IMG/VR virus record: IMGVR_UViG_3300046002_008519
Location: 3,254-67,253 of that record
Strand: one strand, 5' to 3'
DNA from: a virus
Length of the DNA: 64,000 nt
Position 1 is the first letter of the stretch, and the number at the start of each line of letters is the position of its first letter. Below, piece by piece: positions 1 through 64,000 of the stretch. The translations under genes and the position numbers were made by a program. Under the pieces are notes generated by a model. That model searched no databases, had not been told where the DNA came from, and worked only from the letters and a program-made list of their open reading frames with translations.

Positions 1-1689
1 AGTCAACTGTAATGGCACATACGGAGCGTAGATGTATCCAGTATCCAATAATGATTTCCCTTTGTGACCAATGATGATTGAGTAAGCTGGTGCATATGGG
101 TCACGATATACTTGATATCTACCACCTAATGAACCTACTCTTTCAATACCCATGTTGTATTGGTCTTGTTCTGGATTAGCGTCTGACACGTGGAAGTATT
201 CTAAGTCGTCGAAGATTGCAGAAATTTCTGAAGATACAACGATGAAGTTAGCACCACCTCTAAGTGTAGATTTATGGATTTGAGCTGAAATTTGGTTTAA
301 TTTAGTAATTAAAGTTTGATTCCATTCTTTTTGAGTATATGGTTGAGCAGCGTTTGAAGTTTTTCTCCATCCGTTGTAATCCCAACGCAATTGCCATGCA
401 GCAGCTTTACGGATATCTCTAAGGATTTCACGGTCAATTTCAGCAGCAACTTGTTCTGATAACATTGCAGTTAATTCAGCTTCAGCATCGATGTTGTGGA
501 ATGCACTAACGTCTTGCGCTAATTCTGGAGACCAAGTAGCTCTTAATTTTCTTTCTTCTACAGAAACAACAACCTCATCAAGTCTGAATGATACTTCACC
601 CATTTCTGTTTCAAACTCTAAAGTAGCGTAAGAAGCATAAGCAGCAGTGAAAGCTGAGAATGAAGAGTAAGTTGTAGCAGAAGTACCAATGTAACCATCG
701 TAAGTTGCAGAACCAGTAGCAGCAGCACCAGCAGCAGCAGTTGTACCAGCTGGGTGAGTCAAGTCTAATTCTACCCAACATACACCGTTACCATCAGTAA
801 CAACGTTAGGTCCAGATACGATACCAACACCATATCTTTGAGTTACTAATCTAAAAGGAACTTCTTGACCAATAGCTATAACAGCGTTACCATTAGCATC
901 CAACAATGTAGCAGGAGCAACAACTTTTAATGAAGCTAAGAATGATTCAGTATCCATAGGGTTACCATTAGGACCTGTTAATACTTCTCTACCGTTAGTA
1001 CCAGCACCAGCTGAAAAACCAGAAAGAGCTAAAATTACATTTCTAACAGAACCGTCAGCAGCTGTAGGTAATACAGTTGAAGCGCCAGTTACAATTGAGA
1101 ATGTACCACCAGTTAATAATGTGTAAACAGCAGTGTTTAATGCGTTAATAGTCATCGTACCTTTTGAGTTATCGAATAAACCATCATTGTAGAATAAATC
1201 ATACAAGCTTTTACCCAGAAATGGAGTAACAGCACAACCAGCAACAGCTTGAACACATGATGGTAAACCATTTGAACCAAATGAAGTATGAGCTGAGAAA
1301 GTTACACCATCTCCGTCGTAATAATTACCAGCAACACCAGCACCGTTAACACGCTCAGATGTAAGAGGTACGAAGAAGAACAATTTACCGATTGGCATGT
1401 TCATAGCTTGTACAGATACGATATCGTTAGCTAATAATTTAGAGAAAACTCTACGTACAATTGGGAATACAACAGTTTCGAAAGAACCTGATGATGCAGC
1501 TGTAGTAGATTCAGTTAATAATGAAGACGCTTGGTTTTCATATAATTGAGCAATATTTTCTTTTACGTGACCTTTAAGACCTTCTAAGAAGCCTAAAGAG
1601 TCCCATTTTTGTTGTGTTTCCAAACGGATAGCCTTCATGTGGTTTAATCCGATGTTTCCAACTTGTCCTGAAGTCAATAAATGTGACAT
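1..1689 (-). CDS. gp23: Major capsid protein (T4 gp23-like), 3' end outside window
   Basis: Not in ORF track; manual translation from ATG at 1689: MSHLLTSGQVGNIG...FPIVRRVFSKLLANDIVSVQAMNMPIGKLFF...RKLRATWSPELAQDVSAFHNIDAEAEL...GYIYAPYVPLQLT, hallmark gp23 motifs. Confidence 0.97.
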   Translation of the reverse strand, partial: MSHLLTSGQVGNIGLNHMKAIRLETQQKWDSLGFLEGLKGHVKENIAQLYENQASSLLTESTTAASSGSFETVVFPIVRRVFSKLLANDIVSVQAMNMPIGKLFFFVPLTSERVNGAGVAGNYYDGDGVTFSAHTSFGSNGLPSCVQAVAGCAVTPFLGKSLYDLFYNDGLFDNSKGTMTINALNTAVYTLLTGGTFSIVTGASTVLPTAADGSVRNVILALSGFSAGAGTNGREVLTGPNGNPMDTESFLASLKVVAPATLLDANGNAVIAIGQEVPFRLVTQRYGVGIVSGPNVVTDGNGVCWVELDLTHPAGTTAAAGAAATGSATYDGYIGTSATTYSSFSAFTAAYASYATLEFETEMGEVSFRLDEVVVSVEERKLRATWSPELAQDVSAFHNIDAEAELTAMLSEQVAAEIDREILRDIRKAAAWQLRWDYNGWRKTSNAAQPYTQKEWNQTLITKLNQISAQIHKSTLRGGANFIVVSSEISAIFDDLEYFHVSDANPEQDQYNMGIERVGSLGGRYQVYRDPYAPAYSIIIGHKGKSLLDTGYIYAPYVPLQLT

Positions 1690-1727
1690 AATTTTTTAAG
1701 TTTTATTTTTTTGTTTTATTATTATGA

Positions 1728-2975
1728 TTATCTTTTTTCAACTCTGTTAATCAAATCCATGATTCTTTTTGTTGAAGGGTCTACATAAGCAGTGTTTTCT
1801 ACGATTTGTCTCGACACACCACTAGTAGCTTCTTTAATAATTTTATTTTCTACTGATTCTGAAATTGGTTTTCTAGATTCCAATTCATTAGCAATATTTC
1901 TGTAAAGTTTTTTTGATTCTTTAAGGTTGGATACTTCATCAAATCTTTTAAGGATTGAATCTTTTTCACCTTTTGTAGTTGAATGTTCCATAAACAATTT
2001 AGTTACGTAAGTTAAATTGCTATTGAAAACTACTGTTTCAACTAATTTTGTTCTAAATTCTTTAAGAGCGGTTCTAAATTCATTATTCTCACTCTTAAGT
2101 TTAGTCGCTTCAGTTAATAAAGCGTTATATCTTTTAGCTGTTTCAGAAACTAATTTTTTTGCGCGAACAGCTTCATGGATAAAAGCGTCGTTTTTAAGTT
2201 TTTCGTTGGTTTTTGAACCACCAACATATTTTACTTTTCCACCAACTTTAGCCACTTCTTCTAATTCTTCATCTTCAGATTCTTCATCTTCAGATTCTTC
2301 ATCATCTTCCATGTCTTCTTCGTCGTTCATACCTTCCTCGTCGTCCATGTCTTCCATGTCTTCCTCGTCTTCCATGCCTTCTTCGTCATCCATTTCGATT
2401 TCGTAGTCGTAATCCCCTTCTTCACCTTCTTCATCGGTATCTTCCATGTCCATGTCTTCTTCATCTTCACCACCTAACATATCGTCAGCTGGTTCTAATT
2501 CTAATTCATCTTCCATGTCTTCACCACCCATGTCTTCAGCTCCGTTAAGTTTAACAACGTACTCACCTGGTTCTGTAATGTTTAAGCGTAATTCATCACC
2601 AACAATTTCGATTTCGTCATTACCACTCATCTTTTTATAGATAGCGATAACTTCATCGTCTGATGCGTCAGTCATATCAAGTTCTTCTGATGATTCAATA
2701 TCATCCATTCCTTCTTCGTCTTCAAAACTTTCTTCGTCTTGAAAACCTCCAACTTCAATATTACTTTCTTCGTCGTTTGGTTCACCCATATTGTCCATAG
2801 GTTCTTCCATGTCTTCTTCGTCGTAAATCTCTTCTTCTAGAGATTCTTTCACAACACCGTTAATTTCTTCTTTCGCAACCGAACGAAGTATTTCTTTGGT
2901 ATTAGCATTAAGAGCATTCTGAATATGATTTATATCCAAAAGTGCTTCTTCAAGTATAGATTTTTTATCTGCCAT
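1728..2975 (-). CDS. Prohead core scaffolding protein (gp22-like)
   Basis: Very acidic, coiled-coil C-terminus, lies between protease and capsid genes, many (I/L)xE sites. Confidence 0.8.
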   Translation of the reverse strand: MADKKSILEEALLDINHIQNALNANTKEILRSVAKEEINGVVKESLEEEIYDEEDMEEPMDNMGEPNDEESNIEVGGFQDEESFEDEEGMDDIESSEELDMTDASDDEVIAIYKKMSGNDEIEIVGDELRLNITEPGEYVVKLNGAEDMGGEDMEDELELEPADDMLGGEDEEDMDMEDTDEEGEEGDYDYEIEMDDEEGMEDEEDMEDMDDEEGMNDEEDMEDDEESEDEESEDEELEEVAKVGGKVKYVGGSKTNEKLKNDAFIHEAVRAKKLVSETAKRYNALLTEATKLKSENNEFRTALKEFRTKLVETVVFNSNLTYVTKLFMEHSTTKGEKDSILKRFDEVSNLKESKKLYRNIANELESRKPISESVENKIIKEATSGVSRQIVENTAYVDPSTKRIMDLINRVEKR

Positions 2976-3095
2976 TTCTTTTTAATTAAGATATTTTTTA
3001 TTAGATAAATAACGTGAGTGTTATCTCATTTGTTAATAAATATGCGTCTTTTTAGCAAAAATCAGTTTTTGGCTAAAAAAAATATTATTTTTATA

Positions 3096-3821
3096 TTAGT
3101 CAGATAAAAATTTATCTAAGCTGTCTTTTAAATTTTCGTTTATAAGTGGTTTTTTAATTTCAGTGTTTTCAACATAAGGTCTCATTTCTTCAGAACTACG
3201 ACCAATCCACGCATCTGGTGTTGATGGTGCGGTCACAACATCCCAGCAAATAATCTCAAAATCGTCTTGAACAACTTGTTCTCCGTTTTTACCTTCTTTC
3301 AATGAACCAACACCTCTAGAAGAAACTCCAATTTTAATTCTGTTTCTTAATAAGTTTGCAACTTCATCACCCTTGGTTGATACGATACCTAAATTAATAA
3401 AACCAGGTGTCATTAAAATTTCCATTTTACCCATAAGTGTTTGACCTTCCCACCATGTTTCAACAATGTTATGTGAAATTCTATCACCAGCAATAATTGA
3501 AGACTCTGGGTGGTCTAACTCACCAACAGCTCTACGTTCTCTAATGGCTTCTTGATATAATTTGTCTTGTGATTTAAGTATTGATTCTGGGTATACTCTA
3601 CCGTTACGATTAAGAATACCGTATTTCTGTAGAACCACATATACGATTAACGGCTCAACAATAGCTAGTTTGCCACCACCATCCATTTTTTTTATCTCAT
3701 TGATAAAAAGTTGGTTTCTAGGTTCTTCTGGGTTAATATATCCAGCGTCGTGTTCAATAAGACCACCCCAACCAGTTTCACCTCTTTTAAGTATTTTAAA
3801 ATCTTTATAATTTATATCCAT
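3096..3821 (-). CDS. gp21: Prohead core protease (T4 gp21-like)
   Basis: NRNGRVYP, GELDHP, SHNI, GVSSRGVGS, WDVVTAPSTPDA motifs. Confidence 0.96.
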   Translation of the reverse strand: MDINYKDFKILKRGETGWGGLIEHDAGYINPEEPRNQLFINEIKKMDGGGKLAIVEPLIVYVVLQKYGILNRNGRVYPESILKSQDKLYQEAIRERRAVGELDHPESSIIAGDRISHNIVETWWEGQTLMGKMEILMTPGFINLGIVSTKGDEVANLLRNRIKIGVSSRGVGSLKEGKNGEQVVQDDFEIICWDVVTAPSTPDAWIGRSSEEMRPYVENTEIKKPLINENLKDSLDKFLSD

Positions 3822-3860
3822 AGTGTTAAACTCTTATAGATATAAATATGTTCAATAAAC

Positions 3861-3887
3861 AAAAAAACCCAGCTTTTAGGCTGGGTC
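3861..3887 (-). terminator. Intrinsic terminator
   Basis: ACCCAGC/GCTGGGT inverted repeat with U-tract on minus strand. Confidence 0.7.
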
Positions 3888-3892
3888 TTGGT

Positions 3893-4339
3893 TTATTGTT
3901 TCTTTTTATTAAAAGTAAAATCTAAATCTTTATCAAATATTTCTTGTATCACCATTGTCGATACAAGATTTAAAGCTTTTTTTGTGGGTTCTGCGTTTAT
4001 AGATATTTCTTCATTTTGAAACAACGTTATCTCACAACACATAAAACTTCTTTTTCCAAACTTAATACCTGACTCTCTTAAATCTAAATCTACTATCGTT
4101 TTATCTTTTAAAAATGGTACCTCAGTATTATTTTTTGATAAAAAATTATAAACAGTTTGTCTTATTTTTTTATTTATATTCTTTATAACCTTATTATAAT
4201 CACCTTCATAATCTGATAAAGGTTCAACCCAAGCTGATATGTTTATATAAATAGATTTTGGGTTTTTATTATCAACACAACCATAAATTATACTATAGTT
4301 TTTATTGTCATTAACTTTTATTTGTTTTCCTGATTTCAT
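3893..4339 (-). CDS. Hypothetical protein (head module)
   Basis: 148-aa ORF co-oriented in head gene cluster. Confidence 0.75.
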   Translation of the reverse strand: MKSGKQIKVNDNKNYSIIYGCVDNKNPKSIYINISAWVEPLSDYEGDYNKVIKNINKKIRQTVYNFLSKNNTEVPFLKDKTIVDLDLRESGIKFGKRSFMCCEITLFQNEEISINAEPTKKALNLVSTMVIQEIFDKDLDFTFNKKKQ

Positions 4340-4390
4340 ATCTGATATTTTTATTAAATATAATAAATTACCAGGTAAAAGTCAATACCC

Positions 4391-4732
4391 TTAATGTGTT
4401 AGTTTACCCCAAATAGAAATTGCAATCCCGATAATTATTTGTATAAAAGACATAACGGCTATGGCAGCGACCCAACGATTTTTTTGTTTATATAATTCAT
4501 CTTTAGCTTCTTTCATTTGAACTGGTGACCAAACATCGTTAACTTTTTGAATCCAATCGCTATTTTGATTAACTGATTTTTCTATGCCCTTAACATCATT
4601 TAACTTAAGATTCATTTCATTAAGCCTTAAATCAAAATCTGAACGCATTTTTTCATGGTTTTCGTTTAAACGTTCCAATTCTTTTAACACTAACTTACTA
4701 TAATCAGCCCAACTATCTTTATTTTCTGCCAT
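4391..4732 (-). CDS. Coiled-coil protein with C-terminal transmembrane helix
   Basis: WVAAIAVMSFIQIIIGIAISIWG hydrophobic C-terminus. Confidence 0.7.
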   Translation of the reverse strand: MAENKDSWADYSKLVLKELERLNENHEKMRSDFDLRLNEMNLKLNDVKGIEKSVNQNSDWIQKVNDVWSPVQMKEAKDELYKQKNRWVAAIAVMSFIQIIIGIAISIWGKLTH

Positions 4733-4738
4733 TTTTTT

Positions 4739-4987
4739 TTAATTTTCGTTTAATATATTTTTAATTTCTGAAAACATTTTTTCGTAATACTTTAATTTTG
4801 TTCTTTCAGTCTTTGAAGATAAAATATCTTCAGTTCCCAATTCAATTGCGTTTTTCAATTTCTCAATAAGATAATCGTCTGCTTTTATCTTACAAATTTT
4901 TTCTGTTAGTTTTCTTAATTGTAATATATTCTCACTAGGTAATATTTGAAAATTGTCATCACTAGGTGATAATTGAAACTCGCTCAT
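4739..4987 (-). CDS. Hypothetical protein
   Basis: 82-aa ORF, tight operon spacing. Confidence 0.65.
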   Translation of the reverse strand: MSEFQLSPSDDNFQILPSENILQLRKLTEKICKIKADDYLIEKLKNAIELGTEDILSSKTERTKLKYYEKMFSEIKNILNEN

Positions 4988-4999
4988 TTTTTTTTGTTT

Positions 5000-5788
5000 T
5001 TAATCGTTGTTATTTAAAGTTACTTTTAGCTCAATTAATTTAGAAATGTTTTTAGCAAACTCCTCATTTATTTCAATTGTGTTCCTTAATAACTTATCTT
5101 TAACTTTAAGTAAACTATCTTTGGTTTCCAAATCTGATTCAACTAATCTAATATCAATTAAATCAATACACTCTCTATTGATTTTATTATAAACTTCTAT
5201 TTTTTCTTTGTCAGTAGACTCAATTAAAATTTTAAGTGCTTTTTTTTCGGTTTCTGTTAATTCAGAATATCTTTCATTATATTTTTCAACAAGAATAGAA
5301 CTTAACATACTATTTGGGATATCATAAGATTCATTAACAACTTTTTCTTTATTTGTTGTTATGTAATCTAAAACATTTTTTATGTTCTTAGCGATTTCAT
5401 TTACAGTTTTTGTGTTTTTATCTAAAAACACAAGGTTACTAATAGATGTGTGTAAATTACTAAGTTTTTCATCATAAGCTTCTTCTAATCTATTCTTAAC
5501 ATCTTTTGACAAAGAAACTAACTTTTCGTTTTCACTTAAAATGTTTTTTTTGTTAAATTTATTTAACAAAGCGATATTCTCACTTACAATTAAATTCGCA
5601 GAAAACTGGTCGTTTTCAATAACGTTTTCTATGTTTTCATAAACTAAAAATTGAGTTTTCAATATATTACTTTCCTTAAGCGCTTTAATGTATTTTTTGA
5701 ACAATTTCTTTTTAGCCACATCGTTTGAAGCTATTCCTTCTGCCAAAATTTCACTAAACGCATTTTTTATTTTTCCAAAATTTTGCAT
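5000..5788 (-). CDS. Putative prohead core protein
   Basis: Helical 262-aa ORF directly downstream of portal, multiple (I/L/V)xE sites. Confidence 0.6.
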   Translation of the reverse strand: MQNFGKIKNAFSEILAEGIASNDVAKKKLFKKYIKALKESNILKTQFLVYENIENVIENDQFSANLIVSENIALLNKFNKKNILSENEKLVSLSKDVKNRLEEAYDEKLSNLHTSISNLVFLDKNTKTVNEIAKNIKNVLDYITTNKEKVVNESYDIPNSMLSSILVEKYNERYSELTETEKKALKILIESTDKEKIEVYNKINRECIDLIDIRLVESDLETKDSLLKVKDKLLRNTIEINEEFAKNISKLIELKVTLNNND

Positions 5789-5831
5789 AACTAATTTTTA
5801 TTAATAAATATTGAAGTTTTAAGCAAAAAGC

Positions 5832-7934
5832 TTATTCGTCCAACATTTTATTTATGTCATTTATCATATTATTAACGTCTTCGTTAATCTTAACGTTTTT
5901 GTCGTATATTTTCACGCTAAGATTATCACCCTTACCCTCTTTGTTGACCGATTCAACCAACACATCAACAAAACGCCTTTGATATTTTTGAGTTCTATCA
6001 GATAATTTTTTATTCAAATGTTCTTTTCTTTCTGTTAATATTTTTTGAGTCTTCGCAATTGATTCTGCCAAGGCATCAGGTGTTGCACCAGCTTCAGGCG
6101 TTACACCAGCATCAGGTGTTGCACCAGCTTCAGGGGTCGCTCCAGCATCAGGAGCTGCACCAGCTTCAGCCCCAGCGTCAGCACCGAAAGCACCAGCATC
6201 AGCCCCAGCCTCACCTCCAGCTTCAGCACCAGCTTCAGCACCAAAGTCTAAATCTTCACCACCTAAACCGCCTCCACCGAAGCCTCCACCGCCTCCACCG
6301 AAGCCTCCACCGCCTCCACCAGCTTCTCCACCAGCTTCTTCACCACCTTGAGCTCCTTTAAGGGCAGCTTGATAATCACCATATATTTTATCAACGGCAT
6401 CAAACATACCAGTATGTTTAATTACGGCCGAAGTATTTTGTAATTCAGCTGCTGCTGCTTTTTCCATACGTTGTTCTAACAAGTCTTGTTTAATTTCATC
6501 GTCAGACCAACCCAAGATATCCCTATGCGCTCTAGTCCAAGACATAACACTAAAACCAGAACCAATATCAGAAGTTGAATCTTTAACAAGGGCAACTTTT
6601 GTTTGCATGTGTTCAATCTTAAGCATTTCAGCTTGAGTTGATGGGTTATTAAGGGTAAGTGTAAAATTATCTAAATCGTCTTCAAATCCAAGAAGAAATA
6701 AATGAACAATCGCTATTTTATTTAATTCTTGTAACATTGATTGTTGAATACGGTTAATAGTTCTAGAAAAACGTATATCTTGCATCGCAAGGTTTTTACC
6801 ATCACCAGCAGCTTCATCAAAACCTAAAAATGGTTTAGGTACACGCAAAGCTGTAAACAAGTTTCTTTGCAAATATTCAATATCGGCAATTTGGTCTAAG
6901 TTTGACGCACCTGGCAAAGTATCAATTGGGTTTGGTGCGCTTTCATCTCTAACTGGTATAAAGAAATCTTGGTCGTTTGAAAGTTGGTTGTATCTCAAAT
7001 CAATTTGACCTGTTTGTGGGTCAATAATTGGCATACGCTTAAATCTATCAGCAATTGCGTTAACATATTGTTCAACATCTGCATCATCAATATTACCAAC
7101 ATATATTTTATATACACGTCTTTCTGGTGCTCTAGTCACACGATAAACAAGCATTGAATCCTCAGATAGGATAAGTTGTTTCCAGATACGTCTAGCTTTC
7201 TCTAATACACTGGTACCATAAGGTAAACGTCTATCATCACCCAACAAACGGAAATGTGCAATTTGCCATGAATTAAATTCAATATCACGACCTCTCCAAT
7301 AAAATTTAACTTTATCTTTGTTTTCAGATTGGTCATCAGCAATTTCTCTACCACTAACTAAATCGTATAAACCAGCTTCTCTACGTTCTATTTCGTAGTT
7401 TGGCATTTGTTTAGCTGAAACAATACCTTGATTCTCATTGATATTCAAATACACAAAATTGTCACCATATTTACATGTGTTTCTAGTCCACATTGGTAAT
7501 GTAGTGTGTAAATCCAAACGGTTAAAGAATAAATCCTCAAGGATACCCTTAACACGCTTACTGTCTGAGTATATATTAAGAACTCTACCTCTATCATTAA
7601 CAGTAGTAGATTCTTCCATCATAACATCCAATGCGGCTGCAATTGTTGGGTAAAATTCCATAGCTTCAAAATCAGCGTAAGACCCAACACGCGTTGTTTC
7701 ATAGTTAATTGATTGTTGAAATAAACCATTTTCGATTCTTTTCCAAGTACTTTGTAAATATTTGTTTTGCTGTGCTTGTAATTTAGCTGTTTCGTATTCT
7801 TCTTTGTTAGTTGTTTTTAATAACTCACCACCACCCAAATTAAAACGTTGTGTTGTTTGTTTTTGTGGTGGGTTATAATTTGGGTTAACAACTCTGTTTA
7901 ACCTTTGAAATATAGTTAAATTTTCTTTTGCCAT
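5832..7934 (-). CDS. gp20: Portal protein (T4 gp20-like) with Gly/Ala-rich tail
   Basis: LEKARRIWKQLILSEDSMLVYRVTRAPERRVYKIYVGN, DFFIPVR, IDTLPG, ALRVPK, DIRFSRTINRIQ motifs. Confidence 0.96.
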   Translation of the reverse strand: MAKENLTIFQRLNRVVNPNYNPPQKQTTQRFNLGGGELLKTTNKEEYETAKLQAQQNKYLQSTWKRIENGLFQQSINYETTRVGSYADFEAMEFYPTIAAALDVMMEESTTVNDRGRVLNIYSDSKRVKGILEDLFFNRLDLHTTLPMWTRNTCKYGDNFVYLNINENQGIVSAKQMPNYEIERREAGLYDLVSGREIADDQSENKDKVKFYWRGRDIEFNSWQIAHFRLLGDDRRLPYGTSVLEKARRIWKQLILSEDSMLVYRVTRAPERRVYKIYVGNIDDADVEQYVNAIADRFKRMPIIDPQTGQIDLRYNQLSNDQDFFIPVRDESAPNPIDTLPGASNLDQIADIEYLQRNLFTALRVPKPFLGFDEAAGDGKNLAMQDIRFSRTINRIQQSMLQELNKIAIVHLFLLGFEDDLDNFTLTLNNPSTQAEMLKIEHMQTKVALVKDSTSDIGSGFSVMSWTRAHRDILGWSDDEIKQDLLEQRMEKAAAAELQNTSAVIKHTGMFDAVDKIYGDYQAALKGAQGGEEAGGEAGGGGGGFGGGGGGFGGGGLGGEDLDFGAEAGAEAGGEAGADAGAFGADAGAEAGAAPDAGATPEAGATPDAGVTPEAGATPDALAESIAKTQKILTERKEHLNKKLSDRTQKYQRRFVDVLVESVNKEGKGDNLSVKIYDKNVKINEDVNNMINDINKMLDE

Positions 7935-7982
7935 AATTTGTTTTTTATTTTAATATATTAAAAAATCTTAAAAATTAAATAG

Positions 7983-8243
7983 TTACGAAACATAATCACA
8001 TGCTACGTATGCTAATCTGCTAGGTTCCCCACTAATTAAGATGTTATTATAAACGTAAGTATTAATAAAATCAATACCTTGCGAGCTAGGTGTTGCTGTG
8101 CAAAAATAAGGTGTGGTTTCTTTTATTTTATTTTTTCTACCACTATTTAATTGTTTGTCGTAATTAGTAGTACCTGGACACCATTTATAGACATCAAATC
8201 CTCCAGTTTTTCTAAAAAATACTTTTTTACATATATTAGCCAT
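7983..8243 (-). CDS. Hypothetical protein
   Basis: 86-aa ORF between terminase and portal. Confidence 0.65.
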   Translation of the reverse strand: MANICKKVFFRKTGGFDVYKWCPGTTNYDKQLNSGRKNKIKETTPYFCTATPSSQGIDFINTYVYNNILISGEPSRLAYVACDYVS

Positions 8244-8245
8244 TT

Positions 8246-10012
8246 TTATTTAGGTTTAGCGAATAACCACGAATACTGACCTTTAGGGTCTTGAACATTT
8301 TTATATGCAGTATGCGTAGTGTTTATTTTTTGTGAAACAACTCCAGTCTCTGGGTCTTTTTCTCTAACAGTTGGTGTGTTAGATGCATTAGCACCACTAA
8401 GCCAACTATTTAATATTGCTTTGTTTTGTTTTTCAAGTCTCTCAAGTTTTTTAAATGAATGTTCCATCACCCATAAACCCATCGCCAACGACATAAGTAA
8501 ATCATCATGGTAACCTTCCATATGGTCTGGTCTACCATTTTTGTATATAAACGTTTTCATTTCAGAAGTCATACGACTAGAACGAATTTTAATCGCGTTA
8601 GTTCTTATCTTATATTCCAAGTTTGATATCATAGGAACACGAACATTTGTAGCGTGAAATCCTGGAATTTTATCTTTTTTAGTGTAAGTATTTAATTCTC
8701 TTTGTCTAGCTGATAATATCTTACCACTAGCATCATCATAATGCAAACGTTTATAATTGAATTCAAGCAATTTAAGAACGGTTGAAACACCCATACCACC
8801 AGTTACATCGACAACAGTATAAGCTTCATACAAATCACCGTATTCTTCTACTATTTGAGCTAATAAATCTGGTTGAATCTTACCTTGATACTCCATAACT
8901 TGTTCCATGGTCGTAAAATCAACAATAACGATAGTAGAGCTATCCTCACCATCACCTCTAGAAACGTCGACTCCCATAATGTATTGATGATTTTCTTGAG
9001 GTTCTTCCCAAATCCAAATTTCATTTTCAAAACCCATGGTTATCTTAGGTTCGATTACATTATTCTTTTCGTGAAAATCAATATATTCTTCACTAATTAC
9101 ATTACCCCCAGAACCAATAAAAGATACGTCAAGCTCTTGAGCAATCATACGAGAATCGTTGTTCATACCCATACACATTTGTTCATACCACGTAGATGTT
9201 GGTTTCCAACCATCTTCTAATCTAGCTGTATAAGATTCAAACGTGAAGTAAATTTCTTTTTGAATGTCATCACCTTTAGTCCATCTTAAGTCTTTGTTAT
9301 AACGCAAATCCTCAAACCATTTCATCTCAATAATGTTAAAATTATTTTTTTTGGTTTTAGCTTGGTCGTAGGTTTTAAAATATAATGGGTCCATACCATT
9401 AGGTGTTGAAATAAGCGTAGCTCTACCCCCAGTACCTAAGGCTGTAAGAGCAGCACCAAATACTTCAGCTCCATTATCAATATAGGCAGCCTCATCCATA
9501 ATAAGGAATGTAGGTGTAAAACCACGCAATGCATCCTTAGATGTTGCCACCGCTTTTACACGACTACCATTTGGAAGTTTAATTTCTTTTTTAGAATCTG
9601 TGGTGAAAATTGTTCTACTTTCATTCTTAGGGTTACCGTAGTATTCGTGACCCCAAACCCATCTAGGTAATTGTGATAAAAAATCTTTAATCTTAGCCAA
9701 GAATTCAAAAGCTAATTCTTGTTTGTTGGCAATAATCAATACGTTTTCTGGGTTATCAGAATCGGCCCATGCCACTTTTATTCCCATATATGCTGCGGTA
9801 GTGGTTGACACACCTGCTTGTCTAGGTTTTGTTACTAAGTTAAACCTGTGTTTTTCATATGCGTTTATTATCTCCTTTTGTCTAGGAAATAACTTAAAGG
9901 GAACAAACCCTTCTTGCGTTTTGTCGAATGTTTCCAAATAAGTCTCAATCGCATAAACTGGATTCATAAGACATTTAGAATATTCTTTAAATATTTCTTG
10001 TGCTGTTAGCAT
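8246..10012 (-). CDS. terL: Terminase large subunit (T4 gp17-like)
   Basis: KPRQAGVST Walker A variant, LIMDEAA Walker B, ISTPNG, nuclease GVDVSRG...D and HDDLLMS. Confidence 0.97.
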   Translation of the reverse strand: MLTAQEIFKEYSKCLMNPVYAIETYLETFDKTQEGFVPFKLFPRQKEIINAYEKHRFNLVTKPRQAGVSTTTAAYMGIKVAWADSDNPENVLIIANKQELAFEFLAKIKDFLSQLPRWVWGHEYYGNPKNESRTIFTTDSKKEIKLPNGSRVKAVATSKDALRGFTPTFLIMDEAAYIDNGAEVFGAALTALGTGGRATLISTPNGMDPLYFKTYDQAKTKKNNFNIIEMKWFEDLRYNKDLRWTKGDDIQKEIYFTFESYTARLEDGWKPTSTWYEQMCMGMNNDSRMIAQELDVSFIGSGGNVISEEYIDFHEKNNVIEPKITMGFENEIWIWEEPQENHQYIMGVDVSRGDGEDSSTIVIVDFTTMEQVMEYQGKIQPDLLAQIVEEYGDLYEAYTVVDVTGGMGVSTVLKLLEFNYKRLHYDDASGKILSARQRELNTYTKKDKIPGFHATNVRVPMISNLEYKIRTNAIKIRSSRMTSEMKTFIYKNGRPDHMEGYHDDLLMSLAMGLWVMEHSFKKLERLEKQNKAILNSWLSGANASNTPTVREKDPETGVVSQKINTTHTAYKNVQDPKGQYSWLFAKPK

Positions 10013-10096
10013 ATTTACTTCTTTTATATAATAAATATGTTGAAATCAACTAAACTAAAGGTTTTAAAATAAATTAGGGGCTAAAAAACCCCTATA

Positions 10097-11362
10097 TTAA
10101 AATAAACCATCACTATCAAAGACATCATCGTCCTCATCAAGTTCAATATTATCACCAAACATAATTTCGTCTAATGAATAAAAATCTTTTTCTTCTCGTG
10201 TATTTAATTCATTCATAGCGTTGTCAAATTCTTCTTCTTGAAGTTCTTGTTTAACCCTGTCCATAATTTCTTTAACCACTTTTTTACCTTTGTTTGTACC
10301 AGCTAATATTTCCCTCATGTTTTCGTTAAATTCTTTTACTGGCATTGACGCTAACTCCATATATAACTGATGTTTTAAATGAAAATCATCAGAATCAACA
10401 CAATCAGTAAATCGGTCCCAAAGTGCTGGACCTATTCTCATATCCCATGGCTCTGCTGCTAAAAAATCAGCTTTATCAACTACATAGTCACCCAATTTTT
10501 TATCTTTAGGTAAACCATGTGCGGATAACAATTCCATAACACCCTTAACCAATTCATGAATAAGAACTGGAAATATCATCGCTTCAGCTTCAATAACAGC
10601 CTTAGGGTTTTCAGCGGTTGGGAATGTTACCTTAACAACGCCACCGTTGGTTCCGTTATCCATTTTAGGTATAATATAGTACATATAATCAGCCGCAGAC
10701 ATAACCTTAGAATAACGATTTAATAAACGAGGGTCCATATTGGTTAATTCATCATCAACCATATGAAACATATGGTTTGTTTTTTTTGCCGCACCTTGAA
10801 TCATTGCATTAAGAAAACGTCTTTTATAAACCTCATCCTTTGCGTTAACCATATCCTCATGACTTTCAAATTGATAATCATTTGATTTAGGTTTTGGGTG
10901 TTTTTTCGTACCCTCTAACATTATGTTAGGTGATAATTTAGCTTTAATTTCAACAATATCTTCTGGCATATCATATTCTTCACGAATCATCTTTTCAGCC
11001 AATGCCTCTAAGTCTTTTTTGTGTTTGGCTTCTAATGCCATAGTTTCATGAACCATAGGCATCATTTGCGTCATCAATTTTGAGTTATCAATATCCTCAA
11101 CATCAAATGCTCGTTTATAACGGTTAACGACTTCACTGAAGCGTTTACCCATTATTTTTTGTTCAAAATTATTTTCATCACCCTCAGGTATTGCAGGGTG
11201 TTTACCCAATGAATGTTTTCTTTCAGCTAATTCTTGTTCTAACTGTGGGTGCATTCTTTCCGATATATTATCACCATAAACAACACTTTCATTTAATTTA
11301 GTATTGTTTCTATTTTGTGATTTTAATAATGCTTGTTCAGCTATTTTCCTGTAATCGCTCAT
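10097..11362 (-). CDS. Hypothetical phage protein (HExxK pseudo-zincin-like motif)
   Basis: 421-aa ORF; FPVLIHELVKG motif; acidic tail. Confidence 0.7.
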   Translation of the reverse strand: MSDYRKIAEQALLKSQNRNNTKLNESVVYGDNISERMHPQLEQELAERKHSLGKHPAIPEGDENNFEQKIMGKRFSEVVNRYKRAFDVEDIDNSKLMTQMMPMVHETMALEAKHKKDLEALAEKMIREEYDMPEDIVEIKAKLSPNIMLEGTKKHPKPKSNDYQFESHEDMVNAKDEVYKRRFLNAMIQGAAKKTNHMFHMVDDELTNMDPRLLNRYSKVMSAADYMYYIIPKMDNGTNGGVVKVTFPTAENPKAVIEAEAMIFPVLIHELVKGVMELLSAHGLPKDKKLGDYVVDKADFLAAEPWDMRIGPALWDRFTDCVDSDDFHLKHQLYMELASMPVKEFNENMREILAGTNKGKKVVKEIMDRVKQELQEEEFDNAMNELNTREEKDFYSLDEIMFGDNIELDEDDDVFDSDGLF

Positions 11363-11363
11363 A

Positions 11364-12350
11364 TTATTTAATGTCTTTTTTCTTTATCGTTCTTAGAACT
11401 ACGTTTTCAACAACGGGTTGTTGTGTAGCTGCTGGTTGTGTAGCTGCTGGTTGTGTAGCCGTTGCTTGTGTAGCTGCTGGTTGTGTAGCCATTGATTGTG
11501 GTGTTCTTTCTTTTGCTTGGTTTTTAAGTGTTCTAACCGTTTCTGCAAATTTAGGTAAACCTAACCCTATCAAATCAGCTATTTTTACTAAAAACTGACT
11601 TTTTTCTATTGGATTATTTATTTTACGTATTTTATTTAAAATATTAGAATTCCTAGAAATAGTAGTCAACAACACATCAACATCTCTTTTAATATCAACT
11701 TGAGGTTGCATTGGTTCGTTTTCAGCTAATTCCTTTCTTTTAGGTGCCCCAAACACTCTAGTTTCAAAGAATTTTTTAAACTCTCTTAAACCCATATATC
11801 TTTCATCTTCAAGCATTGTAGTAGCCGCCAATTCTGGTATTGTTTTAAATTTTTTAAATTTACCATTTTTTTCGTTTACTATAAAGTGCTTATACTCACC
11901 AAGGTTAAGACTTTCAGGTTGAGAAGATTTTTCTTCACTTTCATTTGTTAATTTTTCTCTTTCAAGCATAGGTTTAGCAACTTTATTTTCAAATTCATCA
12001 ACATTGTAAATCATGTTACTACCATCTTCATTTATCTCATCAAAACAATAAACACCTAATACAATATTTTTATTTGGGGTTATCCCTCTAACCATCTGAT
12101 ATTTTTTATCTGAAATATTAAACGGCTGTGTTATTTGACCAGTATTAGGGTCTTTTACATTTGAAAGATATTTTATTGTTGCGGCATCTTGTGGTTGTAT
12201 TACATCATTAATCTCATTAACTGGTAAAATATTAATTTCTTGTCCTTTTAGGTCTTTAATAGTTTGAGTTAATTCATTTTTTTTTACCATTATAGTTGGT
12301 ATTTTTTTACCGCTAGTATCCAATTCTTTTAGTTTATTTTTTGTGTTCAT
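11364..12350 (-). CDS. Hypothetical putative head protein with (A)TQPA repeats
   Basis: 328-aa ORF; LKE/INE/LTNE sites; 15-bp repeats at ~11420-11490. Confidence 0.7.
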   Translation of the reverse strand: MNTKNKLKELDTSGKKIPTIMVKKNELTQTIKDLKGQEINILPVNEINDVIQPQDAATIKYLSNVKDPNTGQITQPFNISDKKYQMVRGITPNKNIVLGVYCFDEINEDGSNMIYNVDEFENKVAKPMLEREKLTNESEEKSSQPESLNLGEYKHFIVNEKNGKFKKFKTIPELAATTMLEDERYMGLREFKKFFETRVFGAPKRKELAENEPMQPQVDIKRDVDVLLTTISRNSNILNKIRKINNPIEKSQFLVKIADLIGLGLPKFAETVRTLKNQAKERTPQSMATQPAATQATATQPAATQPAATQQPVVENVVLRTIKKKDIK

Positions 12351-12747
12351 GTTTGTTTAAATTATAATTCAATATTAGGTCTTTTTCGTATAGCTTTTCC
12401 TCAATATCTAGCAAAGCTTCACCAAATTTAAAACAAATTCTTTTTTCAGGATATGTTTCATAATCATTTATGTTTTCCCAAGCCAACGCTACAACACCAT
12501 CGATTGCGTCCCAAACAGCAAATGTGTCGCTATTTTGAATCACATCCAACATTAATTCAGATTCAAGTCGGCCAACTTTTTTTATAAAAGATTCATGTGG
12601 TGGGAGTGGTCTACCAGACGCAGGGTAAGTATCCCACTCATCACCATCTATACCTTCTGTTGTATCAGAAAATATAAACTCATAAAGGTAATCACCTTTA
12701 TAATCTTTACCAACATAGTTCACATAAACCAAAAATAATTTACCCAT
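12334..12747 (-). CDS. Hypothetical protein
   Basis: 137-aa ORF overlapping neighbours. Confidence 0.75.
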   Translation of the reverse strand: MGKLFLVYVNYVGKDYKGDYLYEFIFSDTTEGIDGDEWDTYPASGRPLPPHESFIKKVGRLESELMLDVIQNSDTFAVWDAIDGVVALAWENINDYETYPEKRICFKFGEALLDIEEKLYEKDLILNYNLNKHEHKK

Positions 12748-13859
12748 TACTTTTTAGCTTTTGGGTCTGGTTGTGTTTCCCTCTGAGGTAAAAAAGGTTT
12801 ATTTTTTCTAGACGGTTGAATAGTAGGTGATTCTTTAGGCATTGTTTTAGGTTCCATTGGTAAAACCAATGGTTCTTCGTAATTAAATGTTTCTTGTAAT
12901 CTCATTTTTAAATAGTTTTTATCAAATATACTAAAATTTTCTGATATATTCAACTCTTCCGACGTACTTTTTTTACCCCACTTTTTACCCTTGCCTCTCG
13001 TACCACAAGAAGATGGTGTTGGACGACATGCTGGATATTTTCTTTTCTCACCATCTTGTCTACCACATGGCTTGCATTTCTTTCTGCCAGTATCTGGGTC
13101 TTTCCTACAGGTGTTGCAATCAACCCAACCGCTAGAACCTTCTCCACCTTTTCTAGAAAACCATCCATGAAGACCTTGTGATTTTTCTTTTGAGAAATCA
13201 GTTTTTTTAGCTTCATATACGGTTAATTCATCCAACTCTTCTTTACCAACTCTATTGTATCTCCCTTTTTTTATAAAAGGGTCATTCGTTGTTACGTTAG
13301 GTACACCAAATTCATTATCATTATCTTTGTATTTTAAATAATCTGGGTCTTTTTGTAAATCTATTTTGAATTGTTTTTTAGCGCTTTTACCAATATCCTC
13401 ACCTTCATTTGATTTGTTACCCCAATTTGCAGCACCAACATTACGACATTTAACTAGCGCGCCAGATGCATAAGCTGATGGCCATACGTCATACCTAGCT
13501 TTAACCTTGTGATAACAAGCATCTCTTTTCTTTTTCTTTTTTTTCTTTTTACCTTCCTCAATAACTTCATATATTTCATAGGAATCATCATCAAATTGAG
13601 TTTTTATGATTTCAACTTGCAATTCACCAGAACCCTTGATAACTCTATGAAAAGTGTCTTTAGGTATAAAGTATTCTTCACCAACGGTTAACTTTGTTGG
13701 TAATTCGTTGTCAAATTGTACCATCCAATCGTTTTCATTTAATGGTAAAACAACTCTATCTTCATGGTCTCTGTGCCATACAAGTTCACTTTCAGGTATG
13801 TCGTGTGAAAATGTGCGTCTTACTATATTTCCGTTTTCTGTTTCTTTATACGGTTTCAT
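12747..13859 (-). CDS. Modular protein: cupin-like N-terminus plus two small Cys-containing modules
   Basis: VWHRDHEDR...IPKDTFHRVIKG cupin-like; DACYHKVKARYDVWPSAYASGALVKCR; GWVDCNTC...KPCGR...YPACRP. Confidence 0.7.
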   Translation of the reverse strand: MKPYKETENGNIVRRTFSHDIPESELVWHRDHEDRVVLPLNENDWMVQFDNELPTKLTVGEEYFIPKDTFHRVIKGSGELQVEIIKTQFDDDSYEIYEVIEEGKKKKKKKKRDACYHKVKARYDVWPSAYASGALVKCRNVGAANWGNKSNEGEDIGKSAKKQFKIDLQKDPDYLKYKDNDNEFGVPNVTTNDPFIKKGRYNRVGKEELDELTVYEAKKTDFSKEKSQGLHGWFSRKGGEGSSGWVDCNTCRKDPDTGRKKCKPCGRQDGEKRKYPACRPTPSSCGTRGKGKKWGKKSTSEELNISENFSIFDKNYLKMRLQETFNYEEPLVLPMEPKTMPKESPTIQPSRKNKPFLPQRETQPDPKAKK

Positions 13860-13860
13860 A

Positions 13861-14313
13861 TTACTTTTTATTTTTTTCTTGCCATTTATATGATACAGAA
13901 TCTTCTTCTATAGGTCCACCCTTAGCCCATGTTCTACAAGACCTAGCTGAGTGACATTTGAAGTGGTGCATCCAACAATAACCTAATCTACCATCATCGT
14001 CTGATATCGGACCTGGCATGCATTCATCCATTCTAGGTGATATATCAAAAGCAACACAATTACCACATTTTGATTTTTGAGCTGCTTGAACACTGGTATC
14101 CCAATGGTCAGCTATTTTTTCCCAAAAATCAGCTGGTTCGTCAACATTTAATGGACCATATTGTATATGTTTTTCTTTTATCGCAGAATCTCTGTTATTA
14201 GTGTTTAACTCTAAATTTTGAGTAGCTTCTGGACAGTCCATTTCTGGTTTACCCAAAAGTTGTCTATTTTTTCTTTCAATTAATAGTTTTTTGTTTTTCT
14301 CTATTCTTCCCAT
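13861..14313 (-). CDS. Cys-rich small protein (metal-binding?)
   Basis: CGNCVAFD...GYC...FKCHSARSCRTW. Confidence 0.7.
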   Translation of the reverse strand: MGRIEKNKKLLIERKNRQLLGKPEMDCPEATQNLELNTNNRDSAIKEKHIQYGPLNVDEPADFWEKIADHWDTSVQAAQKSKCGNCVAFDISPRMDECMPGPISDDDGRLGYCWMHHFKCHSARSCRTWAKGGPIEEDSVSYKWQEKNKK

Positions 14314-14328
14314 GATTTATTTGTTTTT

Positions 14329-15678
14329 TTACCACCAAGTACCACCACCCGATAACCCTAATAATTTAGCATATCTAGGTAATCTACATGACCAATAACC
14401 AGCTTTAGTTTTGTCATTTTTAGTTTTACAATTATGTCTATCAGCAAACGCTTTTCTAGCCTTAGGGTCTCTTAATTTAACAGCTAAGTTTCCACCACCA
14501 CCTTGAGCACCAAAAGAAACTTTTTTAACTTTACTAGTCTTAGGATTTCTAACATATACATAGAATTTTTTAGAACCACCACGTTTAGGTTTACCTAGTT
14601 CTACTTTTTTACCTTGATACTCAGCTTCGTTAATAGCCTCTGTTTCAAACTCTTCAAAAATAGTATTTAATTTAACTTTATTTTCGTTAACCACAACAAA
14701 ACCATTATCATAATCATCAACAATAAATTGGTCATTTTCATTAAGTTCAATTAAACCTTTTTGTTGCAATTGTCTAACTTCTTTCAATAATGATTGAAAT
14801 TTTTCTGAGCCGTATCTAAATACTGATTCACCTAATGCCATATTGTTATTTAAATGATAACCTAAGTCTTTTGACACAGTAACTGGTTGGTTTAATTTCA
14901 TGGCTTGTGACCATTTAGAATAATCCATTTCTTCACCAGAATCTTGGTGTTCATCGTTTAATCTACCTTCAACAAAATGGTAAACCTCTTCAACATCATC
15001 AGCAGATGTGGCAATGTGGTCTAGAGCCCAGCCATGACCATCGGATAACAAAGCGTCGACTTGGTCACAGTCCATGTTTAATAATTCAGATGCAGCATGA
15101 ACCATTGTTTTTAAATTTTGCCAAAACATATAATTGTTTGAACCTTCTTTCATTTCGTTTATATGTTTGAATTTCGCTTCTTCACTACCCTCAGGTGCAA
15201 AAATGCTTAATCTTTTTGGTTTTTCAAGCATAAAACCACCTTCTTTGATTGGTTCTTCATTAGGCGAAAAGTTAAAATCACCAGAACCGTCATTCCCGTT
15301 ATCGGGTCCGTCGAAAGAACTATCTCCAGCGTCGGAGTTATTTTGGCTATCGTCACCAAAATCTTGTGTGTCATCTTTTCCAGATTTATTTATTTTTTTT
15401 ATAATATCGTTTTTGTCTTCTTCATCCATATCAGCAGTATTTGTTGCTGAAATTACTGAGTTGATTGCAAATTTTTCCAATTCAAAATCTGGTTGACCTT
15501 GCTCTTTGGTGTATTGTCTAAGTGATTGTCCTAACTTACCGCTCAACTGTTCAATAAATTTTTTAGGGTCAGTTTCTTCATCAGCTTCAACACCAGCATC
15601 AAATGGTTCTTTTTCAAATGACATATCATTTGCTGGTTCTTCAGCTGGCGTATCACCCACAGGTTCTTCAGCTGGCAT
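14329..15678 (-). CDS. Modular acidic putative head protein with basic C-terminal module; probably expressed as -1 frameshift fusion with upstream ORF
   Basis: Frame is open upstream to ~15819; C-terminal KKFYVYV...VSFG...FADRHNC...AGYWSC (DUF6321-like). Confidence 0.7.
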   Translation of the reverse strand: MPAEEPVGDTPAEEPANDMSFEKEPFDAGVEADEETDPKKFIEQLSGKLGQSLRQYTKEQGQPDFELEKFAINSVISATNTADMDEEDKNDIIKKINKSGKDDTQDFGDDSQNNSDAGDSSFDGPDNGNDGSGDFNFSPNEEPIKEGGFMLEKPKRLSIFAPEGSEEAKFKHINEMKEGSNNYMFWQNLKTMVHAASELLNMDCDQVDALLSDGHGWALDHIATSADDVEEVYHFVEGRLNDEHQDSGEEMDYSKWSQAMKLNQPVTVSKDLGYHLNNNMALGESVFRYGSEKFQSLLKEVRQLQQKGLIELNENDQFIVDDYDNGFVVVNENKVKLNTIFEEFETEAINEAEYQGKKVELGKPKRGGSKKFYVYVRNPKTSKVKKVSFGAQGGGGNLAVKLRDPKARKAFADRHNCKTKNDKTKAGYWSCRLPRYAKLLGLSGGGTWW

Positions 15679-15812
15679 TTCCTCACCACCAAAATCGCCA
15701 AAACCAGCGTCATCAGCTGGTTCTGTTATGGGTTCAGCTGGAGCAGGTGCTGGAGCAGCGGGAGCCGCTGGAGCAGGCGCATCCAGTTTTAATTTATATT
15801 TTTTAGCTTCGG

Positions 15813-16925
15813 TTAAAGTTTTTTTTTTAAATCAGCAATTGCTTCTTGAATTTCTTCAAGAGTCATATCTTCGTTTTTAGTTGCACCAGCAATTTTATCA
15901 GCATATGTGATTTTATCTTTAGGTTCAGCCAAAGCAGCGAATTTTTTATCTTTAGGGGAAATAGGTTCATCACCTTCTGGGTACATTTTATCTAAAGCTG
16001 TTCTAGCTTTACCCATACCACTAGATAATTTTCTAGCTATTACAGATTTTAAATCTCTACCAGCGTCACCCAACAATTGTAACAATTCTTTAGCTGACAT
16101 GTTCTCTAAGTCTAATTTGTCCATTAAATCATCTGTTGATGTGTCTTCTTCTCCAAAATTTTCGTTGGTTTTTTTCTTTTTAAGAATTTTAAAATCCTCA
16201 CCATCAATTTTTGATTGGTTACCTTTTAATTCTTCTTTAATACCTTTTTCTTTTTTAACGTCTCTAACACATGCTTCATATTTTTTCTTGTCTTCACGAC
16301 CAACACTAGCAGTACAGATAGCCCATGGGTTGTCTTTATCTTCAGCTTCATCCAACTCTTCTTCATCAGATTCGTTCAACATTGCATCAATAGCCAACTC
16401 ATCTTCAGTAAGAGTAACTTCTTCCATTTCATCAATGGCCTTTTTGTTAGCAAGATTATCCCCACCTTCTTCTTTAACCTTACCACCCAAATCAGTACCT
16501 TTGGTATCAGTAATGTGTTTTGTCGCTTCTTTAGCAGCACCTTCTGTTAATAAGTTATCGTTGACTAACACATTGAATGTGTTAACAATATCAAAAGATT
16601 CGCAAATTGAATTAAATTTTAAATTTAAGTGTTTTGTTGCTTTAGCATATGTAGGATAAGCTTCTAGTTTTTTATTTTGTAAACCACCAATGTATTTAAA
16701 ATCTTCAGCTGTAACATTTGAAGTCTTGTTAGATATTTTAATATAGTATTCATGGTTTTCTCTTATGATACCATAGGTTTTACCATCTGGACCAATCTTT
16801 GTTAATTCAACAGCTGAACGTGATAAATTTTCAACAATAGGTGTTACACCCATAAGTTGTTTCATACGTTCATTTATTTCATTTCCTTTAAGACCAATTG
16901 GATTGATTCTAAAATTTTTTTCCAT
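15813..16925 (-). CDS. Acidic putative head/core protein
   Basis: 370-aa ORF; many LTE/LNE/LDE sites; ends at A10 slippery run. Confidence 0.75.
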   Translation of the reverse strand: MEKNFRINPIGLKGNEINERMKQLMGVTPIVENLSRSAVELTKIGPDGKTYGIIRENHEYYIKISNKTSNVTAEDFKYIGGLQNKKLEAYPTYAKATKHLNLKFNSICESFDIVNTFNVLVNDNLLTEGAAKEATKHITDTKGTDLGGKVKEEGGDNLANKKAIDEMEEVTLTEDELAIDAMLNESDEEELDEAEDKDNPWAICTASVGREDKKKYEACVRDVKKEKGIKEELKGNQSKIDGEDFKILKKKKTNENFGEEDTSTDDLMDKLDLENMSAKELLQLLGDAGRDLKSVIARKLSSGMGKARTALDKMYPEGDEPISPKDKKFAALAEPKDKITYADKIAGATKNEDMTLEEIQEAIADLKKKL

Positions 16926-16961
16926 AGTTTTATTTATTTCTTTATTTTATTTTTGTAATTA

Positions 16962-17204
16962 TTATAAATTAGGTGAACCCAAATATACATCTTTATTTTC
17001 ACCTAGTAAATAACAACCAGTAGTTGCGCTTATACTTCTAATCGCTAAATCAATAGAAGATGCCGCGCCAACACTAACCGACACACCATTAATTATAGCT
17101 GTACAACCAGCGGAACCACCATAAATCGTGGTGTAAGTATGTGCACTCAAATTTGGTGTTTGAGCTGGTATTATTATACTATATACATCGTTATTTTTTG
17201 GCAT
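16962..17204 (-). CDS. Small beta-rich putative virion protein
   Basis: 80 aa; paralogous to N-terminus of 17504..19663. Confidence 0.7.
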   Translation of the reverse strand: MPKNNDVYSIIIPAQTPNLSAHTYTTIYGGSAGCTAIINGVSVSVGAASSIDLAIRSISATTGCYLLGENKDVYLGSPNL

Positions 17205-17306
17205 AATCTTTTCTTTTCTTATAAATATGATTATTTTTCTAATTATTCAATTTTTAATAAAAATTATCTAATTGTTAATTAAAGGAATTTAATCAACATC
17301 AAAATT

Positions 17307-17504
17307 TTATACTACTTCATCAATAGGGTTGGTAATTCTTTCTTCTTCTTTATATTCCACTCCAAGATTAGATAACCTAAACAATAGGTTATCTAATTCA
17401 GTGTAAAATTCCAAAAATGGCATTCCAGTTTCAATTTGTTGATTATCTTCTAATTTCCCATAATGGAAAATATCTATTTCGTTGTGTGCTAAATAATATC
17501 TCAT
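17307..17504 (-). CDS. Hypothetical small protein (start MRYYLAH)
   Basis: TAATG overlap with stop of BspA-like gene; start re-called at 17504. Confidence 0.65.
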   Translation of the reverse strand: MRYYLAHNEIDIFHYGKLEDNQQIETGMPFLEFYTELDNLLFRLSNLGVEYKEEERITNPIDEVV

Positions 17505-19663
17505 TATACTAATCCTCCATCTATTATTGTCCAATTGTTAGGTGCTGATATTAAAACAGTTTTTGCGGCTATAGCTGCGCTCGTATATTTAATCGCACCA
17601 AAATTTATCGCTAAGTTAGGCTTGACAACTCTTGTTGCCCAACCTATTAATAATGCGTCATAATTAGCGGTGCTAATTCCACTTAAATTTGCAAATCCTA
17701 ATGTTACTCCGTTAAAAACTGTAACTAACGATACGTTCCAACTACTTAGATTTTGGTTAAAATTTGTAGTTCCGTATAACATACTTGTCATATTTGTAAC
17801 TTTTGCTGTGTTCCAAGAACCAATATTTGTATTAAAAGCTGTAGCGTTACTAAATAATGAGTTCATAGTTGTTACATTCGCAGTACTCCAAGCGGTATAA
17901 GTACTTCCGTTTACCGTTACTGTTTTAGTGCTTATATCTTGATTAAAATTTACTTGTCCTTCAAATATGTAATTCATGTTAGTAACTTTTGAAGTGTTCC
18001 AATTTTTAATAGAATCAGAACCTCCATTATTAAAATAAGAAGAAGATAAATCATTAGAGAAAACAGCTTCCATTAGAGTTACATTTAACGTATCCCAAGC
18101 CGTATAAGTAACTCCATTCACTGTAACAACTTTTGTTCCTACATCTTGATTAAAGTTGGGTTGTCTTTGAAACAAGTTTCTAAAATCAGTAGCTTTAGAG
18201 GTATTCCAATTTTTAATGGAATCGGAGCCACCATTATTAAATGAACCTTGATTTAGTTGATTAAAAACACCAAACATATAATAGAAAGTAGTTACATTTG
18301 AAGTATCCCAAGCTGTATAAGTAACACCATTCACTGTAACTGCTTTTGTACCTATATCTTGATTAAAATATCCTTGATACGAAATCATAACATTCATGGC
18401 TGTAACCTTGGAAGTATTCCAATTTCCAATATTCTGATTAAAAAGACCTAAAGTAATACCTCCACCGTATAACATATTACTCATGGTTATAACGTTTAAA
18501 GTATCCCATGCTGTGTATGTCGATGCGCCAACGGTAACTGCTTGTGTGTTTATTGGTTGATTAAAAACAGGTTGATTTCTAAATAATTGGGACATATCTG
18601 TAACCTTGGAAGTGTTCCAATTTTTTATAGAGTCAGAACCGCCATTGTTAAATGAACCAGCAAAAACTGTGCTGTTAATATAAAGCATTACATTCATATT
18701 TGTTACATTAGAAGTATCCCAAGCTGTATATGTAACTCCATTTACTGTTACTTGCTTAGTTCCAATATCTTGATTAAATAATCTTTGATTTTGAAACATA
18801 GACTGCATAGTGGTTACTTTAGAAGTATTCCAATTTCCAATATCTTGATTGAAGTTTCCAACACCTGTGGCATTTTGAGTTATAAACATATATGACATAT
18901 TAACCACATTTGAAGTATCCCAGTTTCCTATATATGAATTAAATAATCTACAATTAAAAAACATATTTGACATACTAATAATATTACTAGTGTCCCATTC
19001 ATTCATTCTATTAACAGTTGTTAATGTACGACATTCTCTAAATGCGGAAGAAAAATCAGTAGTTCCTGTTAAATCTAAAACATCTGTTACATTTGACAAA
19101 ATTAAATTTGTACACCCATAAAAATAACTAGAATTGTTACCTAACCTAAAACTAGTACCCCATTGAAGAATGTAGATTAACTTTAGCCTATCACCAAGAT
19201 TATTAAATCTCCAACCGTAACATACCCCAGTTATTACTACTCTATAACCACCAGAATTAGCGTACGTGTGTGTTGTTTCAGCTTGATTCCAACTAGTTAT
19301 TTTACTAGTTGACCCATCACCCCAATCAACGATAAAACTATAAGTTCCAGTTGATTCAAGTGGTAGTTTAATTTGTGTTGCTGTTGAACTACCTGTACTT
19401 ATGTTTGAAGTTATCCATGTTGATATAAAGCTTTTTGTTGTTGGCGGGTAAGGTGTTTCACCTAAAATAAAACAACCAGTACCACCACTTACAGTGTTAA
19501 TGTTTAAATTAAAATTAGATGTACCACCAACATCAACGATAACACCATTAAGAGATATTGTACAACCTGTCGTTCCCCCAAAAACTTGAGTATATGTTAA
19601 ATCATATAAATTTGCGTCTTCAGCTGGTACTATAAAACTATAGACATCATTTATTTTAGCCAT
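17504..19663 (-). CDS. BspA-family / DUF285 repeat protein with PKD-like domain
   Basis: VDWGDGS...THTYANSG PKD-like; many FNQDIGNWNTSKVTxMxxMF repeats. Confidence 0.9.
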   Translation of the reverse strand: MAKINDVYSFIVPAEDANLYDLTYTQVFGGTTGCTISLNGVIVDVGGTSNFNLNINTVSGGTGCFILGETPYPPTTKSFISTWITSNISTGSSTATQIKLPLESTGTYSFIVDWGDGSTSKITSWNQAETTHTYANSGGYRVVITGVCYGWRFNNLGDRLKLIYILQWGTSFRLGNNSSYFYGCTNLILSNVTDVLDLTGTTDFSSAFRECRTLTTVNRMNEWDTSNIISMSNMFFNCRLFNSYIGNWDTSNVVNMSYMFITQNATGVGNFNQDIGNWNTSKVTTMQSMFQNQRLFNQDIGTKQVTVNGVTYTAWDTSNVTNMNVMLYINSTVFAGSFNNGGSDSIKNWNTSKVTDMSQLFRNQPVFNQPINTQAVTVGASTYTAWDTLNVITMSNMLYGGGITLGLFNQNIGNWNTSKVTAMNVMISYQGYFNQDIGTKAVTVNGVTYTAWDTSNVTTFYYMFGVFNQLNQGSFNNGGSDSIKNWNTSKATDFRNLFQRQPNFNQDVGTKVVTVNGVTYTAWDTLNVTLMEAVFSNDLSSSYFNNGGSDSIKNWNTSKVTNMNYIFEGQVNFNQDISTKTVTVNGSTYTAWSTANVTTMNSLFSNATAFNTNIGSWNTAKVTNMTSMLYGTTNFNQNLSSWNVSLVTVFNGVTLGFANLSGISTANYDALLIGWATRVVKPNLAINFGAIKYTSAAIAAKTVLISAPNNWTIIDGGLV

Positions 19664-19724
19664 TCTTTTTTTATTATAAATAGTCTATCTAAACAAAAAA
19701 AAAACATCCGAAGATGCTTTTAAT

Positions 19725-20234
19725 TTATTGTTTTTCATGTTTTTTCACAACGTCATATACTTTACTAAGAATATTTTTTTGTTTATCACTTATTTTGATT
19801 ACAGTAGTTTCAGTTGTTATTATTTTATTGTCGTCTATTTGCCTTACTTCCAACGGTGATGATACCACCATGGTATCTAAACTTACACCGTTACTACCAC
19901 TTCCTTGGTCATTATAAACAATTTGATTCACCTTATTATTTTTTACAGTAGTCTTTTTCGAGATTTCAGGACCAATATTGGCTAAACTATCAAGCATTTT
20001 TTTAATCAACATAAAATCTTTTTGTTTTTGATTATTATCAGAAACCAATTGATTATTTAATGATAATGTTTCAGTATAGTTTTTAATAAGTGTGTTATAC
20101 TGACTGGCCATACCACTACAATCATCAGTAGATAAATAAACAGTTCCTATTGATGATAACGTAGATAAGATTACAACAACCAAAAAGGCTTGTAATCTGT
20201 GCGCTGGGTTAAGATTTTTAATTGCGTCAAACAT
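19725..20234 (-). CDS. Membrane-anchored coiled-coil protein
   Basis: N-terminal hydrophobic helix followed by coiled-coil. Confidence 0.7.
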   Translation of the reverse strand: MFDAIKNLNPAHRLQAFLVVVILSTLSSIGTVYLSTDDCSGMASQYNTLIKNYTETLSLNNQLVSDNNQKQKDFMLIKKMLDSLANIGPEISKKTTVKNNKVNQIVYNDQGSGSNGVSLDTMVVSSPLEVRQIDDNKIITTETTVIKISDKQKNILSKVYDVVKKHEKQ

Positions 20235-20261
20235 GATAGATTTTTATAAATAAATATCGTG

Positions 20262-21716
20262 TTAGTTCGAAAGAGGTGCTTTTATTGTTGGGTGTGATTG
20301 ATAATTTTCTAATTGAAAATTAACTTGGCCATTTATAGCTTCATCAAATCCTTTGTGTTCTAGGTTAGCTAGAAATATTGGGTTTAATATTAATGTTGGT
20401 AATGGAAAAGGTTTCCTTGTTCTTTTATATAGTTTAGCAATATATTCTATTTTCGGTTCTTTTTTTAAAGCATCCATACCTGATTGTTGTAGGTGTTCTA
20501 TAATTTCATCTTCAGTAAACTCTCTTCCAATCTGTTCTTTTGCTTGTTCAATATGATTTGAATACAAATGAACATCACCCAAGTTTCCAATTAGTTCATC
20601 TGGAACCATATTTACTTCTTTTGCAAGAATTTCTAATAACAACCCATAAGAAGCAATGTTGAATGGTAAACCTAAGAATGTATCTACTGAACGTTGATTC
20701 CACATTAAAGAGATTGCTCGGGTTGGAACATTCCATTTATCATAATCTTCATGACTACATAAATTATCACCAATCCATTTATAAGCTAACACATCATCGT
20801 TTGTTTCTTTTGGATGCCTCTTGATATATTCATCGCACCTTTCTTCCAAACTCAATTTTCTTGTATAAACTTGAAATGAAAAATGGCATGGTGGCAGTGT
20901 CATTTGGTCTAAATCACTTACATTCCAAGCATTAACCATTAATCGTCTTGAGTCTGGATTTGTTTTAAGGTCGTTGATTAAGTTTGCTATTTGGTCGATT
21001 CCTCCAATATATTTGTCAAACTTATCATCAATTACTTTAGCAACTTGAATTGGACAAAAAGATTTTTCATCGTAACCAAGCGTTATATTTTTATAGTAAA
21101 CTTTTCTACCTTCATCTTCATCACTGTAAAGAGATTGGTCAGAATCCTGTATCGGTGTTGTCAACCATTCAGTACCATTAGCAAATGAATGTAAATCGCT
21201 CCACTTAACAGTCCAACCATTATCAGTTTTATGTAAAAAACCTGTTTGTTTAATATCTTTCCATCCACCCCAGTTCCGCCATTGAAATCCGTATATTTTT
21301 CCTAACTCACCCCACTTCTTAGCAAACTCATCATCTGTTTTGATTTTATTGATGAATTCTTCCATAGTTGTATATTGAAAATCAACTAAGGTAAATGGGT
21401 CTTCTTTTCTGAATTTGTTAATTTCTTCTAATTCGTGTTTATGGTATGCTTTCAGAGCATCACCATCCCAAATATGACAATTATTATCAACCAAAAACTT
21501 AATATTTGTATCACCTCTTAAGAACCAAAGAAGTTCTGTTACGATTGTTTTGAATGACATTTTCTTGGTTGTAAGTAAAGGAAAACCATCTTTCATATCA
21601 TGACGTATTTGTCTTCCGAATACTGAGATTGTTTCACCGTTTCTTGTTTCTTTTTTAACTCCGTTGTCAAGAATGTCTTGAAGAAGGTCTGTGTATTGTT
21701 TATCTAGTTTATTCAT
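20262..21716 (-). CDS. thyA: Thymidylate synthase with large insertions
   Basis: GFPLLTTKK, ELLWFLRG, YGFQWR, SRRLMVNAWN, LPPCH, QRSVDTFLGLPFNIASY, DVHLYSNH. Confidence 0.97.
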   Translation of the reverse strand: MNKLDKQYTDLLQDILDNGVKKETRNGETISVFGRQIRHDMKDGFPLLTTKKMSFKTIVTELLWFLRGDTNIKFLVDNNCHIWDGDALKAYHKHELEEINKFRKEDPFTLVDFQYTTMEEFINKIKTDDEFAKKWGELGKIYGFQWRNWGGWKDIKQTGFLHKTDNGWTVKWSDLHSFANGTEWLTTPIQDSDQSLYSDEDEGRKVYYKNITLGYDEKSFCPIQVAKVIDDKFDKYIGGIDQIANLINDLKTNPDSRRLMVNAWNVSDLDQMTLPPCHFSFQVYTRKLSLEERCDEYIKRHPKETNDDVLAYKWIGDNLCSHEDYDKWNVPTRAISLMWNQRSVDTFLGLPFNIASYGLLLEILAKEVNMVPDELIGNLGDVHLYSNHIEQAKEQIGREFTEDEIIEHLQQSGMDALKKEPKIEYIAKLYKRTRKPFPLPTLILNPIFLANLEHKGFDEAINGQVNFQLENYQSHPTIKAPLSN

Positions 21717-21834
21717 TTACTTTAATTTTAACTCTACCTGATGTTATTAGTTCAATTACTTTCATACATTCACTCCAATTTTTGCAGCTGCTTAAGTCTA
21801 TTTGTATTATGTTTCGTTTATCTAATTTATTCAT
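21709..21834 (-). CDS. Small hypothetical protein (41 aa, MNKLDKRNIIQ...)
   Basis: Manual translation; overlaps upstream stop (ATGA) and thyA start. Confidence 0.5.
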   Translation of the reverse strand: MNKLDKRNIIQIDLSSCKNWSECMKVIELITSGRVKIKVNE

Positions 21835-22014
21835 AACTTTCTATTGTTTCGTTTGTAAAATAAAATTTTTAACATTGTTTCACCTATTCCAATATCTCCA
21901 GTAACAATTGATATTAGTGTAACCCCAACTACAATCATAAAAAACAATACAAGTACTGAAAGAGGTATGATGTATAGTAGTTCTAATTTATTCATAACTT
22001 TCTATTGTTTCGTT
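21821..22014. repeat. Exact 33-bp direct repeat (21821-21853, 21982-22014)
   Basis: TCTAATTTATTCATAACTTTCTATTGTTTCGTT twice. Confidence 0.9.
21831..21995 (-). CDS. Small membrane protein (54 aa, MNKLELLYIIPLSVLVLFFMIVVG...)
   Basis: Manual translation; one hydrophobic helix; bounded by 33-bp direct repeats. Confidence 0.55.
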   Translation of the reverse strand: MNKLELLYIIPLSVLVLFFMIVVGVTLISIVTGDIGIGETMLKILFYKRNNRKL

Positions 22015-22539
22015 GTTGTATGTTATTGTGATTAGTTTGGTTGGGATGTTAACATCATCTAAATGTTTATGTAATGTGTGGTCTTCATTTACACCAACAA
22101 ACATCTTTATATTTTGAGCAACTTCATTATGATTTGAACCAGCAATAAAACTTCTTTCTTCCAAACTCAACTCTCGTTCTTCAATCTTTAATCCCCACTT
22201 TTCAGAGTACTTTTCATCTGTCTTAATCCAGTAAATATACTCAGGTAGTGATATATTTTTTCCCGTAAAAGTAGGTTCGGTCATAGTTAGATAATTCTTA
22301 TAAGATTCACCGATAAGGTCCGTGTATTGTTTATTAGTATTGTTCACCTTCTTTACGTATGTGTCTTTGTCAATTTTCCTACCAAACTTTTGCTTTACCC
22401 ATTTTTCCATCTTTTGCATGTCTTCATCTAATTCTTCATGTTCATAAATGTCTAATTCATCGCAAAAGCTACAAACTTCATAAAAATTATCTAATAATTT
22501 TTGTAGGCGTTTTTTTTCTATTGTTACGTGTTTACTCAT
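21988..22539 (-). CDS. Hypothetical protein containing ThyA-related segments
   Basis: IKTDEKYSEKWG, RELSLEER and NIPTKLITITYN match the ThyA segments IKTDDEFAKKWG, RKLSLEER and NVPTRAISLMWN. Confidence 0.75.
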   Translation of the reverse strand: MSKHVTIEKKRLQKLLDNFYEVCSFCDELDIYEHEELDEDMQKMEKWVKQKFGRKIDKDTYVKKVNNTNKQYTDLIGESYKNYLTMTEPTFTGKNISLPEYIYWIKTDEKYSEKWGLKIEERELSLEERSFIAGSNHNEVAQNIKMFVGVNEDHTLHKHLDDVNIPTKLITITYNNETIESYE

Positions 22540-22810
22540 CTTTTTGTAATTTTAAATATTCATCAATCTGTTCTTGTGTCGGTTTAGCGTTCTCATGCTC
22601 TTTGCTAAAATTGTAAGTTCTACCATAGCTAGTTGTGATTTCTTTTTTACCTTCAAAAAATTCAATCAATTGTTGTTTGGTACATGATTCCACAACATGA
22701 CCGTGGTCATCAGAGATTAGGAAAATGTTAGCTGTTGGAATGTGATACGCTTTAAGCACATCACCTTCAAAGTTTAATAACCCTAATCTTTTATATTCTT
22801 TATTTTTCAT
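22532..22810 (-). CDS. Hypothetical protein
   Basis: 92-aa ORF in operon. Confidence 0.7.
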   Translation of the reverse strand: MKNKEYKRLGLLNFEGDVLKAYHIPTANIFLISDDHGHVVESCTKQQLIEFFEGKKEITTSYGRTYNFSKEHENAKPTQEQIDEYLKLQKDE

Positions 22811-23235
22811 TATCTTCTAATTAAAATGTATTTGTAATTTTTTTGCGGTATTTCAACAACATCTGGTTCAGAAACTTTTCTAACAGATTCATAAACTTTT
22901 TGATTAAAATGATAGTTGGTCAGTTTGACTTGAGCCATGCGCAGATATTCACCACTTGAATCTTTATGTACTATTTTACCATCGTCGGTTGGGTAAAAAT
23001 AAACCATACCACCTATGTGTTTAGCATTTTCAACCAAATCTTTATAGTTACCTCTAAATAGTCTAACATCTATTGCTTTAGAAGTCATGGTTCTTTTAAA
23101 AACTCTTTCAAAACTAAATGGGTCATAAATTGAAACTTCATCTAGGTCAAAATGCATAAACATCGGCATATCCACAACACCAATAAAAGGACATCCTTCG
23201 ACATCCTTTACTGTTGTTTTATTTGTAATTAACAT
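22810..23235 (-). CDS. Hypothetical protein
   Basis: 141-aa ORF in operon. Confidence 0.7.
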   Translation of the reverse strand: MLITNKTTVKDVEGCPFIGVVDMPMFMHFDLDEVSIYDPFSFERVFKRTMTSKAIDVRLFRGNYKDLVENAKHIGGMVYFYPTDDGKIVHKDSSGEYLRMAQVKLTNYHFNQKVYESVRKVSEPDVVEIPQKNYKYILIRR

Positions 23236-23237
23236 AA

Positions 23238-23705
23238 TTAGTCAGTTACTACACTGGCACCAGCAGAAGCTGTTATGTTTTCATACTCACCCATAGCTGA
23301 TTTCATTTTGGTGTACAAAGCTGGGTCCACAGTCTGTGTTGCTTCGTGATAAACGATAACTGCATTAATAGCGGTTACCATAAATTTGGTCACGCTTTCA
23401 ATTTTTATTTTATTTTCAACTTCTTTTAATTCTGTGACTTCAGTTAATATTGATGAGACATCAACATTATCTAATTTTTCAAAATTATATTTTTTAATGT
23501 GAGAATTGAATACAACACCTTGACTATCTGCTAACTCAAAACGAGTATAGTCAATTTCAGAAACATTAGGGTATTTGTATTGAGTTCCTTTGCTAAAAAT
23601 AATTGTTAGGTTTTTTGTTGTTCTATCATATGTAGATGCACATATGTTAGATGAGCTAAAGATAGCTTTGGTTACATTGTCTTTTTCTTGTTTTTTTAAA
23701 AGCAT
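23238..23705 (-). CDS. KTSC domain protein
   Basis: SSNICASTYD...LTIIFSKGTQYKYPNV...ADSQGVVFNSHIK. Confidence 0.85.
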   Translation of the reverse strand: MLLKKQEKDNVTKAIFSSSNICASTYDRTTKNLTIIFSKGTQYKYPNVSEIDYTRFELADSQGVVFNSHIKKYNFEKLDNVDVSSILTEVTELKEVENKIKIESVTKFMVTAINAVIVYHEATQTVDPALYTKMKSAMGEYENITASAGASVVTD

Positions 23706-23726
23706 AATTGTTTTATTTAATAATTG

Positions 23727-23948
23727 TTATTTTGCGTATGTTTTATAAGATACGATGTCTTTTAAGTTGAAAATACTACCAATGCTGGTTAGAGTGTTAT
23801 TTATATCGTCTTTTTCATCTAGAATAACGATTATATAATCACCAGTAATCATAAGTCCACAATCTTCAAATGTTTCTAAGGTTCTAGAAACGTTACCAGA
23901 TTTTGTCAACAATTCAACTTTACCAAATTTAGGTGCTGTAGGTATCAT
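23727..23948 (-). CDS. Hypothetical protein
   Basis: 73-aa ORF, first gene after promoter at ~23966-23973. Confidence 0.7.
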   Translation of the reverse strand: MIPTAPKFGKVELLTKSGNVSRTLETFEDCGLMITGDYIIVILDEKDDINNTLTSIGSIFNLKDIVSYKTYAK

Positions 23949-23965
23949 ATAAATTAAATTTTATA

Positions 23966-24028
23966 CAAATATACTAATAATAATTATAAAAATCAATATT
24001 GCTATTTAAAAATAAATTAGTATATTTG
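23966..24028. promoter_or_regulatory. Divergent Bacteroidota-type -7 boxes (TATATTTG)
   Basis: TATATTTG on minus at 23966-23973 and on plus at 24021-24028, facing the thyA operon and clpC. Confidence 0.65.
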
Positions 24029-24046
24029 CAAAAAGATTTTAAATAT

Positions 24047-26551
24047 ATGGATAAACCTATAGACCCAAAAGTTAAGATGATTATGAATCAAGCAATCAGA
24101 GAAGCTAAAGAACATGATGATAATAGAATAAAACCAGAGCATGTTATTATGTCTATTATGATAGATAATGATAACGAATGTGTTCAAGCTTTAACATTAA
24201 TGAGTATTGATACTTTTGTGTTATATGATAAAGTATCTGATTTTACTAGAAAAAATGACCTAACACCTAGAACTGGTTACAACAATAGAAAAAATCTACC
24301 CTTTTCAGATGAGATGAAAGTTATAATAAAAAACTTGGATAAACATTGTGAAAAGTTAGGCGATAAAAAAATAGATGCGTCACACGTAATGTTGAGTATT
24401 CTAGATTCAAAATTACCGATAGTTAACCTACTAACCGAATTAGGTATCACCTACAACAAATTTTTAAAAACAGTAAAAAACATGGATAAATTCGAACACA
24501 AAAACAGCGCTTTTAGTAATGATGAAAACGATGAAAATGAATCTTTTAGAAAACCTAAGAATAAAGATTCAAAAACAAAAACACCAGTATTAGATAATTT
24601 CTGTAGAGATATTTCTAAGGCGGTTGAAAACGGTCAAATTGACCCAGTAGTTGGTAGAGAAAATGAGATTAAAAGAATATCTCAAATCCTTTCACGTAGA
24701 AAGAAAAATAACCCAGTGTTGATTGGTGAGCCTGGTGTTGGTAAAACAGCCATCGTAGAAGGTCTTGCCCAACTTATTTTTGAAGGTAATGCCCCTAGAA
24801 CACTTACTGGTAAAAAAATCTATATGTTAGACCTAGCGTCAATTGTCGCTGGAACCAAATACCGTGGTCAATTTGAAGAAAGAATGAAAGCTATTTTAGA
24901 AGAATGTAAAAACAATACAGATATTGTGTTATTCATTGATGAATTACATACAATAGTTGGTGCTGGTAATTCTAGCGGTTCTTTGGATGCTTCAAACATT
25001 TTTAAACCAGCTCTAGCTAGAGGGGAAATTCAAATCATTGGTGCAACAACCCTTGATGAATATCGTGAAAATGTTGAAAAAGATGGTGCGTTAACTAGAC
25101 GTTTCCAACAAGTTCTTGTTGAAGAACCAACACTTGAGCAAACAAAGGTTATTTTGATGAACATCAAAGAAAAATACGAAGCCCACCATAAAGTAAAATA
25201 TACCGAAGAAGCCATTGAAGAATGTGTTAAATTATCAGCGAGATATATTATGGATAGAGCCATGCCAGATAAAGCTATTGATGTGTTGGATGAAGCTGGT
25301 GCCACTACAAATATTTCTGTTGAAAAACCAGAAGTTATCAAAGACTTAGAAGAACAGAAAAGATTGATTAATGAGCAAAAAGTAGACGTTGTTAAAAAAC
25401 AATTATACGAAGAAGCTGCTAAGTTAAGAGATAGAGAAAAAGAAGTTACGGATAAGCTTGAAAAAGCAACACATGATTGGCAAGAAAGTTTAGATTCAAA
25501 AATTACCGAAGTTGGTGTTGAACTAATTTCAGAGGTTGTTTCTATGATGACTGGTATTCCACTTAATAAAATCTCAACCCAAGAAAGCAAACGACTTATG
25601 AATATGGACAAGGAGTTGAGTGGTAAAGTAATTGGTCAAGACGATGCTGTTGTTAAAGTTGTTAAAGCTATAAAAAGAAATAGAATCGGAATCAAAGATA
25701 AAAATAAACCAGTTGGTTCGTTTATTTTTCTAGGTCCTACTGGTGTTGGTAAAACACTTTTCGCTAAATTATTAGCTGAACATGTATATGGTGATGCTGA
25801 CGCTCTTGTTAGAGTAGATATGTCTGAATACATGGAAAAACATTCGGTATCGAGATTAGTTGGTCCACCACCAGGTTATGTTGGTTATGACCAAGGTGGT
25901 CAGTTGACTGAAAAAGTTAGACGTAAACCACATTGTGTTATCTTATTCGACGAGATTGAAAAAGCTCATGATGATGTATTCAACTTATTATTACAATTAC
26001 TTGACGAAGGTCATTTAACTGATGGTCTTGGTCGTAAAATTAATTTTAAAAACGCTCTTATAATTATGACATCAAACATTGGTGTTAGAGAAGCTAATTC
26101 GTTCGGAAAATCAATGGGTTTTGAAACTGGTACATCAAGTTTTAACGAACAATCTAAATCTAGAGCTATTATTGATAAAGCTTTGAAAAAGAAATTTAAA
26201 CCAGAATTTCTTAACCGTATTGACGAAGCTATAATTTTCAACTCTTTATCTAAAGAAAATATTAGAGAAATTATAAATATTGAAATTAAACACTTAGAAA
26301 AACGTTTAGCTGAATTAAAGTTTAATTTGGATATTTCAGAAGAAGCATTAGACTTTATCGCGAAACAAGGTTATGATGAAGAATACGGTGCAAGACCGTT
26401 AAATAGAGCCATTCAACATTATGTTGAAGACTTAGTAGCCGATGAAATCCTTACAGAAGTCTTCGAGGAAGGTGACACTATTAAAATTGTTTATTCTAAG
26501 GATACTGAAACATTAATTATAGATAAACCTAAAAAAACTAAAAAACAATAA
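24047..26551 (+). CDS. clpC: ClpC-type AAA+ chaperone / Clp protease ATP-binding subunit
   Basis: Clp-N domain, GEPGVGKT and GPTGVGKT Walker A, UVR-like [14 protein letters not shown] ClpP-docking loop, GARPL; start re-called at 24047. Confidence 0.93.
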
Positions 26552-26555
26552 TATA

Positions 26556-26580
26556 AAAACCCACTTTTGTGGGTTTTTTT
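26556..26580 (+). terminator. Intrinsic terminator
   Basis: AACCCAC-TTTT-GTGGGTT followed by T-tract. Confidence 0.8.
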
Positions 26581-26614
26581 AATTTAAATAATATTTATAG
26601 TTAAACCAAAGACA

Positions 26615-27022
26615 ATGTCAAAAGGATTTATAAAACAATTACTTAGAGAAGCAATCATGACCAAAGACAAACAAGACGTTTTGGGTGTATCTGATTTCGT
26701 TAATTTTGCTAAGGATTTTTTAGGTATCGATGATGATGTAAAAGTTGAACTAGCGTTTGAAAAAACAGCAGACCTTAGAACAACCGCATATTATCACAAT
26801 AGTGACCATAGGGTTAAAGTCTACGTTAAAGATAGAGCTAAAATAGATATTATGCGTTCAATTGCTCACGAGCTTGTACATCACAAACAAAACATAGATG
26901 GAAGACTCACAGATACTGAAATAGATGGTGCTGATGGAAGTCCAATAGAAAATGAAGCCAATTCACTAGCTGGAATAATAATGAGAAAATGGGGTAGAAT
27001 TAATCCTGAGGATTATGTATAG
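26615..27022 (+). CDS. Zincin-like metallopeptidase with IKQLLRE leader
   Basis: SIAHELVHHKQ...ENEAN (HExxH...E). Confidence 0.8.
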   Translation: MSKGFIKQLLREAIMTKDKQDVLGVSDFVNFAKDFLGIDDDVKVELAFEKTADLRTTAYYHNSDHRVKVYVKDRAKIDIMRSIAHELVHHKQNIDGRLTDTEIDGADGSPIENEANSLAGIIMRKWGRINPEDYV

Positions 27023-27860
27023 TACTAAGACACTATTAAGAGAAGAAATCGCTTTAAACGATAAAAAAATGTTATTGTCAGAACATTCATTAATGATGAT
27101 TCAAAATTCATCGTATGTTAAAAATGTTTTAGGTATAAACGCACCTTTGAATGAAAGTTATTCTCTTTCAATTAGAAAACAAATTATTGAAGAACAAATT
27201 ATTATTGAAAATTTATTAGATTCAATTAATAACTATGTTGGTAATTTAGTTCAAAAAGGTAAAGAAAAAACTTTAAATTTTATTAGCTCAGTAAAAACAT
27301 TAAAAGAATTAGCTATTTTTTTTAAAGATATTTTATTAGATAGCGAATTAATGGATGAAGCAACACAAAACGTTAAAAATTCCTTAACAGAACAATTAAA
27401 TTATTTTAAAAATAAAATAAAAGCAATCTTAACCATGGTTAAAGTTAACGTTCAAGGTTTAACCGATAAACTAAATACTTTTTTAGAAAATATTTTAAAT
27501 TACGGTAATGGTTTAATAAATAAAAATGGTTGGGTTGCTTTTTTAACTATGTTAGGTTTAGCTGTTTTATTAACTTGGATTAACAAAAAATGGTTAGATT
27601 CTATTTCTGGTAATATTATTGATGGTCTTAAAAAAATTGATGGTGTAGTTAACCTTTTTAATAGTTTAAAAAATTTGATTAAAACTGCGGTATCAAATTT
27701 AGGCGTTGAAAAAATATTTGATTGGTTTAATGGTTTAGTTACCGAAGGTTCTGGTATTGGTTTAATTTTCACTATTTCTGAAATAATCATTATAATTTCA
27801 GAAATAGTGAAACCAACAATAAGAACAATAACAACAAAATTAAATTTACAAAAAAATTAA
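27015..27860 (+). CDS. Helical protein with hydrophobic segments and LLRE leader
   Basis: MYSTKTLLREE; WVAFLTMLGLAVLLTWI and IGLIFTISEIIIII segments. Confidence 0.75.
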   Translation: MYSTKTLLREEIALNDKKMLLSEHSLMMIQNSSYVKNVLGINAPLNESYSLSIRKQIIEEQIIIENLLDSINNYVGNLVQKGKEKTLNFISSVKTLKELAIFFKDILLDSELMDEATQNVKNSLTEQLNYFKNKIKAILTMVKVNVQGLTDKLNTFLENILNYGNGLINKNGWVAFLTMLGLAVLLTWINKKWLDSISGNIIDGLKKIDGVVNLFNSLKNLIKTAVSNLGVEKIFDWFNGLVTEGSGIGLIFTISEIIIIISEIVKPTIRTITTKLNLQKN

Positions 27861-27862
27861 CT

Positions 27863-29419
27863 ATGAAAAATACAATCAAAGGTGGTAAATCGGATAAACT
27901 ATCACTACATGACATAGCGGATAAATTTAAAGTAAGTGTTGATAAAATAAAATCTCAATTACAAAAAGGTGTTAAAATTGAAAGTGAGCACACTTCTGAT
28001 AAAGAAAAAGCTAGAGAAATAGCCATGGACCATATAACAGAATTTCCAGATTATTATGACAGACTTGAAAAAATGGAAAAAGGTGCGAATAAAAAATGGG
28101 AAAATGGTAAAGAAAAAACTAATGAAGGTATAAAAAAATCTATAGCCGCAGCTTCATTGGGTTTAAGTTTAATGGGTAACCCTCAAATAACCAAAGGTTC
28201 AAACATAACACCAATAAGTCAAACACAAACACAAAAAGTTTTAGCTAGAGTAACCATCAAAGGTTCTCAACCAATATCAAAACCAGATTTAGATTTAGTT
28301 CATGGTGTGTTAGGTTCAAATAGATTACAAGATGATTTTGCTAAAAGAGTTGAAGACGAATTAAAAAACCAAGTAAACAACGGAAATAAACCAGATGTAG
28401 CTAATATACAAGTAAGAACATATATACAAGGTGATAAAATTATAACCAAAGCGTCTTGTGATATTGTTCAATCTGTAGATGGAATAGCTTATACGCATTT
28501 TACAACTAGAGGTTCTATTGGTTCTAATTATATTCAAAGACATGATAATCAAATAAATGGGTTAATTGATAGGTTAGAAAATAATTATGGTGGTGTTGCT
28601 AAACAAGTTGATGATTCAATTGAAATTTCGTTTAAAATAAATGGTGATATAATATCTTATAAACAAAGTTTTTTTGTTTCTTCTGATGATAAAAATAAAA
28701 CAAATAATCAAAGCATACAACAAATTAACGGTACTGATATTAATAATTTAAGAGATAAATTAAACGCTGAAACAAAAGATATTTATATTGATATTAATTC
28801 TATTAGTGTAGATATGAAGAATTATAAAGTATCATATAAAACTGGTGGTGTTGGGATATATAAAATTTCTTTATTATTTGATGATTCTGGTAATTTAGAA
28901 GATAGATTAAAAAATATAAAAATTAAAAACCCAACGTTTAAAGAAATAAAAAGGGGTAGAATAAATAATTTGGATTGGGCTATAAGTGTAACACCTTATC
29001 AAGAAATAAAAACAAACAAAATGAACGAGAACAACAAAAAATTAATTAAAAAACTTCTTAGAGAAGAATTAGAAGAAGGAAAATATTGGAATATGGCTGG
29101 TACTTTGGGTATGGCAGCGGCAACTCTTGGCTCACCAAACGCTCAAGCAATGACAAAAGACCCGTTTAAAACTGAAAAAACTTATAAGGTTGGTGTAACC
29201 AAAAATGCCGATGGTACATATACATCAATAGCTAGAACAGATGGACCAACTAAAGAAATAGCTAAAGACTTGGCGATTAGTAAAGCTAAGACTCAAATAG
29301 TCTCAGCTTTAAACCTTGAAACGCCAGAATTTGAATTTGATGTGGTTGATATAAAATACGAAAAAGGTAGAAGTAATGTTATTTGTATTGTGCAAATAAT
29401 TGCTAAAGTAGTAAAATAA
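27863..29419 (+). CDS. Modular protein: DUF5661-like N-terminus plus two modules starting with signal-peptide-like segments
   Basis: GVKIESEHT...AREIAMDHITEFPDYYDRL; internal IKKLLREELEE. Confidence 0.75.
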   Translation: MKNTIKGGKSDKLSLHDIADKFKVSVDKIKSQLQKGVKIESEHTSDKEKAREIAMDHITEFPDYYDRLEKMEKGANKKWENGKEKTNEGIKKSIAAASLGLSLMGNPQITKGSNITPISQTQTQKVLARVTIKGSQPISKPDLDLVHGVLGSNRLQDDFAKRVEDELKNQVNNGNKPDVANIQVRTYIQGDKIITKASCDIVQSVDGIAYTHFTTRGSIGSNYIQRHDNQINGLIDRLENNYGGVAKQVDDSIEISFKINGDIISYKQSFFVSSDDKNKTNNQSIQQINGTDINNLRDKLNAETKDIYIDINSISVDMKNYKVSYKTGGVGIYKISLLFDDSGNLEDRLKNIKIKNPTFKEIKRGRINNLDWAISVTPYQEIKTNKMNENNKKLIKKLLREELEEGKYWNMAGTLGMAAATLGSPNAQAMTKDPFKTEKTYKVGVTKNADGTYTSIARTDGPTKEIAKDLAISKAKTQIVSALNLETPEFEFDVVDIKYEKGRSNVICIVQIIAKVVK

Positions 29420-29420
29420 T

Positions 29421-29445
29421 AAAAGGGGCGTTAAACCCCTTTTTT
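29421..29445. terminator. Bidirectional terminator between convergent genes
   Basis: AAAAGGGG-CGTTAAA-CCCCTTTTTTT. Confidence 0.7.
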
Positions 29446-29856
29446 ATTACCTATATATTCGTGACTATAACATATTCGTTTATTGTCAGCAAAATGATTG
29501 TTATATGTTTTTTCGTGTTTAACATCAGTTCTTAACTTTTTGTTCTTGCTAGTTGGTTTCCATAACACTGATTTTTCCCTATATTTACCCATGCGCGGGT
29601 GTGCAGTTCTTGAAAAATATCTATGACCTTCATTTAAGTGTATTTCCGCTATCATATTTGAAAACCTAACACCTATACCCATTCCTTGAAAATCTGGCAA
29701 CACAACGGTCCTATGACCTCTCCACGCATTTTTAACAGCACCATTTGGCATAGTGATAGCTGCACCAAAAGCAACTACAACACCATCCCATATTCCAATA
29801 TAAAACCTAGCGGCTTTATTTACTTTAGCATCTAAATAATGATGGTTCCCAAACAT
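29431..29856 (-). CDS. GNAT-family acetyltransferase (possibly Mom-like); probably the C-terminal part of a frameshift fusion
   Basis: HHYL, RTVVLPDFQGMGIG acetyl-CoA-binding motif A, TAHP. Confidence 0.8.
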   Translation of the reverse strand: MFGNHHYLDAKVNKAARFYIGIWDGVVVAFGAAITMPNGAVKNAWRGHRTVVLPDFQGMGIGVRFSNMIAEIHLNEGHRYFSRTAHPRMGKYREKSVLWKPTSKNKKLRTDVKHEKTYNNHFADNKRICYSHEYIGNKKGV

Positions 29857-30521
29857 TCTCCAACTATCATGGTTTGTGCGATATATGTCAAGTTTGATTT
29901 CTGGTCGGACAAAAAAAAACCGTCGATAAGCTCACCACTATCTGTATCTATAACCCAATCAGGTTCTAACCAATCTAATATATCTCTATGACACGTGGAC
30001 AACACTACATTTTGAATGTCGTTGTTTTTTATATACCTAGATAAAGATACGCTAGCCGCTTTGGCCACGTTTCTATCAACAACACTGGTGTATTCATCGA
30101 TAACAACATTTGATTTAATTTTCCTAGCTAAATCAGCTCTGAATTTTTCACCGTTTGATAAAACATGATAAGGTTTGTACCATGAAGGTACAGAATTAAG
30201 ACCAACGGAGCTTAGTTTGTCCATTCCATCTTCAGGTGTTTCAAAATGTGATATGATTGATTTATTTGAATCCCATATAGGGTTTTCCTCAACACCAAAT
30301 TCTTTTAACATACTAGATTTTCCTGACCCACTTGAGCCAACTATTACACCTACCTTAAAATTTTTTGGTAACGATTCTGGAATTAACCATGGATAAAATT
30401 TTGAAGTACCATCAAACAAACAATCAAAAGCTATTTCACTAGCTGTAATATATTCGTCACGAAGAACACTAGAAGTAAGTGGTTCTTGACTCTTGGTTAA
30501 TTTCTCAATAACTTTTTGCAT
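29832..30521 (-). CDS. ABC-type ATPase (no membrane partner)
   Basis: GSSGSGKS, LSNGEKFR signature, VIDEYTSVVDR, STCH. Confidence 0.88.
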   Translation of the reverse strand: MQKVIEKLTKSQEPLTSSVLRDEYITASEIAFDCLFDGTSKFYPWLIPESLPKNFKVGVIVGSSGSGKSSMLKEFGVEENPIWDSNKSIISHFETPEDGMDKLSSVGLNSVPSWYKPYHVLSNGEKFRADLARKIKSNVVIDEYTSVVDRNVAKAASVSLSRYIKNNDIQNVVLSTCHRDILDWLEPDWVIDTDSGELIDGFFLSDQKSNLTYIAQTMIVGECLGTIII

Positions 30522-30561
30522 AAAACTCTTTATAGTAAATATGTCAAAAAGTCTAAAAAAT

Positions 30562-30597
30562 AAAAGACTAGGGCAGAAAAATCTATCCTAGTCTTTT
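30562..30597 (-). terminator. Intrinsic terminator
   Basis: AAAAGACTAGGG...CCCTAGTCTTTT inverted repeat. Confidence 0.7.
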
Positions 30598-30619
30598 ATA
30601 TTAATTTGTTTTGTTTAAA

Positions 30620-30823
30620 TTATTTACCTTCAGTAAGTCTACTTACTGCTCTTTCTAATCTAGCAATTTTACTCTCCATCAATTTATTTGATGAACTTAG
30701 TTTTTTAGCTTGTTCATTAATCCATTCTTGCTTTTTAACAGCAATAGCTTCATTAACAATATTGTCGATTAAATCAACAAGGTGAGTTTCTTTGATTTTA
30801 ACAGTTTTTTTAATGTTTGACAT
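30620..30823 (-). CDS. Small putative head protein
   Basis: VKIKETHLVDLIDNIVNE leader-like motif; ends LTEGK. Confidence 0.65.
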   Translation of the reverse strand: MSNIKKTVKIKETHLVDLIDNIVNEAIAVKKQEWINEQAKKLSSSNKLMESKIARLERAVSRLTEGK

Positions 30824-30890
30824 GTCTATTTGTTTTTAAAATAAAATCTTATTTTCTAATAAATATGTAGCTAAAACGAAAAAACCTAAT

Positions 30891-31046
30891 TTATTTAATA
30901 AAAATATCCACTAAAAAAATCTTTTTTAAATCTTCTTTGGAGATTTTTTTAATTTCAGCAAATAATTCAACAGCGTTAGCTTCATTCGTCGCTTTGATTG
31001 TGTTAATTACCTCACCTGTTTTTGTTTTTAACGCGTAATGTTTCAT
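30891..31046 (-). CDS. Small hypothetical protein (start MKHYALK)
   Basis: Start re-called to ATG at 31046. Confidence 0.6.
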   Translation of the reverse strand: MKHYALKTKTGEVINTIKATNEANAVELFAEIKKISKEDLKKIFLVDIFIK

Positions 31047-31132
31047 AATGTTTATTTTATGTAAATATACTAAAATTAAAGTAAAAAAACAAATTTTTGT
31101 AAAATTTAAACCAAAAGTTATTAACAAAATTA

Positions 31133-31663
31133 CTAACAAAACTTATCTGCACAATTTGAAGCAGCTGGTGCTGATGGTTTTATCTTGAATTCGTAACCCA
31201 TACCTAGGATGTAACCAACTGATGATTGCAATGCTTTGTTTGACTCCCACTTTGGGTTTGGGTTAATATCTGCGTGAATTTCCAATGGAATTTCATATAC
31301 GTCTAACAACTCAGCAATTTCAGTGGCAACTTCAATTGATTTGCTAACTTCAAAAACCATTCTTTCGTTAACTAATTCTTTATCTCTTAGTTTAGGGTTT
31401 TCAGTTTTTTTCGTAAAATTATGTGTATAAGTTGAAGCGACAATCATCCCACCGCGACCAACAATAACACCACCACCTAAATCCTCAGTAGTTGTAATAA
31501 GAATAACAGTTGCTAACTTATAAAGAGTTTTGCTAATTTTTTGTGAATCAGTTCCAATTGAAACTTTCATAATTCTATTTTTTTCTAATTGTTCATCAAA
31601 CAATTTTTCCAAGTAATCTACTAAATTTCCTTCAATTAACTTGTTGTTTCTTTTCCATACCAT
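31133..31663 (-). CDS. RNase H-like YkuK-family protein
   Basis: SIGTDSQ, ERMVFEVSKS, LEIHADIN, IKP...ASNCAD. Confidence 0.85.
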   Translation of the reverse strand: MVWKRNNKLIEGNLVDYLEKLFDEQLEKNRIMKVSIGTDSQKISKTLYKLATVILITTTEDLGGGVIVGRGGMIVASTYTHNFTKKTENPKLRDKELVNERMVFEVSKSIEVATEIAELLDVYEIPLEIHADINPNPKWESNKALQSSVGYILGMGYEFKIKPSAPAASNCADKFC

Positions 31664-31682
31664 AACATTTGTTTTTATTTAT

Positions 31683-31710
31683 AAAAAAAGGTCCCAATTG
31701 GGACCTTTTT
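31683..31710 (-). terminator. Intrinsic terminator
   Basis: AAAAGGTCCC-AATT-GGGACCTTTT palindrome. Confidence 0.8.
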
Positions 31711-31713
31711 ACT

Positions 31714-33108
31714 TTAACTAAAATTTGTTGTTGGTAACAACTCTTTTAGTTTGTTGTAATTTTTCTCCCCTATAGCGTCTTTATCGACAACTATACGATA
31801 TAACGACCCTCCGTTAGTTTTATCTAAATTAGAAATTTCATTCGGTATAGTTTCAATACTATTACCTTTGATATTTAAAAATTCTAATTTTTTTAATTTG
31901 CCAATTTCAATCGGTAAAGACGTAAGTTTATTATTGGCCAATACTAGCATACATAAATTACTCAATTCCCCAATAGATGGGTGTAGTTCTTTTAATTTTG
32001 CCCCAGTAATAATAATCTGGTCCAAGTGTTTAAATTTAGAAATGTTAGGTAACATTGGCACGTCACGGTCCATAAATTTAATAATCGGTGTATTCTCCTC
32101 CAACAATTCAAATAACGTTTCAGCAAAACCAAATTTTAATAAATAATCCAAATAAGGGTTTGATTTTATTGTTTTTTTCTGTTTAGCTAAAATTGTTAAT
32201 TCTTCTTTAAAGAAATTGGCAACCCCTTCACTCTCAGCGATAACATTTTCAAAAATGCTAACGTTTTGACCATTTTTTCTATCTTTTAATTGGTTAGTTT
32301 CGAAATGAATTTGAAAAATTTCATCAGACTCACCAGAAAAAAACTTATTGTTTATTATAACATATAGTTTAGAAATCTCACCATTTGGTCTTTTATGGTT
32401 TTCAGTATAACTTTTAAACATACCATTACCCTCTCTGGCGGTACACCAGTTAGCATATTTTGAAAACACCACTGAAGCTTCAGTCGTTAACGGAACGTAA
32501 ACGGTGAATTTTCTATCCTTAACAGGTATGTATGCTTTTCCTAAATCTGCAAATTTCATAATAGTTCTTTCAATTACACTAGGGTCTTTTTCAATGAACG
32601 GGTCAACCGCGTCAAATAATTGTGATAAAGACTTGTATTGGTTAATATCTGTTGGGTCGTTAACTCCTTTCAATGAGTAACTACCAACACATAAATCTTT
32701 AAATTTTTTCTTTCTTTTATTATCTTCAAAAATACCTAAATATGTTTCAGCTTGAGGTAAATCTTCTCCAACTAAACGAATTCCGTAAGCTTGTGATTTA
32801 ACATCTTTCATAAAACGAGAAAACATATTAAGCATCCATTGGACATATATTTTATTATTGGTAGGGTCAGCCGAAATCATCTCCGAAAAAACATCCATAC
32901 AAACACTAACTTTTTTTATAATACGCTCTTTTTCGTTTACCTTTGAAGACACTAAAGCTATTATGTTTTCTTCATAGTAAATAGTTTGAACTTCATACTT
33001 ATCTTGTACCAACCCAGAAATCTTTTTCTCAACTTCTTTAGAGGAACAATCAAAAACATCGAATGTTTCAGCCAAAAATACCAACCTATCTGTTAAACCT
33101 TTTTTCAT
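31714..33108 (-). CDS. PcfJ/GNAT-like (WCTA) domain fused to leucine-rich repeats
   Basis: PLTTEASVVFSKYANWCTA...MFKSY...LYVII...FQIHFETNQLKD; LPIEIGKLKKLEFLNIKGNSIETIP LRRs. Confidence 0.75.
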   Translation of the reverse strand: MKKGLTDRLVFLAETFDVFDCSSKEVEKKISGLVQDKYEVQTIYYEENIIALVSSKVNEKERIIKKVSVCMDVFSEMISADPTNNKIYVQWMLNMFSRFMKDVKSQAYGIRLVGEDLPQAETYLGIFEDNKRKKKFKDLCVGSYSLKGVNDPTDINQYKSLSQLFDAVDPFIEKDPSVIERTIMKFADLGKAYIPVKDRKFTVYVPLTTEASVVFSKYANWCTAREGNGMFKSYTENHKRPNGEISKLYVIINNKFFSGESDEIFQIHFETNQLKDRKNGQNVSIFENVIAESEGVANFFKEELTILAKQKKTIKSNPYLDYLLKFGFAETLFELLEENTPIIKFMDRDVPMLPNISKFKHLDQIIITGAKLKELHPSIGELSNLCMLVLANNKLTSLPIEIGKLKKLEFLNIKGNSIETIPNEISNLDKTNGGSLYRIVVDKDAIGEKNYNKLKELLPTTNFS

Positions 33109-33160
33109 AACTTTAATTTATCACACAAACATACTAAAATTATTTCAATAAGGCAATAAA

Positions 33161-33499
33161 TTAAAAGAATTTTCCATAAAAATCTTCCTCCAAATATTCT
33201 TCAACTCGTCTTTTTAAAAACCAAACTACACCATCAACACTATCAGAATATCTATTTATCATATCCAATATTACTTTATTGGTGTTTTCACCATCAGTCA
33301 TTCTGTATTTTAATTCCTTTAAAACATTTTTATGACCTTGTTTTAGTAAGTTTTCCACTATTAAACCATATGTCTCCCATTTTATTTCTTCTTCTTCATT
33401 TAAATCATTTAATAAATAATTTATATGTTCATAATATAGTTTGTCTAACCTACTTTTCTTAGTCTGACAAGTGGTTACTAAAAAATTATTAACTTCCAT
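33161..33499 (-). CDS. Hypothetical protein, paralog of 33645..33968
   Basis: LKELKYRMTDGENTNKVILDMI; start re-called at 33499. Confidence 0.7.
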   Translation of the reverse strand: MEVNNFLVTTCQTKKSRLDKLYYEHINYLLNDLNEEEEIKWETYGLIVENLLKQGHKNVLKELKYRMTDGENTNKVILDMINRYSDSVDGVVWFLKRRVEEYLEEDFYGKFF

Positions 33500-33644
33500 C
33501 AATCTACAATTTATAAAAATGTTATTTACTAATAAATATCTTAAAGATTTCATTTATATCTAACTATTAATATATTTTATGATAAATTAATATTGAAATA
33601 AATTATTGAAAATCAAATAGTTATATAAATAATTGAATACCAAT

Positions 33645-33968
33645 TCAGTATAAATTTTTTATTTTTTCGTACAACCTTTTTAGCTCTGTGGAGGTGTCTT
33701 TTATTTCAAATATAACCTCAATACATACATCATTTGGGTTTGAATCGTCGGTTAATTTGTATTGGAGTTCTTTTAATTTAAGGGTATTTTGTATACTATT
33801 TTTTAATTCTAAAACTACTTGATTATAAGTTGCCCACGCTTCTTTTATTTTTGTTGAACCACTGATTAAGTTCTCGGTTAAAACTTCTTCGTATCTATGT
33901 TCTAAATACGTTTCAAATTCACCATAGTGTTCTCTTAAAACTTTTCGTATTTTAGGTTTTAGGTCCAT
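33645..33968 (-). CDS. Hypothetical protein with IRKVLRE leader
   Basis: MDLKPKIRKVLRE; LKELQYKLTDDSNPNDVCIEVI. Confidence 0.7.
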   Translation of the reverse strand: MDLKPKIRKVLREHYGEFETYLEHRYEEVLTENLISGSTKIKEAWATYNQVVLELKNSIQNTLKLKELQYKLTDDSNPNDVCIEVIFEIKDTSTELKRLYEKIKNLY

Positions 33969-33970
33969 GA

Positions 33971-34312
33971 TTATCGCATAGAGACATGTTTAGATAACAT
34001 ATAATCTTCACCAATGTTACCAGAAACCCAATCTTTGATTACTTGTTTAGTAAATACTTCACTCAAACCAAACTTATAAAGCATATATTCATATACTTGT
34101 TTAGGTGAAACCAACTCTTCGTCAGCGTTAACTTTAAACATTGTTTTCCCAAAATATTCCCCACCTTCACGAACGTAATTTTCCGTCGGTGTGTAGTTAG
34201 CATCTAAAAAATTTTTCATTTCTTTTACCATTCTGGCATGCATAGAATTTTCAGATAAAATAGTTTTTACCTTGTTAAATTGAGATTCCGTAATTATTAA
34301 TTTAGTCTTCAT
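33971..34312 (-). CDS. Hypothetical protein with KLIITESQ...ILSE leader
   Basis: Start re-called at 34312, directly after ATATTTAT motif. Confidence 0.7.
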   Translation of the reverse strand: MKTKLIITESQFNKVKTILSENSMHARMVKEMKNFLDANYTPTENYVREGGEYFGKTMFKVNADEELVSPKQVYEYMLYKFGLSEVFTKQVIKDWVSGNIGEDYMLSKHVSMR

Positions 34313-34383
34313 ATCTATAAATATTTGTAAAACAAAAAAAGGTTCAGAAAACCGAACCTTTTTACGTAACAAATAAACTAATA

Positions 34384-34701
34384 TTACAACAAACCGTTAA
34401 TGATTGTTTGAAATTCTGATTTTGACCCAACCCCAACTTTCCTAGTTTGTTCTTCACCATCTTTGAAAATGATAACAGTAGGTATACCTCTAACACCATA
34501 TTTTACAGCTAATTCTTGATTTTCTTCAACGTTAACTTTTGCGATTGTAACATCTTTACCAACGTTATCTTCATTTAATTCATCGATAATTGGTCCTAAC
34601 ATTCTACACGGGCCGCACCATGGTGCCCAAAAATCTAAAACTGTTACTTTTTTTTGTTTTAACGTTTCATTTACGTTACTTTGGTTTAATTCTAAAGCCA
34701 T
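34384..34701 (-). CDS. trxA: Thioredoxin
   Basis: LDFWAPWCGPC, GIPT. Confidence 0.95.
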   Translation of the reverse strand: MALELNQSNVNETLKQKKVTVLDFWAPWCGPCRMLGPIIDELNEDNVGKDVTIAKVNVEENQELAVKYGVRGIPTVIIFKDGEEQTRKVGVGSKSEFQTIINGLL

Positions 34702-34760
34702 TTACTTATTTTTAAAAAATTGTTATAATTATAAATATAATTTCAAACACCCAAAAATAA

Positions 34761-35015
34761 ATGTCAGACGAAAGAATTTTATATAAATTTTTAAAATATG
34801 AATTAACCAACGAACACCCAGCAGTTTACTTATATTGCGTTGGTCAAAAAAGAAGTCAAAAAACTGCGATTGATAATGCTGTAAAAATAGTTGGTAATTT
34901 ATTTTGTCCACCTTATACAATTGAGTTTATAAAAACCACAATAGTTAACTTTTTGGAATATAAAAAGTTAGAATATAAAAAAGGCAATATTAATATCACA
35001 CCTATTTACCAATAA
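34761..35015 (+). CDS. Hypothetical protein
   Basis: 84-aa ORF. Confidence 0.6.
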   Translation: MSDERILYKFLKYELTNEHPAVYLYCVGQKRSQKTAIDNAVKIVGNLFCPPYTIEFIKTTIVNFLEYKKLEYKKGNINITPIYQ

Positions 35016-35322
35016 ATAAAAATGGGTTAGAACTAATCATAACTCTAATATACCTTTCGTATTCACCAATTTCATCGACATCAAACTTAAAAAACGCTTT
35101 AACGTATTTTACAGCGTCTTCATTTTTAAGACCGTATATCAATGTTACCTCATTAACAATTTCAACCAATAACAATTTTTCACCATTATCCAACATATTG
35201 TATTCAAATGATAAACCTATCTTTTTACAAAAGCTTGTATACATTGAATATTTAGTTTTTTTAAACAATTCAAATGATTTTTCAGCAATCGTCAATAAGA
35301 TATAATTGTTAAGTTTTGACAT
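35002..35322 (-). CDS. Hypothetical protein
   Basis: 106-aa ORF. Confidence 0.6.
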   Translation of the reverse strand: MSKLNNYILLTIAEKSFELFKKTKYSMYTSFCKKIGLSFEYNMLDNGEKLLLVEIVNEVTLIYGLKNEDAVKYVKAFFKFDVDEIGEYERYIRVMISSNPFLFIGK

Positions 35323-35385
35323 CTTTATTTTTTGTAAAGATACGATTTATTATCATATTAAACAATATTTATAATAAAAAGCATA

Positions 35386-35628
35386 ATGACAAAAAAAGAC
35401 TTAGAACTGATTCAAAAATATTTGAATAGGAATTACCCAGTTCAAAGATTAAAATACGATGGTAAGTTTAAAAGAGCTATTTTATTTGACAATGGAAGAA
35501 CTTATTTGTTATCAAACAAAAACGACAAACCTTACTTGAAAAAAGAAATGATTACAGCGATTGAAACAATATTTGGTTTTAATTCAGAAGAAACTAATTT
35601 ATTGGTCTCACAATATCTTAAATATTAA
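35386..35628 (+). CDS. Hypothetical protein
   Basis: 80-aa ORF preceded by ATATTTAT motif. Confidence 0.65.
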   Translation: MTKKDLELIQKYLNRNYPVQRLKYDGKFKRAILFDNGRTYLLSNKNDKPYLKKEMITAIETIFGFNSEETNLLVSQYLKY

Positions 35629-35673
35629 TTTGACTTATTTAAATTTTATTCTTATTTTTATAAAAAAAAACAC

Positions 35674-36126
35674 ATGGCAAATTTAAACTTTATTGAAGAT
35701 TTAAAATTAGGTAATGAAGGTGAAGAATTACTCGCTGACTATTTAATTAAAAATGGTTCAACATTTATTGATTCAAACAAAGATAATCGTTATGATATCA
35801 AAATGTTAAACAAAAATAAAGAGTTAACCTACGAAGTTAAAACAGATGTAAAATGCGCACCTCTTTTTGATACTGGTAACATTTTTATAGAATTTGAATC
35901 TAGAGGAAAAGCATCTGGCGTTAGCGTAACACAATCAGATTGGTTTGTAACTTATTTTTTATACTTAAATGAATTATGGTTTATTAAATCAAAGGATTTA
36001 AAACAACTTATAGAAAACAATGATTTTCAAAAATATTATAACGCTGGTGATATCGGTAGCAATACCCACGGTTACCTAATAAAAAGAAAAGATTTCAAAA
36101 AATATTTTCATGTCCGTAAAATCTAA
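35674..36126 (+). CDS. PD-(D/E)xK nuclease-like protein
   Basis: GNEGE...YDI...YEVKTD...TGNIFIE...SG...SDW. Confidence 0.75.
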   Translation: MANLNFIEDLKLGNEGEELLADYLIKNGSTFIDSNKDNRYDIKMLNKNKELTYEVKTDVKCAPLFDTGNIFIEFESRGKASGVSVTQSDWFVTYFLYLNELWFIKSKDLKQLIENNDFQKYYNAGDIGSNTHGYLIKRKDFKKYFHVRKI

Positions 36127-36739
36127 ACCAAAACTTACAATAGAACTTGTACCAAAAACATGCCACTTCTCAAATGTGAGAACATGTGTGTCAACATCTG
36201 AGTGGGATAAAATACGAAAATTATCATATGCTTCAGCAAATAATAAATGTGAAATATGTGGTAGTGATGGTTTAGAACAAGGATATAAACATAGGGTTGA
36301 GTGTCATGAAATATGGGAATATGACGATAAAAACCACATACAAACACTTGGTGGTCTTATCAGTTTGTGCCCAACATGTCATCAAGTAAAACACATCGGC
36401 CGAGCCATAGCTATCGGGAAAGAAAAAGATTGTTTTAATCAAATGGCGAAGGTTAACAAGTGGACACCACAACAAATACAAGAACACATCGTAGAGTCAT
36501 TTAAACTACATAAGACGCGTTCAAAACATAAATGGGGGTTAGACCTTAGCTTGCTTTCAAAAGACCCTTATAACATCGAATTAAAAGAAAATACGGAAAG
36601 AATTTTCGAAGTTAAAAAATACAAAAAGGTTAAAAAGAAAAAAGACCCGAACGCTCCAAAGAAAATTCACCCAAAAGCCAAAATAGCTGCAGTGCTTAAA
36701 CCCAAGAAACCAACCAACAAAAGACCACCAAAAAAATAA
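36110..36739 (+). CDS. HNH endonuclease family protein
   Basis: CEICG...ECHEIW...LCPTCHQVKH; basic Lys/Pro tail. Confidence 0.8.
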   Translation: MSVKSKPKLTIELVPKTCHFSNVRTCVSTSEWDKIRKLSYASANNKCEICGSDGLEQGYKHRVECHEIWEYDDKNHIQTLGGLISLCPTCHQVKHIGRAIAIGKEKDCFNQMAKVNKWTPQQIQEHIVESFKLHKTRSKHKWGLDLSLLSKDPYNIELKENTERIFEVKKYKKVKKKKDPNAPKKIHPKAKIAAVLKPKKPTNKRPPKK

Positions 36740-36778
36740 GTTTTTAAGTGTGTTGGGATATTTATAATAAAAAAAAGT

Positions 36779-37936
36779 ATGAAGAGTTTAATTAAACAAC
36801 TACTTAGAGAGAATTTATTATTAGAAGGAGAAATATTACCATATAAAGAAGGTTATAGAAATGATGATGGAACAGATTTATCGTCAATAAATTATACTTT
36901 TATTGCAAATGGAATAAAATATAGTGTTCATATTGGTAATGAGGGAAAAAATAGATTTGGCGAATTTGAAGCATCTTTTAGTGTCCCTAATCAAAAACAT
37001 AGTGCACATAGAACTAGTTTAGATTTAAAACACTTAAATAATGTTTTGGAAACGGTAACAGCAATAATTGATGAAGCTGTAAAAAAATATAAATTAAGAA
37101 CAATAAAAATAGAAGGTGCTCGTGATGAATATGATGCTGATAGATTTAAAGGCGACACACTTAGAACCAAACTATATCTTAGACAAGTATCTAGACACTA
37201 TCCAAAAGAAGCTATTACAAAAACTTTAGATTGGATATATATTGACATGACAAAAGTTTATCCAGATTTATTTTCAGATTTAGTTAAAATGGATACACTA
37301 CTTGAATTATTAGCACAAATTAGTGATGAATATGATTTTACTGATGACTTAAATAATAATATGGTTAGTGGTGAAAATGACGACTCATTTTATATAGGAG
37401 GTGATTATTTAGTAAATTCTAATTTAGGTCAATTTACTGTTGAAATTCAAGTTCAAGCTCGTATGAAAGAATACAGTATTGACTGGTCAATTGATGATAC
37501 TAATGAAAATGGGTATAAATCATTTGATAATTTTAAATCGTTGGTTAATTACATTAAAGAAATATTTTTAACACCTAGAGAACAAACACCACAAGAAGTA
37601 CCAGAAGAAGAATTTATAGGTACACAAGCATTAATTGCTGTGGGGAACAAACTAAGAACCATGGGTTATGACGTTAAAACTATGAAAGCAGATAATCCAC
37701 AACAACTAATACCAGATGTTCCACAACAAGATAATACAATATCTTTAATCCATATGGAAGATGATGAAGAATTTTATATCTATTTTATGGTTAACGATTT
37801 AAAATGTCGTATAATATACGATAAAGAAGAAAAAACATACTGGTTTAATATGTTTGAAAATTTTGAACAAAGAGATGATGAAATAGTATCCAAATACTAT
37901 CAATCAATAGAAGAATTATTAAACGATATAAAATAA
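36779..37936 (+). CDS. Hypothetical protein with IKQLLRE leader
   Basis: MKSLIKQLLRENLLLE; ATATTTAT upstream. Confidence 0.75.
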   Translation: MKSLIKQLLRENLLLEGEILPYKEGYRNDDGTDLSSINYTFIANGIKYSVHIGNEGKNRFGEFEASFSVPNQKHSAHRTSLDLKHLNNVLETVTAIIDEAVKKYKLRTIKIEGARDEYDADRFKGDTLRTKLYLRQVSRHYPKEAITKTLDWIYIDMTKVYPDLFSDLVKMDTLLELLAQISDEYDFTDDLNNNMVSGENDDSFYIGGDYLVNSNLGQFTVEIQVQARMKEYSIDWSIDDTNENGYKSFDNFKSLVNYIKEIFLTPREQTPQEVPEEEFIGTQALIAVGNKLRTMGYDVKTMKADNPQQLIPDVPQQDNTISLIHMEDDEEFYIYFMVNDLKCRIIYDKEEKTYWFNMFENFEQRDDEIVSKYYQSIEELLNDIK

Positions 37937-37938
37937 AT

Positions 37939-38658
37939 CTAGTAGTTAATTATTTTCCATTTACCTTTATGCGTTTCAACCAAAGCTGTGTTTGATTCAA
38001 CCCAATCACCAGAATTCATATATATAATTCCATCAACCTCTCTAATCTCAGCTTTGTGAATATGGCCGCAAATAACACCATCACATTCAAGTGACCTAGC
38101 GTGTGTTACCATGTGATTTTCAAAATCACCAATAAAATTTGTGGCTGTTTTTACACTGGCTTTTATTTTTTGTGACAAAGAAAAATATGGCAACCCTCTA
38201 TATGTTCTGTATTTGTTGTACCATTTATTTATCCAAAGAGTCATATCATAACCCACAGAACCAATCTTGGCCAACCAACTCCATTTGCCAACAAAAACAT
38301 CAAAAATATCACCATGCAAAATCAAATACTTGTTTTTGTCCAAACCTCTATATTCCATGCTTTCTCGTAACATTATCTTGCCAAAATCAAATGGGATAAA
38401 ATCATATAAAAAATCATCATGATTGCCCCTTATCCAATAAACTGTGGATGATTTAGATAACTTCATTAACTTTCTAACACATTTCATGTGCTCGTCGGTC
38501 CAAACTCCACCACGCTTCAAAGCCCAACCATCGATAATGTCACCATTAAGAATAATAGTTTCTGCGGTGTTTTTTGTTAAAAAATCTGTAACGTTTTTGG
38601 CTCTAGAATATCTTGAACCTAAATGAATGTCTGATAGTATAATTGTTTTATATTTCAT
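37939..38658 (-). CDS. Metallophosphoesterase, LpxH-like (UDP-2,3-diacylglucosamine diphosphatase family)
   Basis: SDIHLG, GDIIDGW, GNHD, HGD, CGHIH, NSGDW; ATGA overlap with GT gene. Confidence 0.88.
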   Translation of the reverse strand: MKYKTIILSDIHLGSRYSRAKNVTDFLTKNTAETIILNGDIIDGWALKRGGVWTDEHMKCVRKLMKLSKSSTVYWIRGNHDDFLYDFIPFDFGKIMLRESMEYRGLDKNKYLILHGDIFDVFVGKWSWLAKIGSVGYDMTLWINKWYNKYRTYRGLPYFSLSQKIKASVKTATNFIGDFENHMVTHARSLECDGVICGHIHKAEIREVDGIIYMNSGDWVESNTALVETHKGKWKIINY

Positions 38659-39359
38659 AACCAATAACCGATGTCTTTCTTAAAATAATCTTTATTATTT
38701 TTTTTAAACATATTCTTAACAAAATACATTACCATATTCAAATAACCCATTTTCTTGAATCTTCTATCATCAGTATAAACATACTTATTAACAAGCTTAA
38801 ACTTTTTACGATTGATTTCTTTGCTTAGAAAATAATCTTCACAATGCATCAGCTCTTCATCAAAACCACCCAATTCAAAAAACTTGTCTTTATTTATCAT
38901 AAAGTAAGTTCCAACAACAAATGGTTTATCTAACTTTGAAAATCTAATAACTCCGTTGCAGAAAAAATAAATCACCCTAACAAAAAAGTTATGTTCGATA
39001 TTCAACATACAACCTAACAACTCATACTTTTTTTTCCTAAATTTTCTAAATGAATGTTTTATTATGTTGCTATCTTTAAAATAAGCGTCAGCGTCAATAA
39101 ATAATAATATACTACCTTTGGCAGCCATGGCACCCAAATTCCTACCAACACTAGGTAACCCACCATCGATTACTGTTAGATTATTAAGTTTATTTTTGTA
39201 GTTATCGATTATAGATAACGTCGAATCAGTTGACCCAGCGTCAGCAATTATAACCTCGTAAATGTCTGTTAGATTTTGTAAAACCAAACTATCCAACAGT
39301 TTACCAATGTAAGTTTCTTCATTCTTACAAGGTATGATAATTGATACTAGTATTCCCAT
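38655..39359 (-). CDS. Glycosyltransferase family 2
   Basis: SIIIPCKNE, DAGSTD, GRNLGA, LLFIDAD, GGFDE...ED. Confidence 0.92.
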   Translation of the reverse strand: MGILVSIIIPCKNEETYIGKLLDSLVLQNLTDIYEVIIADAGSTDSTLSIIDNYKNKLNNLTVIDGGLPSVGRNLGAMAAKGSILLFIDADAYFKDSNIIKHSFRKFRKKKYELLGCMLNIEHNFFVRVIYFFCNGVIRFSKLDKPFVVGTYFMINKDKFFELGGFDEELMHCEDYFLSKEINRKKFKLVNKYVYTDDRRFKKMGYLNMVMYFVKNMFKKNNKDYFKKDIGYWL

Positions 39360-39371
39360 ACTAATAAATAT

Positions 39372-39710
39372 TTAGTTTTTCTTTAATCTCTCCATAAATT
39401 TTTTCATCACATCATTATCAACCGTCAATAACTTATATTTTTCAGTTCTGTTACCAGTAACCGAATCCCATGCAATAAGACACTCATGACATTGAAAGTG
39501 TGCGTTCATTCCATCCCATGCTTGTGAATCCGAAGGTTCAATTTTGATTAGCTTGCTAATGTGTTTTTTATTCTCCGATGTCCAACCATATTCTTTTATT
39601 ACCAACTTATCTGTAATAAAATCTATCACCTCACCTTTATCCCAAGATGCTTTGCATTCTGGACAGTTGCTACAATAATTTTTCTCGTCAATAATGTATT
39701 TTTCAGTCAT
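39372..39710 (-). CDS. Putative Zn-finger protein
   Basis: CPEC...CHEC. Confidence 0.65.
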   Translation of the reverse strand: MTEKYIIDEKNYCSNCPECKASWDKGEVIDFITDKLVIKEYGWTSENKKHISKLIKIEPSDSQAWDGMNAHFQCHECLIAWDSVTGNRTEKYKLLTVDNDVMKKFMERLKKN

Positions 39711-39761
39711 ATTTTACGTTTTTACCATATTACTAAATATTTATCATTAAATCCACATTAA

Positions 39762-40616
39762 ATGAAATTATTTTTCAAAAAAAATATCATAATAGAAAAC
39801 TATAACCTTACCCCAGCGTCAGAAAAACTTGATGAATTGGATGAGGCAGCCAACGCTTTGGATTCAACAATCACAAAAGATTTAAAAATCCCTAAAGAAG
39901 TACTGGATAGTTTTCAACTTAAACCATCACTAAACCCAGAATTCTGGGATAGAGAAGAACTTAGAAGTGATATACGTGACCAACTAATGCTTATAGCTGA
40001 AGAATTTTTTGACGGTCTAAACAGTCCAGAAAACCTAATAATCAAAGATGTAATATTCACTGGTAGCCTAGCCAATTATAATTGGTCTAAATTTTCAGAT
40101 GTAGACATGCATGTTATAGTTGATTTTGAAACTATTGAAGCAAAAGAAGAATTTGTTAAACAACTATTTGACTCCTATAAAAATCTTTGGAATAAAAACC
40201 ACGACATAACCATCAAAGGATATGACGTAGAATTGTATTTGCAGGACGTTAAAGAGACTCTTTCAGCTAACGCGGTATATTCTATCAAAAGAAATAAATG
40301 GCTCCTTAAACCAGAAAAAGAAAAATTTAAAATAAACAGAAATATAATAAAAAAGAAAGCACTATCTTTTATCGACAAACTAAAAGATGTTAAAAAAGCA
40401 TACGCTGGAGCTGATTATCAAAAAGCCCTAGACAAATCACAAGAACTTAAAGACAAAATAAAAAAATATAGAAAAAGCGGACTTGAAAGTGGTGGTGAAT
40501 ATTCACTAGAAAACCTAGTATTTAAGGTTCTAAGAAGAACACCGTTCATGGAAGTGCTTAATGATATAAATTCCAAAGCTTACGACCAGATAATGTCAAT
40601 ACAAGAAAACACATAA
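39762..40616 (+). CDS. Pol-beta-superfamily nucleotidyltransferase
   Basis: FTGSLANYNWSKFSDVDMH (GS...DxD), VELYLQ, R..GL..GGEYSLENLVFKVLRR. Confidence 0.82.
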   Translation: MKLFFKKNIIIENYNLTPASEKLDELDEAANALDSTITKDLKIPKEVLDSFQLKPSLNPEFWDREELRSDIRDQLMLIAEEFFDGLNSPENLIIKDVIFTGSLANYNWSKFSDVDMHVIVDFETIEAKEEFVKQLFDSYKNLWNKNHDITIKGYDVELYLQDVKETLSANAVYSIKRNKWLLKPEKEKFKINRNIIKKKALSFIDKLKDVKKAYAGADYQKALDKSQELKDKIKKYRKSGLESGGEYSLENLVFKVLRRTPFMEVLNDINSKAYDQIMSIQENT

Positions 40617-40641
40617 AAAAAAGGGACCATTAGGTCCCTTT
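40616..40641. terminator. Terminator between convergent genes
   Basis: AAAGGGACC-ATTA-GGTCCCTTT. Confidence 0.75.
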
Positions 40642-40648
40642 GTTATTT

Positions 40649-41881
40649 TTAAAATGGTAATTCTTCTGCGTATTGACTTATAATGTTTTCAGATATTTTA
40701 TTCGTTCTTAAGTAATTTTCATATTCGTAAAAATTATACTTATTGTTAAATGCTGTAATATAACTTTTAACAGTGTCATCTAACTCTTTTGGTGGTGTAC
40801 AATTTCTTAAACCTTTAAGTTGACCATAGTTTAATGTTTTCTTACTAGCATTGCTTCTGTTATTATAATCTACTCTATAATTAACTTCAAGTGTGTATCC
40901 ACTAACTTGGTAAATACCAGAATAACCGCTGGCGATTGAACTACCATAACCAGCAACACAATGGTCTTGTCTGTGACCTTCTTCAATAAGTTCGTGATTG
41001 GTTCTAAGCATATTGTATCCAGTAAACTGTTCGAAATCTTCAAATATTTTGTGAGGGTTTAATTGAATAATTGGTTCAAACTCAAGCATTATTTTTCTTA
41101 GCTCTTTGGACCAAGTATCATGTTCAAGTTTAAGTCTTTTATCAGACCATGAACAGTTTATCTTTCTATCCAATTTAATGGCCATTTCAATAGTGTCTCT
41201 AAATAAATGGTTTTGAAAATGGGTAATTTTCAAATTTTCAACATTTGTCAAAAATGGGCTAATTCTTTTCCAATCAAATTTTGAAATATAACCATTAGCA
41301 CCATAACCTTGATTATAAAGGTTATAGTCTTCAGTCAACACCTTTATAACAGATGTAGGAACTTTATACAAGTGTTTTAAAACTTTATCAGCGTTGAATA
41401 ATTTATAAGTTATAACAGACGATAACGAAATATTATGACAAAACTTATTCTCTTTTATGTTTCTAAGCCATGCAAACCTCTCTTGCAAGAAATCAAATGC
41501 AAAATTAAAATGATAACTAATATCAGTATACATTGCATGCTTAAGGCTAGTACCTATTTTAAAATATAATTTTTTGTTCTTGTAAATCAAAGACTTAACC
41601 TTTTTTTCCCTAGAATAAATTCGATTGGTTTTAGTCATACTAAATGTTCTTCTAAAACAGCAAATTTCAAAACTACCATCTGTTCTTTCAAAACAAACAT
41701 CTCGTTCAATATAACATGCTGGTCTGCTATTAAAAAACAACACACGAGCCTTGTAAGGGTCCTGTTTGTAAGCGTCTAACAACCATTCCAATTTATCCGA
41801 TTTGGTTTCTTTGAACAAAGTATATTGTTTTAACTCACCCTTTTCTTCTAGAACCTTTTCCTTGTTTATTTGTCGTCCCAT
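40649..41881 (-). CDS. PcfJ domain protein
   Basis: RDTIEMA...LKLEHD...ELIEEGHRQDHCVAGY...TLEV...QLKGLRN. Confidence 0.8.
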   Translation of the reverse strand: MGRQINKEKVLEEKGELKQYTLFKETKSDKLEWLLDAYKQDPYKARVLFFNSRPACYIERDVCFERTDGSFEICCFRRTFSMTKTNRIYSREKKVKSLIYKNKKLYFKIGTSLKHAMYTDISYHFNFAFDFLQERFAWLRNIKENKFCHNISLSSVITYKLFNADKVLKHLYKVPTSVIKVLTEDYNLYNQGYGANGYISKFDWKRISPFLTNVENLKITHFQNHLFRDTIEMAIKLDRKINCSWSDKRLKLEHDTWSKELRKIMLEFEPIIQLNPHKIFEDFEQFTGYNMLRTNHELIEEGHRQDHCVAGYGSSIASGYSGIYQVSGYTLEVNYRVDYNNRSNASKKTLNYGQLKGLRNCTPPKELDDTVKSYITAFNNKYNFYEYENYLRTNKISENIISQYAEELPF

Positions 41882-41969
41882 ATATTATATGTTTTTTTAG
41901 TTATACATGCAAATATACTATTTAATTTTTATTGTTGCAAATAAAAATGCTCACAAAAGCAAACATGTG

Positions 41970-44159
41970 TTATATTCTATCCAAGATAAAATCTTTATCA
42001 TCTGGCATATACTTGTCAATTATTGGTTCCAAATACGGATACAACTCTTTTTTATATAAAAGACTTACCATATCATACTTCTCCAATTGTCTAAATACAG
42101 AATCAGGTAAGTATTGAATTACCTTCGGAACACTTCTCATCAAATCAATTATATAATTCATACCAATTTTATCATACAATTGACGTGCAAGAATTGGTTT
42201 ACTATGTATCATACTATATATTCTATATTCACCCATCTTTTCAATACGCTCATCAGGTATATATTTTAAGGCTTTTGGGTTTTTTACTATAATATCTTTT
42301 AAATCTAAATCAACAATATCGTTAATTTTATCACCTAAGTGTTTAAACAATGTTGGTTGATTTGTTAAAATAATAACAAGGTCATAAGAACTAGTGACAA
42401 ATCTTAACAATTCTGGTTTATAAATAAAAGCCTTGGCTTTAGTGTCATACATCAAAGTATATCTAAGTGGGTTATATTCTTCTTTAGAATTTATAACAAT
42501 GTATTTATCCCTAATCAACAAAGGAAGCAAATCACCATATTTTAATCTACCTAAAAGGTCTAATTTTTTTTCCTCTGATATATTATCTAGTATTATTTTA
42601 TAACCAGTAGAATCCTTTTCTAATACGTTGGCTAATTGCCATGTACCTAATTCGTCAAAACCTTCTGATTTAACCAAATATTGAGTCAATTCAGGGTAGT
42701 CGTAAACGAGCAATTGTACTTGATATTTGGTTAATTTATTTATGTTTTCTTTAACTTCAGGTGACTTAATAATACTAGGTTCAGCATAAATAGCCTGAAA
42801 TAATTCATGGTTATTACTTAAAACATATCTATCTATATTTATTTTAACGTTCGGTAATAATTTTTTTATCACCTGCAATTCATCAAATTCCAATTTATCT
42901 TGGTTAATACTACGACTATCATGAATTTCGGTCCCGTTGTTGTTTCCATCTATCCTTAACATAAAGTATTTTTTAAGCATATCTTCTGACATGTGCTTAT
43001 AAAAAGCTTCATCAATTTTTTTGTTGTTATCTATCTTTAACTTTATAATACGATTTATCTGAGTTGGTGATAACACGTCTTCATATAATGCTGTGTCGTA
43101 ATACTTGTAAACAAAATAACCAACTTCAATAAGACTATCCATCGTTTCTTTTCTAAGGCTTTTTAACTGGTCTAAATTAAAAGACATTTGATTGGCAGCT
43201 AAATCCCTAATAAAATCAGCTGGTGTTACTTGAGAACCGTTAACCACAAGCCCTTTTATGCTTCTATCAACCAAGTCTTGTAAATCATTCGCAATAAAAC
43301 GAGCTTTAACACTATCCAATAACTCAGAGTATTTACGCTCATCGTCAGTTATTTCTCTATATGTAAAATATCTCTCAAGACCTTTTAAATTAGGTAGTTG
43401 TTGCTCTATTTCATCCCATGGCATCGCATCACTTTTACCACCACTTCTTAAACCAGTGTTGGTTCTATCCGCAATGGCGTATCCATTATAACCACCATAG
43501 TTCATAATAACCAATTTTTGTTCGTCACCTTTGATATTCTTTTGCAAAACAAAATATGGTGTGGCACCATAGCTAAGTCTATATGTGTTGTAAAAATTTG
43601 AATCAGCTTTGGTAATACACCAAGATTCCCCTTTTCCATACATTACACACTTGGCTTTGGTGTTGGTATCCAAAATAATAACGTTATTATCTTCATAAAG
43701 AACATCTTCTTGATTGGGTTTTTCTATGCTCGTCCCGATACCTATTTCTTCATCTTTTACCCATCTATTGTTATTAACCAAATCCACAAGACCCTGTTCA
43801 ACTTTTTTCATTGAAAATGGTCTAGCTTTGTCACCCAACAAAACAATGTTGTTTATGTAAGCGTCTAAGTATTTCTTGGCCAACTCTCGGTTGTCAGGAA
43901 ATGAAGTGGTTTTAACCAAATCATCTAACACTCTATCATACCAATTGTTAAACACCTCATCAAATTGTTCTTTGCTTTTATATTGCATGATATCACCAAA
44001 AGATTGTTTAAACAAATAAGCAATTGCCAGTTTGTTTATCATATCATTTGAAGAATCGTTAAATCTTTTTGTTACTGGTTCGATAACACTTTTTCCGTAG
44101 AATTCGTTTACCAACGTTTCTCTAAGTAATTGTTTTACTATATTTTTCATCTTATACAT
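41970..44159 (-). CDS. Large protein with VKQLLRE leader, PcfJ/GNAT-like WCI domain and helical repeats
   Basis: MKNIVKQLLRETLVNE; KCVMYGKGESWCIT...YNTYR...YFV; C-terminal P..LKYIP-type repeats. Confidence 0.75.
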   Translation of the reverse strand: MYKMKNIVKQLLRETLVNEFYGKSVIEPVTKRFNDSSNDMINKLAIAYLFKQSFGDIMQYKSKEQFDEVFNNWYDRVLDDLVKTTSFPDNRELAKKYLDAYINNIVLLGDKARPFSMKKVEQGLVDLVNNNRWVKDEEIGIGTSIEKPNQEDVLYEDNNVIILDTNTKAKCVMYGKGESWCITKADSNFYNTYRLSYGATPYFVLQKNIKGDEQKLVIMNYGGYNGYAIADRTNTGLRSGGKSDAMPWDEIEQQLPNLKGLERYFTYREITDDERKYSELLDSVKARFIANDLQDLVDRSIKGLVVNGSQVTPADFIRDLAANQMSFNLDQLKSLRKETMDSLIEVGYFVYKYYDTALYEDVLSPTQINRIIKLKIDNNKKIDEAFYKHMSEDMLKKYFMLRIDGNNNGTEIHDSRSINQDKLEFDELQVIKKLLPNVKINIDRYVLSNNHELFQAIYAEPSIIKSPEVKENINKLTKYQVQLLVYDYPELTQYLVKSEGFDELGTWQLANVLEKDSTGYKIILDNISEEKKLDLLGRLKYGDLLPLLIRDKYIVINSKEEYNPLRYTLMYDTKAKAFIYKPELLRFVTSSYDLVIILTNQPTLFKHLGDKINDIVDLDLKDIIVKNPKALKYIPDERIEKMGEYRIYSMIHSKPILARQLYDKIGMNYIIDLMRSVPKVIQYLPDSVFRQLEKYDMVSLLYKKELYPYLEPIIDKYMPDDKDFILDRI

Positions 44160-46353
44160 TTCCTATTCCAAGCCATTTGCTTTTTATTTTATCATTTACC
44201 CACTCATGTCCACCACCAGTGATTTTAACCGCCCTATCAACAATCAATTGTCTAAAAGGTGCTTTACCCTCAGCCGACCAATAAGATTTGTTGGTTTCTT
44301 TAAAAAATGGTTTAACTTCATTCTTACTAGCAACCTTACATCCACTAGCACCACAAATTACATACACATATTCCGTACCAGTTGGTATAATAGGAAAATA
44401 AAATCCATTCTTGCCACTCTCAAGCATATCATATCCTTGTACTGGTTTGTAATTCCCCTTCTTAGGACCAACAACATAATCAGGGTTGATTCGCTTCATC
44501 GCTCTTTCATATGTATCTTTCCAACCAAATATAAACCTAGTATGCTTGAATATTTTATCATACATTGGGTTTGGAACCTTTTTGCCAAATTTGTCTACAA
44601 CAGTCTTGTTCATATAATCATTCATAGATGAAATATAATATGCAGTACCAGTTGTCATTCGCTTAGGGTCTTGGTCCAAAAATTTACGTATGTCGTTGGA
44701 ATATCTTTCTTCAGTTACAAAATTCTCTCTAAGCATATTCTTAACTCTTACCTTGCTCTCGTTGATTTCTTCAATTCTAATCTCACCAAGCTTGTCTTGC
44801 AATAACTCGTTGAAATATTCATTGTTAATATCAGGTGAATAATAATTGTCGTTGAACCTAAAGTCAGGTTTGTCAATCCACTCACCCATCATCTCATCAA
44901 ACATACAACTCATATCATCGTTGCATCTATCAGAAATCTCTTCATAAACATCTTCTTCCAAATCATCTATATACTTACCAACGTTAACACGCAACACAAC
45001 ACCAGTATCATCCATTTTTTCAACAACACCTAATTCTTCTAGAGCCTCTTCTAACTTCTTGTATATATCATCAGCATAAGTATCAGACTCAGCATCGTTG
45101 ACAGCTCTTTGTATAGCATGAATAATCTCTTGGTCCTCATCATATTCTTCAATCATATCTTCCAACGATAAATCTTCATCAATCTCAACACCATTCTTGG
45201 CAGCCATCGCTTGCAATATCTGACGAATTTCATTTTCGCTATTACTGTCAGCATTATATTCCAAAGCACCCTTCCAATCCGCATCATAATTGTCCCACAA
45301 ATCCCACGTGTCACCAGCCAATATTATTTCAAACAACCCAATGCTTCTTCCTTCACCATAAACATTAGCCCTTTCTTTACGAACCGTATAATCACCATCA
45401 ATATATCTATCAACCATATCAGGTGAAATCTCAATAGACACATACTCCTCAGGCAACTTGTCAATAAGACCCATAGCAACAAGCTTCTTCTTAAGGCTTC
45501 TCTTGTTAAATAACTCAGGACGCTTGGCAAATATCTCCCTAATAACATCATCACTAAAATCAGTCAACTTAAAATCACTAGAACTCTCATATTCACTACC
45601 AAACCCGTTGATAAAATATCCATCACCCCTCTTCAAAAATAACAATGGGTAAATATACTCATGATATACAGCTTCAGGCTTGCTATTCTTTCCACCCTTC
45701 ATCTGATACACTATGCCATTGGTGCCAATAGCAGCAGTCAACACAGATTTGTTAAGCTTGTATTTGTCATTAAGCGGAATGACTTGTCTAAGAGAATAAA
45801 TTCTACCAGCGCCACTAGTGCCACAATGTCCCATACGGTCACATTCCTCTTTTGAACTACCAGTTTCCAAATCAGCCCAATAAAACCCATTGCCGCTGGC
45901 ATCCCTAAAGTCAAGTATAATAGGATTTTCTTCAACATAGTTGATGTCACCAGAACCAACCTCCAATTCATCATGCCATTGTTTAGAAGCATCAAACAAT
46001 TCTTGGAAACTTAATTCTTTGTTGGAACCCAAGTTTCCGTTAAGACCAACACGAACCCAGTCCATAATAGAAGTAATGGTTTGTCTCTCATTGTTAACTC
46101 TTCTATCATCTGCCATTTTTTGAATTGTAACTTTTCTTAATTCAGCTGGTGATAAATCTTGTATCATACGACCATAATATGTCATATAATAATCAATAAT
46201 CTTGTTACCTATCCAAATACTCAACGGACCACAAAGCCTATCAAGTATCTCAGCTGACTCCTCATCAAATCCAATCTTGTTAATAAGGATATCTTTTTTT
46301 GAAGCCTCATGAATAAGCCCCTCTCTAAGTATATTGCGTATGTTTGTGTTCAT
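44152..46353 (-). CDS. Large modular protein with IRNILRE leader and PcfJ-like domain
   Basis: EECDRMGHCG...IYSLR...QMKGGKNSKP; internal VKNMLRE leader copy before a C-terminal module. Confidence 0.78.
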   Translation of the reverse strand: MNTNIRNILREGLIHEASKKDILINKIGFDEESAEILDRLCGPLSIWIGNKIIDYYMTYYGRMIQDLSPAELRKVTIQKMADDRRVNNERQTITSIMDWVRVGLNGNLGSNKELSFQELFDASKQWHDELEVGSGDINYVEENPIILDFRDASGNGFYWADLETGSSKEECDRMGHCGTSGAGRIYSLRQVIPLNDKYKLNKSVLTAAIGTNGIVYQMKGGKNSKPEAVYHEYIYPLLFLKRGDGYFINGFGSEYESSSDFKLTDFSDDVIREIFAKRPELFNKRSLKKKLVAMGLIDKLPEEYVSIEISPDMVDRYIDGDYTVRKERANVYGEGRSIGLFEIILAGDTWDLWDNYDADWKGALEYNADSNSENEIRQILQAMAAKNGVEIDEDLSLEDMIEEYDEDQEIIHAIQRAVNDAESDTYADDIYKKLEEALEELGVVEKMDDTGVVLRVNVGKYIDDLEEDVYEEISDRCNDDMSCMFDEMMGEWIDKPDFRFNDNYYSPDINNEYFNELLQDKLGEIRIEEINESKVRVKNMLRENFVTEERYSNDIRKFLDQDPKRMTTGTAYYISSMNDYMNKTVVDKFGKKVPNPMYDKIFKHTRFIFGWKDTYERAMKRINPDYVVGPKKGNYKPVQGYDMLESGKNGFYFPIIPTGTEYVYVICGASGCKVASKNEVKPFFKETNKSYWSAEGKAPFRQLIVDRAVKITGGGHEWVNDKIKSKWLGIGNV

Positions 46354-48203
46354 TTTAACTTTTTTTTATTTAACTTCTAAGTATTTTTCGTATATTTTTT
46401 CTGCTTTCATCAATAACACCAACCAAACGTTTAATATTGTCAGTTGGGTTTTTGATATAAAAATAGGCGTTTTCATTATTTTTAACTGCTGCCATTTGAA
46501 CAACTTCTGATGGGTCCTCAATAAATTGAATAGCATACCCGTTTTGATTAACAGCCTCAAGTTTAGCATTTTCAGTAGGGTTTTTTATGAAATTAATAAC
46601 ATCATAGTTATAATAACCACCTATTTGGATTGCCGCTATCTGAATAGCTTCAGATGGGTTGTTGATAAATTGTATCGCTTTATATTCACTTTTTATTGCA
46701 GCCAACTGAAGATTTTCAGACGGGTTTTCAAAGTGCTTAATCATAAGACCATTACTAATCACAGAAGATAATTTAAATTCTTCAGATGAATTTTTCATAT
46801 ATCTAATTGACATCGGATTTATTAAAATAGCATGTTTTTGCATTTCATAACTTAACTCACCCATAAATTGAATCGATGTAGGACTATTATGAATCAACCA
46901 CCCAATAGAGCTCTCAGTTTTACCTAAAACAGAAAAAATATAATCAACAAAACGCTGGTTTGTATCAACGTTATTCATAATAGCCCTAAAAATATTTTTG
47001 TCTATGTTTTGTCCAAAAAAATCTAACAACCATATAAAAAACTCAGTGTTGTCACCAGAAGGTATTTGATTAACCAATTTAACAATATTGTCATATTCAT
47101 CCCAATCTTTACCGTTGGCGGTAAATATCAATTTTGCAATGTCTAATCCATGACCACTTTTGACAGCATGATTAACAATATCTCTATATGGATATTCAGA
47201 ATTATCTTTTTGTTGACTTATAAAATGTTTAATCTTGTCAAAATTATTTTTAAAATAATCGTAATCATATTTTATCAAAGCCGTCAAACCACCCATAGAT
47301 TTCATCAAGTCTTCTTTTCTGTAGTTACCAAACTCAGCTTTTCTAAAATCATCCATCGCAACATGCCCACCATTATCCTTGAACCATTTAACCATGTCAT
47401 TATCATCATAAAAAGTATAAACGTTAGGTGTAAGCGTTTTTAACTCTTCTATAATTTCATTGGTGGCTTCTTCCTTTTCTCCCTTTTCTTCATCAGCATA
47501 ATAATCCATCGCTCTATCTGGCAACCAAGCCAAAGATAAAACCCTTACATTTTTTACCAACAATTCATTCCACCCATTGTCAAAACTTGAACTAAAAACC
47601 ATTTTAATCAAATTGTCTTTAATCTCATCATGATATTTATCAAACAACCCAAACATGTGGGTCATATATGTTCTAACATCACTAGGGTTATCGTTAAATT
47701 TAAAAGTACTAAAATAATTAACCAAATCATCATATAACCTATTGGATAATAATTTAGCAGAAATCCATCTCCTGTTAACCGATTGGTCAAGAGTAGACAT
47801 AATGTCATTAGAACCCATGATGTCCATAACACCACCTATCTTAAGAACAATACCACCTTGGGTTTGTATACCCCTAGCGCTTCTTATCCCACCCTCACCA
47901 AAATACTTGAACGCAGATATGGAATTTCGCTTGCCAATAATCTTTTTAATCTCAAATACTTTTTTCAAATCAGTAACGTGAAAAGCTTCCACAACCCTAG
48001 GTTCATCAAACATTCTTTTGACAATGCTAGAAGTCAAAGGAATTTCACCATTTCTTAATTTTTTATCTTTGTTGCTCACCCACATGACCTCATCCAACAA
48101 CTCTTCACTAATCAAATCAATATATGATTCAAAAAGAATATCTTTCTTTGAAGCCTCAAGAATAAGCCCCTCTCTAAGTATATTGCGTATGCTTGTATTC
48201 ATT
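46288..48203. repeat. ~65-bp near-identical direct repeat encoding the leader MNT(N/S)IRNILREGLI(H/L)EASKKDIL
   Basis: ~46288-46354 versus ~48137-48203. Confidence 0.85.
46370..48202 (-). CDS. Large protein with IRNILRE leader and C-terminal NPSE..QLAA repeats
   Basis: Start re-called at 48202 (TAATG overlap); DUF4116-like repeats. Confidence 0.75.
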   Translation of the reverse strand: MNTSIRNILREGLILEASKKDILFESYIDLISEELLDEVMWVSNKDKKLRNGEIPLTSSIVKRMFDEPRVVEAFHVTDLKKVFEIKKIIGKRNSISAFKYFGEGGIRSARGIQTQGGIVLKIGGVMDIMGSNDIMSTLDQSVNRRWISAKLLSNRLYDDLVNYFSTFKFNDNPSDVRTYMTHMFGLFDKYHDEIKDNLIKMVFSSSFDNGWNELLVKNVRVLSLAWLPDRAMDYYADEEKGEKEEATNEIIEELKTLTPNVYTFYDDNDMVKWFKDNGGHVAMDDFRKAEFGNYRKEDLMKSMGGLTALIKYDYDYFKNNFDKIKHFISQQKDNSEYPYRDIVNHAVKSGHGLDIAKLIFTANGKDWDEYDNIVKLVNQIPSGDNTEFFIWLLDFFGQNIDKNIFRAIMNNVDTNQRFVDYIFSVLGKTESSIGWLIHNSPTSIQFMGELSYEMQKHAILINPMSIRYMKNSSEEFKLSSVISNGLMIKHFENPSENLQLAAIKSEYKAIQFINNPSEAIQIAAIQIGGYYNYDVINFIKNPTENAKLEAVNQNGYAIQFIEDPSEVVQMAAVKNNENAYFYIKNPTDNIKRLVGVIDESRKNIRKILRS

Positions 48204-49008
48204 ATCTTAAATTTTTTTGGTACCAATCTTTATCTTCTTGTGATAAAGACCAATCTTTACCACTTTCTATTTTATTTTTAAAATATTTCATCTTCTGTTC
48301 ATCAGTAGCATAGGATAATTCTAGTTTTGTTAAATAACTACCACTATCTATTACACTATTTATAACTTTATCCATTAATTCACGAGACAACATTTTAAAT
48401 TCTAAATTAGTTAACAAATGTTTGTTTTTATTAACAATGTTTTCTAGATATTTGTTTATATATTCTTTAGGTAAATAGTTTAAAACATATTCTTCAACTT
48501 TATCATCATCACTATATAAAAAGTTTTTTCCGATACTTTTTAATGCTTGTCTAATTGCGTAGTCTTTTTTTAACTCATCTGACAAAATAGAAAATTCATA
48601 TTCATGTAAATTTCTACCGTCTGGTCTGTCAATAATCATTTTTAAATAAGATATCTTATTATTCTCTGGTAATGAATCAAATACAGATTTGGTTAACCAA
48701 TGTCCTTTGGATACTCGATTATAAACATAAAACCTAGCAACACTAGGCTGAACCGTATCCAATTCCCATTTTTCGACAGGTTCCCAACCTTGATTTATTT
48801 TTTTTAGAATCAACACACCCAATTCATTTTTTTGAGCCCCATCCATTAAATCAAATTCATATTTTTCAATATCATAATTGTGTTTTGAAGCAATAATTCG
48901 TTTACGTATATATGTTTTTTTATCAGCACCAGATAACTGTGTGATTTGATATTCTGGCAATTTTAATCCAGTGTCAACATATTTTCTTATAAGGTCTTTA
49001 TTGTTCAT
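48202..49008 (-). CDS. Helical-repeat protein, paralog 3 of tandem array
   Basis: MNNKDLIRKYVDTGLKLPEYQITQLSGADKKTYIRKR. Confidence 0.75.
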   Translation of the reverse strand: MNNKDLIRKYVDTGLKLPEYQITQLSGADKKTYIRKRIIASKHNYDIEKYEFDLMDGAQKNELGVLILKKINQGWEPVEKWELDTVQPSVARFYVYNRVSKGHWLTKSVFDSLPENNKISYLKMIIDRPDGRNLHEYEFSILSDELKKDYAIRQALKSIGKNFLYSDDDKVEEYVLNYLPKEYINKYLENIVNKNKHLLTNLEFKMLSRELMDKVINSVIDSGSYLTKLELSYATDEQKMKYFKNKIESGKDWSLSQEDKDWYQKNLR

Positions 49009-49435
49009 TTTTTATTTTTTTGTAATATTCTAATTCCTCAGGTGATAATTTATCAAGAAACCATTGCCAATTAAAATCTTTAATTGCTAAGGCTCTTAAA
49101 TATTTTAGCTTAGATTTGTTATTAAAATACCAATACAAATCAGGGTTTATAATATAACCTTTTTCTATCGTTCTATCTAAATAAAAATCTTTAATTTCAT
49201 CAGAAACTTTAGTAAATAAAATTGAATTAAGATTATGTTTTTCTATAAATGCTTTCTGTTGCTCAATATCCATAGAATTAAGTTCATAACCTTCTAAATT
49301 ATCTTCATTGTTTTGAGCAATAAAACGCTTACGCAAATAAGTCTTCTTATCAGCACCAGATAACTGATTAAACTGATATTCTGGTATACCTACACCAGTA
49401 TCCACATATTGTTTTATAAGGTCTTTATGATTCAT
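48998..49435 (-). CDS. Helical-repeat protein, paralog 2 of tandem array
   Basis: MNHKDLIKQYVDTGVGIPEYQFNQLSGADKKTYLRKR. Confidence 0.75.
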   Translation of the reverse strand: MNHKDLIKQYVDTGVGIPEYQFNQLSGADKKTYLRKRFIAQNNEDNLEGYELNSMDIEQQKAFIEKHNLNSILFTKVSDEIKDFYLDRTIEKGYIINPDLYWYFNNKSKLKYLRALAIKDFNWQWFLDKLSPEELEYYKKIKNEQ

Positions 49436-50039
49436 CTTTAATTAAATTGTGCTTTTTAATAATGTTTAAAAAATCTAAATATATTTCATCCCTGTAGTTT
49501 GAAACCTTCCATCGAATACTATCATGGTTTAATATATTTTTCCCATGATATTTTATTAAATTTTTAATATAATATATCTTTAATTCATCAATTAAATCTT
49601 TGAAAATATCAACAATTGATTTTTTGTCTAAAGAAAGACTAGCGTTCCATTTTAAATATCTAAGCTTATCAGTAAATGGTAATTCAAAAAATTGGTTTCT
49701 AGGTAAACTAACCCCTTTATTAATTACCATATCCAAATATTTTGATTTAAATTCGTCACGCAATTCTCTTAAAAATTCATCCAAATCTCTATTACCCGAT
49801 AAATTATAAAAATTAATTTTTTTTGTAAATAATTCATCATAATACTTATCCATATCTACAGAATCCATCAAATCAATCTCATAAGGAGATAATTCAAATA
49901 CATTTGAAGATTGTTTATTAGCAATTAAACGTTTTCTCAAATATGTTTTCTTATCAGAACCAGATAACTGCATGACTTGATATTTGGGTAACTTTAACCC
50001 AGAATCCACATATTGTTTTATAAGGTCTTTATGGTTCAT
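49425..50039 (-). CDS. Helical-repeat protein, paralog 1 of tandem array
   Basis: MNHKDLIKQYVDSGLKLPKYQVMQLSGSDKKTYLRKR. Confidence 0.75.
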   Translation of the reverse strand: MNHKDLIKQYVDSGLKLPKYQVMQLSGSDKKTYLRKRLIANKQSSNVFELSPYEIDLMDSVDMDKYYDELFTKKINFYNLSGNRDLDEFLRELRDEFKSKYLDMVINKGVSLPRNQFFELPFTDKLRYLKWNASLSLDKKSIVDIFKDLIDELKIYYIKNLIKYHGKNILNHDSIRWKVSNYRDEIYLDFLNIIKKHNLIKDES

Positions 50040-51007
50040 TATTTCTGCATCAAATAATCAAATTGGTCGTTGGTCAACAAATGACCCCTTCCAATATACT
50101 TAGACTTATAATCAATAGGTAATTTGATAAACCATTCAAGATTATTATTTTCTTGACCCAACAACTCATCCTCTAGTTTTTCTTGGTCAGTCTTAGGTTT
50201 GTTAACCAACATCTTATCAACAGGAACTCCCATAGACCCCAAATACTCAACGTAGCTATCAGCATCATCACCATAAGGCTCAGCTATAGTACCAGTTGTG
50301 TTATTAGCATCAGTCAACTCAACACCATACTGCGTATTGTCAAACACAACCATATGCAAAGGGTCATCCAAATTAATACTACCATCAGCTTCAGTGGCAA
50401 AATGATTTTTATCAACAATATAATAAAATGTTGATGTTTTGGAATCACGATAAGATTGGAACATGTTTGACGGCCCAGGGAGACCAATACAAAACGAATA
50501 ACCCCTACCCGTCAAACCACCACTACCATAAGAAATACACTTACCAATACTGTCACCAGCATAAATGTCAATACCATTCCCACTCCATATAGGCTTCTTT
50601 TCAGCCTTGAAATCAGCGGCAACACTAGATTTTATTTCACTAGACCTATTCAACTCATTCGTCTTGCCATGAATAAACTCAGAAAACTTTATAAAGTCAT
50701 TGTATGTGTTGTCACCCAAAACAAGACCATCCCTTGTCAACTGTATGGTTTTTACTTTGCCCAATTTTTCCAACTCGTTGTACTCATTTACAACACTAGT
50801 TATGTTGCGAACGTTTTTGTAACCGCTGGCATATAAATAAGCCATGATTGGAAGATTTTTTTGGTTGTTGCTGACATCAGCAGCCTTGAATTCAGACATA
50901 ACACCCTCAGCATTTTCCGCTCCAGCCTTTTTTAATATATTCAATCCTTGCGCTTCAGTAGCCTTGGATTCCAATAACCTTTGATAAATTTCAAATATTT
51001 TAATCAT
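50039..51007 (-). CDS. PcfJ/GNAT-like (FCI) domain protein with RLLE leader
   Basis: Start re-called at 51007 (MIKIFEIYQRLLE); KCISYG...YSFCIG...NMFQSYR...TFYYIVD...TDANN. Confidence 0.75.
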   Translation of the reverse strand: MIKIFEIYQRLLESKATEAQGLNILKKAGAENAEGVMSEFKAADVSNNQKNLPIMAYLYASGYKNVRNITSVVNEYNELEKLGKVKTIQLTRDGLVLGDNTYNDFIKFSEFIHGKTNELNRSSEIKSSVAADFKAEKKPIWSGNGIDIYAGDSIGKCISYGSGGLTGRGYSFCIGLPGPSNMFQSYRDSKTSTFYYIVDKNHFATEADGSINLDDPLHMVVFDNTQYGVELTDANNTTGTIAEPYGDDADSYVEYLGSMGVPVDKMLVNKPKTDQEKLEDELLGQENNNLEWFIKLPIDYKSKYIGRGHLLTNDQFDYLMQK

Positions 51008-51056
51008 TCTTTTATATTTTATGTATTTATAAATATAATTTAAAACCATAAAAAAT

Positions 51057-51389
51057 ATGAAAAATACCATAAAACAACTCCTAAGAGAAAATTTTGTCTT
51101 TGATGATAAAGACTTCGCAAAAAACAGACTCGCTGGCGCCGAAAAAATAATAGCAAACGCCAAAGAAAAAGGTGGCGACGCAATGCTTACATATAACCAC
51201 TTCAACGTTAAACCAGCTTACTACAAAAAAGCCATCAACGGAAAATTTGACATAGAACAAGCCACAAAAGAATATAACGAAACATTCAAGAAAATATCTC
51301 TAGATATGACCCAAACAGAATTCCAAAAAGAAGTGGGTAGACTTGAAGTGCTCGGAGAACTAATTATCAAAAACAAAAACCAAAAATAA
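51057..51389 (+). CDS. Small protein with IKQLLRE leader
   Basis: MKNTIKQLLRENF. Confidence 0.75.
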   Translation: MKNTIKQLLRENFVFDDKDFAKNRLAGAEKIIANAKEKGGDAMLTYNHFNVKPAYYKKAINGKFDIEQATKEYNETFKKISLDMTQTEFQKEVGRLEVLGELIIKNKNQK

Positions 51390-51529
51390 TATATGTCCAC
51401 ACTAAACATCACCATACCACACTTCTATACCAAGATGAGAATCGAACAGATGGACACTTAAAAAAGGCGATGAAAATACATACTACTATAATCTAGAAAA
51501 TGAAACACAAAAAAAGACACCTAAATAAT

Positions 51530-51760
51530 TCCACTCAAAAAATTCCTAAAAAAAATTTTTCATATATAGGGTGTTGATATTTCTAACCAAAAATTTCCCA
51601 GAAAAAAAAATTCATATATAGGGTCCTTTTTTCTAACCAAAAAAAATTCCAAAAAAAATTTCGCGAACATCATCATGCCCCACGTTCTGCTCGGCACATG
51701 GGTACGGTAGGGAGGGCGGTAACAGGTAGGGAGGGGTATAGAGGGGTATGGGAGGGGTTG
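51530..51760. repeat. A-tract tandem repeats and G-rich repeat (G-quadruplex motif); candidate origin or genome-end region
   Basis: TTCATATATAGGGT and TTTCTAACCAAAAA each twice ~50 bp apart; GGGAGGGGTATAGAGGGGTATGGGAGGGG at 51729-51757. Confidence 0.7.
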
Positions 51761-51942
51761 TATTGCATTATCTTTCTTAATAGGTATAACGTATCCATAT
51801 AGTAACAAAGTTGTTTAAATCGCTTTATTTAATGTCATGTAAAATAAATTACATACACAAGTAATTAACAAAAATTTAACATTTAATTATAGGGCAAAAA
51901 ATAAGGGCTAAATTTTAACCCTTATTAAATTTATTCAGTTTA

Positions 51943-52557
51943 TTAAATTGTTAGACCTTGCATTTTAATTTCTCCTTCGTCAAAAATAAAAGTTCGGTAA
52001 CTATCTTGTTTAAAACCCGCATGTTTTTTAATCTTGTTTTGAACAATAGTTAAATCGCGTGAATTAACTTCTTTATACTCGATAGGTTCTAAAATTGTTT
52101 TTCTAACTACCAAGCCAAAAACGTGAATTTTCAAACTATCTTTGTGTAGTTTAACTCCAGTGGCTAAATTGATATAAGCATCGATTTGAGCATCGCTTTT
52201 AGCTATGGTTTTATCGCCTTCGGCTCTTAATAGTTCTTTTGTTTCTTCGTCGCTTAAACGTTTGTTTAATGATGTTAAAACGTTATTAAAAGCGGTTGTT
52301 ATTAATTCAGTTGAAAAAATTTTTCCGTCTTTTTGTGGTTTTTGTAGTATTTCAAAAATATTTTTTTTGTTATCGTTTAAACTTTTTAAATCGTCATTTA
52401 AGATTTTAAGATAATTAACACCTGAATTAATTAAATAGTTACTTTTTTCGCCTTGCTTATTTACATAATCACGAACACCCACATAGTGGTTATTTTTGAT
52501 TTTTTTCGCTGTTATTAATAATAGCGCATTTTGTAAACTTGTTTTTGTGTTTTCCAT
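51943..52557 (-). CDS. Hypothetical early protein
   Basis: 204-aa ORF downstream of host-type promoter. Confidence 0.75.
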   Translation of the reverse strand: MENTKTSLQNALLLITAKKIKNNHYVGVRDYVNKQGEKSNYLINSGVNYLKILNDDLKSLNDNKKNIFEILQKPQKDGKIFSTELITTAFNNVLTSLNKRLSDEETKELLRAEGDKTIAKSDAQIDAYINLATGVKLHKDSLKIHVFGLVVRKTILEPIEYKEVNSRDLTIVQNKIKKHAGFKQDSYRTFIFDEGEIKMQGLTI

Positions 52558-52692
52558 TTTGTAAGAATTTTACGTTAAAATTGATTTTTTATACCTCTTT
52601 GGTATGGTGCAAAGATAAGTAAATAAATTAAACAACAAAATAAAAATGAATTTATTTTTATTTTTTTTTATGTGGTAAAAATAAATTAAATA

Positions 52693-52785
52693 ACACACGC
52701 ATACACGCACATACACACGCATACACACACACACATACACACACGTTACACGCCCAGACGCATACACACGCATACACACACGTAT
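52693..52785. repeat. Alternating purine-pyrimidine (CA/CG/TA) tract
   Basis: ACACACGCATACACGCACATACACACGCATACACACACAC... Confidence 0.85.
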
Positions 52786-52787
52786 AA

Positions 52788-52812
52788 AAAAAAACGCCTT
52801 GTTAGGCGTTTT
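52788..52812 (-). terminator. Intrinsic terminator
   Basis: AAAACGCCT-TGTT-AGGCGTTTT. Confidence 0.7.
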
Positions 52813-53011
52813 CAAAGATTTTTTTAATTTCGGCTTTGTTGTTTTTTAGAAAATACGATACCGTTTCTTTGTATTCGGTATATGATACTTTTTCGTTAAT
52901 TAGTTTTTCGATAGCCATATCGAACAAAATCTTTTTTTCTTTGGCTTTGGCTTCTGCTTCGTTTTTTACGATTGTGCCATCGCTTAACTCAAATGCTGTA
53001 ATTGATTTCAT
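52802..53011 (-). CDS. Hypothetical early protein
   Basis: 69 aa, own promoter. Confidence 0.7.
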   Translation of the reverse strand: MKSITAFELSDGTIVKNEAEAKAKEKKILFDMAIEKLINEKVSYTEYKETVSYFLKNNKAEIKKIFENA

Positions 53012-53202
53012 AATGTAATATATTTAATTGGTTAAACTTGGCTGCAAAGATAAACAAATATATTACATTACCAAATATATTTTTATTTTTATACGCTACG
53101 CGAGGGCGCTTGACACAAAAGTGTACATACATACGTTTTAAGGCGTTATTTTTGTGTTTTGGTATCAATATACCATTTTGTTATTAAAATAGCTATAAAC
53201 GT

Positions 53203-53228
53203 AAAAAAACGCCCTTTTGAGGCGTTTT
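53203..53228 (-). terminator. Intrinsic terminator
   Basis: AAAACGCC-CTTTTGA-GGCGTTTT. Confidence 0.7.
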
Positions 53229-53251
53229 AGTGTAGTTGTGTTGGTTGTGGT

Positions 53252-54142
53252 TTAGATGCTTTGTAATTCAAGCAATTTTAACACTCCCTCGATTTTTGCT
53301 TCTTGGCGTTGCATTAACACTTCGGTTGGTGCTTTTGAACCACTTTTCTCGGCTCTACGGCTCAAGTAGTTTGTGATAGTGGCGAAAATCGTGTACTTGG
53401 ATAGTTTCAAGTTCAATTTTTCGTTATAACCTAATTCACGTTTAAATGCTGATTTCAATTCGTTATATCTATCAATACATTTGATTTCGTTAGGATTAAC
53501 GGCTAATGCCTTTCTAAATTCGTCCAACGTTAAACCATTTTTTTGGGTTGTTGGAAATTCGTTCTCAAAAAACCAAACGTTAAGCAATTTGATAGCTTGG
53601 ATTTCGTCGATTTGTTGGTCGTTCAAAATTTCGTCTTGCTTCTCGATTAACTCGATAATGCTCTCAAATTGTACCAATGCTTTTTCCATTAATTCCAAAG
53701 ACAATTTGTAAGTAATTTTGTGAGGTATTTTCAAGCTATCAAATGCACCCAATTTATTTTTTTTGGTTGCACCATTTTCGCAAATTAAACGACTTTCAAA
53801 GATTATCAAATGCCCCATACCATTACCATTATTAGGTACTGTGATAATTGCGTTGTAGCTTTTATCGCCTACCTTTGTCATTTTGCTTTTAGTCAAAGAT
53901 ATGTTAAGACCGATAACTTCACCATTTTTGTGAGTAAAAGAAGTAACTTTGTAACCTTTGTCAATAAACGCTTGACCTAATATTGATAAGTCAATAGTAT
54001 CAACGATAGTGTAGCTATCTTTTTTGGTATGCATAACCATACCTTTTTGCCCATAAACAACACTGAAACGGCTATCTGTGTTGTCTTTGTTTTGAATTGT
54101 TTCAGTAACATAATCAAAATTGAATAAATTTGTTGCTTCCAT
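53252..54142 (-). CDS. DUF932-like phage protein
   Basis: Y.IV near N-terminus, RLICENG motif, ~300 aa; family recognised by eye. Confidence 0.55.
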   Translation of the reverse strand: MEATNLFNFDYVTETIQNKDNTDSRFSVVYGQKGMVMHTKKDSYTIVDTIDLSILGQAFIDKGYKVTSFTHKNGEVIGLNISLTKSKMTKVGDKSYNAIITVPNNGNGMGHLIIFESRLICENGATKKNKLGAFDSLKIPHKITYKLSLELMEKALVQFESIIELIEKQDEILNDQQIDEIQAIKLLNVWFFENEFPTTQKNGLTLDEFRKALAVNPNEIKCIDRYNELKSAFKRELGYNEKLNLKLSKYTIFATITNYLSRRAEKSGSKAPTEVLMQRQEAKIEGVLKLLELQSI

Positions 54143-54328
54143 AATAATAAAAAATTAAATTTGTTTGTGCATTATTGCGATGCAAATATACAAAGATATA
54201 TTACATTACCAAATATATTTTAATTTATTATCATATAAAGTTATTAACAACGCCTTGTAAAATTGTTAATAACTTTTAGGCTTATTATTTCAGTATATCA
54301 AAGAAAAGTATATATTGTCAAAATAAAG

Positions 54329-54455
54329 ATATACGCATACGTGCGTGTGTGCTTGTATGCGCATACCCATTGCGCACATACGTCTATGTGCGTGTATTAT
54401 ATTATGCGTGAGCGTGTATATTATGCGTTAGCGTGTATATGCTGATACGCACGTT
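54329..54455. repeat. Alternating purine-pyrimidine tract
   Basis: ATACGCATACGTGCGTGTGTGC...TGCGCACATACGT...GTGCGTGTAT. Confidence 0.75.
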
Positions 54456-54681
54456 GCCCGATAAGTCCTTGTATGTTGACATTGTTGCTTGGTTGTTTGT
54501 CAATATCGGTTAGGTAAGCATCGGATTTGCATATTGGACAAACCCACGCTTGTTCTATTGGTGACCAAGCCATATTTATTTCGTTCCCTATTATATCAAA
54601 CTCGGGTGCGTTTATTTGTGGGTTGTTGTCGATTAGTGTGTTGTCACACATATTGCATTTACAAATATTTGCCTTTGCCAT
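54421..54681 (-). CDS. Small Zn-ribbon protein
   Basis: CNMC...CPIC. Confidence 0.65.
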   Translation of the reverse strand: MAKANICKCNMCDNTLIDNNPQINAPEFDIIGNEINMAWSPIEQAWVCPICKSDAYLTDIDKQPSNNVNIQGLIGQRAYQHIHANA

Positions 54682-54738
54682 AATTAATTCAATTTACTGG
54701 GTTCTACGCGTGCAGTTGACACAAATGTGTACATAGGG

Positions 54739-55008
54739 TTAAATTTTAACCACTTTCATAATTTGATTGTCTTTCCATTCTTTTCGTTTGGTAACTTTTC
54801 GAACGTGTTTGATAATCGTTTCTAATTTAGCTTTAGGTCTTGGTGTATCAATCATACTACCACTTGAAAAGGTTATTCTGTGGTATGGTAAAATAAGTGC
54901 TTCTAATTGTTTTTGGGATAAGTTAAATTTTTCTTTCATACCCTCTGCACTATCAAAAATTTCTTGTTTGATTTTACAAACATCCGATGTTAATAATTCT
55001 AAATTCAT
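54739..55008 (-). CDS. Hypothetical early protein
   Basis: 89 aa, own promoter. Confidence 0.7.
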   Translation of the reverse strand: MNLELLTSDVCKIKQEIFDSAEGMKEKFNLSQKQLEALILPYHRITFSSGSMIDTPRPKAKLETIIKHVRKVTKRKEWKDNQIMKVVKI

Positions 55009-55074
55009 AAGTCGTTTAGTTTAATTGGTTAATGGTGCAAAGATATAACAATTATTTTATATTTGCAAAAAATT

Positions 55075-55458
55075 TTATTCTATTAAGTGTGCGAGTGTAT
55101 CTATTCCACTTGCAACAACAACTCCGTTAACTTTGAATGTGATATAACCAACTACAACCACGTTAGGTGCATTATAATTGTTTGTGTTATCTATGGTGTA
55201 TCCGTAACCGATTGCGTTGATTACATCGCCTTTATTCACGTTCAATATAATATGTGATTGAGTATATTTGGTTGTTATATTGTCTTTCGCATTATAATAC
55301 CAAAATTCGGGTGAATTTCCTTGAATAGTAACATCAAGCGTTTTGCTTTGTTCTATTTGGGTGCTTGTTATATCATCTGAACTGCAAGATGAAAATAAAC
55401 CGATAAGCAAGATTGTAACAACCAATAAGATTGCTTTGATAACTAATAATTTTTTCAT
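55075..55458 (-). CDS. Lipoprotein
   Basis: MKKLL-hydrophobic-LFSS|CSSDD lipobox. Confidence 0.8.
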   Translation of the reverse strand: MKKLLVIKAILLVVTILLIGLFSSCSSDDITSTQIEQSKTLDVTIQGNSPEFWYYNAKDNITTKYTQSHIILNVNKGDVINAIGYGYTIDNTNNYNAPNVVVVGYITFKVNGVVVASGIDTLAHLIE

Positions 55459-55521
55459 AATATACTTTATTTGGTTAAACTTGGTACAAAAATATAACGA
55501 TTATTTTACACTACCAAATAT

Positions 55522-55749
55522 TTAATCGTAAATTTTTTCTATTGGTTTATTTGGGTCTAATATAACTCTTTCAAGTGCTTTTACCCAAAAGATTGGCAAA
55601 CTTGGATGTTGTCGTTCAAACTCAATTTCACCTTTCTTTATGGCGTCTTTTTCGTCAGTTGCCATAACTCTTAAACCATATTTTTGGTGGTTGTCTTCTT
55701 CGTTGTCGCTTGGGTCGATAGACATTATTGTAATATGAAACTCTTTCAT
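55522..55749 (-). CDS. Hypothetical protein
   Basis: 75-aa ORF. Confidence 0.65.
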   Translation of the reverse strand: MKEFHITIMSIDPSDNEEDNHQKYGLRVMATDEKDAIKKGEIEFERQHPSLPIFWVKALERVILDPNKPIEKIYD

Positions 55750-55761
55750 AATATGCTTTAT

Positions 55762-55929
55762 TTAATATTTGTTATTGGTTTCATTTTTAAATTCGTACCA
55801 CGCATCGTATAATTCGTCTACGTTAAGCGTTCTTCCTTTGTAGATACGAGAAGGTCCCATAGCATCACCTTTTTGGGTGTGAATGATTAACCACGTTGCG
55901 AAATCTTTTGCTCTTAATTCTGGTGACAT
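55762..55929 (-). CDS. Small hypothetical protein (55 aa, MSPELRAKDF...)
   Basis: Manual translation directly after promoter at 55957. Confidence 0.65.
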   Translation of the reverse strand: MSPELRAKDFATWLIIHTQKGDAMGPSRIYKGRTLNVDELYDAWYEFKNETNNKY

Positions 55930-56025
55930 AATATATAAATTTAATTGGTTTAACGATGCAAAGATATAACAAATATTTTACATTACCAAAAAAAACCCCA
56001 CTTTTTATTGGTGGGGTTATTTAAT

Positions 56026-56283
56026 TTATCTACTGCGTTTGTGTCGGTGGTCGAACTTATATAATAGTTCATTATATATGTGTGCTCTAATACAACCAAA
56101 GTAATAGAATTTAATTTCGTTCATAATCTTAACACTTACCGCACACATATTCAATCCTACGGGTGAAATGTGTTGGAAATTGCCTTGACCTTTAAGTGTT
56201 AACTGCATTTTGTTGTTGATGTTTGCTTGGCAAAAGTCAGCAAGTTGTTGCTCTGATGCGTTGAATAATTGTTCGTTTGTCAT
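56026..56283 (-). CDS. Hypothetical early protein (start MTNEQ)
   Basis: Start re-called downstream of promoter. Confidence 0.7.
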   Translation of the reverse strand: MTNEQLFNASEQQLADFCQANINNKMQLTLKGQGNFQHISPVGLNMCAVSVKIMNEIKFYYFGCIRAHIYNELLYKFDHRHKRSR

Positions 56284-56446
56284 AATTAATAAATTAATTG
56301 GGTTAATACTTCTGCAAATGTATAACAATTATTTTACACTACCAAATATATTTCAATAAAAAAATCCCCAATAAATTTATTGGGGATAATCCAAATCAAT
56401 TTTAACCAAAAAAAATCTATTGTCTATGGAAACTAATAAAAATTTG

Positions 56447-56540
56447 TTATCAGGACAGGACTTGAACCTGCAAGGTATTAGAAGCAGACTAATACCATAC
56501 GACAAACGCCGTACTCGTTTACCAATTTCGCCACCTGACA
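56447..56540 (-). tRNA. tRNA-like RNA (class II, Leu-like body) with non-canonical anticodon loop
   Basis: Acceptor UGUCAGG/CCUGAUA, D-arm GGCGAAAUUGGUAAACG, T-arm GCAGG-UUCAAGU-CCUGU, 8-bp variable stem; anticodon arm UACGG-CGUUUG-UCGUA. Confidence 0.65.
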
Positions 56541-56663
56541 AATTTAAGAAGCTTGGTTACCCTCTTTGACCGTTTAGCAGGTTGAAGCTGTTTCCTTATA
56601 AATCCTCAGCGATGCACCGCCACAAGAAACTGGGGAAACGTTGTTTCTACTTGTTTAATTTAT

Positions 56664-56915
56664 TCACCTTATAGCAATTCTTCCCAATGTTTTAAATGTT
56701 GGAATATTATCTTTTTTAATTTCTACCTCAACACATCTATTTTTTCTCCAATAGCGTTTATTTTTACCACAACTTGAACAACTCATAAAGAGTGTTGCAA
56801 TCAAGAGTGCCAACCCAATGGTTGTAACTCGGTTTAATTTAATGGTTGTTATTGAATTGGCAACCCAAACAAATAATACAACGATAAAGAATTTATGCCA
56901 TTTAATATTTTTCAT
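56664..56915 (-). CDS. Small membrane protein / possible lipoprotein
   Basis: Two hydrophobic segments, LFMSC. Confidence 0.6.
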   Translation of the reverse strand: MKNIKWHKFFIVVLFVWVANSITTIKLNRVTTIGLALLIATLFMSCSSCGKNKRYWRKNRCVEVEIKKDNIPTFKTLGRIAIR

Positions 56916-56994
56916 AATCTAAAGGTTTATTAGGTTAATAGTGGTGCAAATGTATAACAATTAATTTACACCACCAAAAAAAGTTATTAACAAT

Positions 56995-57393
56995 TTATTT
57001 AAGACTTTCAGCACATTCCAAAAGTTCCTCATAAGTGAATAAATTTAATCGTTTTACTCTTTCTTTTAACCTATCCACGTTTTCGGGACTTACTGCAATA
57101 GCATCGTGAATACTTTGCATACGTTTCCATTCTTCGTTGGTTAGTGTTCCAACAACTTCGGGTTTAAATATTCCATGTTGTTCGTTGTCATTTTCTTCAA
57201 GCATATCATCAATACCTTTATACACCGCAAACTTGGGTTCAATCATGTTTTTACCCGCAACACACATATTGCCATTGAGGTCAAGATATTGACAGTTAGT
57301 ACTATCTTTGTCATAACCGCAAGTGCTTGGGTTTTTCAAATAAGGTGCTAATTGTGATAATGCAAATTCTTTTATTTCTTCGGGTGTTTTCAT
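56995..57393 (-). CDS. Hypothetical protein
   Basis: CQY...G.MCVAG...MQSIHD motif. Confidence 0.75.
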   Translation of the reverse strand: MKTPEEIKEFALSQLAPYLKNPSTCGYDKDSTNCQYLDLNGNMCVAGKNMIEPKFAVYKGIDDMLEENDNEQHGIFKPEVVGTLTNEEWKRMQSIHDAIAVSPENVDRLKERVKRLNLFTYEELLECAESLK

Positions 57394-57399
57394 AGTGGT

Positions 57400-57555
57400 T
57401 TAATTTATTGGGTTTTCAACAATATCAAAAGCATAATTTAATGAATAAGAATAAAGTTGTGCATCTTCCAACGTGTGGAAACTCTTAACCTCATTTAAAA
57501 ATACTCCATCGTCTGTACATGAAAAGTAAGGGATAACTGTGTAGATTGTTTTCAT
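57400..57555 (-). CDS. Small hypothetical protein (51 aa, MKTIYTVIP...)
   Basis: Manual translation directly after promoter at 57584. Confidence 0.6.
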   Translation of the reverse strand: MKTIYTVIPYFSCTDDGVFLNEVKSFHTLEDAQLYSYSLNYAFDIVENPIN

Positions 57556-57609
57556 ACTAATTTAATTTATTGGTTAAACATGGTGCAAAGATATAACAAT
57601 TATTTTACA

Positions 57610-57960
57610 CTACCAAATATTTTTTCTTTTTAAATAATCTTTTTTTTCTTTTCGTTGTTTAAGATTTATTTCAGAATACATACCACTTAACACTCTTTGC
57701 AATTCTTGGTTAGGAATAAGACAAGTATCAAAGTTTGGGTGCAACATAATAAATTTATTCAGTTGTTCTCCATAGTAACCAAACTCATGTGTTGGTTCAC
57801 CACTTTCAATCGTTTCTATTGTGCCATTATCAAACGCTTGGATATATTCCATTAGCTTAGGGATATCTTGGCTTAAATCGATTAATTCAATAGGGTTGCC
57901 ACCAAAATACTCATAGATTGGTGGCAATAAGTTAGAATATTGTTCGTTGTGGTATCTCAT
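57610..57960 (-). CDS. Hypothetical protein
   Basis: 116-aa ORF. Confidence 0.65.
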   Translation of the reverse strand: MRYHNEQYSNLLPPIYEYFGGNPIELIDLSQDIPKLMEYIQAFDNGTIETIESGEPTHEFGYYGEQLNKFIMLHPNFDTCLIPNQELQRVLSGMYSEINLKQRKEKKDYLKRKNIW

Positions 57961-58008
57961 TTAATTTATTGTGTTATATACGCGTATGACACAAAAGTGT
58001 ACACTTGG

Positions 58009-58473
58009 TTAAAATATTTTTACGTATTGTCCTTGTTCCATTAAATAAACAATATCTTTTAATTTATCGTTTAAATAAATATCGTTTATATTTAAAGGAA
58101 TTGAAATAACAACTCTGTTTAAATTATTGGGGCGACTGACAAAATTATCCGTATCTTTTGACCATTCTTTGTATTTCTCAAATACAACCCCAAGTGGTTT
58201 TTTATTACCCGAATAATACCCCAAACAATGTGCGTTGAAAAATAATGCGTTTTTATCAGCTATAATAGTAAATGCATTATAATAATTTGATGAGAAACTT
58301 GTTTTCATATAGATAACAACTCTATCACATTCATCTTGTACTTTATCATACGTTCTAAAGACCTTGCTCAAATTATTTAAAATTCTCATTGCAAAAGCCT
58401 TGTTATCTTTGATAGCGTTAATCTCATTTAATTTATCGCTATCCATAGCGTTTAAGAATAAATTGTCAGTCAT
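58009..58473 (-). CDS. Hypothetical early protein
   Basis: 154 aa, own promoter. Confidence 0.7.
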   Translation of the reverse strand: MTDNLFLNAMDSDKLNEINAIKDNKAFAMRILNNLSKVFRTYDKVQDECDRVVIYMKTSFSSNYYNAFTIIADKNALFFNAHCLGYYSGNKKPLGVVFEKYKEWSKDTDNFVSRPNNLNRVVISIPLNINDIYLNDKLKDIVYLMEQGQYVKIF

Positions 58474-58545
58474 AATAAATTTATTTAATTTGTTGGTACA
58501 AAGATATAACTATTTTTTAAACTACCAAACTTTTTTACATTTATT

Positions 58546-59043
58546 TTACAATCTTAACCCAAACCCTATTGTTGCTTGGCTAAAGCTATCAAAACCTAAT
58601 ATAATTCTAAGTCTATTATTGACTTGATAGCCAATAAATCCACCAACCATAACTGTATATGATGTAGTTTGTTTTTCTTGGGTGTTTGGGTTGTTTTGTG
58701 TTGGTACCCATTTAGCCTCATTTTGTTTGCCAATTCTACCACCGTAAATAAATTTATTGGGTTTATACCCATAAGACAAATACAATGTTTCATTTTTATA
58801 TTGTTCATCTTTGTATTGGTTCACATTCCCAGCATAACCAATTCCAATTATACTCTTGTTTAATTTAATGGTTACTTCACCACCCAACGATTGTAGTATT
58901 CCAAGATTAACAACCAAAGTAAATTTACTTTCTTTTGGTAATTGGTTATATGGATTGTCATAATCAATATCCATTGGTGGTTTTGGTTGTCCAAAAGAAA
59001 TGGTACAAACAAACAAACTTAAAACTAATAATAATTTTTTCAT
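58546..59043 (-). CDS. Putative small outer-membrane beta-barrel protein
   Basis: Sec signal MKKLLLVLSLFVCTISFG|Q; amphipathic strands YLSYGYK, GGFIGYQ, C-terminal TIGFGLRL. Confidence 0.72.
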   Translation of the reverse strand: MKKLLLVLSLFVCTISFGQPKPPMDIDYDNPYNQLPKESKFTLVVNLGILQSLGGEVTIKLNKSIIGIGYAGNVNQYKDEQYKNETLYLSYGYKPNKFIYGGRIGKQNEAKWVPTQNNPNTQEKQTTSYTVMVGGFIGYQVNNRLRIILGFDSFSQATIGFGLRL

Positions 59044-59050
59044 AGGTCAT

Positions 59051-59338
59051 TTAATTAATTAACAGATTAAACTTGCCATACATAAAAATATCAGCAAGGG
59101 TTACTTTATCTTCGTCAGTAAATTTACTCAAACGATATTCAAGTATTACTTTTCTAAAGTTCTTTGCAATTATTTTATGGTTGCCCGATAACTCATAAGT
59201 AAATCGTTGCGTTCCATTATTTTCTATTGCAATATATGTTGGGTTTGGTGCGGATTTATATTTTAAATAAATATTAAAAGTGCTACCCTCATTGGCTCTT
59301 TCTTCGTTTAATTCAATATCTTCAAGTATCAAATGCAT
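59051..59338 (-). CDS. Hypothetical protein
   Basis: 95-aa ORF. Confidence 0.65.
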   Translation of the reverse strand: MHLILEDIELNEERANEGSTFNIYLKYKSAPNPTYIAIENNGTQRFTYELSGNHKIIAKNFRKVILEYRLSKFTDEDKVTLADIFMYGKFNLLIN

Positions 59339-59341
59339 AGG

Positions 59342-59476
59342 TTATATAAATATTAAAATTAAAATACATAAACATATAGCGACAAAAATATATGCCATTA
59401 CATTTTTTTTCTTTTTTATTATTGTAATAGGTTCATCACCCATTTCATTAGCGGTATACGAATAATGTTTTTTCAT
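59342..59476 (-). CDS. Small membrane protein (44 aa)
   Basis: Manual translation after promoter at 59496; C-terminal hydrophobic helix. Confidence 0.55.
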   Translation of the reverse strand: MKKHYSYTANEMGDEPITIIKKKKNVMAYIFVAICLCILILIFI

Positions 59477-59553
59477 AATTTAATTAATTTAACAATGCAA
59501 AGATAAGAATAAAAATCGGTACTACCAAATGATAATACCGATTTTAAATAAAT

Positions 59554-60129
59554 TTATTTACTCAACTCTACCAACTTCAACTCAAATTCTTCAAGCGTTG
59601 GTATTGTTGGTTGCACTCCAATTTTGTAATGGGTTGCAACCATGTTTTTGATGTGTTCGCCACAACCTTTGAAGTTTTCAACAACCAACTGCAAGTCTAA
59701 TAATTTTTGTTCGTCAACTGAAAGCAACTCCCAAACCTTGAAATTTTCACCATACATTTTTTTAAGGTCGTCGCTTTCCAACATAGCCATACAAATAGCA
59801 CGTTTTTGTTCTTCGTTGGTAAAATCTAATTTATTACCCATTTTTTCAAACCCCAAATCCTTGATTTTGTTTTTTAAGTTAGAAAGGGAGTCAACCTCTA
59901 AACCATCAAAAATTAAATCTTCGGTATCGTTAACGTCCCAATCATCGATTGAAATAATACCTTTGTGTTTGATTTCAGAAACTCTTGCATAAAAGCAAAT
60001 AACCATACTGAAATTACCACGCTCAATCTTAACACTACCACTAAATTCAATTTGTGTGTGAGTTGACCTTGAAGTTGCTTTAACTTCTCCCTCAAGTCCT
60101 TTAAGACTTTGTAAAATACCTAGTTCCAT
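59554..60129 (-). CDS. Hypothetical early protein
   Basis: 191 aa, own promoter. Confidence 0.75.
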   Translation of the reverse strand: MELGILQSLKGLEGEVKATSRSTHTQIEFSGSVKIERGNFSMVICFYARVSEIKHKGIISIDDWDVNDTEDLIFDGLEVDSLSNLKNKIKDLGFEKMGNKLDFTNEEQKRAICMAMLESDDLKKMYGENFKVWELLSVDEQKLLDLQLVVENFKGCGEHIKNMVATHYKIGVQPTIPTLEEFELKLVELSK

Positions 60130-60220
60130 AATAATATAAATTTAATTGATTAATTCTCTGCAAATGTATAACAATTTTTTAACCTACCAAATAATAAAGT
60201 GTTAAAATTTTGTTAAAAGT

Positions 60221-60485
60221 AAATTGGGGCAAATAAATTTATCCACCCCAATTTCAGTACCATAATTATATGGGGTCAGTCTTTTATCTTATTTTCAGCT
60301 ATGAATACTCCATATCCCTCGGGATACCCTCACAGAACAACTGATTAACAAATAAATTTATTTGCATAAGATAATGCCTACATTGCCGACAAGCAAGGAT
60401 TTTAATTAGTTCCGCAAGGGGAAACAAAACAACTATGTATTTTAAAACCCATTTAATTTATTGGGTTAGTATTTTATGTTTTTAA
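60221..60485 (-). ncRNA. Candidate structured non-coding RNA
   Basis: Own promoter (60492-60525) and terminator-like hairpin (60221-60254), no substantial ORF, nested stems. Confidence 0.5.
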
Positions 60486-60507
60486 TTACTATGCAAAGAT
60501 ATAACTT

Positions 60508-60912
60508 TTAATTTACACCACCAAATAATTCTTTCTCTTTTTCTAAATTTTCTTTGTGTTCTCTTAATAAATTTATTTGGTCTTCAAGCCGTTTGATTTC
60601 ATCATCGATTGAAGTGATTGCATAAAATTTATGTTCAAGTTTATAACGATTTATCATAACATCTTTCAACCTATTAAGTTCTTTGTTATATGTTGAGTAA
60701 ACATCAAACATATTCAAAGAATGCATCACAGTTGCGTGATTAAATCCAACACTACCACCAATGGCGCCAAATGTTGTATTTGGTTTAAGTATCTTGACAA
60801 CCTTATAAAACAACCCACGCATTTCAATTACTTCACGTTTTTTTGTTTTAATATTAATATCGATACCACTTTCATTTATTAATATATCTTTAATTATTTC
60901 AATATCGCTCAT
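60508..60912 (-). CDS. DnaA C-terminal (domain IV)-like HTH DNA-binding protein
   Basis: KTKKREVIEMR...TFGAIG...NHATVMHS. Confidence 0.7.
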   Translation of the reverse strand: MSDIEIIKDILINESGIDINIKTKKREVIEMRGLFYKVVKILKPNTTFGAIGGSVGFNHATVMHSLNMFDVYSTYNKELNRLKDVMINRYKLEHKFYAITSIDDEIKRLEDQINLLREHKENLEKEKELFGGVN

Positions 60913-60918
60913 AGTCGT

Positions 60919-61095
60919 TTAATTTATTAAGATTGGATTTTCAGTTCCCTCAACCCAACCTTTTAATTTTTTCCACTTGTTGATTAACTTAGTTCCGTTT
61001 ACAACATCATCTTTGGTTAAAAACTCTTTAAAGAAAATAAATTTAACTGTTATTTCAATTGTTTTAATTTCTAATTCTATTTTTGTTGGTTTCAT
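60919..61095 (-). CDS. Small hypothetical protein (58 aa, MKPTKIEL...)
   Basis: Manual translation after promoter at 61128. Confidence 0.6.
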   Translation of the reverse strand: MKPTKIELEIKTIEITVKFIFFKEFLTKDDVVNGTKLINKWKKLKGWVEGTENPILIN

Positions 61096-61212
61096 AATTC
61101 AAATAATTATATTGGGTTAAACATAGGTCAAAGATATAACATTTAATTTACACTACCAAACTTTTTTTTAAAAAAATGGTATCACCCAAAAAATGAGTGA
61201 TACCAAGTAAAT

Positions 61213-61962
61213 TTATTCAGTAAATGTTTCATTATATATTCCCAATAACTGTACCTTGAACGTTTTTTCGTCAGCTGAAAATTCGTTTTGTTTATTGTTT
61301 GCAAATTGAATAATTGCATTAGCCAATTTCTTATAGTCATTGGTTTGTTTCATTACTCTCCAAGCACTTCTACGTGTAAAAGAATGTTTTGGCAAATGCT
61401 TTAATAAACGCTTAACTTGTTCAAATTTTTTGTCGCTTTCTTTTTCGTCTTTGAATGTTAAATTACCCAACTGAAAATCCTTTGTTGTACCACTACCTGT
61501 ATATAAAAATAACAAGTCAGTAATAGTCAATTTGGTTTCGTCCATTAGTTGTTTGAATTTAACATACTCTTTAACGTTACTAGCAACGTATATTTCCAAA
61601 TACATTATGTTAGTCCAACGTTTTAACTTGTTATTCAAACATGAAATAAAATGCTTAACGTTTTCTTTCGTATCGTCATTTAATTTAATCACCTTTAAAT
61701 CCAAAGGTAAATTCAATAACCTTGCCGATGTACTTCTGTGATTTCCATCAGCATTTATTCTAATCTTTTCACCAAATGCTTCTGTTTCAAGTATGATAAC
61801 AGTCGTTGCTTCTGCCCCATACATTGCCATGCTTTCCATGATTTCTTTAACGTGGTCATCATCAACTTTTCTTGACACTCCTTCAAGTATCGTGTACTTT
61901 TTATAATCGAATGTTTGTTTTTGTTCCTCGATTACTCTTGCTAAATTTTTAATTTCTGTCAT
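61213..61962 (-). CDS. ParB/Srx-like N-terminal domain protein
   Basis: R.V...HV..I..SM...G...DGNHR...LN....W. Confidence 0.7.
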   Translation of the reverse strand: MTEIKNLARVIEEQKQTFDYKKYTILEGVSRKVDDDHVKEIMESMAMYGAEATTVIILETEAFGEKIRINADGNHRSTSARLLNLPLDLKVIKLNDDTKENVKHFISCLNNKLKRWTNIMYLEIYVASNVKEYVKFKQLMDETKLTITDLLFLYTGSGTTKDFQLGNLTFKDEKESDKKFEQVKRLLKHLPKHSFTRRSAWRVMKQTNDYKKLANAIIQFANNKQNEFSADEKTFKVQLLGIYNETFTE

Positions 61963-61972
61963 TTTAAATTAG

Positions 61973-62449
61973 TTTAATTGATTAATACTTCTGCAAAGAT
62001 ATAACAATTTTTTAACCCACCAAATTATTTTACAATTATTTTACAAAAAAAATTCGCACCCCTTTAAGAATGCGAACTAATGTATATTTATTCAATTAAT
62101 CTAACAACGTGTAATATTCGTCGGGATAAAGTTTTCTGAATAAATTTAACGATAAACTCATTTTATCGTATAACCCCATTGCCTCACAACCTATCACATA
62201 ATCGTAAAGGGCAACCCCTTGTGAGTCTAACTCACAACTAAAACCACTATAAGGGTTTTTAATCGTTTGTTTCTCTGTGCTTTCTCGGTTAAAACTTAAT
62301 TGACTAATTAAGTTAGTTTCTGTCTTGTTTAATTTAACTTTTGTTGCCATAACTGAAATATTTAATTGGTTAATACTTCTGCAAAGATATAACAATTTTT
62401 TAACCCACCAAATTATTTTACAATTATTTTACAAAAAAAAATCCGCACC
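61973..62449. repeat. ~88-bp near-identical direct repeat (promoter + terminator arm) flanking one gene
   Basis: 61973-62060 versus 62361-62449. Confidence 0.85.
62096..62350 (-). CDS. Hypothetical early protein (start MATKV)
   Basis: Start re-called downstream of promoter. Confidence 0.7.
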   Translation of the reverse strand: MATKVKLNKTETNLISQLSFNRESTEKQTIKNPYSGFSCELDSQGVALYDYVIGCEAMGLYDKMSLSLNLFRKLYPDEYYTLLD

Positions 62450-62497
62450 TATAAAAGATACGGATTTTCAGCTGTGTTGTTCAGCGGGTAGTTTAAT

Positions 62498-62737
62498 TTA
62501 ATCACCACTATCTACACTATAAACTACTTTGTAGATAGTATCTTCGATATTAACATCAAATGAATACTCATTGTAACAACGACCTAAATTTTTAGACTCT
62601 TGTGATTGAGGTATCATTTGTTCTCTTAACTCTTTACAGAATTGATTTGTTTTTACACCCCAACCATTTGCCGTACCCAAACTGATAACGTTGTTTACCG
62701 CTTTTTCTTTTACTTGTTCTGCTAATGTGTTTTCCAT
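62498..62737 (-). CDS. Hypothetical early protein (start MENTL)
   Basis: Start re-called downstream of promoter. Confidence 0.7.
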   Translation of the reverse strand: MENTLAEQVKEKAVNNVISLGTANGWGVKTNQFCKELREQMIPQSQESKNLGRCYNEYSFDVNIEDTIYKVVYSVDSGD

Positions 62738-62816
62738 AACTGATATATTTAATTGGTTAATACTTCTGCAAAGATATAACAATTTTTTAAACCACCAAAC
62801 TTTTTTTAAATTATTT

Positions 62817-63059
62817 TTATTCATTACCAAATACTTCTTCATCGCATTCAGAACAAATTGGACCAAAACCAAATATGGTTGTTTCAGCTTCTGCACCGCA
62901 TATACATAATTCAGGTTCGTCCTCTTCCTCTGTCGGGTTAAAGGTTACTTCATTATCAATAGTAAAGTCAGCACCACAATCATCACAACATAACATTGTT
63001 TCGGGGAAATCAAAATCTTCTCGGATATTTGTTCCTATACAAATTGGGCAAGTTTCCAT
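62817..63059 (-). CDS. Small double Zn-ribbon protein
   Basis: CPIC...CDDC...CIC...CSEC. Confidence 0.65.
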   Translation of the reverse strand: METCPICIGTNIREDFDFPETMLCCDDCGADFTIDNEVTFNPTEEEDEPELCICGAEAETTIFGFGPICSECDEEVFGNE

Positions 63060-63071
63060 AAGTCATTTAAT

Positions 63072-63323
63072 TTATAATGCAATTAACCAATCCGTTACTT
63101 CCCAATTAACGCTCGATGAAACGCTATACCCTTTTTCTCTTAATCGTTGAGCAACGATAGGCATATACATATATTCTTCAACACTCCAACCATAAACGGG
63201 TGCTTTGGAACAAGTTTCAAATTTTGTGGTTAATCTGCCATCTTCAAATCGGTCTTCAATTTGTTTCTGCAAAGTAGCAATATATTGTTCTTTGCGTTCT
63301 TGTGGTGTCAACGTAGTTTCCAT
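63072..63323 (-). CDS. Hypothetical early protein (start METTL)
   Basis: Start re-called downstream of promoter. Confidence 0.7.
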   Translation of the reverse strand: METTLTPQERKEQYIATLQKQIEDRFEDGRLTTKFETCSKAPVYGWSVEEYMYMPIVAQRLREKGYSVSSSVNWEVTDWLIAL

Positions 63324-63393
63324 AACTGATATATTTAATTGGTTTAACGATGCAAAGATATAACAATTATTTAAACCACCAAACAATATTGTG

Positions 63394-63756
63394 TTAAATA
63401 TTATAAGTTTCTTGCAATCTTGTTATCATCAACGCTTTGGCTTGGGTGTCAGTTAATTTACTTATAGTATGTTTAATTAAATCACATCTGTAATACTGCC
63501 CATCTTCATCAATAATCAATTGATAAGTTGAAGTTTTTATCAGCGGTATTTGTTTTTTTTGTAACTTTGCCGTATGTTTTGACTTGGCACGTTCTTGTGG
63601 GTTGTCAGTATCCGTACCCATGGTAATGTGTGCCTTGTTCGCTGCAATAACCCTTGTTGATACACCAAATTGGTCAGCAAGCATTTGGTCTGTGTAATGA
63701 CGATTTGCTCTTATAAAAGTTCTAATCGCTTTGTTGTCATGTGTTTTGTTTTTCAT
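63394..63756 (-). CDS. HTH-containing protein
   Basis: TDQMLADQFGVSTRVI helix-turn-helix pattern. Confidence 0.65.
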   Translation of the reverse strand: MKNKTHDNKAIRTFIRANRHYTDQMLADQFGVSTRVIAANKAHITMGTDTDNPQERAKSKHTAKLQKKQIPLIKTSTYQLIIDEDGQYYRCDLIKHTISKLTDTQAKALMITRLQETYNI

Positions 63757-64000
63757 TTATTAATAAATTTAATTAGTGTTATAATACAAAGCTACTAACT
63801 AATTTATTAAGATGCAATGTTTGGTAGTTAAATTTATTAGACTTATTTTAAAACGATTTAAGACACGATAATAAATTAAATGACTTATGATATCATTTAA
63901 ATAGAAAAAGAGTACCTAAGCAAGCTTAAATACCCTTATCATTGTTTACCAATTAAATTCAATTATGACAGATTGAATTTGTATCTACCGCAGGAGTTCT

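Follow-up and report, generated by a model that had tools for sequence, protein, structure and literature searches.

In bacteriophage T4, IPI, IPII and IPIII, which are internal proteins, and the ADP-ribosyltransferase Alt bear a capsid-targeting sequence (CTS) that is removed by gp21. The CTS is given as MKTYQEFIAE (PMC8442874); residues 4 and 7 are assigned to targeting, residues 8 and 10 to processing, and Alt loses a propeptide of 7 residues (PMC9026906). Propeptides are also described for ejection proteins of the giant phages phiKZ and SPN3US: SPN3US gp53 and gp54 start with MANFVKSKLARESVE and have two candidate sites, AXE-12 and SXE-15, and their phiKZ homologue gp93 is cut at SLE-13 (PMC5694885). 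Polyvalent proteins, which occur in phages and in conjugative elements, are described as joining 2–15 domains in one polypeptide (Iyer et al. 2017, PMC5512222).

The stretch of DNA analysed here (the window, 64,000 nucleotides) comprises bases 3254–67253 of the 67,253-bp IMG/VR virus record IMGVR_UViG_3300046002_008519, whose CheckV completeness is 20%. The contig is a piece of a giant T4-like phage, and its host, as judged from Bacteroidota-style signal peptides and a nearest cultured relative that is a Flavobacterium phage, is probably a member of Bacteroidota. Ten of the 94 called genes of the 67-kb contig open with M-x(2-5)-[IV]-[KR]-x-[LIVM]-L-R-E. This leader is a short amphipathic N-terminal peptide, hydrophobic at positions 4–5 and 8–9 and ending in L-L-R-E; as read from the sequences, its helix would have F/I/L/L/L along one side and K/K/R/E along the opposite side. 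With a probability of roughly 0.6, the leader is a T4-style tag for head loading and cleavage, placed on a variable set of cargo proteins.

Leader and T4 CTS are alike in being N-terminal peptides of roughly 10 residues on otherwise unrelated proteins, with an MK start, two hydrophobic positions 3–4 residues apart and a hydrophobic-x-Glu end; the likeness is one of length and layout, and the leader is too short for a homology test. Both phages have a gp21-type protease, a gp20-type portal and a gp23-type capsid protein, both have an ADP-ribosyltransferase (ART) among the cargo, and in both the cargo genes vary among close relatives. The two differ in that the consensus here, MKxxIK[KQ]LLRE, is basic whereas the T4 peptide is acidic. 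Conversely, the cargo here, which includes proteins of 600–730 aa, is mostly acidic (median pI 5.15) and the T4 internal proteins are basic. Both contrasts speak against head loading. The ART here is of the polyvalent-protein clade (PF18760, ART-PolyVal), not of the Alt/VIP2 clade as delimited in PMC5512222. In the present phage, whose host is probably of Bacteroidota, the leader also serves to join modules within a protein.

The ejection-protein propeptides described for phiKZ and SPN3US have the same layout as MKNFIKKLLRE-SLxxE: the start is basic and amphipathic, and x-x-Glu occurs once or twice at residues 11–16. They differ in an A/S-x-E cleavage rule, a diverged protease, the lack of a T4-type scaffold set, and a common N-terminus that is found on paralogues rather than on unrelated proteins. 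Cargo peptides of protein compartments, encapsulins among them, are likewise short and portable and send unrelated enzymes inside an HK97-fold shell, but those of encapsulins are usually C-terminal, are uncleaved and bind the shell protein.

The leader and its carriers

The leaders of the contig are as follows, with scores from the position matrix described below.

26615..26650, plus strand: MSKGFIKQLLRE, gene 26615–27022, 135 aa, a minimal zincin with HELVHH; 23.7 bits
27015..27044, plus strand: MYSTKTLLRE, gene 27015–27860, 281 aa; 18.6 bits
33930..33968, minus strand: MDLKPKIRKVLRE, gene 33645–33968, 107 aa; 18.2 bits
36779..36811, plus strand: MKSLIKQLLRE, gene 36779–37936, 385 aa; 29.7 bits
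44118..44159, minus strand: M(YKM)KNIVKQLLRE, gene 41970–44159 (start 44150/44159), 729 aa; 16.1 bits
46321..46353, minus strand: MNTNIRNILRE, gene 44152–46353, 733 aa; 16.4 bits
48170..48202, minus strand: MNTSIRNILRE, gene 46370–48202, 610 aa; 17.0 bits
51057..51089, plus strand: MKNTIKQLLRE, gene 51057–51389, 110 aa; 15.9 bits
Genome positions 1141 and 2300, just upstream of the window, minus strand: MKTFIKKLLRE and MKNIIKKLLRE, N-termini read

In the 11-residue leader the terminal Glu is residue 11; the spacing from Met to Glu is fixed and the Glu is invariant. An [ILVM]LRE that starts within 16 residues of the N-terminus is found in 10 of the 94 greedy-called genes, and the motif occurs only 4 times elsewhere (binomial P 3e-9). 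The count of N-terminal leaders in 1000 residue shuffles had a mean of 0.12 and a maximum of 2. The matrix was trained on 16 leaders from three related records, with the leaders of this contig left out. It gives the ten leader N-termini 15.9–29.7 bits and the next-best N-terminus 8.1; among 18,390 internal segments scored, one is high (28.9 bits, residue 401 of gene 27863–29419) and the next reaches 7.7. Since a matrix from other records separates the leaders cleanly from the rest, the leader is real and position-specific. An earlier note on this DNA had proposed that unrelated reading frames begin with the same leader, and the N-termini read, the shuffles and the independent matrix confirm that the leader is shared. 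Its remark that ThyA, ClpC and TrxA lack the leader is also correct.

Other carriers named in that note did not hold. Neither the PcfJ gene (40649–41881) nor the GNAT gene (29431–29856) has a leader in this window, and the variants at 30823, 34312 and 51007 fall outside the 22 best N-termini and share only a hydrophobic-x-Glu at residues 9–13. Among these, the possible degenerate leader MIKIFEIYQRLLE of gene 50039–51007 (50969..51007, minus strand) is not supported by the matrix ranking.

Several carriers have further signatures. Gene 27015–27860 has two hydrophobic segments close to its C-terminus, and its orthologues start with MNNTRTLLRE in relative G001 and ...TRQLLKE in relative G004. The G001 orthologue of gene 33645–33968 has the leader MDLKKKIRKVLRE. 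The C-terminal repeats of gene 46370–48202 match PHROG 17056/5925, and a protein of Flavobacterium phage immuto similar to gene 51057–51389 begins with MRLLELLRE. Gene 36779–37936 has no family in Pfam or PHROGs, and Atlas gave leads only (≤0.87).

The proteins behind the leaders are otherwise unrelated, as the earlier note had held, apart from two weak pairs: all-versus-all BLASTP of 14 proteins with leaders removed matches only 44159~51070 (4e-5) and 46353~48202 (0.008). The latter pair is similar over the first 50–85 residues, and genes 41970–44159 and 50039–51007 have one domain in common (BLASTP 4e-5). These pairs, which share more than the leader, are what might be expected if the leader were a conserved first helix inherited in a hidden paralogous family with no common role. 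That reading is very improbable in view of the lack of BLASTP similarity among the other leader proteins and of the differing cargo folds (ART and zincin modelled here; NUDIX, GNAT and nucleotidyltransferase in relatives). It is also opposed by the occurrence of the ART domain in giant proteins that have no leader (of the 150 best matches, about 54 have at least 900 aa) and by the position of the leader outside the confident fold in both AlphaFold models, a position that also favours head loading. The ART model averages about 60 over residues 1–20, falls below 50 at residues 11–15 and rises to 95 in the domain, from residue 21 on; in the zincin (gene 26615–27022), pLDDT is below 50 at residues 1–9 and the domain is confident from about residue 13.

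In favour of head loading, the structure that the ART matches best is a capsid-internal pre-ejectosome chain of cyanophage A4 (9k3a_B, E 9e-5); the anti-CRISPR protein 6kyf and ARTs of the PARP type come after it, and the TM-scores are low, at 0.25–0.31. The zincin weakly matches (E 2.5e-3 and worse) minigluzincins, IrrE/PprI and SPRTN/Wss1. Both modelled cargos thus have weak fold matches, which counts against head loading.

A T4-type head module and candidate cleavage sites

The machinery that head loading requires is encoded in the contig.

1..1689, minus strand: gp23-type major capsid protein of 609 aa, with a gene that begins 140 bases before the window
1728..2975, minus strand: scaffold-like protein of 415 aa that begins with MADKKSILEE, is rich in Asp/Glu over a long middle part and has 14 [LI]-x-E sites
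3096..3821, minus strand: prohead core protease, T4 gp21 type (PF03420 Peptidase_S77 at 7.2e-25, 88 bits)
3893..5788, minus strand: four small head-module (core) genes between portal and protease
5832..7934, minus strand: portal protein, T4 gp20 type (PF07230 Portal_T4 at 1.2e-74)

The protease also matches PHROG 207 (1.8e-39) and PDB 5JBL, the T4 prohead core protease (1.7e-15), and it retains the His of ELDHP and the Ser of GVSSRG. The scaffold-like protein has no family match in PHROG and Pfam profile searches; its gene lies between those of the protease and the capsid protein, a position that matches T4 gene 22. The capsid protein matches T4-type mature capsid chains (phmmer, 7e-29), and its VKE-44, LYE-51 and LTE-60 lie 8–24 residues ahead of the segment aligned to mature-chain residues 24–77. 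Two of the small head-module genes have leader-like N-termini, MQNFGKIKNAFSEILAE-G (5000–5788) and MAENKDSWADYSKLVLKE-LERLNE (4391–4732), and these two N-termini are conserved in G001, G004 and a further relative, G003. The head-module proteins themselves have similar hydrophobic-x-Glu N-termini (EILAE, LVLKE, SILEE), which argues for head loading, and the L-R-E end of the leader fits the hydrophobic-x-Glu sites cut by the gp21-type protease family. Within the cargo, [LI]-x-E is not enriched (observed/expected 1.01, as against 1.39 in other proteins), which may be a weak hint in the same direction.

Leader sequences are found at three other places.

29021..29065, plus strand: internal leader MNENNKKLIKKLLRE (residues 387–401) inside gene 27863–29419; 28.9 bits
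44725..44766, minus strand: internal joint INE-SKVRVKNMLRE (residues 530–543) inside gene 44152–46353
46370..46414, minus strand: C-terminal leader remnant IDESRKNIRKILRS-stop in gene 46370–48202, immediately upstream of another leader gene, the next one

The first links a DUF5661-plus-middle part to a C-terminal module of 117 aa; the G001 orthologue has only 102 aa, and thus the long form is a fusion. The second, ...EINESKVRVKNMLRE with its Glu at 543, is preceded by a second hydrophobic-x-Glu site, and the x-N-E-[SN]-then-leader layout recurs in three IMG/VR loci (L043, L088, L104) and in G003. Both of the internal copies that had been proposed to precede extra modules are therefore present in the sequence, but that near 44730 scores below 4.3 bits. 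A second site was also said to follow the leader often. An [LIVFM]-x-E at most 6 residues past the leader is found in 8 of 26 leaders, above the background of 11% (P 0.006); the excess is modest, and the low share of leaders with such a site counts against head loading.

By analogy with T4 and with phiKZ and SPN3US, the leader would dock freshly made late proteins on the scaffolding core of the forming prohead, and the gp21-type serine protease would then remove it after the Glu, at L-x-E. In the fusions, the leader between modules is accompanied by a second hydrophobic-x-Glu site (I/L/M-N-E before S/N), and as the joint is flanked by this site, maturation would free both modules and discard the leader. 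The cargo would be retained in the head with the DNA, probably entering the host cell at infection. Proteins so delivered here would include the ADP-ribosyltransferase, the small zinc peptidase, the protein that has hydrophobic segments, and a number of large proteins without a family.

The peptide is also a clean amphipathic helix, and it might instead be a tag for another destination, either for membrane binding or for recognition by a ClpC-type unfoldase (unfolding, timed degradation or hand-over). A ClpC-like AAA+ gene (24047–26551, PHROG 4871 at 2.5e-253) is immediately upstream of leader genes, in G001 and G004 as in this contig, and some leader genes are distant from the head module. 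This alternative is unlikely. The invariant Glu and the fixed 11-residue spacing suit a protease site and are needless for a membrane helix; a second hydrophobic-x-Glu site flanks the internal copies; the N-terminal pattern is common to head-module proteins; the leader resembles the SPN3US and phiKZ propeptides, for which processing is experimental (PMC5694885); and between ClpC and the first leader gene there are a hairpin that resembles a terminator and a promoter-like motif separate from it.

Upstream motif, codon usage and relatives

Copies of the promoter-like motif TATTTATA include the following.

26592..26599, plus strand: TATTTATA, 23 nt before gene 26615
36759–36766, plus strand: TATTTATA
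51024–51031, plus strand: TATTTATA
3841–3848, minus strand: TATTTATA, preceding the protease gene

The motif is present in sense within 45 nt upstream of 13 of the 94 genes, among them five of the ten leader genes, at only 11–33 nt from the ATG, the head protease gene and thioredoxin; it also sits 28 nt upstream of gene 50039–51007. Its sharing by five leader genes and the protease gene favours head loading. In the whole contig it is not over-represented (24 found, about 27 expected), and since it also precedes thioredoxin, late timing of the leader genes is only a possibility, a point against head loading. The earlier statement that most leader genes have ATATTTAT applies to half of them and to the protease gene; the other five lie inside operons without the motif.

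The second Leu codon of the leader is CTT in 7 of 10 cases, against a genome usage of 17.8%. Part of the leader similarity is thus due to recent common DNA rather than independent selection, a point against head loading. It fits a reading of the leader as mainly a DNA or RNA feature, a recombining mobile 5′ cassette of promoter, start region and first codons that aids expression and whose peptide has no function. The motif immediately upstream of five leader genes fits as well, as do the remnant at a gene end, which at the DNA level (…ATACGAAAAATACTTAGAAGTTAA) is similar to the leader of gene 44152–46353, and the exchange of cargo behind a constant leader between relatives. Nevertheless, such a cassette is improbable. 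IMG/VR-wide the synonymous codons that encode this peptide vary (at one Leu, CTT 20, TTA 18 and CTA 8), five leader genes lie within operons without the motif, in-frame internal copies preserve the peptide far from start codons, and a Flavobacterium phage and a cyanophage have related leaders with other residues (LIKE, IIKE, FLRE). T4 internal-protein loci also recombine at the leader, and recombination is therefore compatible with head loading.

A strict DNA pattern for M-K-x-x-I-K-[KQ]-L-L-R-E finds at least 86 stretches in IMG/VR, encoding at least 66 distinct proteins, where fewer than 1 is expected by chance (hand estimate). Pfam scans of 39 of the 66 proteins gave 28 without a family, two NUDIX, one GNAT, one PolyA_pol-head nucleotidyltransferase, three ART-PolyVal at E ≤5.4e-7 (one below the Pfam cut-off) with one more weak, and two weak DUF matches. 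With a looser pattern, 45 of the 121 matches are N-terminal, and 22 of 41 distinct ones have exactly 11 residues from Met to Glu. The leader-bearing records checked are fragments or whole genomes, with estimated sizes of about 300–370 kb. Leader and protease tend to occur together, which favours head loading: an S77 protease is encoded in 14 of 23 other leader-bearing records tested, including both that are at least 90% complete; all nine without it are 16–55% complete.

Blocks 36779–39359 and 41970–51389 are missing from the syntenic 362-kb relative G001, and at the locus after ClpC the leader is on a zinc-ribbon protein in that relative and on the zincin in this phage. The leader genes are accessory and are shuffled as units, which favours head loading. 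The complete 362-kb relative has about 10–11 leaders among 508 called genes, and the suggestion of a scale above that of T4 is not clearly borne out. Of its roughly 11 leader genes, five are over 80 kb away from the head module, which argues against head loading.

The idea of a portable address tag is supported in part: the unrelated folds here and in relatives, the T4-type machinery, the fitting L-R-E site and the ART cargo favour it, while the PcfJ and GNAT genes are not carriers and the larger scale is doubtful. Polyvalent proteins, as described in PMC5512222, share with this system the ART-PolyVal effector domain, zincin peptidase modules, linkage to late or packaging genes and predicted delivery with DNA. 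They differ in joining their many domains in one polypeptide, whereas here most cargo genes encode a single module behind the common leader, and two modules are joined in only two genes of the window. The ART cargo, which is of the polyvalent-protein type, parallels T4 Alt and gives some substance to the idea of a "distributed" counterpart of polyvalent proteins.

A shared N-terminal leader

Ten of the 94 called genes of this contig encode proteins that open with the same short peptide, an 11-residue leader of the form M-x(2-5)-[IV]-[KR]-x-[LIVM]-L-R-E (consensus MKxxIK[KQ]LLRE). The eight strong examples listed in the earlier note are all present, and two further leaders lie just upstream of the window. 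Enrichment at N-termini over shuffled controls, which the note had set as a check, is borne out: [ILVM]LRE falls within the first 16 residues of 10 of the 94 gene products, whereas 1000 residue shuffles gave 0.12 on average and never more than 2. Outside gene starts the motif occurs just four times in the 94 genes, and two of these occurrences are internal leader copies. A position matrix trained on 16 leaders of three other records scores the ten N-termini at 15.9-29.7 bits and the next N-terminus at 8.1 bits. The sole high internal window of 18,390 is the copy at residue 401 in gene 27863-29419 (28.9 bits); a second, weaker internal copy ends at Glu 543 of gene 44152-46353. Variants had also been proposed at 30823, 34312 and 51007, and these are dismissed as leader members because they fail to score in the matrix. 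The next-best N-termini (8.1, 6.6 and 2.6 bits) belong to three tandem paralogues of 268, 145 and 204 amino acids (48202-50039, minus strand), all of which begin MN(H/N)KDLI(K/R)(Q/K)YVD(T/S)G, with Asp in place of the leader's terminal Glu; in T4, Asp at this place prevents cutting and still allows loading (PMC9026906).

Once the leader is removed, the proteins are unrelated by BLASTP, as the note held, save for two weak pairs (44159 and 51070 at 4e-5; 46353 and 48202 at 0.008). These pairs are what one might point to if the leader were the mark of a hidden paralogue family, which is highly improbable. Every leader terminates in L-R-E, at residues 10-14, and three to four of the 11 residues are charged. 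The leader does not fit a Sec/Tat or lipoprotein signal, in which a basic start is followed by an uncharged hydrophobic core of at least 10 residues; the contig's own signal-peptide-like N-termini look different (e.g. MKKLLLVLSLFVCTISFGQ). A minor possibility is that the leader directs proteins elsewhere, for example to the membrane or to the ClpC unfoldase encoded nearby.

The head module and the prohead protease

The 67,253-bp IMG/VR record, of which bases 3254-67253 form the window, is 20% complete by CheckV, and the GC content of the contig is ∼30%. DNA-level relatives of 12 kb of the contig are absent from the phage collection searched by megablast. By portal protein, the closest cultured phages are Microcystis phage Mel-JY01 (37%) and Flavobacterium phage vB_FspM_immuto (35%). 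The left third of the window carries, on the minus strand, a head and packaging module of T4 type.

Head and packaging module (window positions)
8246-10012, minus strand: large terminase
5832-7934, minus strand: portal, gp20-type (PF07230 at 1.2e-74, 252 bits)
3893-5788, minus strand: four small head-module genes
3096-3821, minus strand: Peptidase_S77 (S77) prohead protease (PF03420 at 7.2e-25, 88.1 bits; cut-off 27)
1728-2975, minus strand: scaffold-like 415-aa protein with a long acidic middle, assigned solely by position and composition
extending past the window start, minus strand: capsid protein, 609 aa, gp23-type (mature gp23-type chains matched at 7e-29)

The protease aligns with gp21, the T4 prohead protease (PDB 5JBL), at 1.7e-15. 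Its catalytic residues, His in ELDHP and Ser in GVSSRG, line up with positions that read Ala in the 5JBL chain. With a profile match above the curated cut-off and the His and Ser retained, the protein is, on sequence criteria, a member of Peptidase_S77. In the capsid protein, VKE-44, LYE-51 and LTE-60 directly precede the segment aligned with residues 24-77 of a mature gp23-type chain, and the T4 capsid protein loses a 65-residue propeptide at the position corresponding to this region (PMC9026906). Other N-termini of the head module resemble the leader and are kept in relatives: MQNFGKIKNAFSEILAE-G, ...YSKLVLKE-LERLNE and MADKKSILEE.

A promoter-like motif, TATTTATA, lies in sense at most 45 nt upstream of 13 of the 94 genes, compared with 3 for its reverse complement. 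The 13 include the protease gene, two DUF285 genes, thioredoxin and five leader genes; the remaining five leader genes closely follow other genes. The motif is not over-represented in the contig (24 found, ∼27 expected). It is plausible that leader genes share timing with head genes. Genes preceded by the motif include one for a 719-aa protein with six DUF285 repeats (1.2e-88; 17504-19663, minus strand) and a small one (16962-17204, minus strand) whose product has the same N-terminus, M[AP]K[IN]NDVYS.

The T4 capsid targeting sequence (CTS) has been known since the 1990s, and sites of the T4 prohead protease read L/I-x-E. The CTS is MKTYQEFIAE (PMC8442874). In passages of a review (PMC9026906), the first 10 residues of IPIII are sufficient for head loading in T4; targeting depends on residues 4 and 7 and processing on residues 8 and 10; with Asp at position 10 the protein is still loaded but stays uncut; the propeptide removed from Alt is 7 residues long; and T4-like phages may use the CTS generally to load varied proteins. 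The rule for such proteases is a cut C-terminal to Glu after a short motif, LIE-9 being a T4 example (PMC9026906, PMC5694885). The leader has the same layout with one extra residue, being hydrophobic at positions 4-5 and 8-9 with Glu at 11. The likeness between the CTS and the leader is one of layout only, with an MK start, a hydrophobic pair and a hydrophobic-x-Glu end at lengths of 10 and 11 residues. As in T4, a short N-terminal peptide stands on otherwise unrelated proteins of one phage, its end fits the prohead protease motif (in all ten cases here), and a gp21-family protease is encoded together with a T4-type prohead core and shell. Elsewhere, in SPN3US, gp53 and gp54 begin MANFVKSKLARESVE and have two candidate sites, and their homologue in phiKZ is cut at SLE-13 (PMC5694885); these propeptides look much like MKNFIKKLLRE-SLxxE of the present leader.

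The preferred reading, with a probability of roughly 0.6, is that the leader is a T4-style tag for head loading and cleavage. Injection of the cargo, the protein behind the leader, would be a further step beyond loading. S77 is present in 14 of 23 other leader-bearing records, among them the two whose completeness reaches 90% or more; completeness is 16-55% in the nine that lack it. A 24th record from a loose scan (G002) was excluded, since its sole leader match is C-terminal and unrelated; S77 scores there at best 26 bits, or 28.6 with neighbouring pieces added. CheckV estimates put the leader-bearing records, whether partial or whole, at genome sizes of roughly 300-370 kb. In a syntenic, complete 362-kb relative (G001), a regular expression finds 10 leaders in 508 called genes, to which one RLRE variant is added, and 6 of the 11 lie within 30 kb of the protease gene. 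Another relative (G003) has four to five leaders 4-7 kb from its protease gene.

Cargo and module joints

The ADP-ribosyltransferase (ART) cargo, encoded just upstream of the window, matches PF18760 (ART-PolyVal) from residue 17 at 1.7e-10, above cut-off. In its structural model (mean pLDDT 75.8) the helix at the N-terminus is of low confidence, residues 11-15 scoring below 50, and the domain becomes confident at about residue 20. Among fold matches, a chain from the pre-ejectosome of cyanophage A4 ranks first (E 9e-5), followed by an anti-CRISPR protein and PARP-type ARTs, with TM-scores of just 0.25-0.31. A word-based homologue search returned two close relatives only, and an exhaustive search was used instead, with 643 hits. 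About 54 of the best 150 of these 643 are proteins of 900-4583 aa in which the domain is embedded; among the short proteins of the same 150, two begin with the leader (MKGFIKQLLRE, MRKLIKQLLKE). According to passages of PMC5512222, polyvalent-protein ARTs form a clade other than Alt, and phage polyvalent proteins are predicted to be capsid-packaged. ART-PolyVal, an effector domain characteristic of polyvalent proteins (Iyer et al., 2017), is thus also found in leader cargo. Polyvalent proteins carry two to fifteen effector domains per polypeptide, unlike the leader proteins: only genes 27863-29419 and 44152-46353 join two modules, and 8 of the 10 have no internal leader or joint.

The 135-aa zincin cargo (26615-27022) is modelled at pLDDT 85.2, with residues 1-9 below 50, and shows weak likeness to minigluzincins, IrrE/PprI, SPRTN/Wss1 and ArdC peptidase. 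No family was matched by the other cargo of the contig, and Atlas scores for a 385-aa cargo are all ≤0.87. Cargo is acidic (median pI 5.15), and the observed/expected ratio of [LI]-x-E is 1.01 in cargo vs 1.39 in other proteins, a weak hint that cargo may avoid this site. The earlier note had described some cargo as PcfJ-like. This label is dropped because the PcfJ-domain gene (40649-41881) has no BLASTP similarity to the leader proteins (best E 0.19) and an Atlas match to a PcfJ cluster (0.90, 33% of members) counts as a lead. The note's idea of a portable tag loading a varied arsenal is supported in part, for the tag and its unrelated carriers; the PcfJ-like cargo and three of the variants fall away.

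Several other genes were noted. An ABC-type ATPase ORF and a GNAT ORF (29431-30521, minus strand) match two halves of one PHROG family (11143) and overlap at 29832-29856 in the -1 frame, at a T_TTG_GGA heptamer (29847-29853, minus strand); neither bears the leader. A 464-aa protein with C-terminal leucine-rich repeats (31714-33108, minus strand; LRR_8 at 6.6e-8) is also without it. Thymidylate synthase (20262-21716, minus strand, 484 aa) matches Pfam in two stretches, which points to an insertion of roughly 200 aa; in G001 this gene is split, and a GIY-YIG-like ORF lies between its parts. An odd 95-base tRNA-like gene (56446-56540, minus strand) has a two-letter anticodon not assigned by ARAGORN.

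The motif x-N-E-[SN] stands in front of internal leaders, as EINE-S and KMNE-N in this contig and as KLNE-N, TNE-S and KNE-S in relatives. With Leu or Ile at x it makes another site of the leader's own type, and a cut at each of the two would excise the leader. Gene 46370-48202 closes with a leader remnant, ...IDESRKNIRKILRS-stop (46370-46414, minus strand), immediately ahead of the next leader gene, and the DNA of the remnant is similar to the leader DNA of that adjoining gene. A module joint that once stood here, or recombination at leader DNA, is the suggested origin. G001, syntenic elsewhere, lacks two blocks.

Blocks absent from G001 (window positions)
36779-39359: leader gene, metallophosphatase, family-2 glycosyltransferase
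41970-51389: four leader genes, a possible degenerate one (50039-51007), three paralogues

A DUF5661 gene product is 102 aa in G001 and 518 aa here, and after ClpC the leader stands on a zinc-ribbon protein in G001 and on the zincin in this phage. The ClpC-like double AAA+ protein (24047-26551, plus strand; PHROG 4871 at 2.5e-253) is encoded directly upstream of leader genes, a neighbourhood that recurs in G001, with the ClpC gene in several pieces, and in a further relative (G004). At the codon level, the second Leu of the leader is CTT in 7 of 10 cases on this contig, vs a genome usage of 17.8%, and synonymous leader codons vary across IMG/VR. The peptide is therefore under selection across phages, with copies within a genome sharing recent DNA. 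A DNA or RNA cassette whose peptide is incidental, to which the CTT bias might be ascribed and the varying codons might not, is quite unlikely.

Spread among phages and significance

The loose DNA pattern K-[KQ]-L-[LF]-R-E gives at least 121 matches in at least 120 IMG/VR stretches. Among the matches listed, 45 are N-terminal, 30 internal, 40 in short frames and 6 ambiguous, and 22 of the 41 distinct N-terminal cases among them span exactly 11 residues from Met to Glu. The strict pattern M-K-x-x-I-K-[KQ]-L-L-R-E occurs in 86 stretches and 66 distinct proteins, compared with a chance expectation, estimated by hand, of <1. Pfam was scanned with 39 of the 63 strict-pattern proteins of at least 60 aa, near-duplicates being excluded. 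The scan found ART-PolyVal in three at E 5.4e-7 or better (one below the Pfam cut-off) and weakly in one more, NUDIX in two, PolyA_pol-head nucleotidyltransferase and GNAT in one each, and weak DUF matches in two; 28 had no Pfam family. A separate family in other viral contigs, whose members begin MS-K-[KQ]-L-L-R-E-F-x-x-L-C...C..DLLTE, has only two residues before the shared core (IMG/VR loci L012, L015, L040, L061, L070, L072, L091, L112, L119, L120 and others).

In named phages, Flavobacterium phage immuto has a leader dialect ending in LIKE, IIKE or LLRE on about six proteins (variants MKKSELVKLIKE, MKKSQLRQIIKE, MRLLELLRE and MKLDLLKKLIKE) and encodes an S77 protease (6.9e-36). The zincin homologue of Synechococcus phage B23 begins MNYKQFLRE; a very degenerate DNA pattern gave fewer forward matches on B23 than its backwards control.

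The concept itself is already known from the T4 CTS. In the non-subscription literature searched, none of the papers that contain 'capsid targeting sequence' is, by its title, on environmental T4-like phages. A wider proposal is offered tentatively, and is doubtful as a whole: in a ∼300-370-kb T4-like lineage, the leader would be a sequence-readable address code that lists all head-packaged, injected proteins from DNA alone, as well as an excisable joint. Single tagged effectors, two-module proteins and relic joints would then be stages of one shuffling process that links T4-style tagged cargo with giant polyvalent proteins. Less likely still, the ClpC-type unfoldase conserved next to leader genes may have a part in cargo loading or unfolding.

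If the leader is a head-loading tag, it would provide a second, different peptide for loading foreign proteins into phage heads, outside E. coli/T4. The proteins injected by a large uncultured group of aquatic giant phages would be readable directly from sequence, and the 66 tagged proteins of IMG/VR, mostly without a known family, would form a candidate pool of host-takeover and counter-defence functions.
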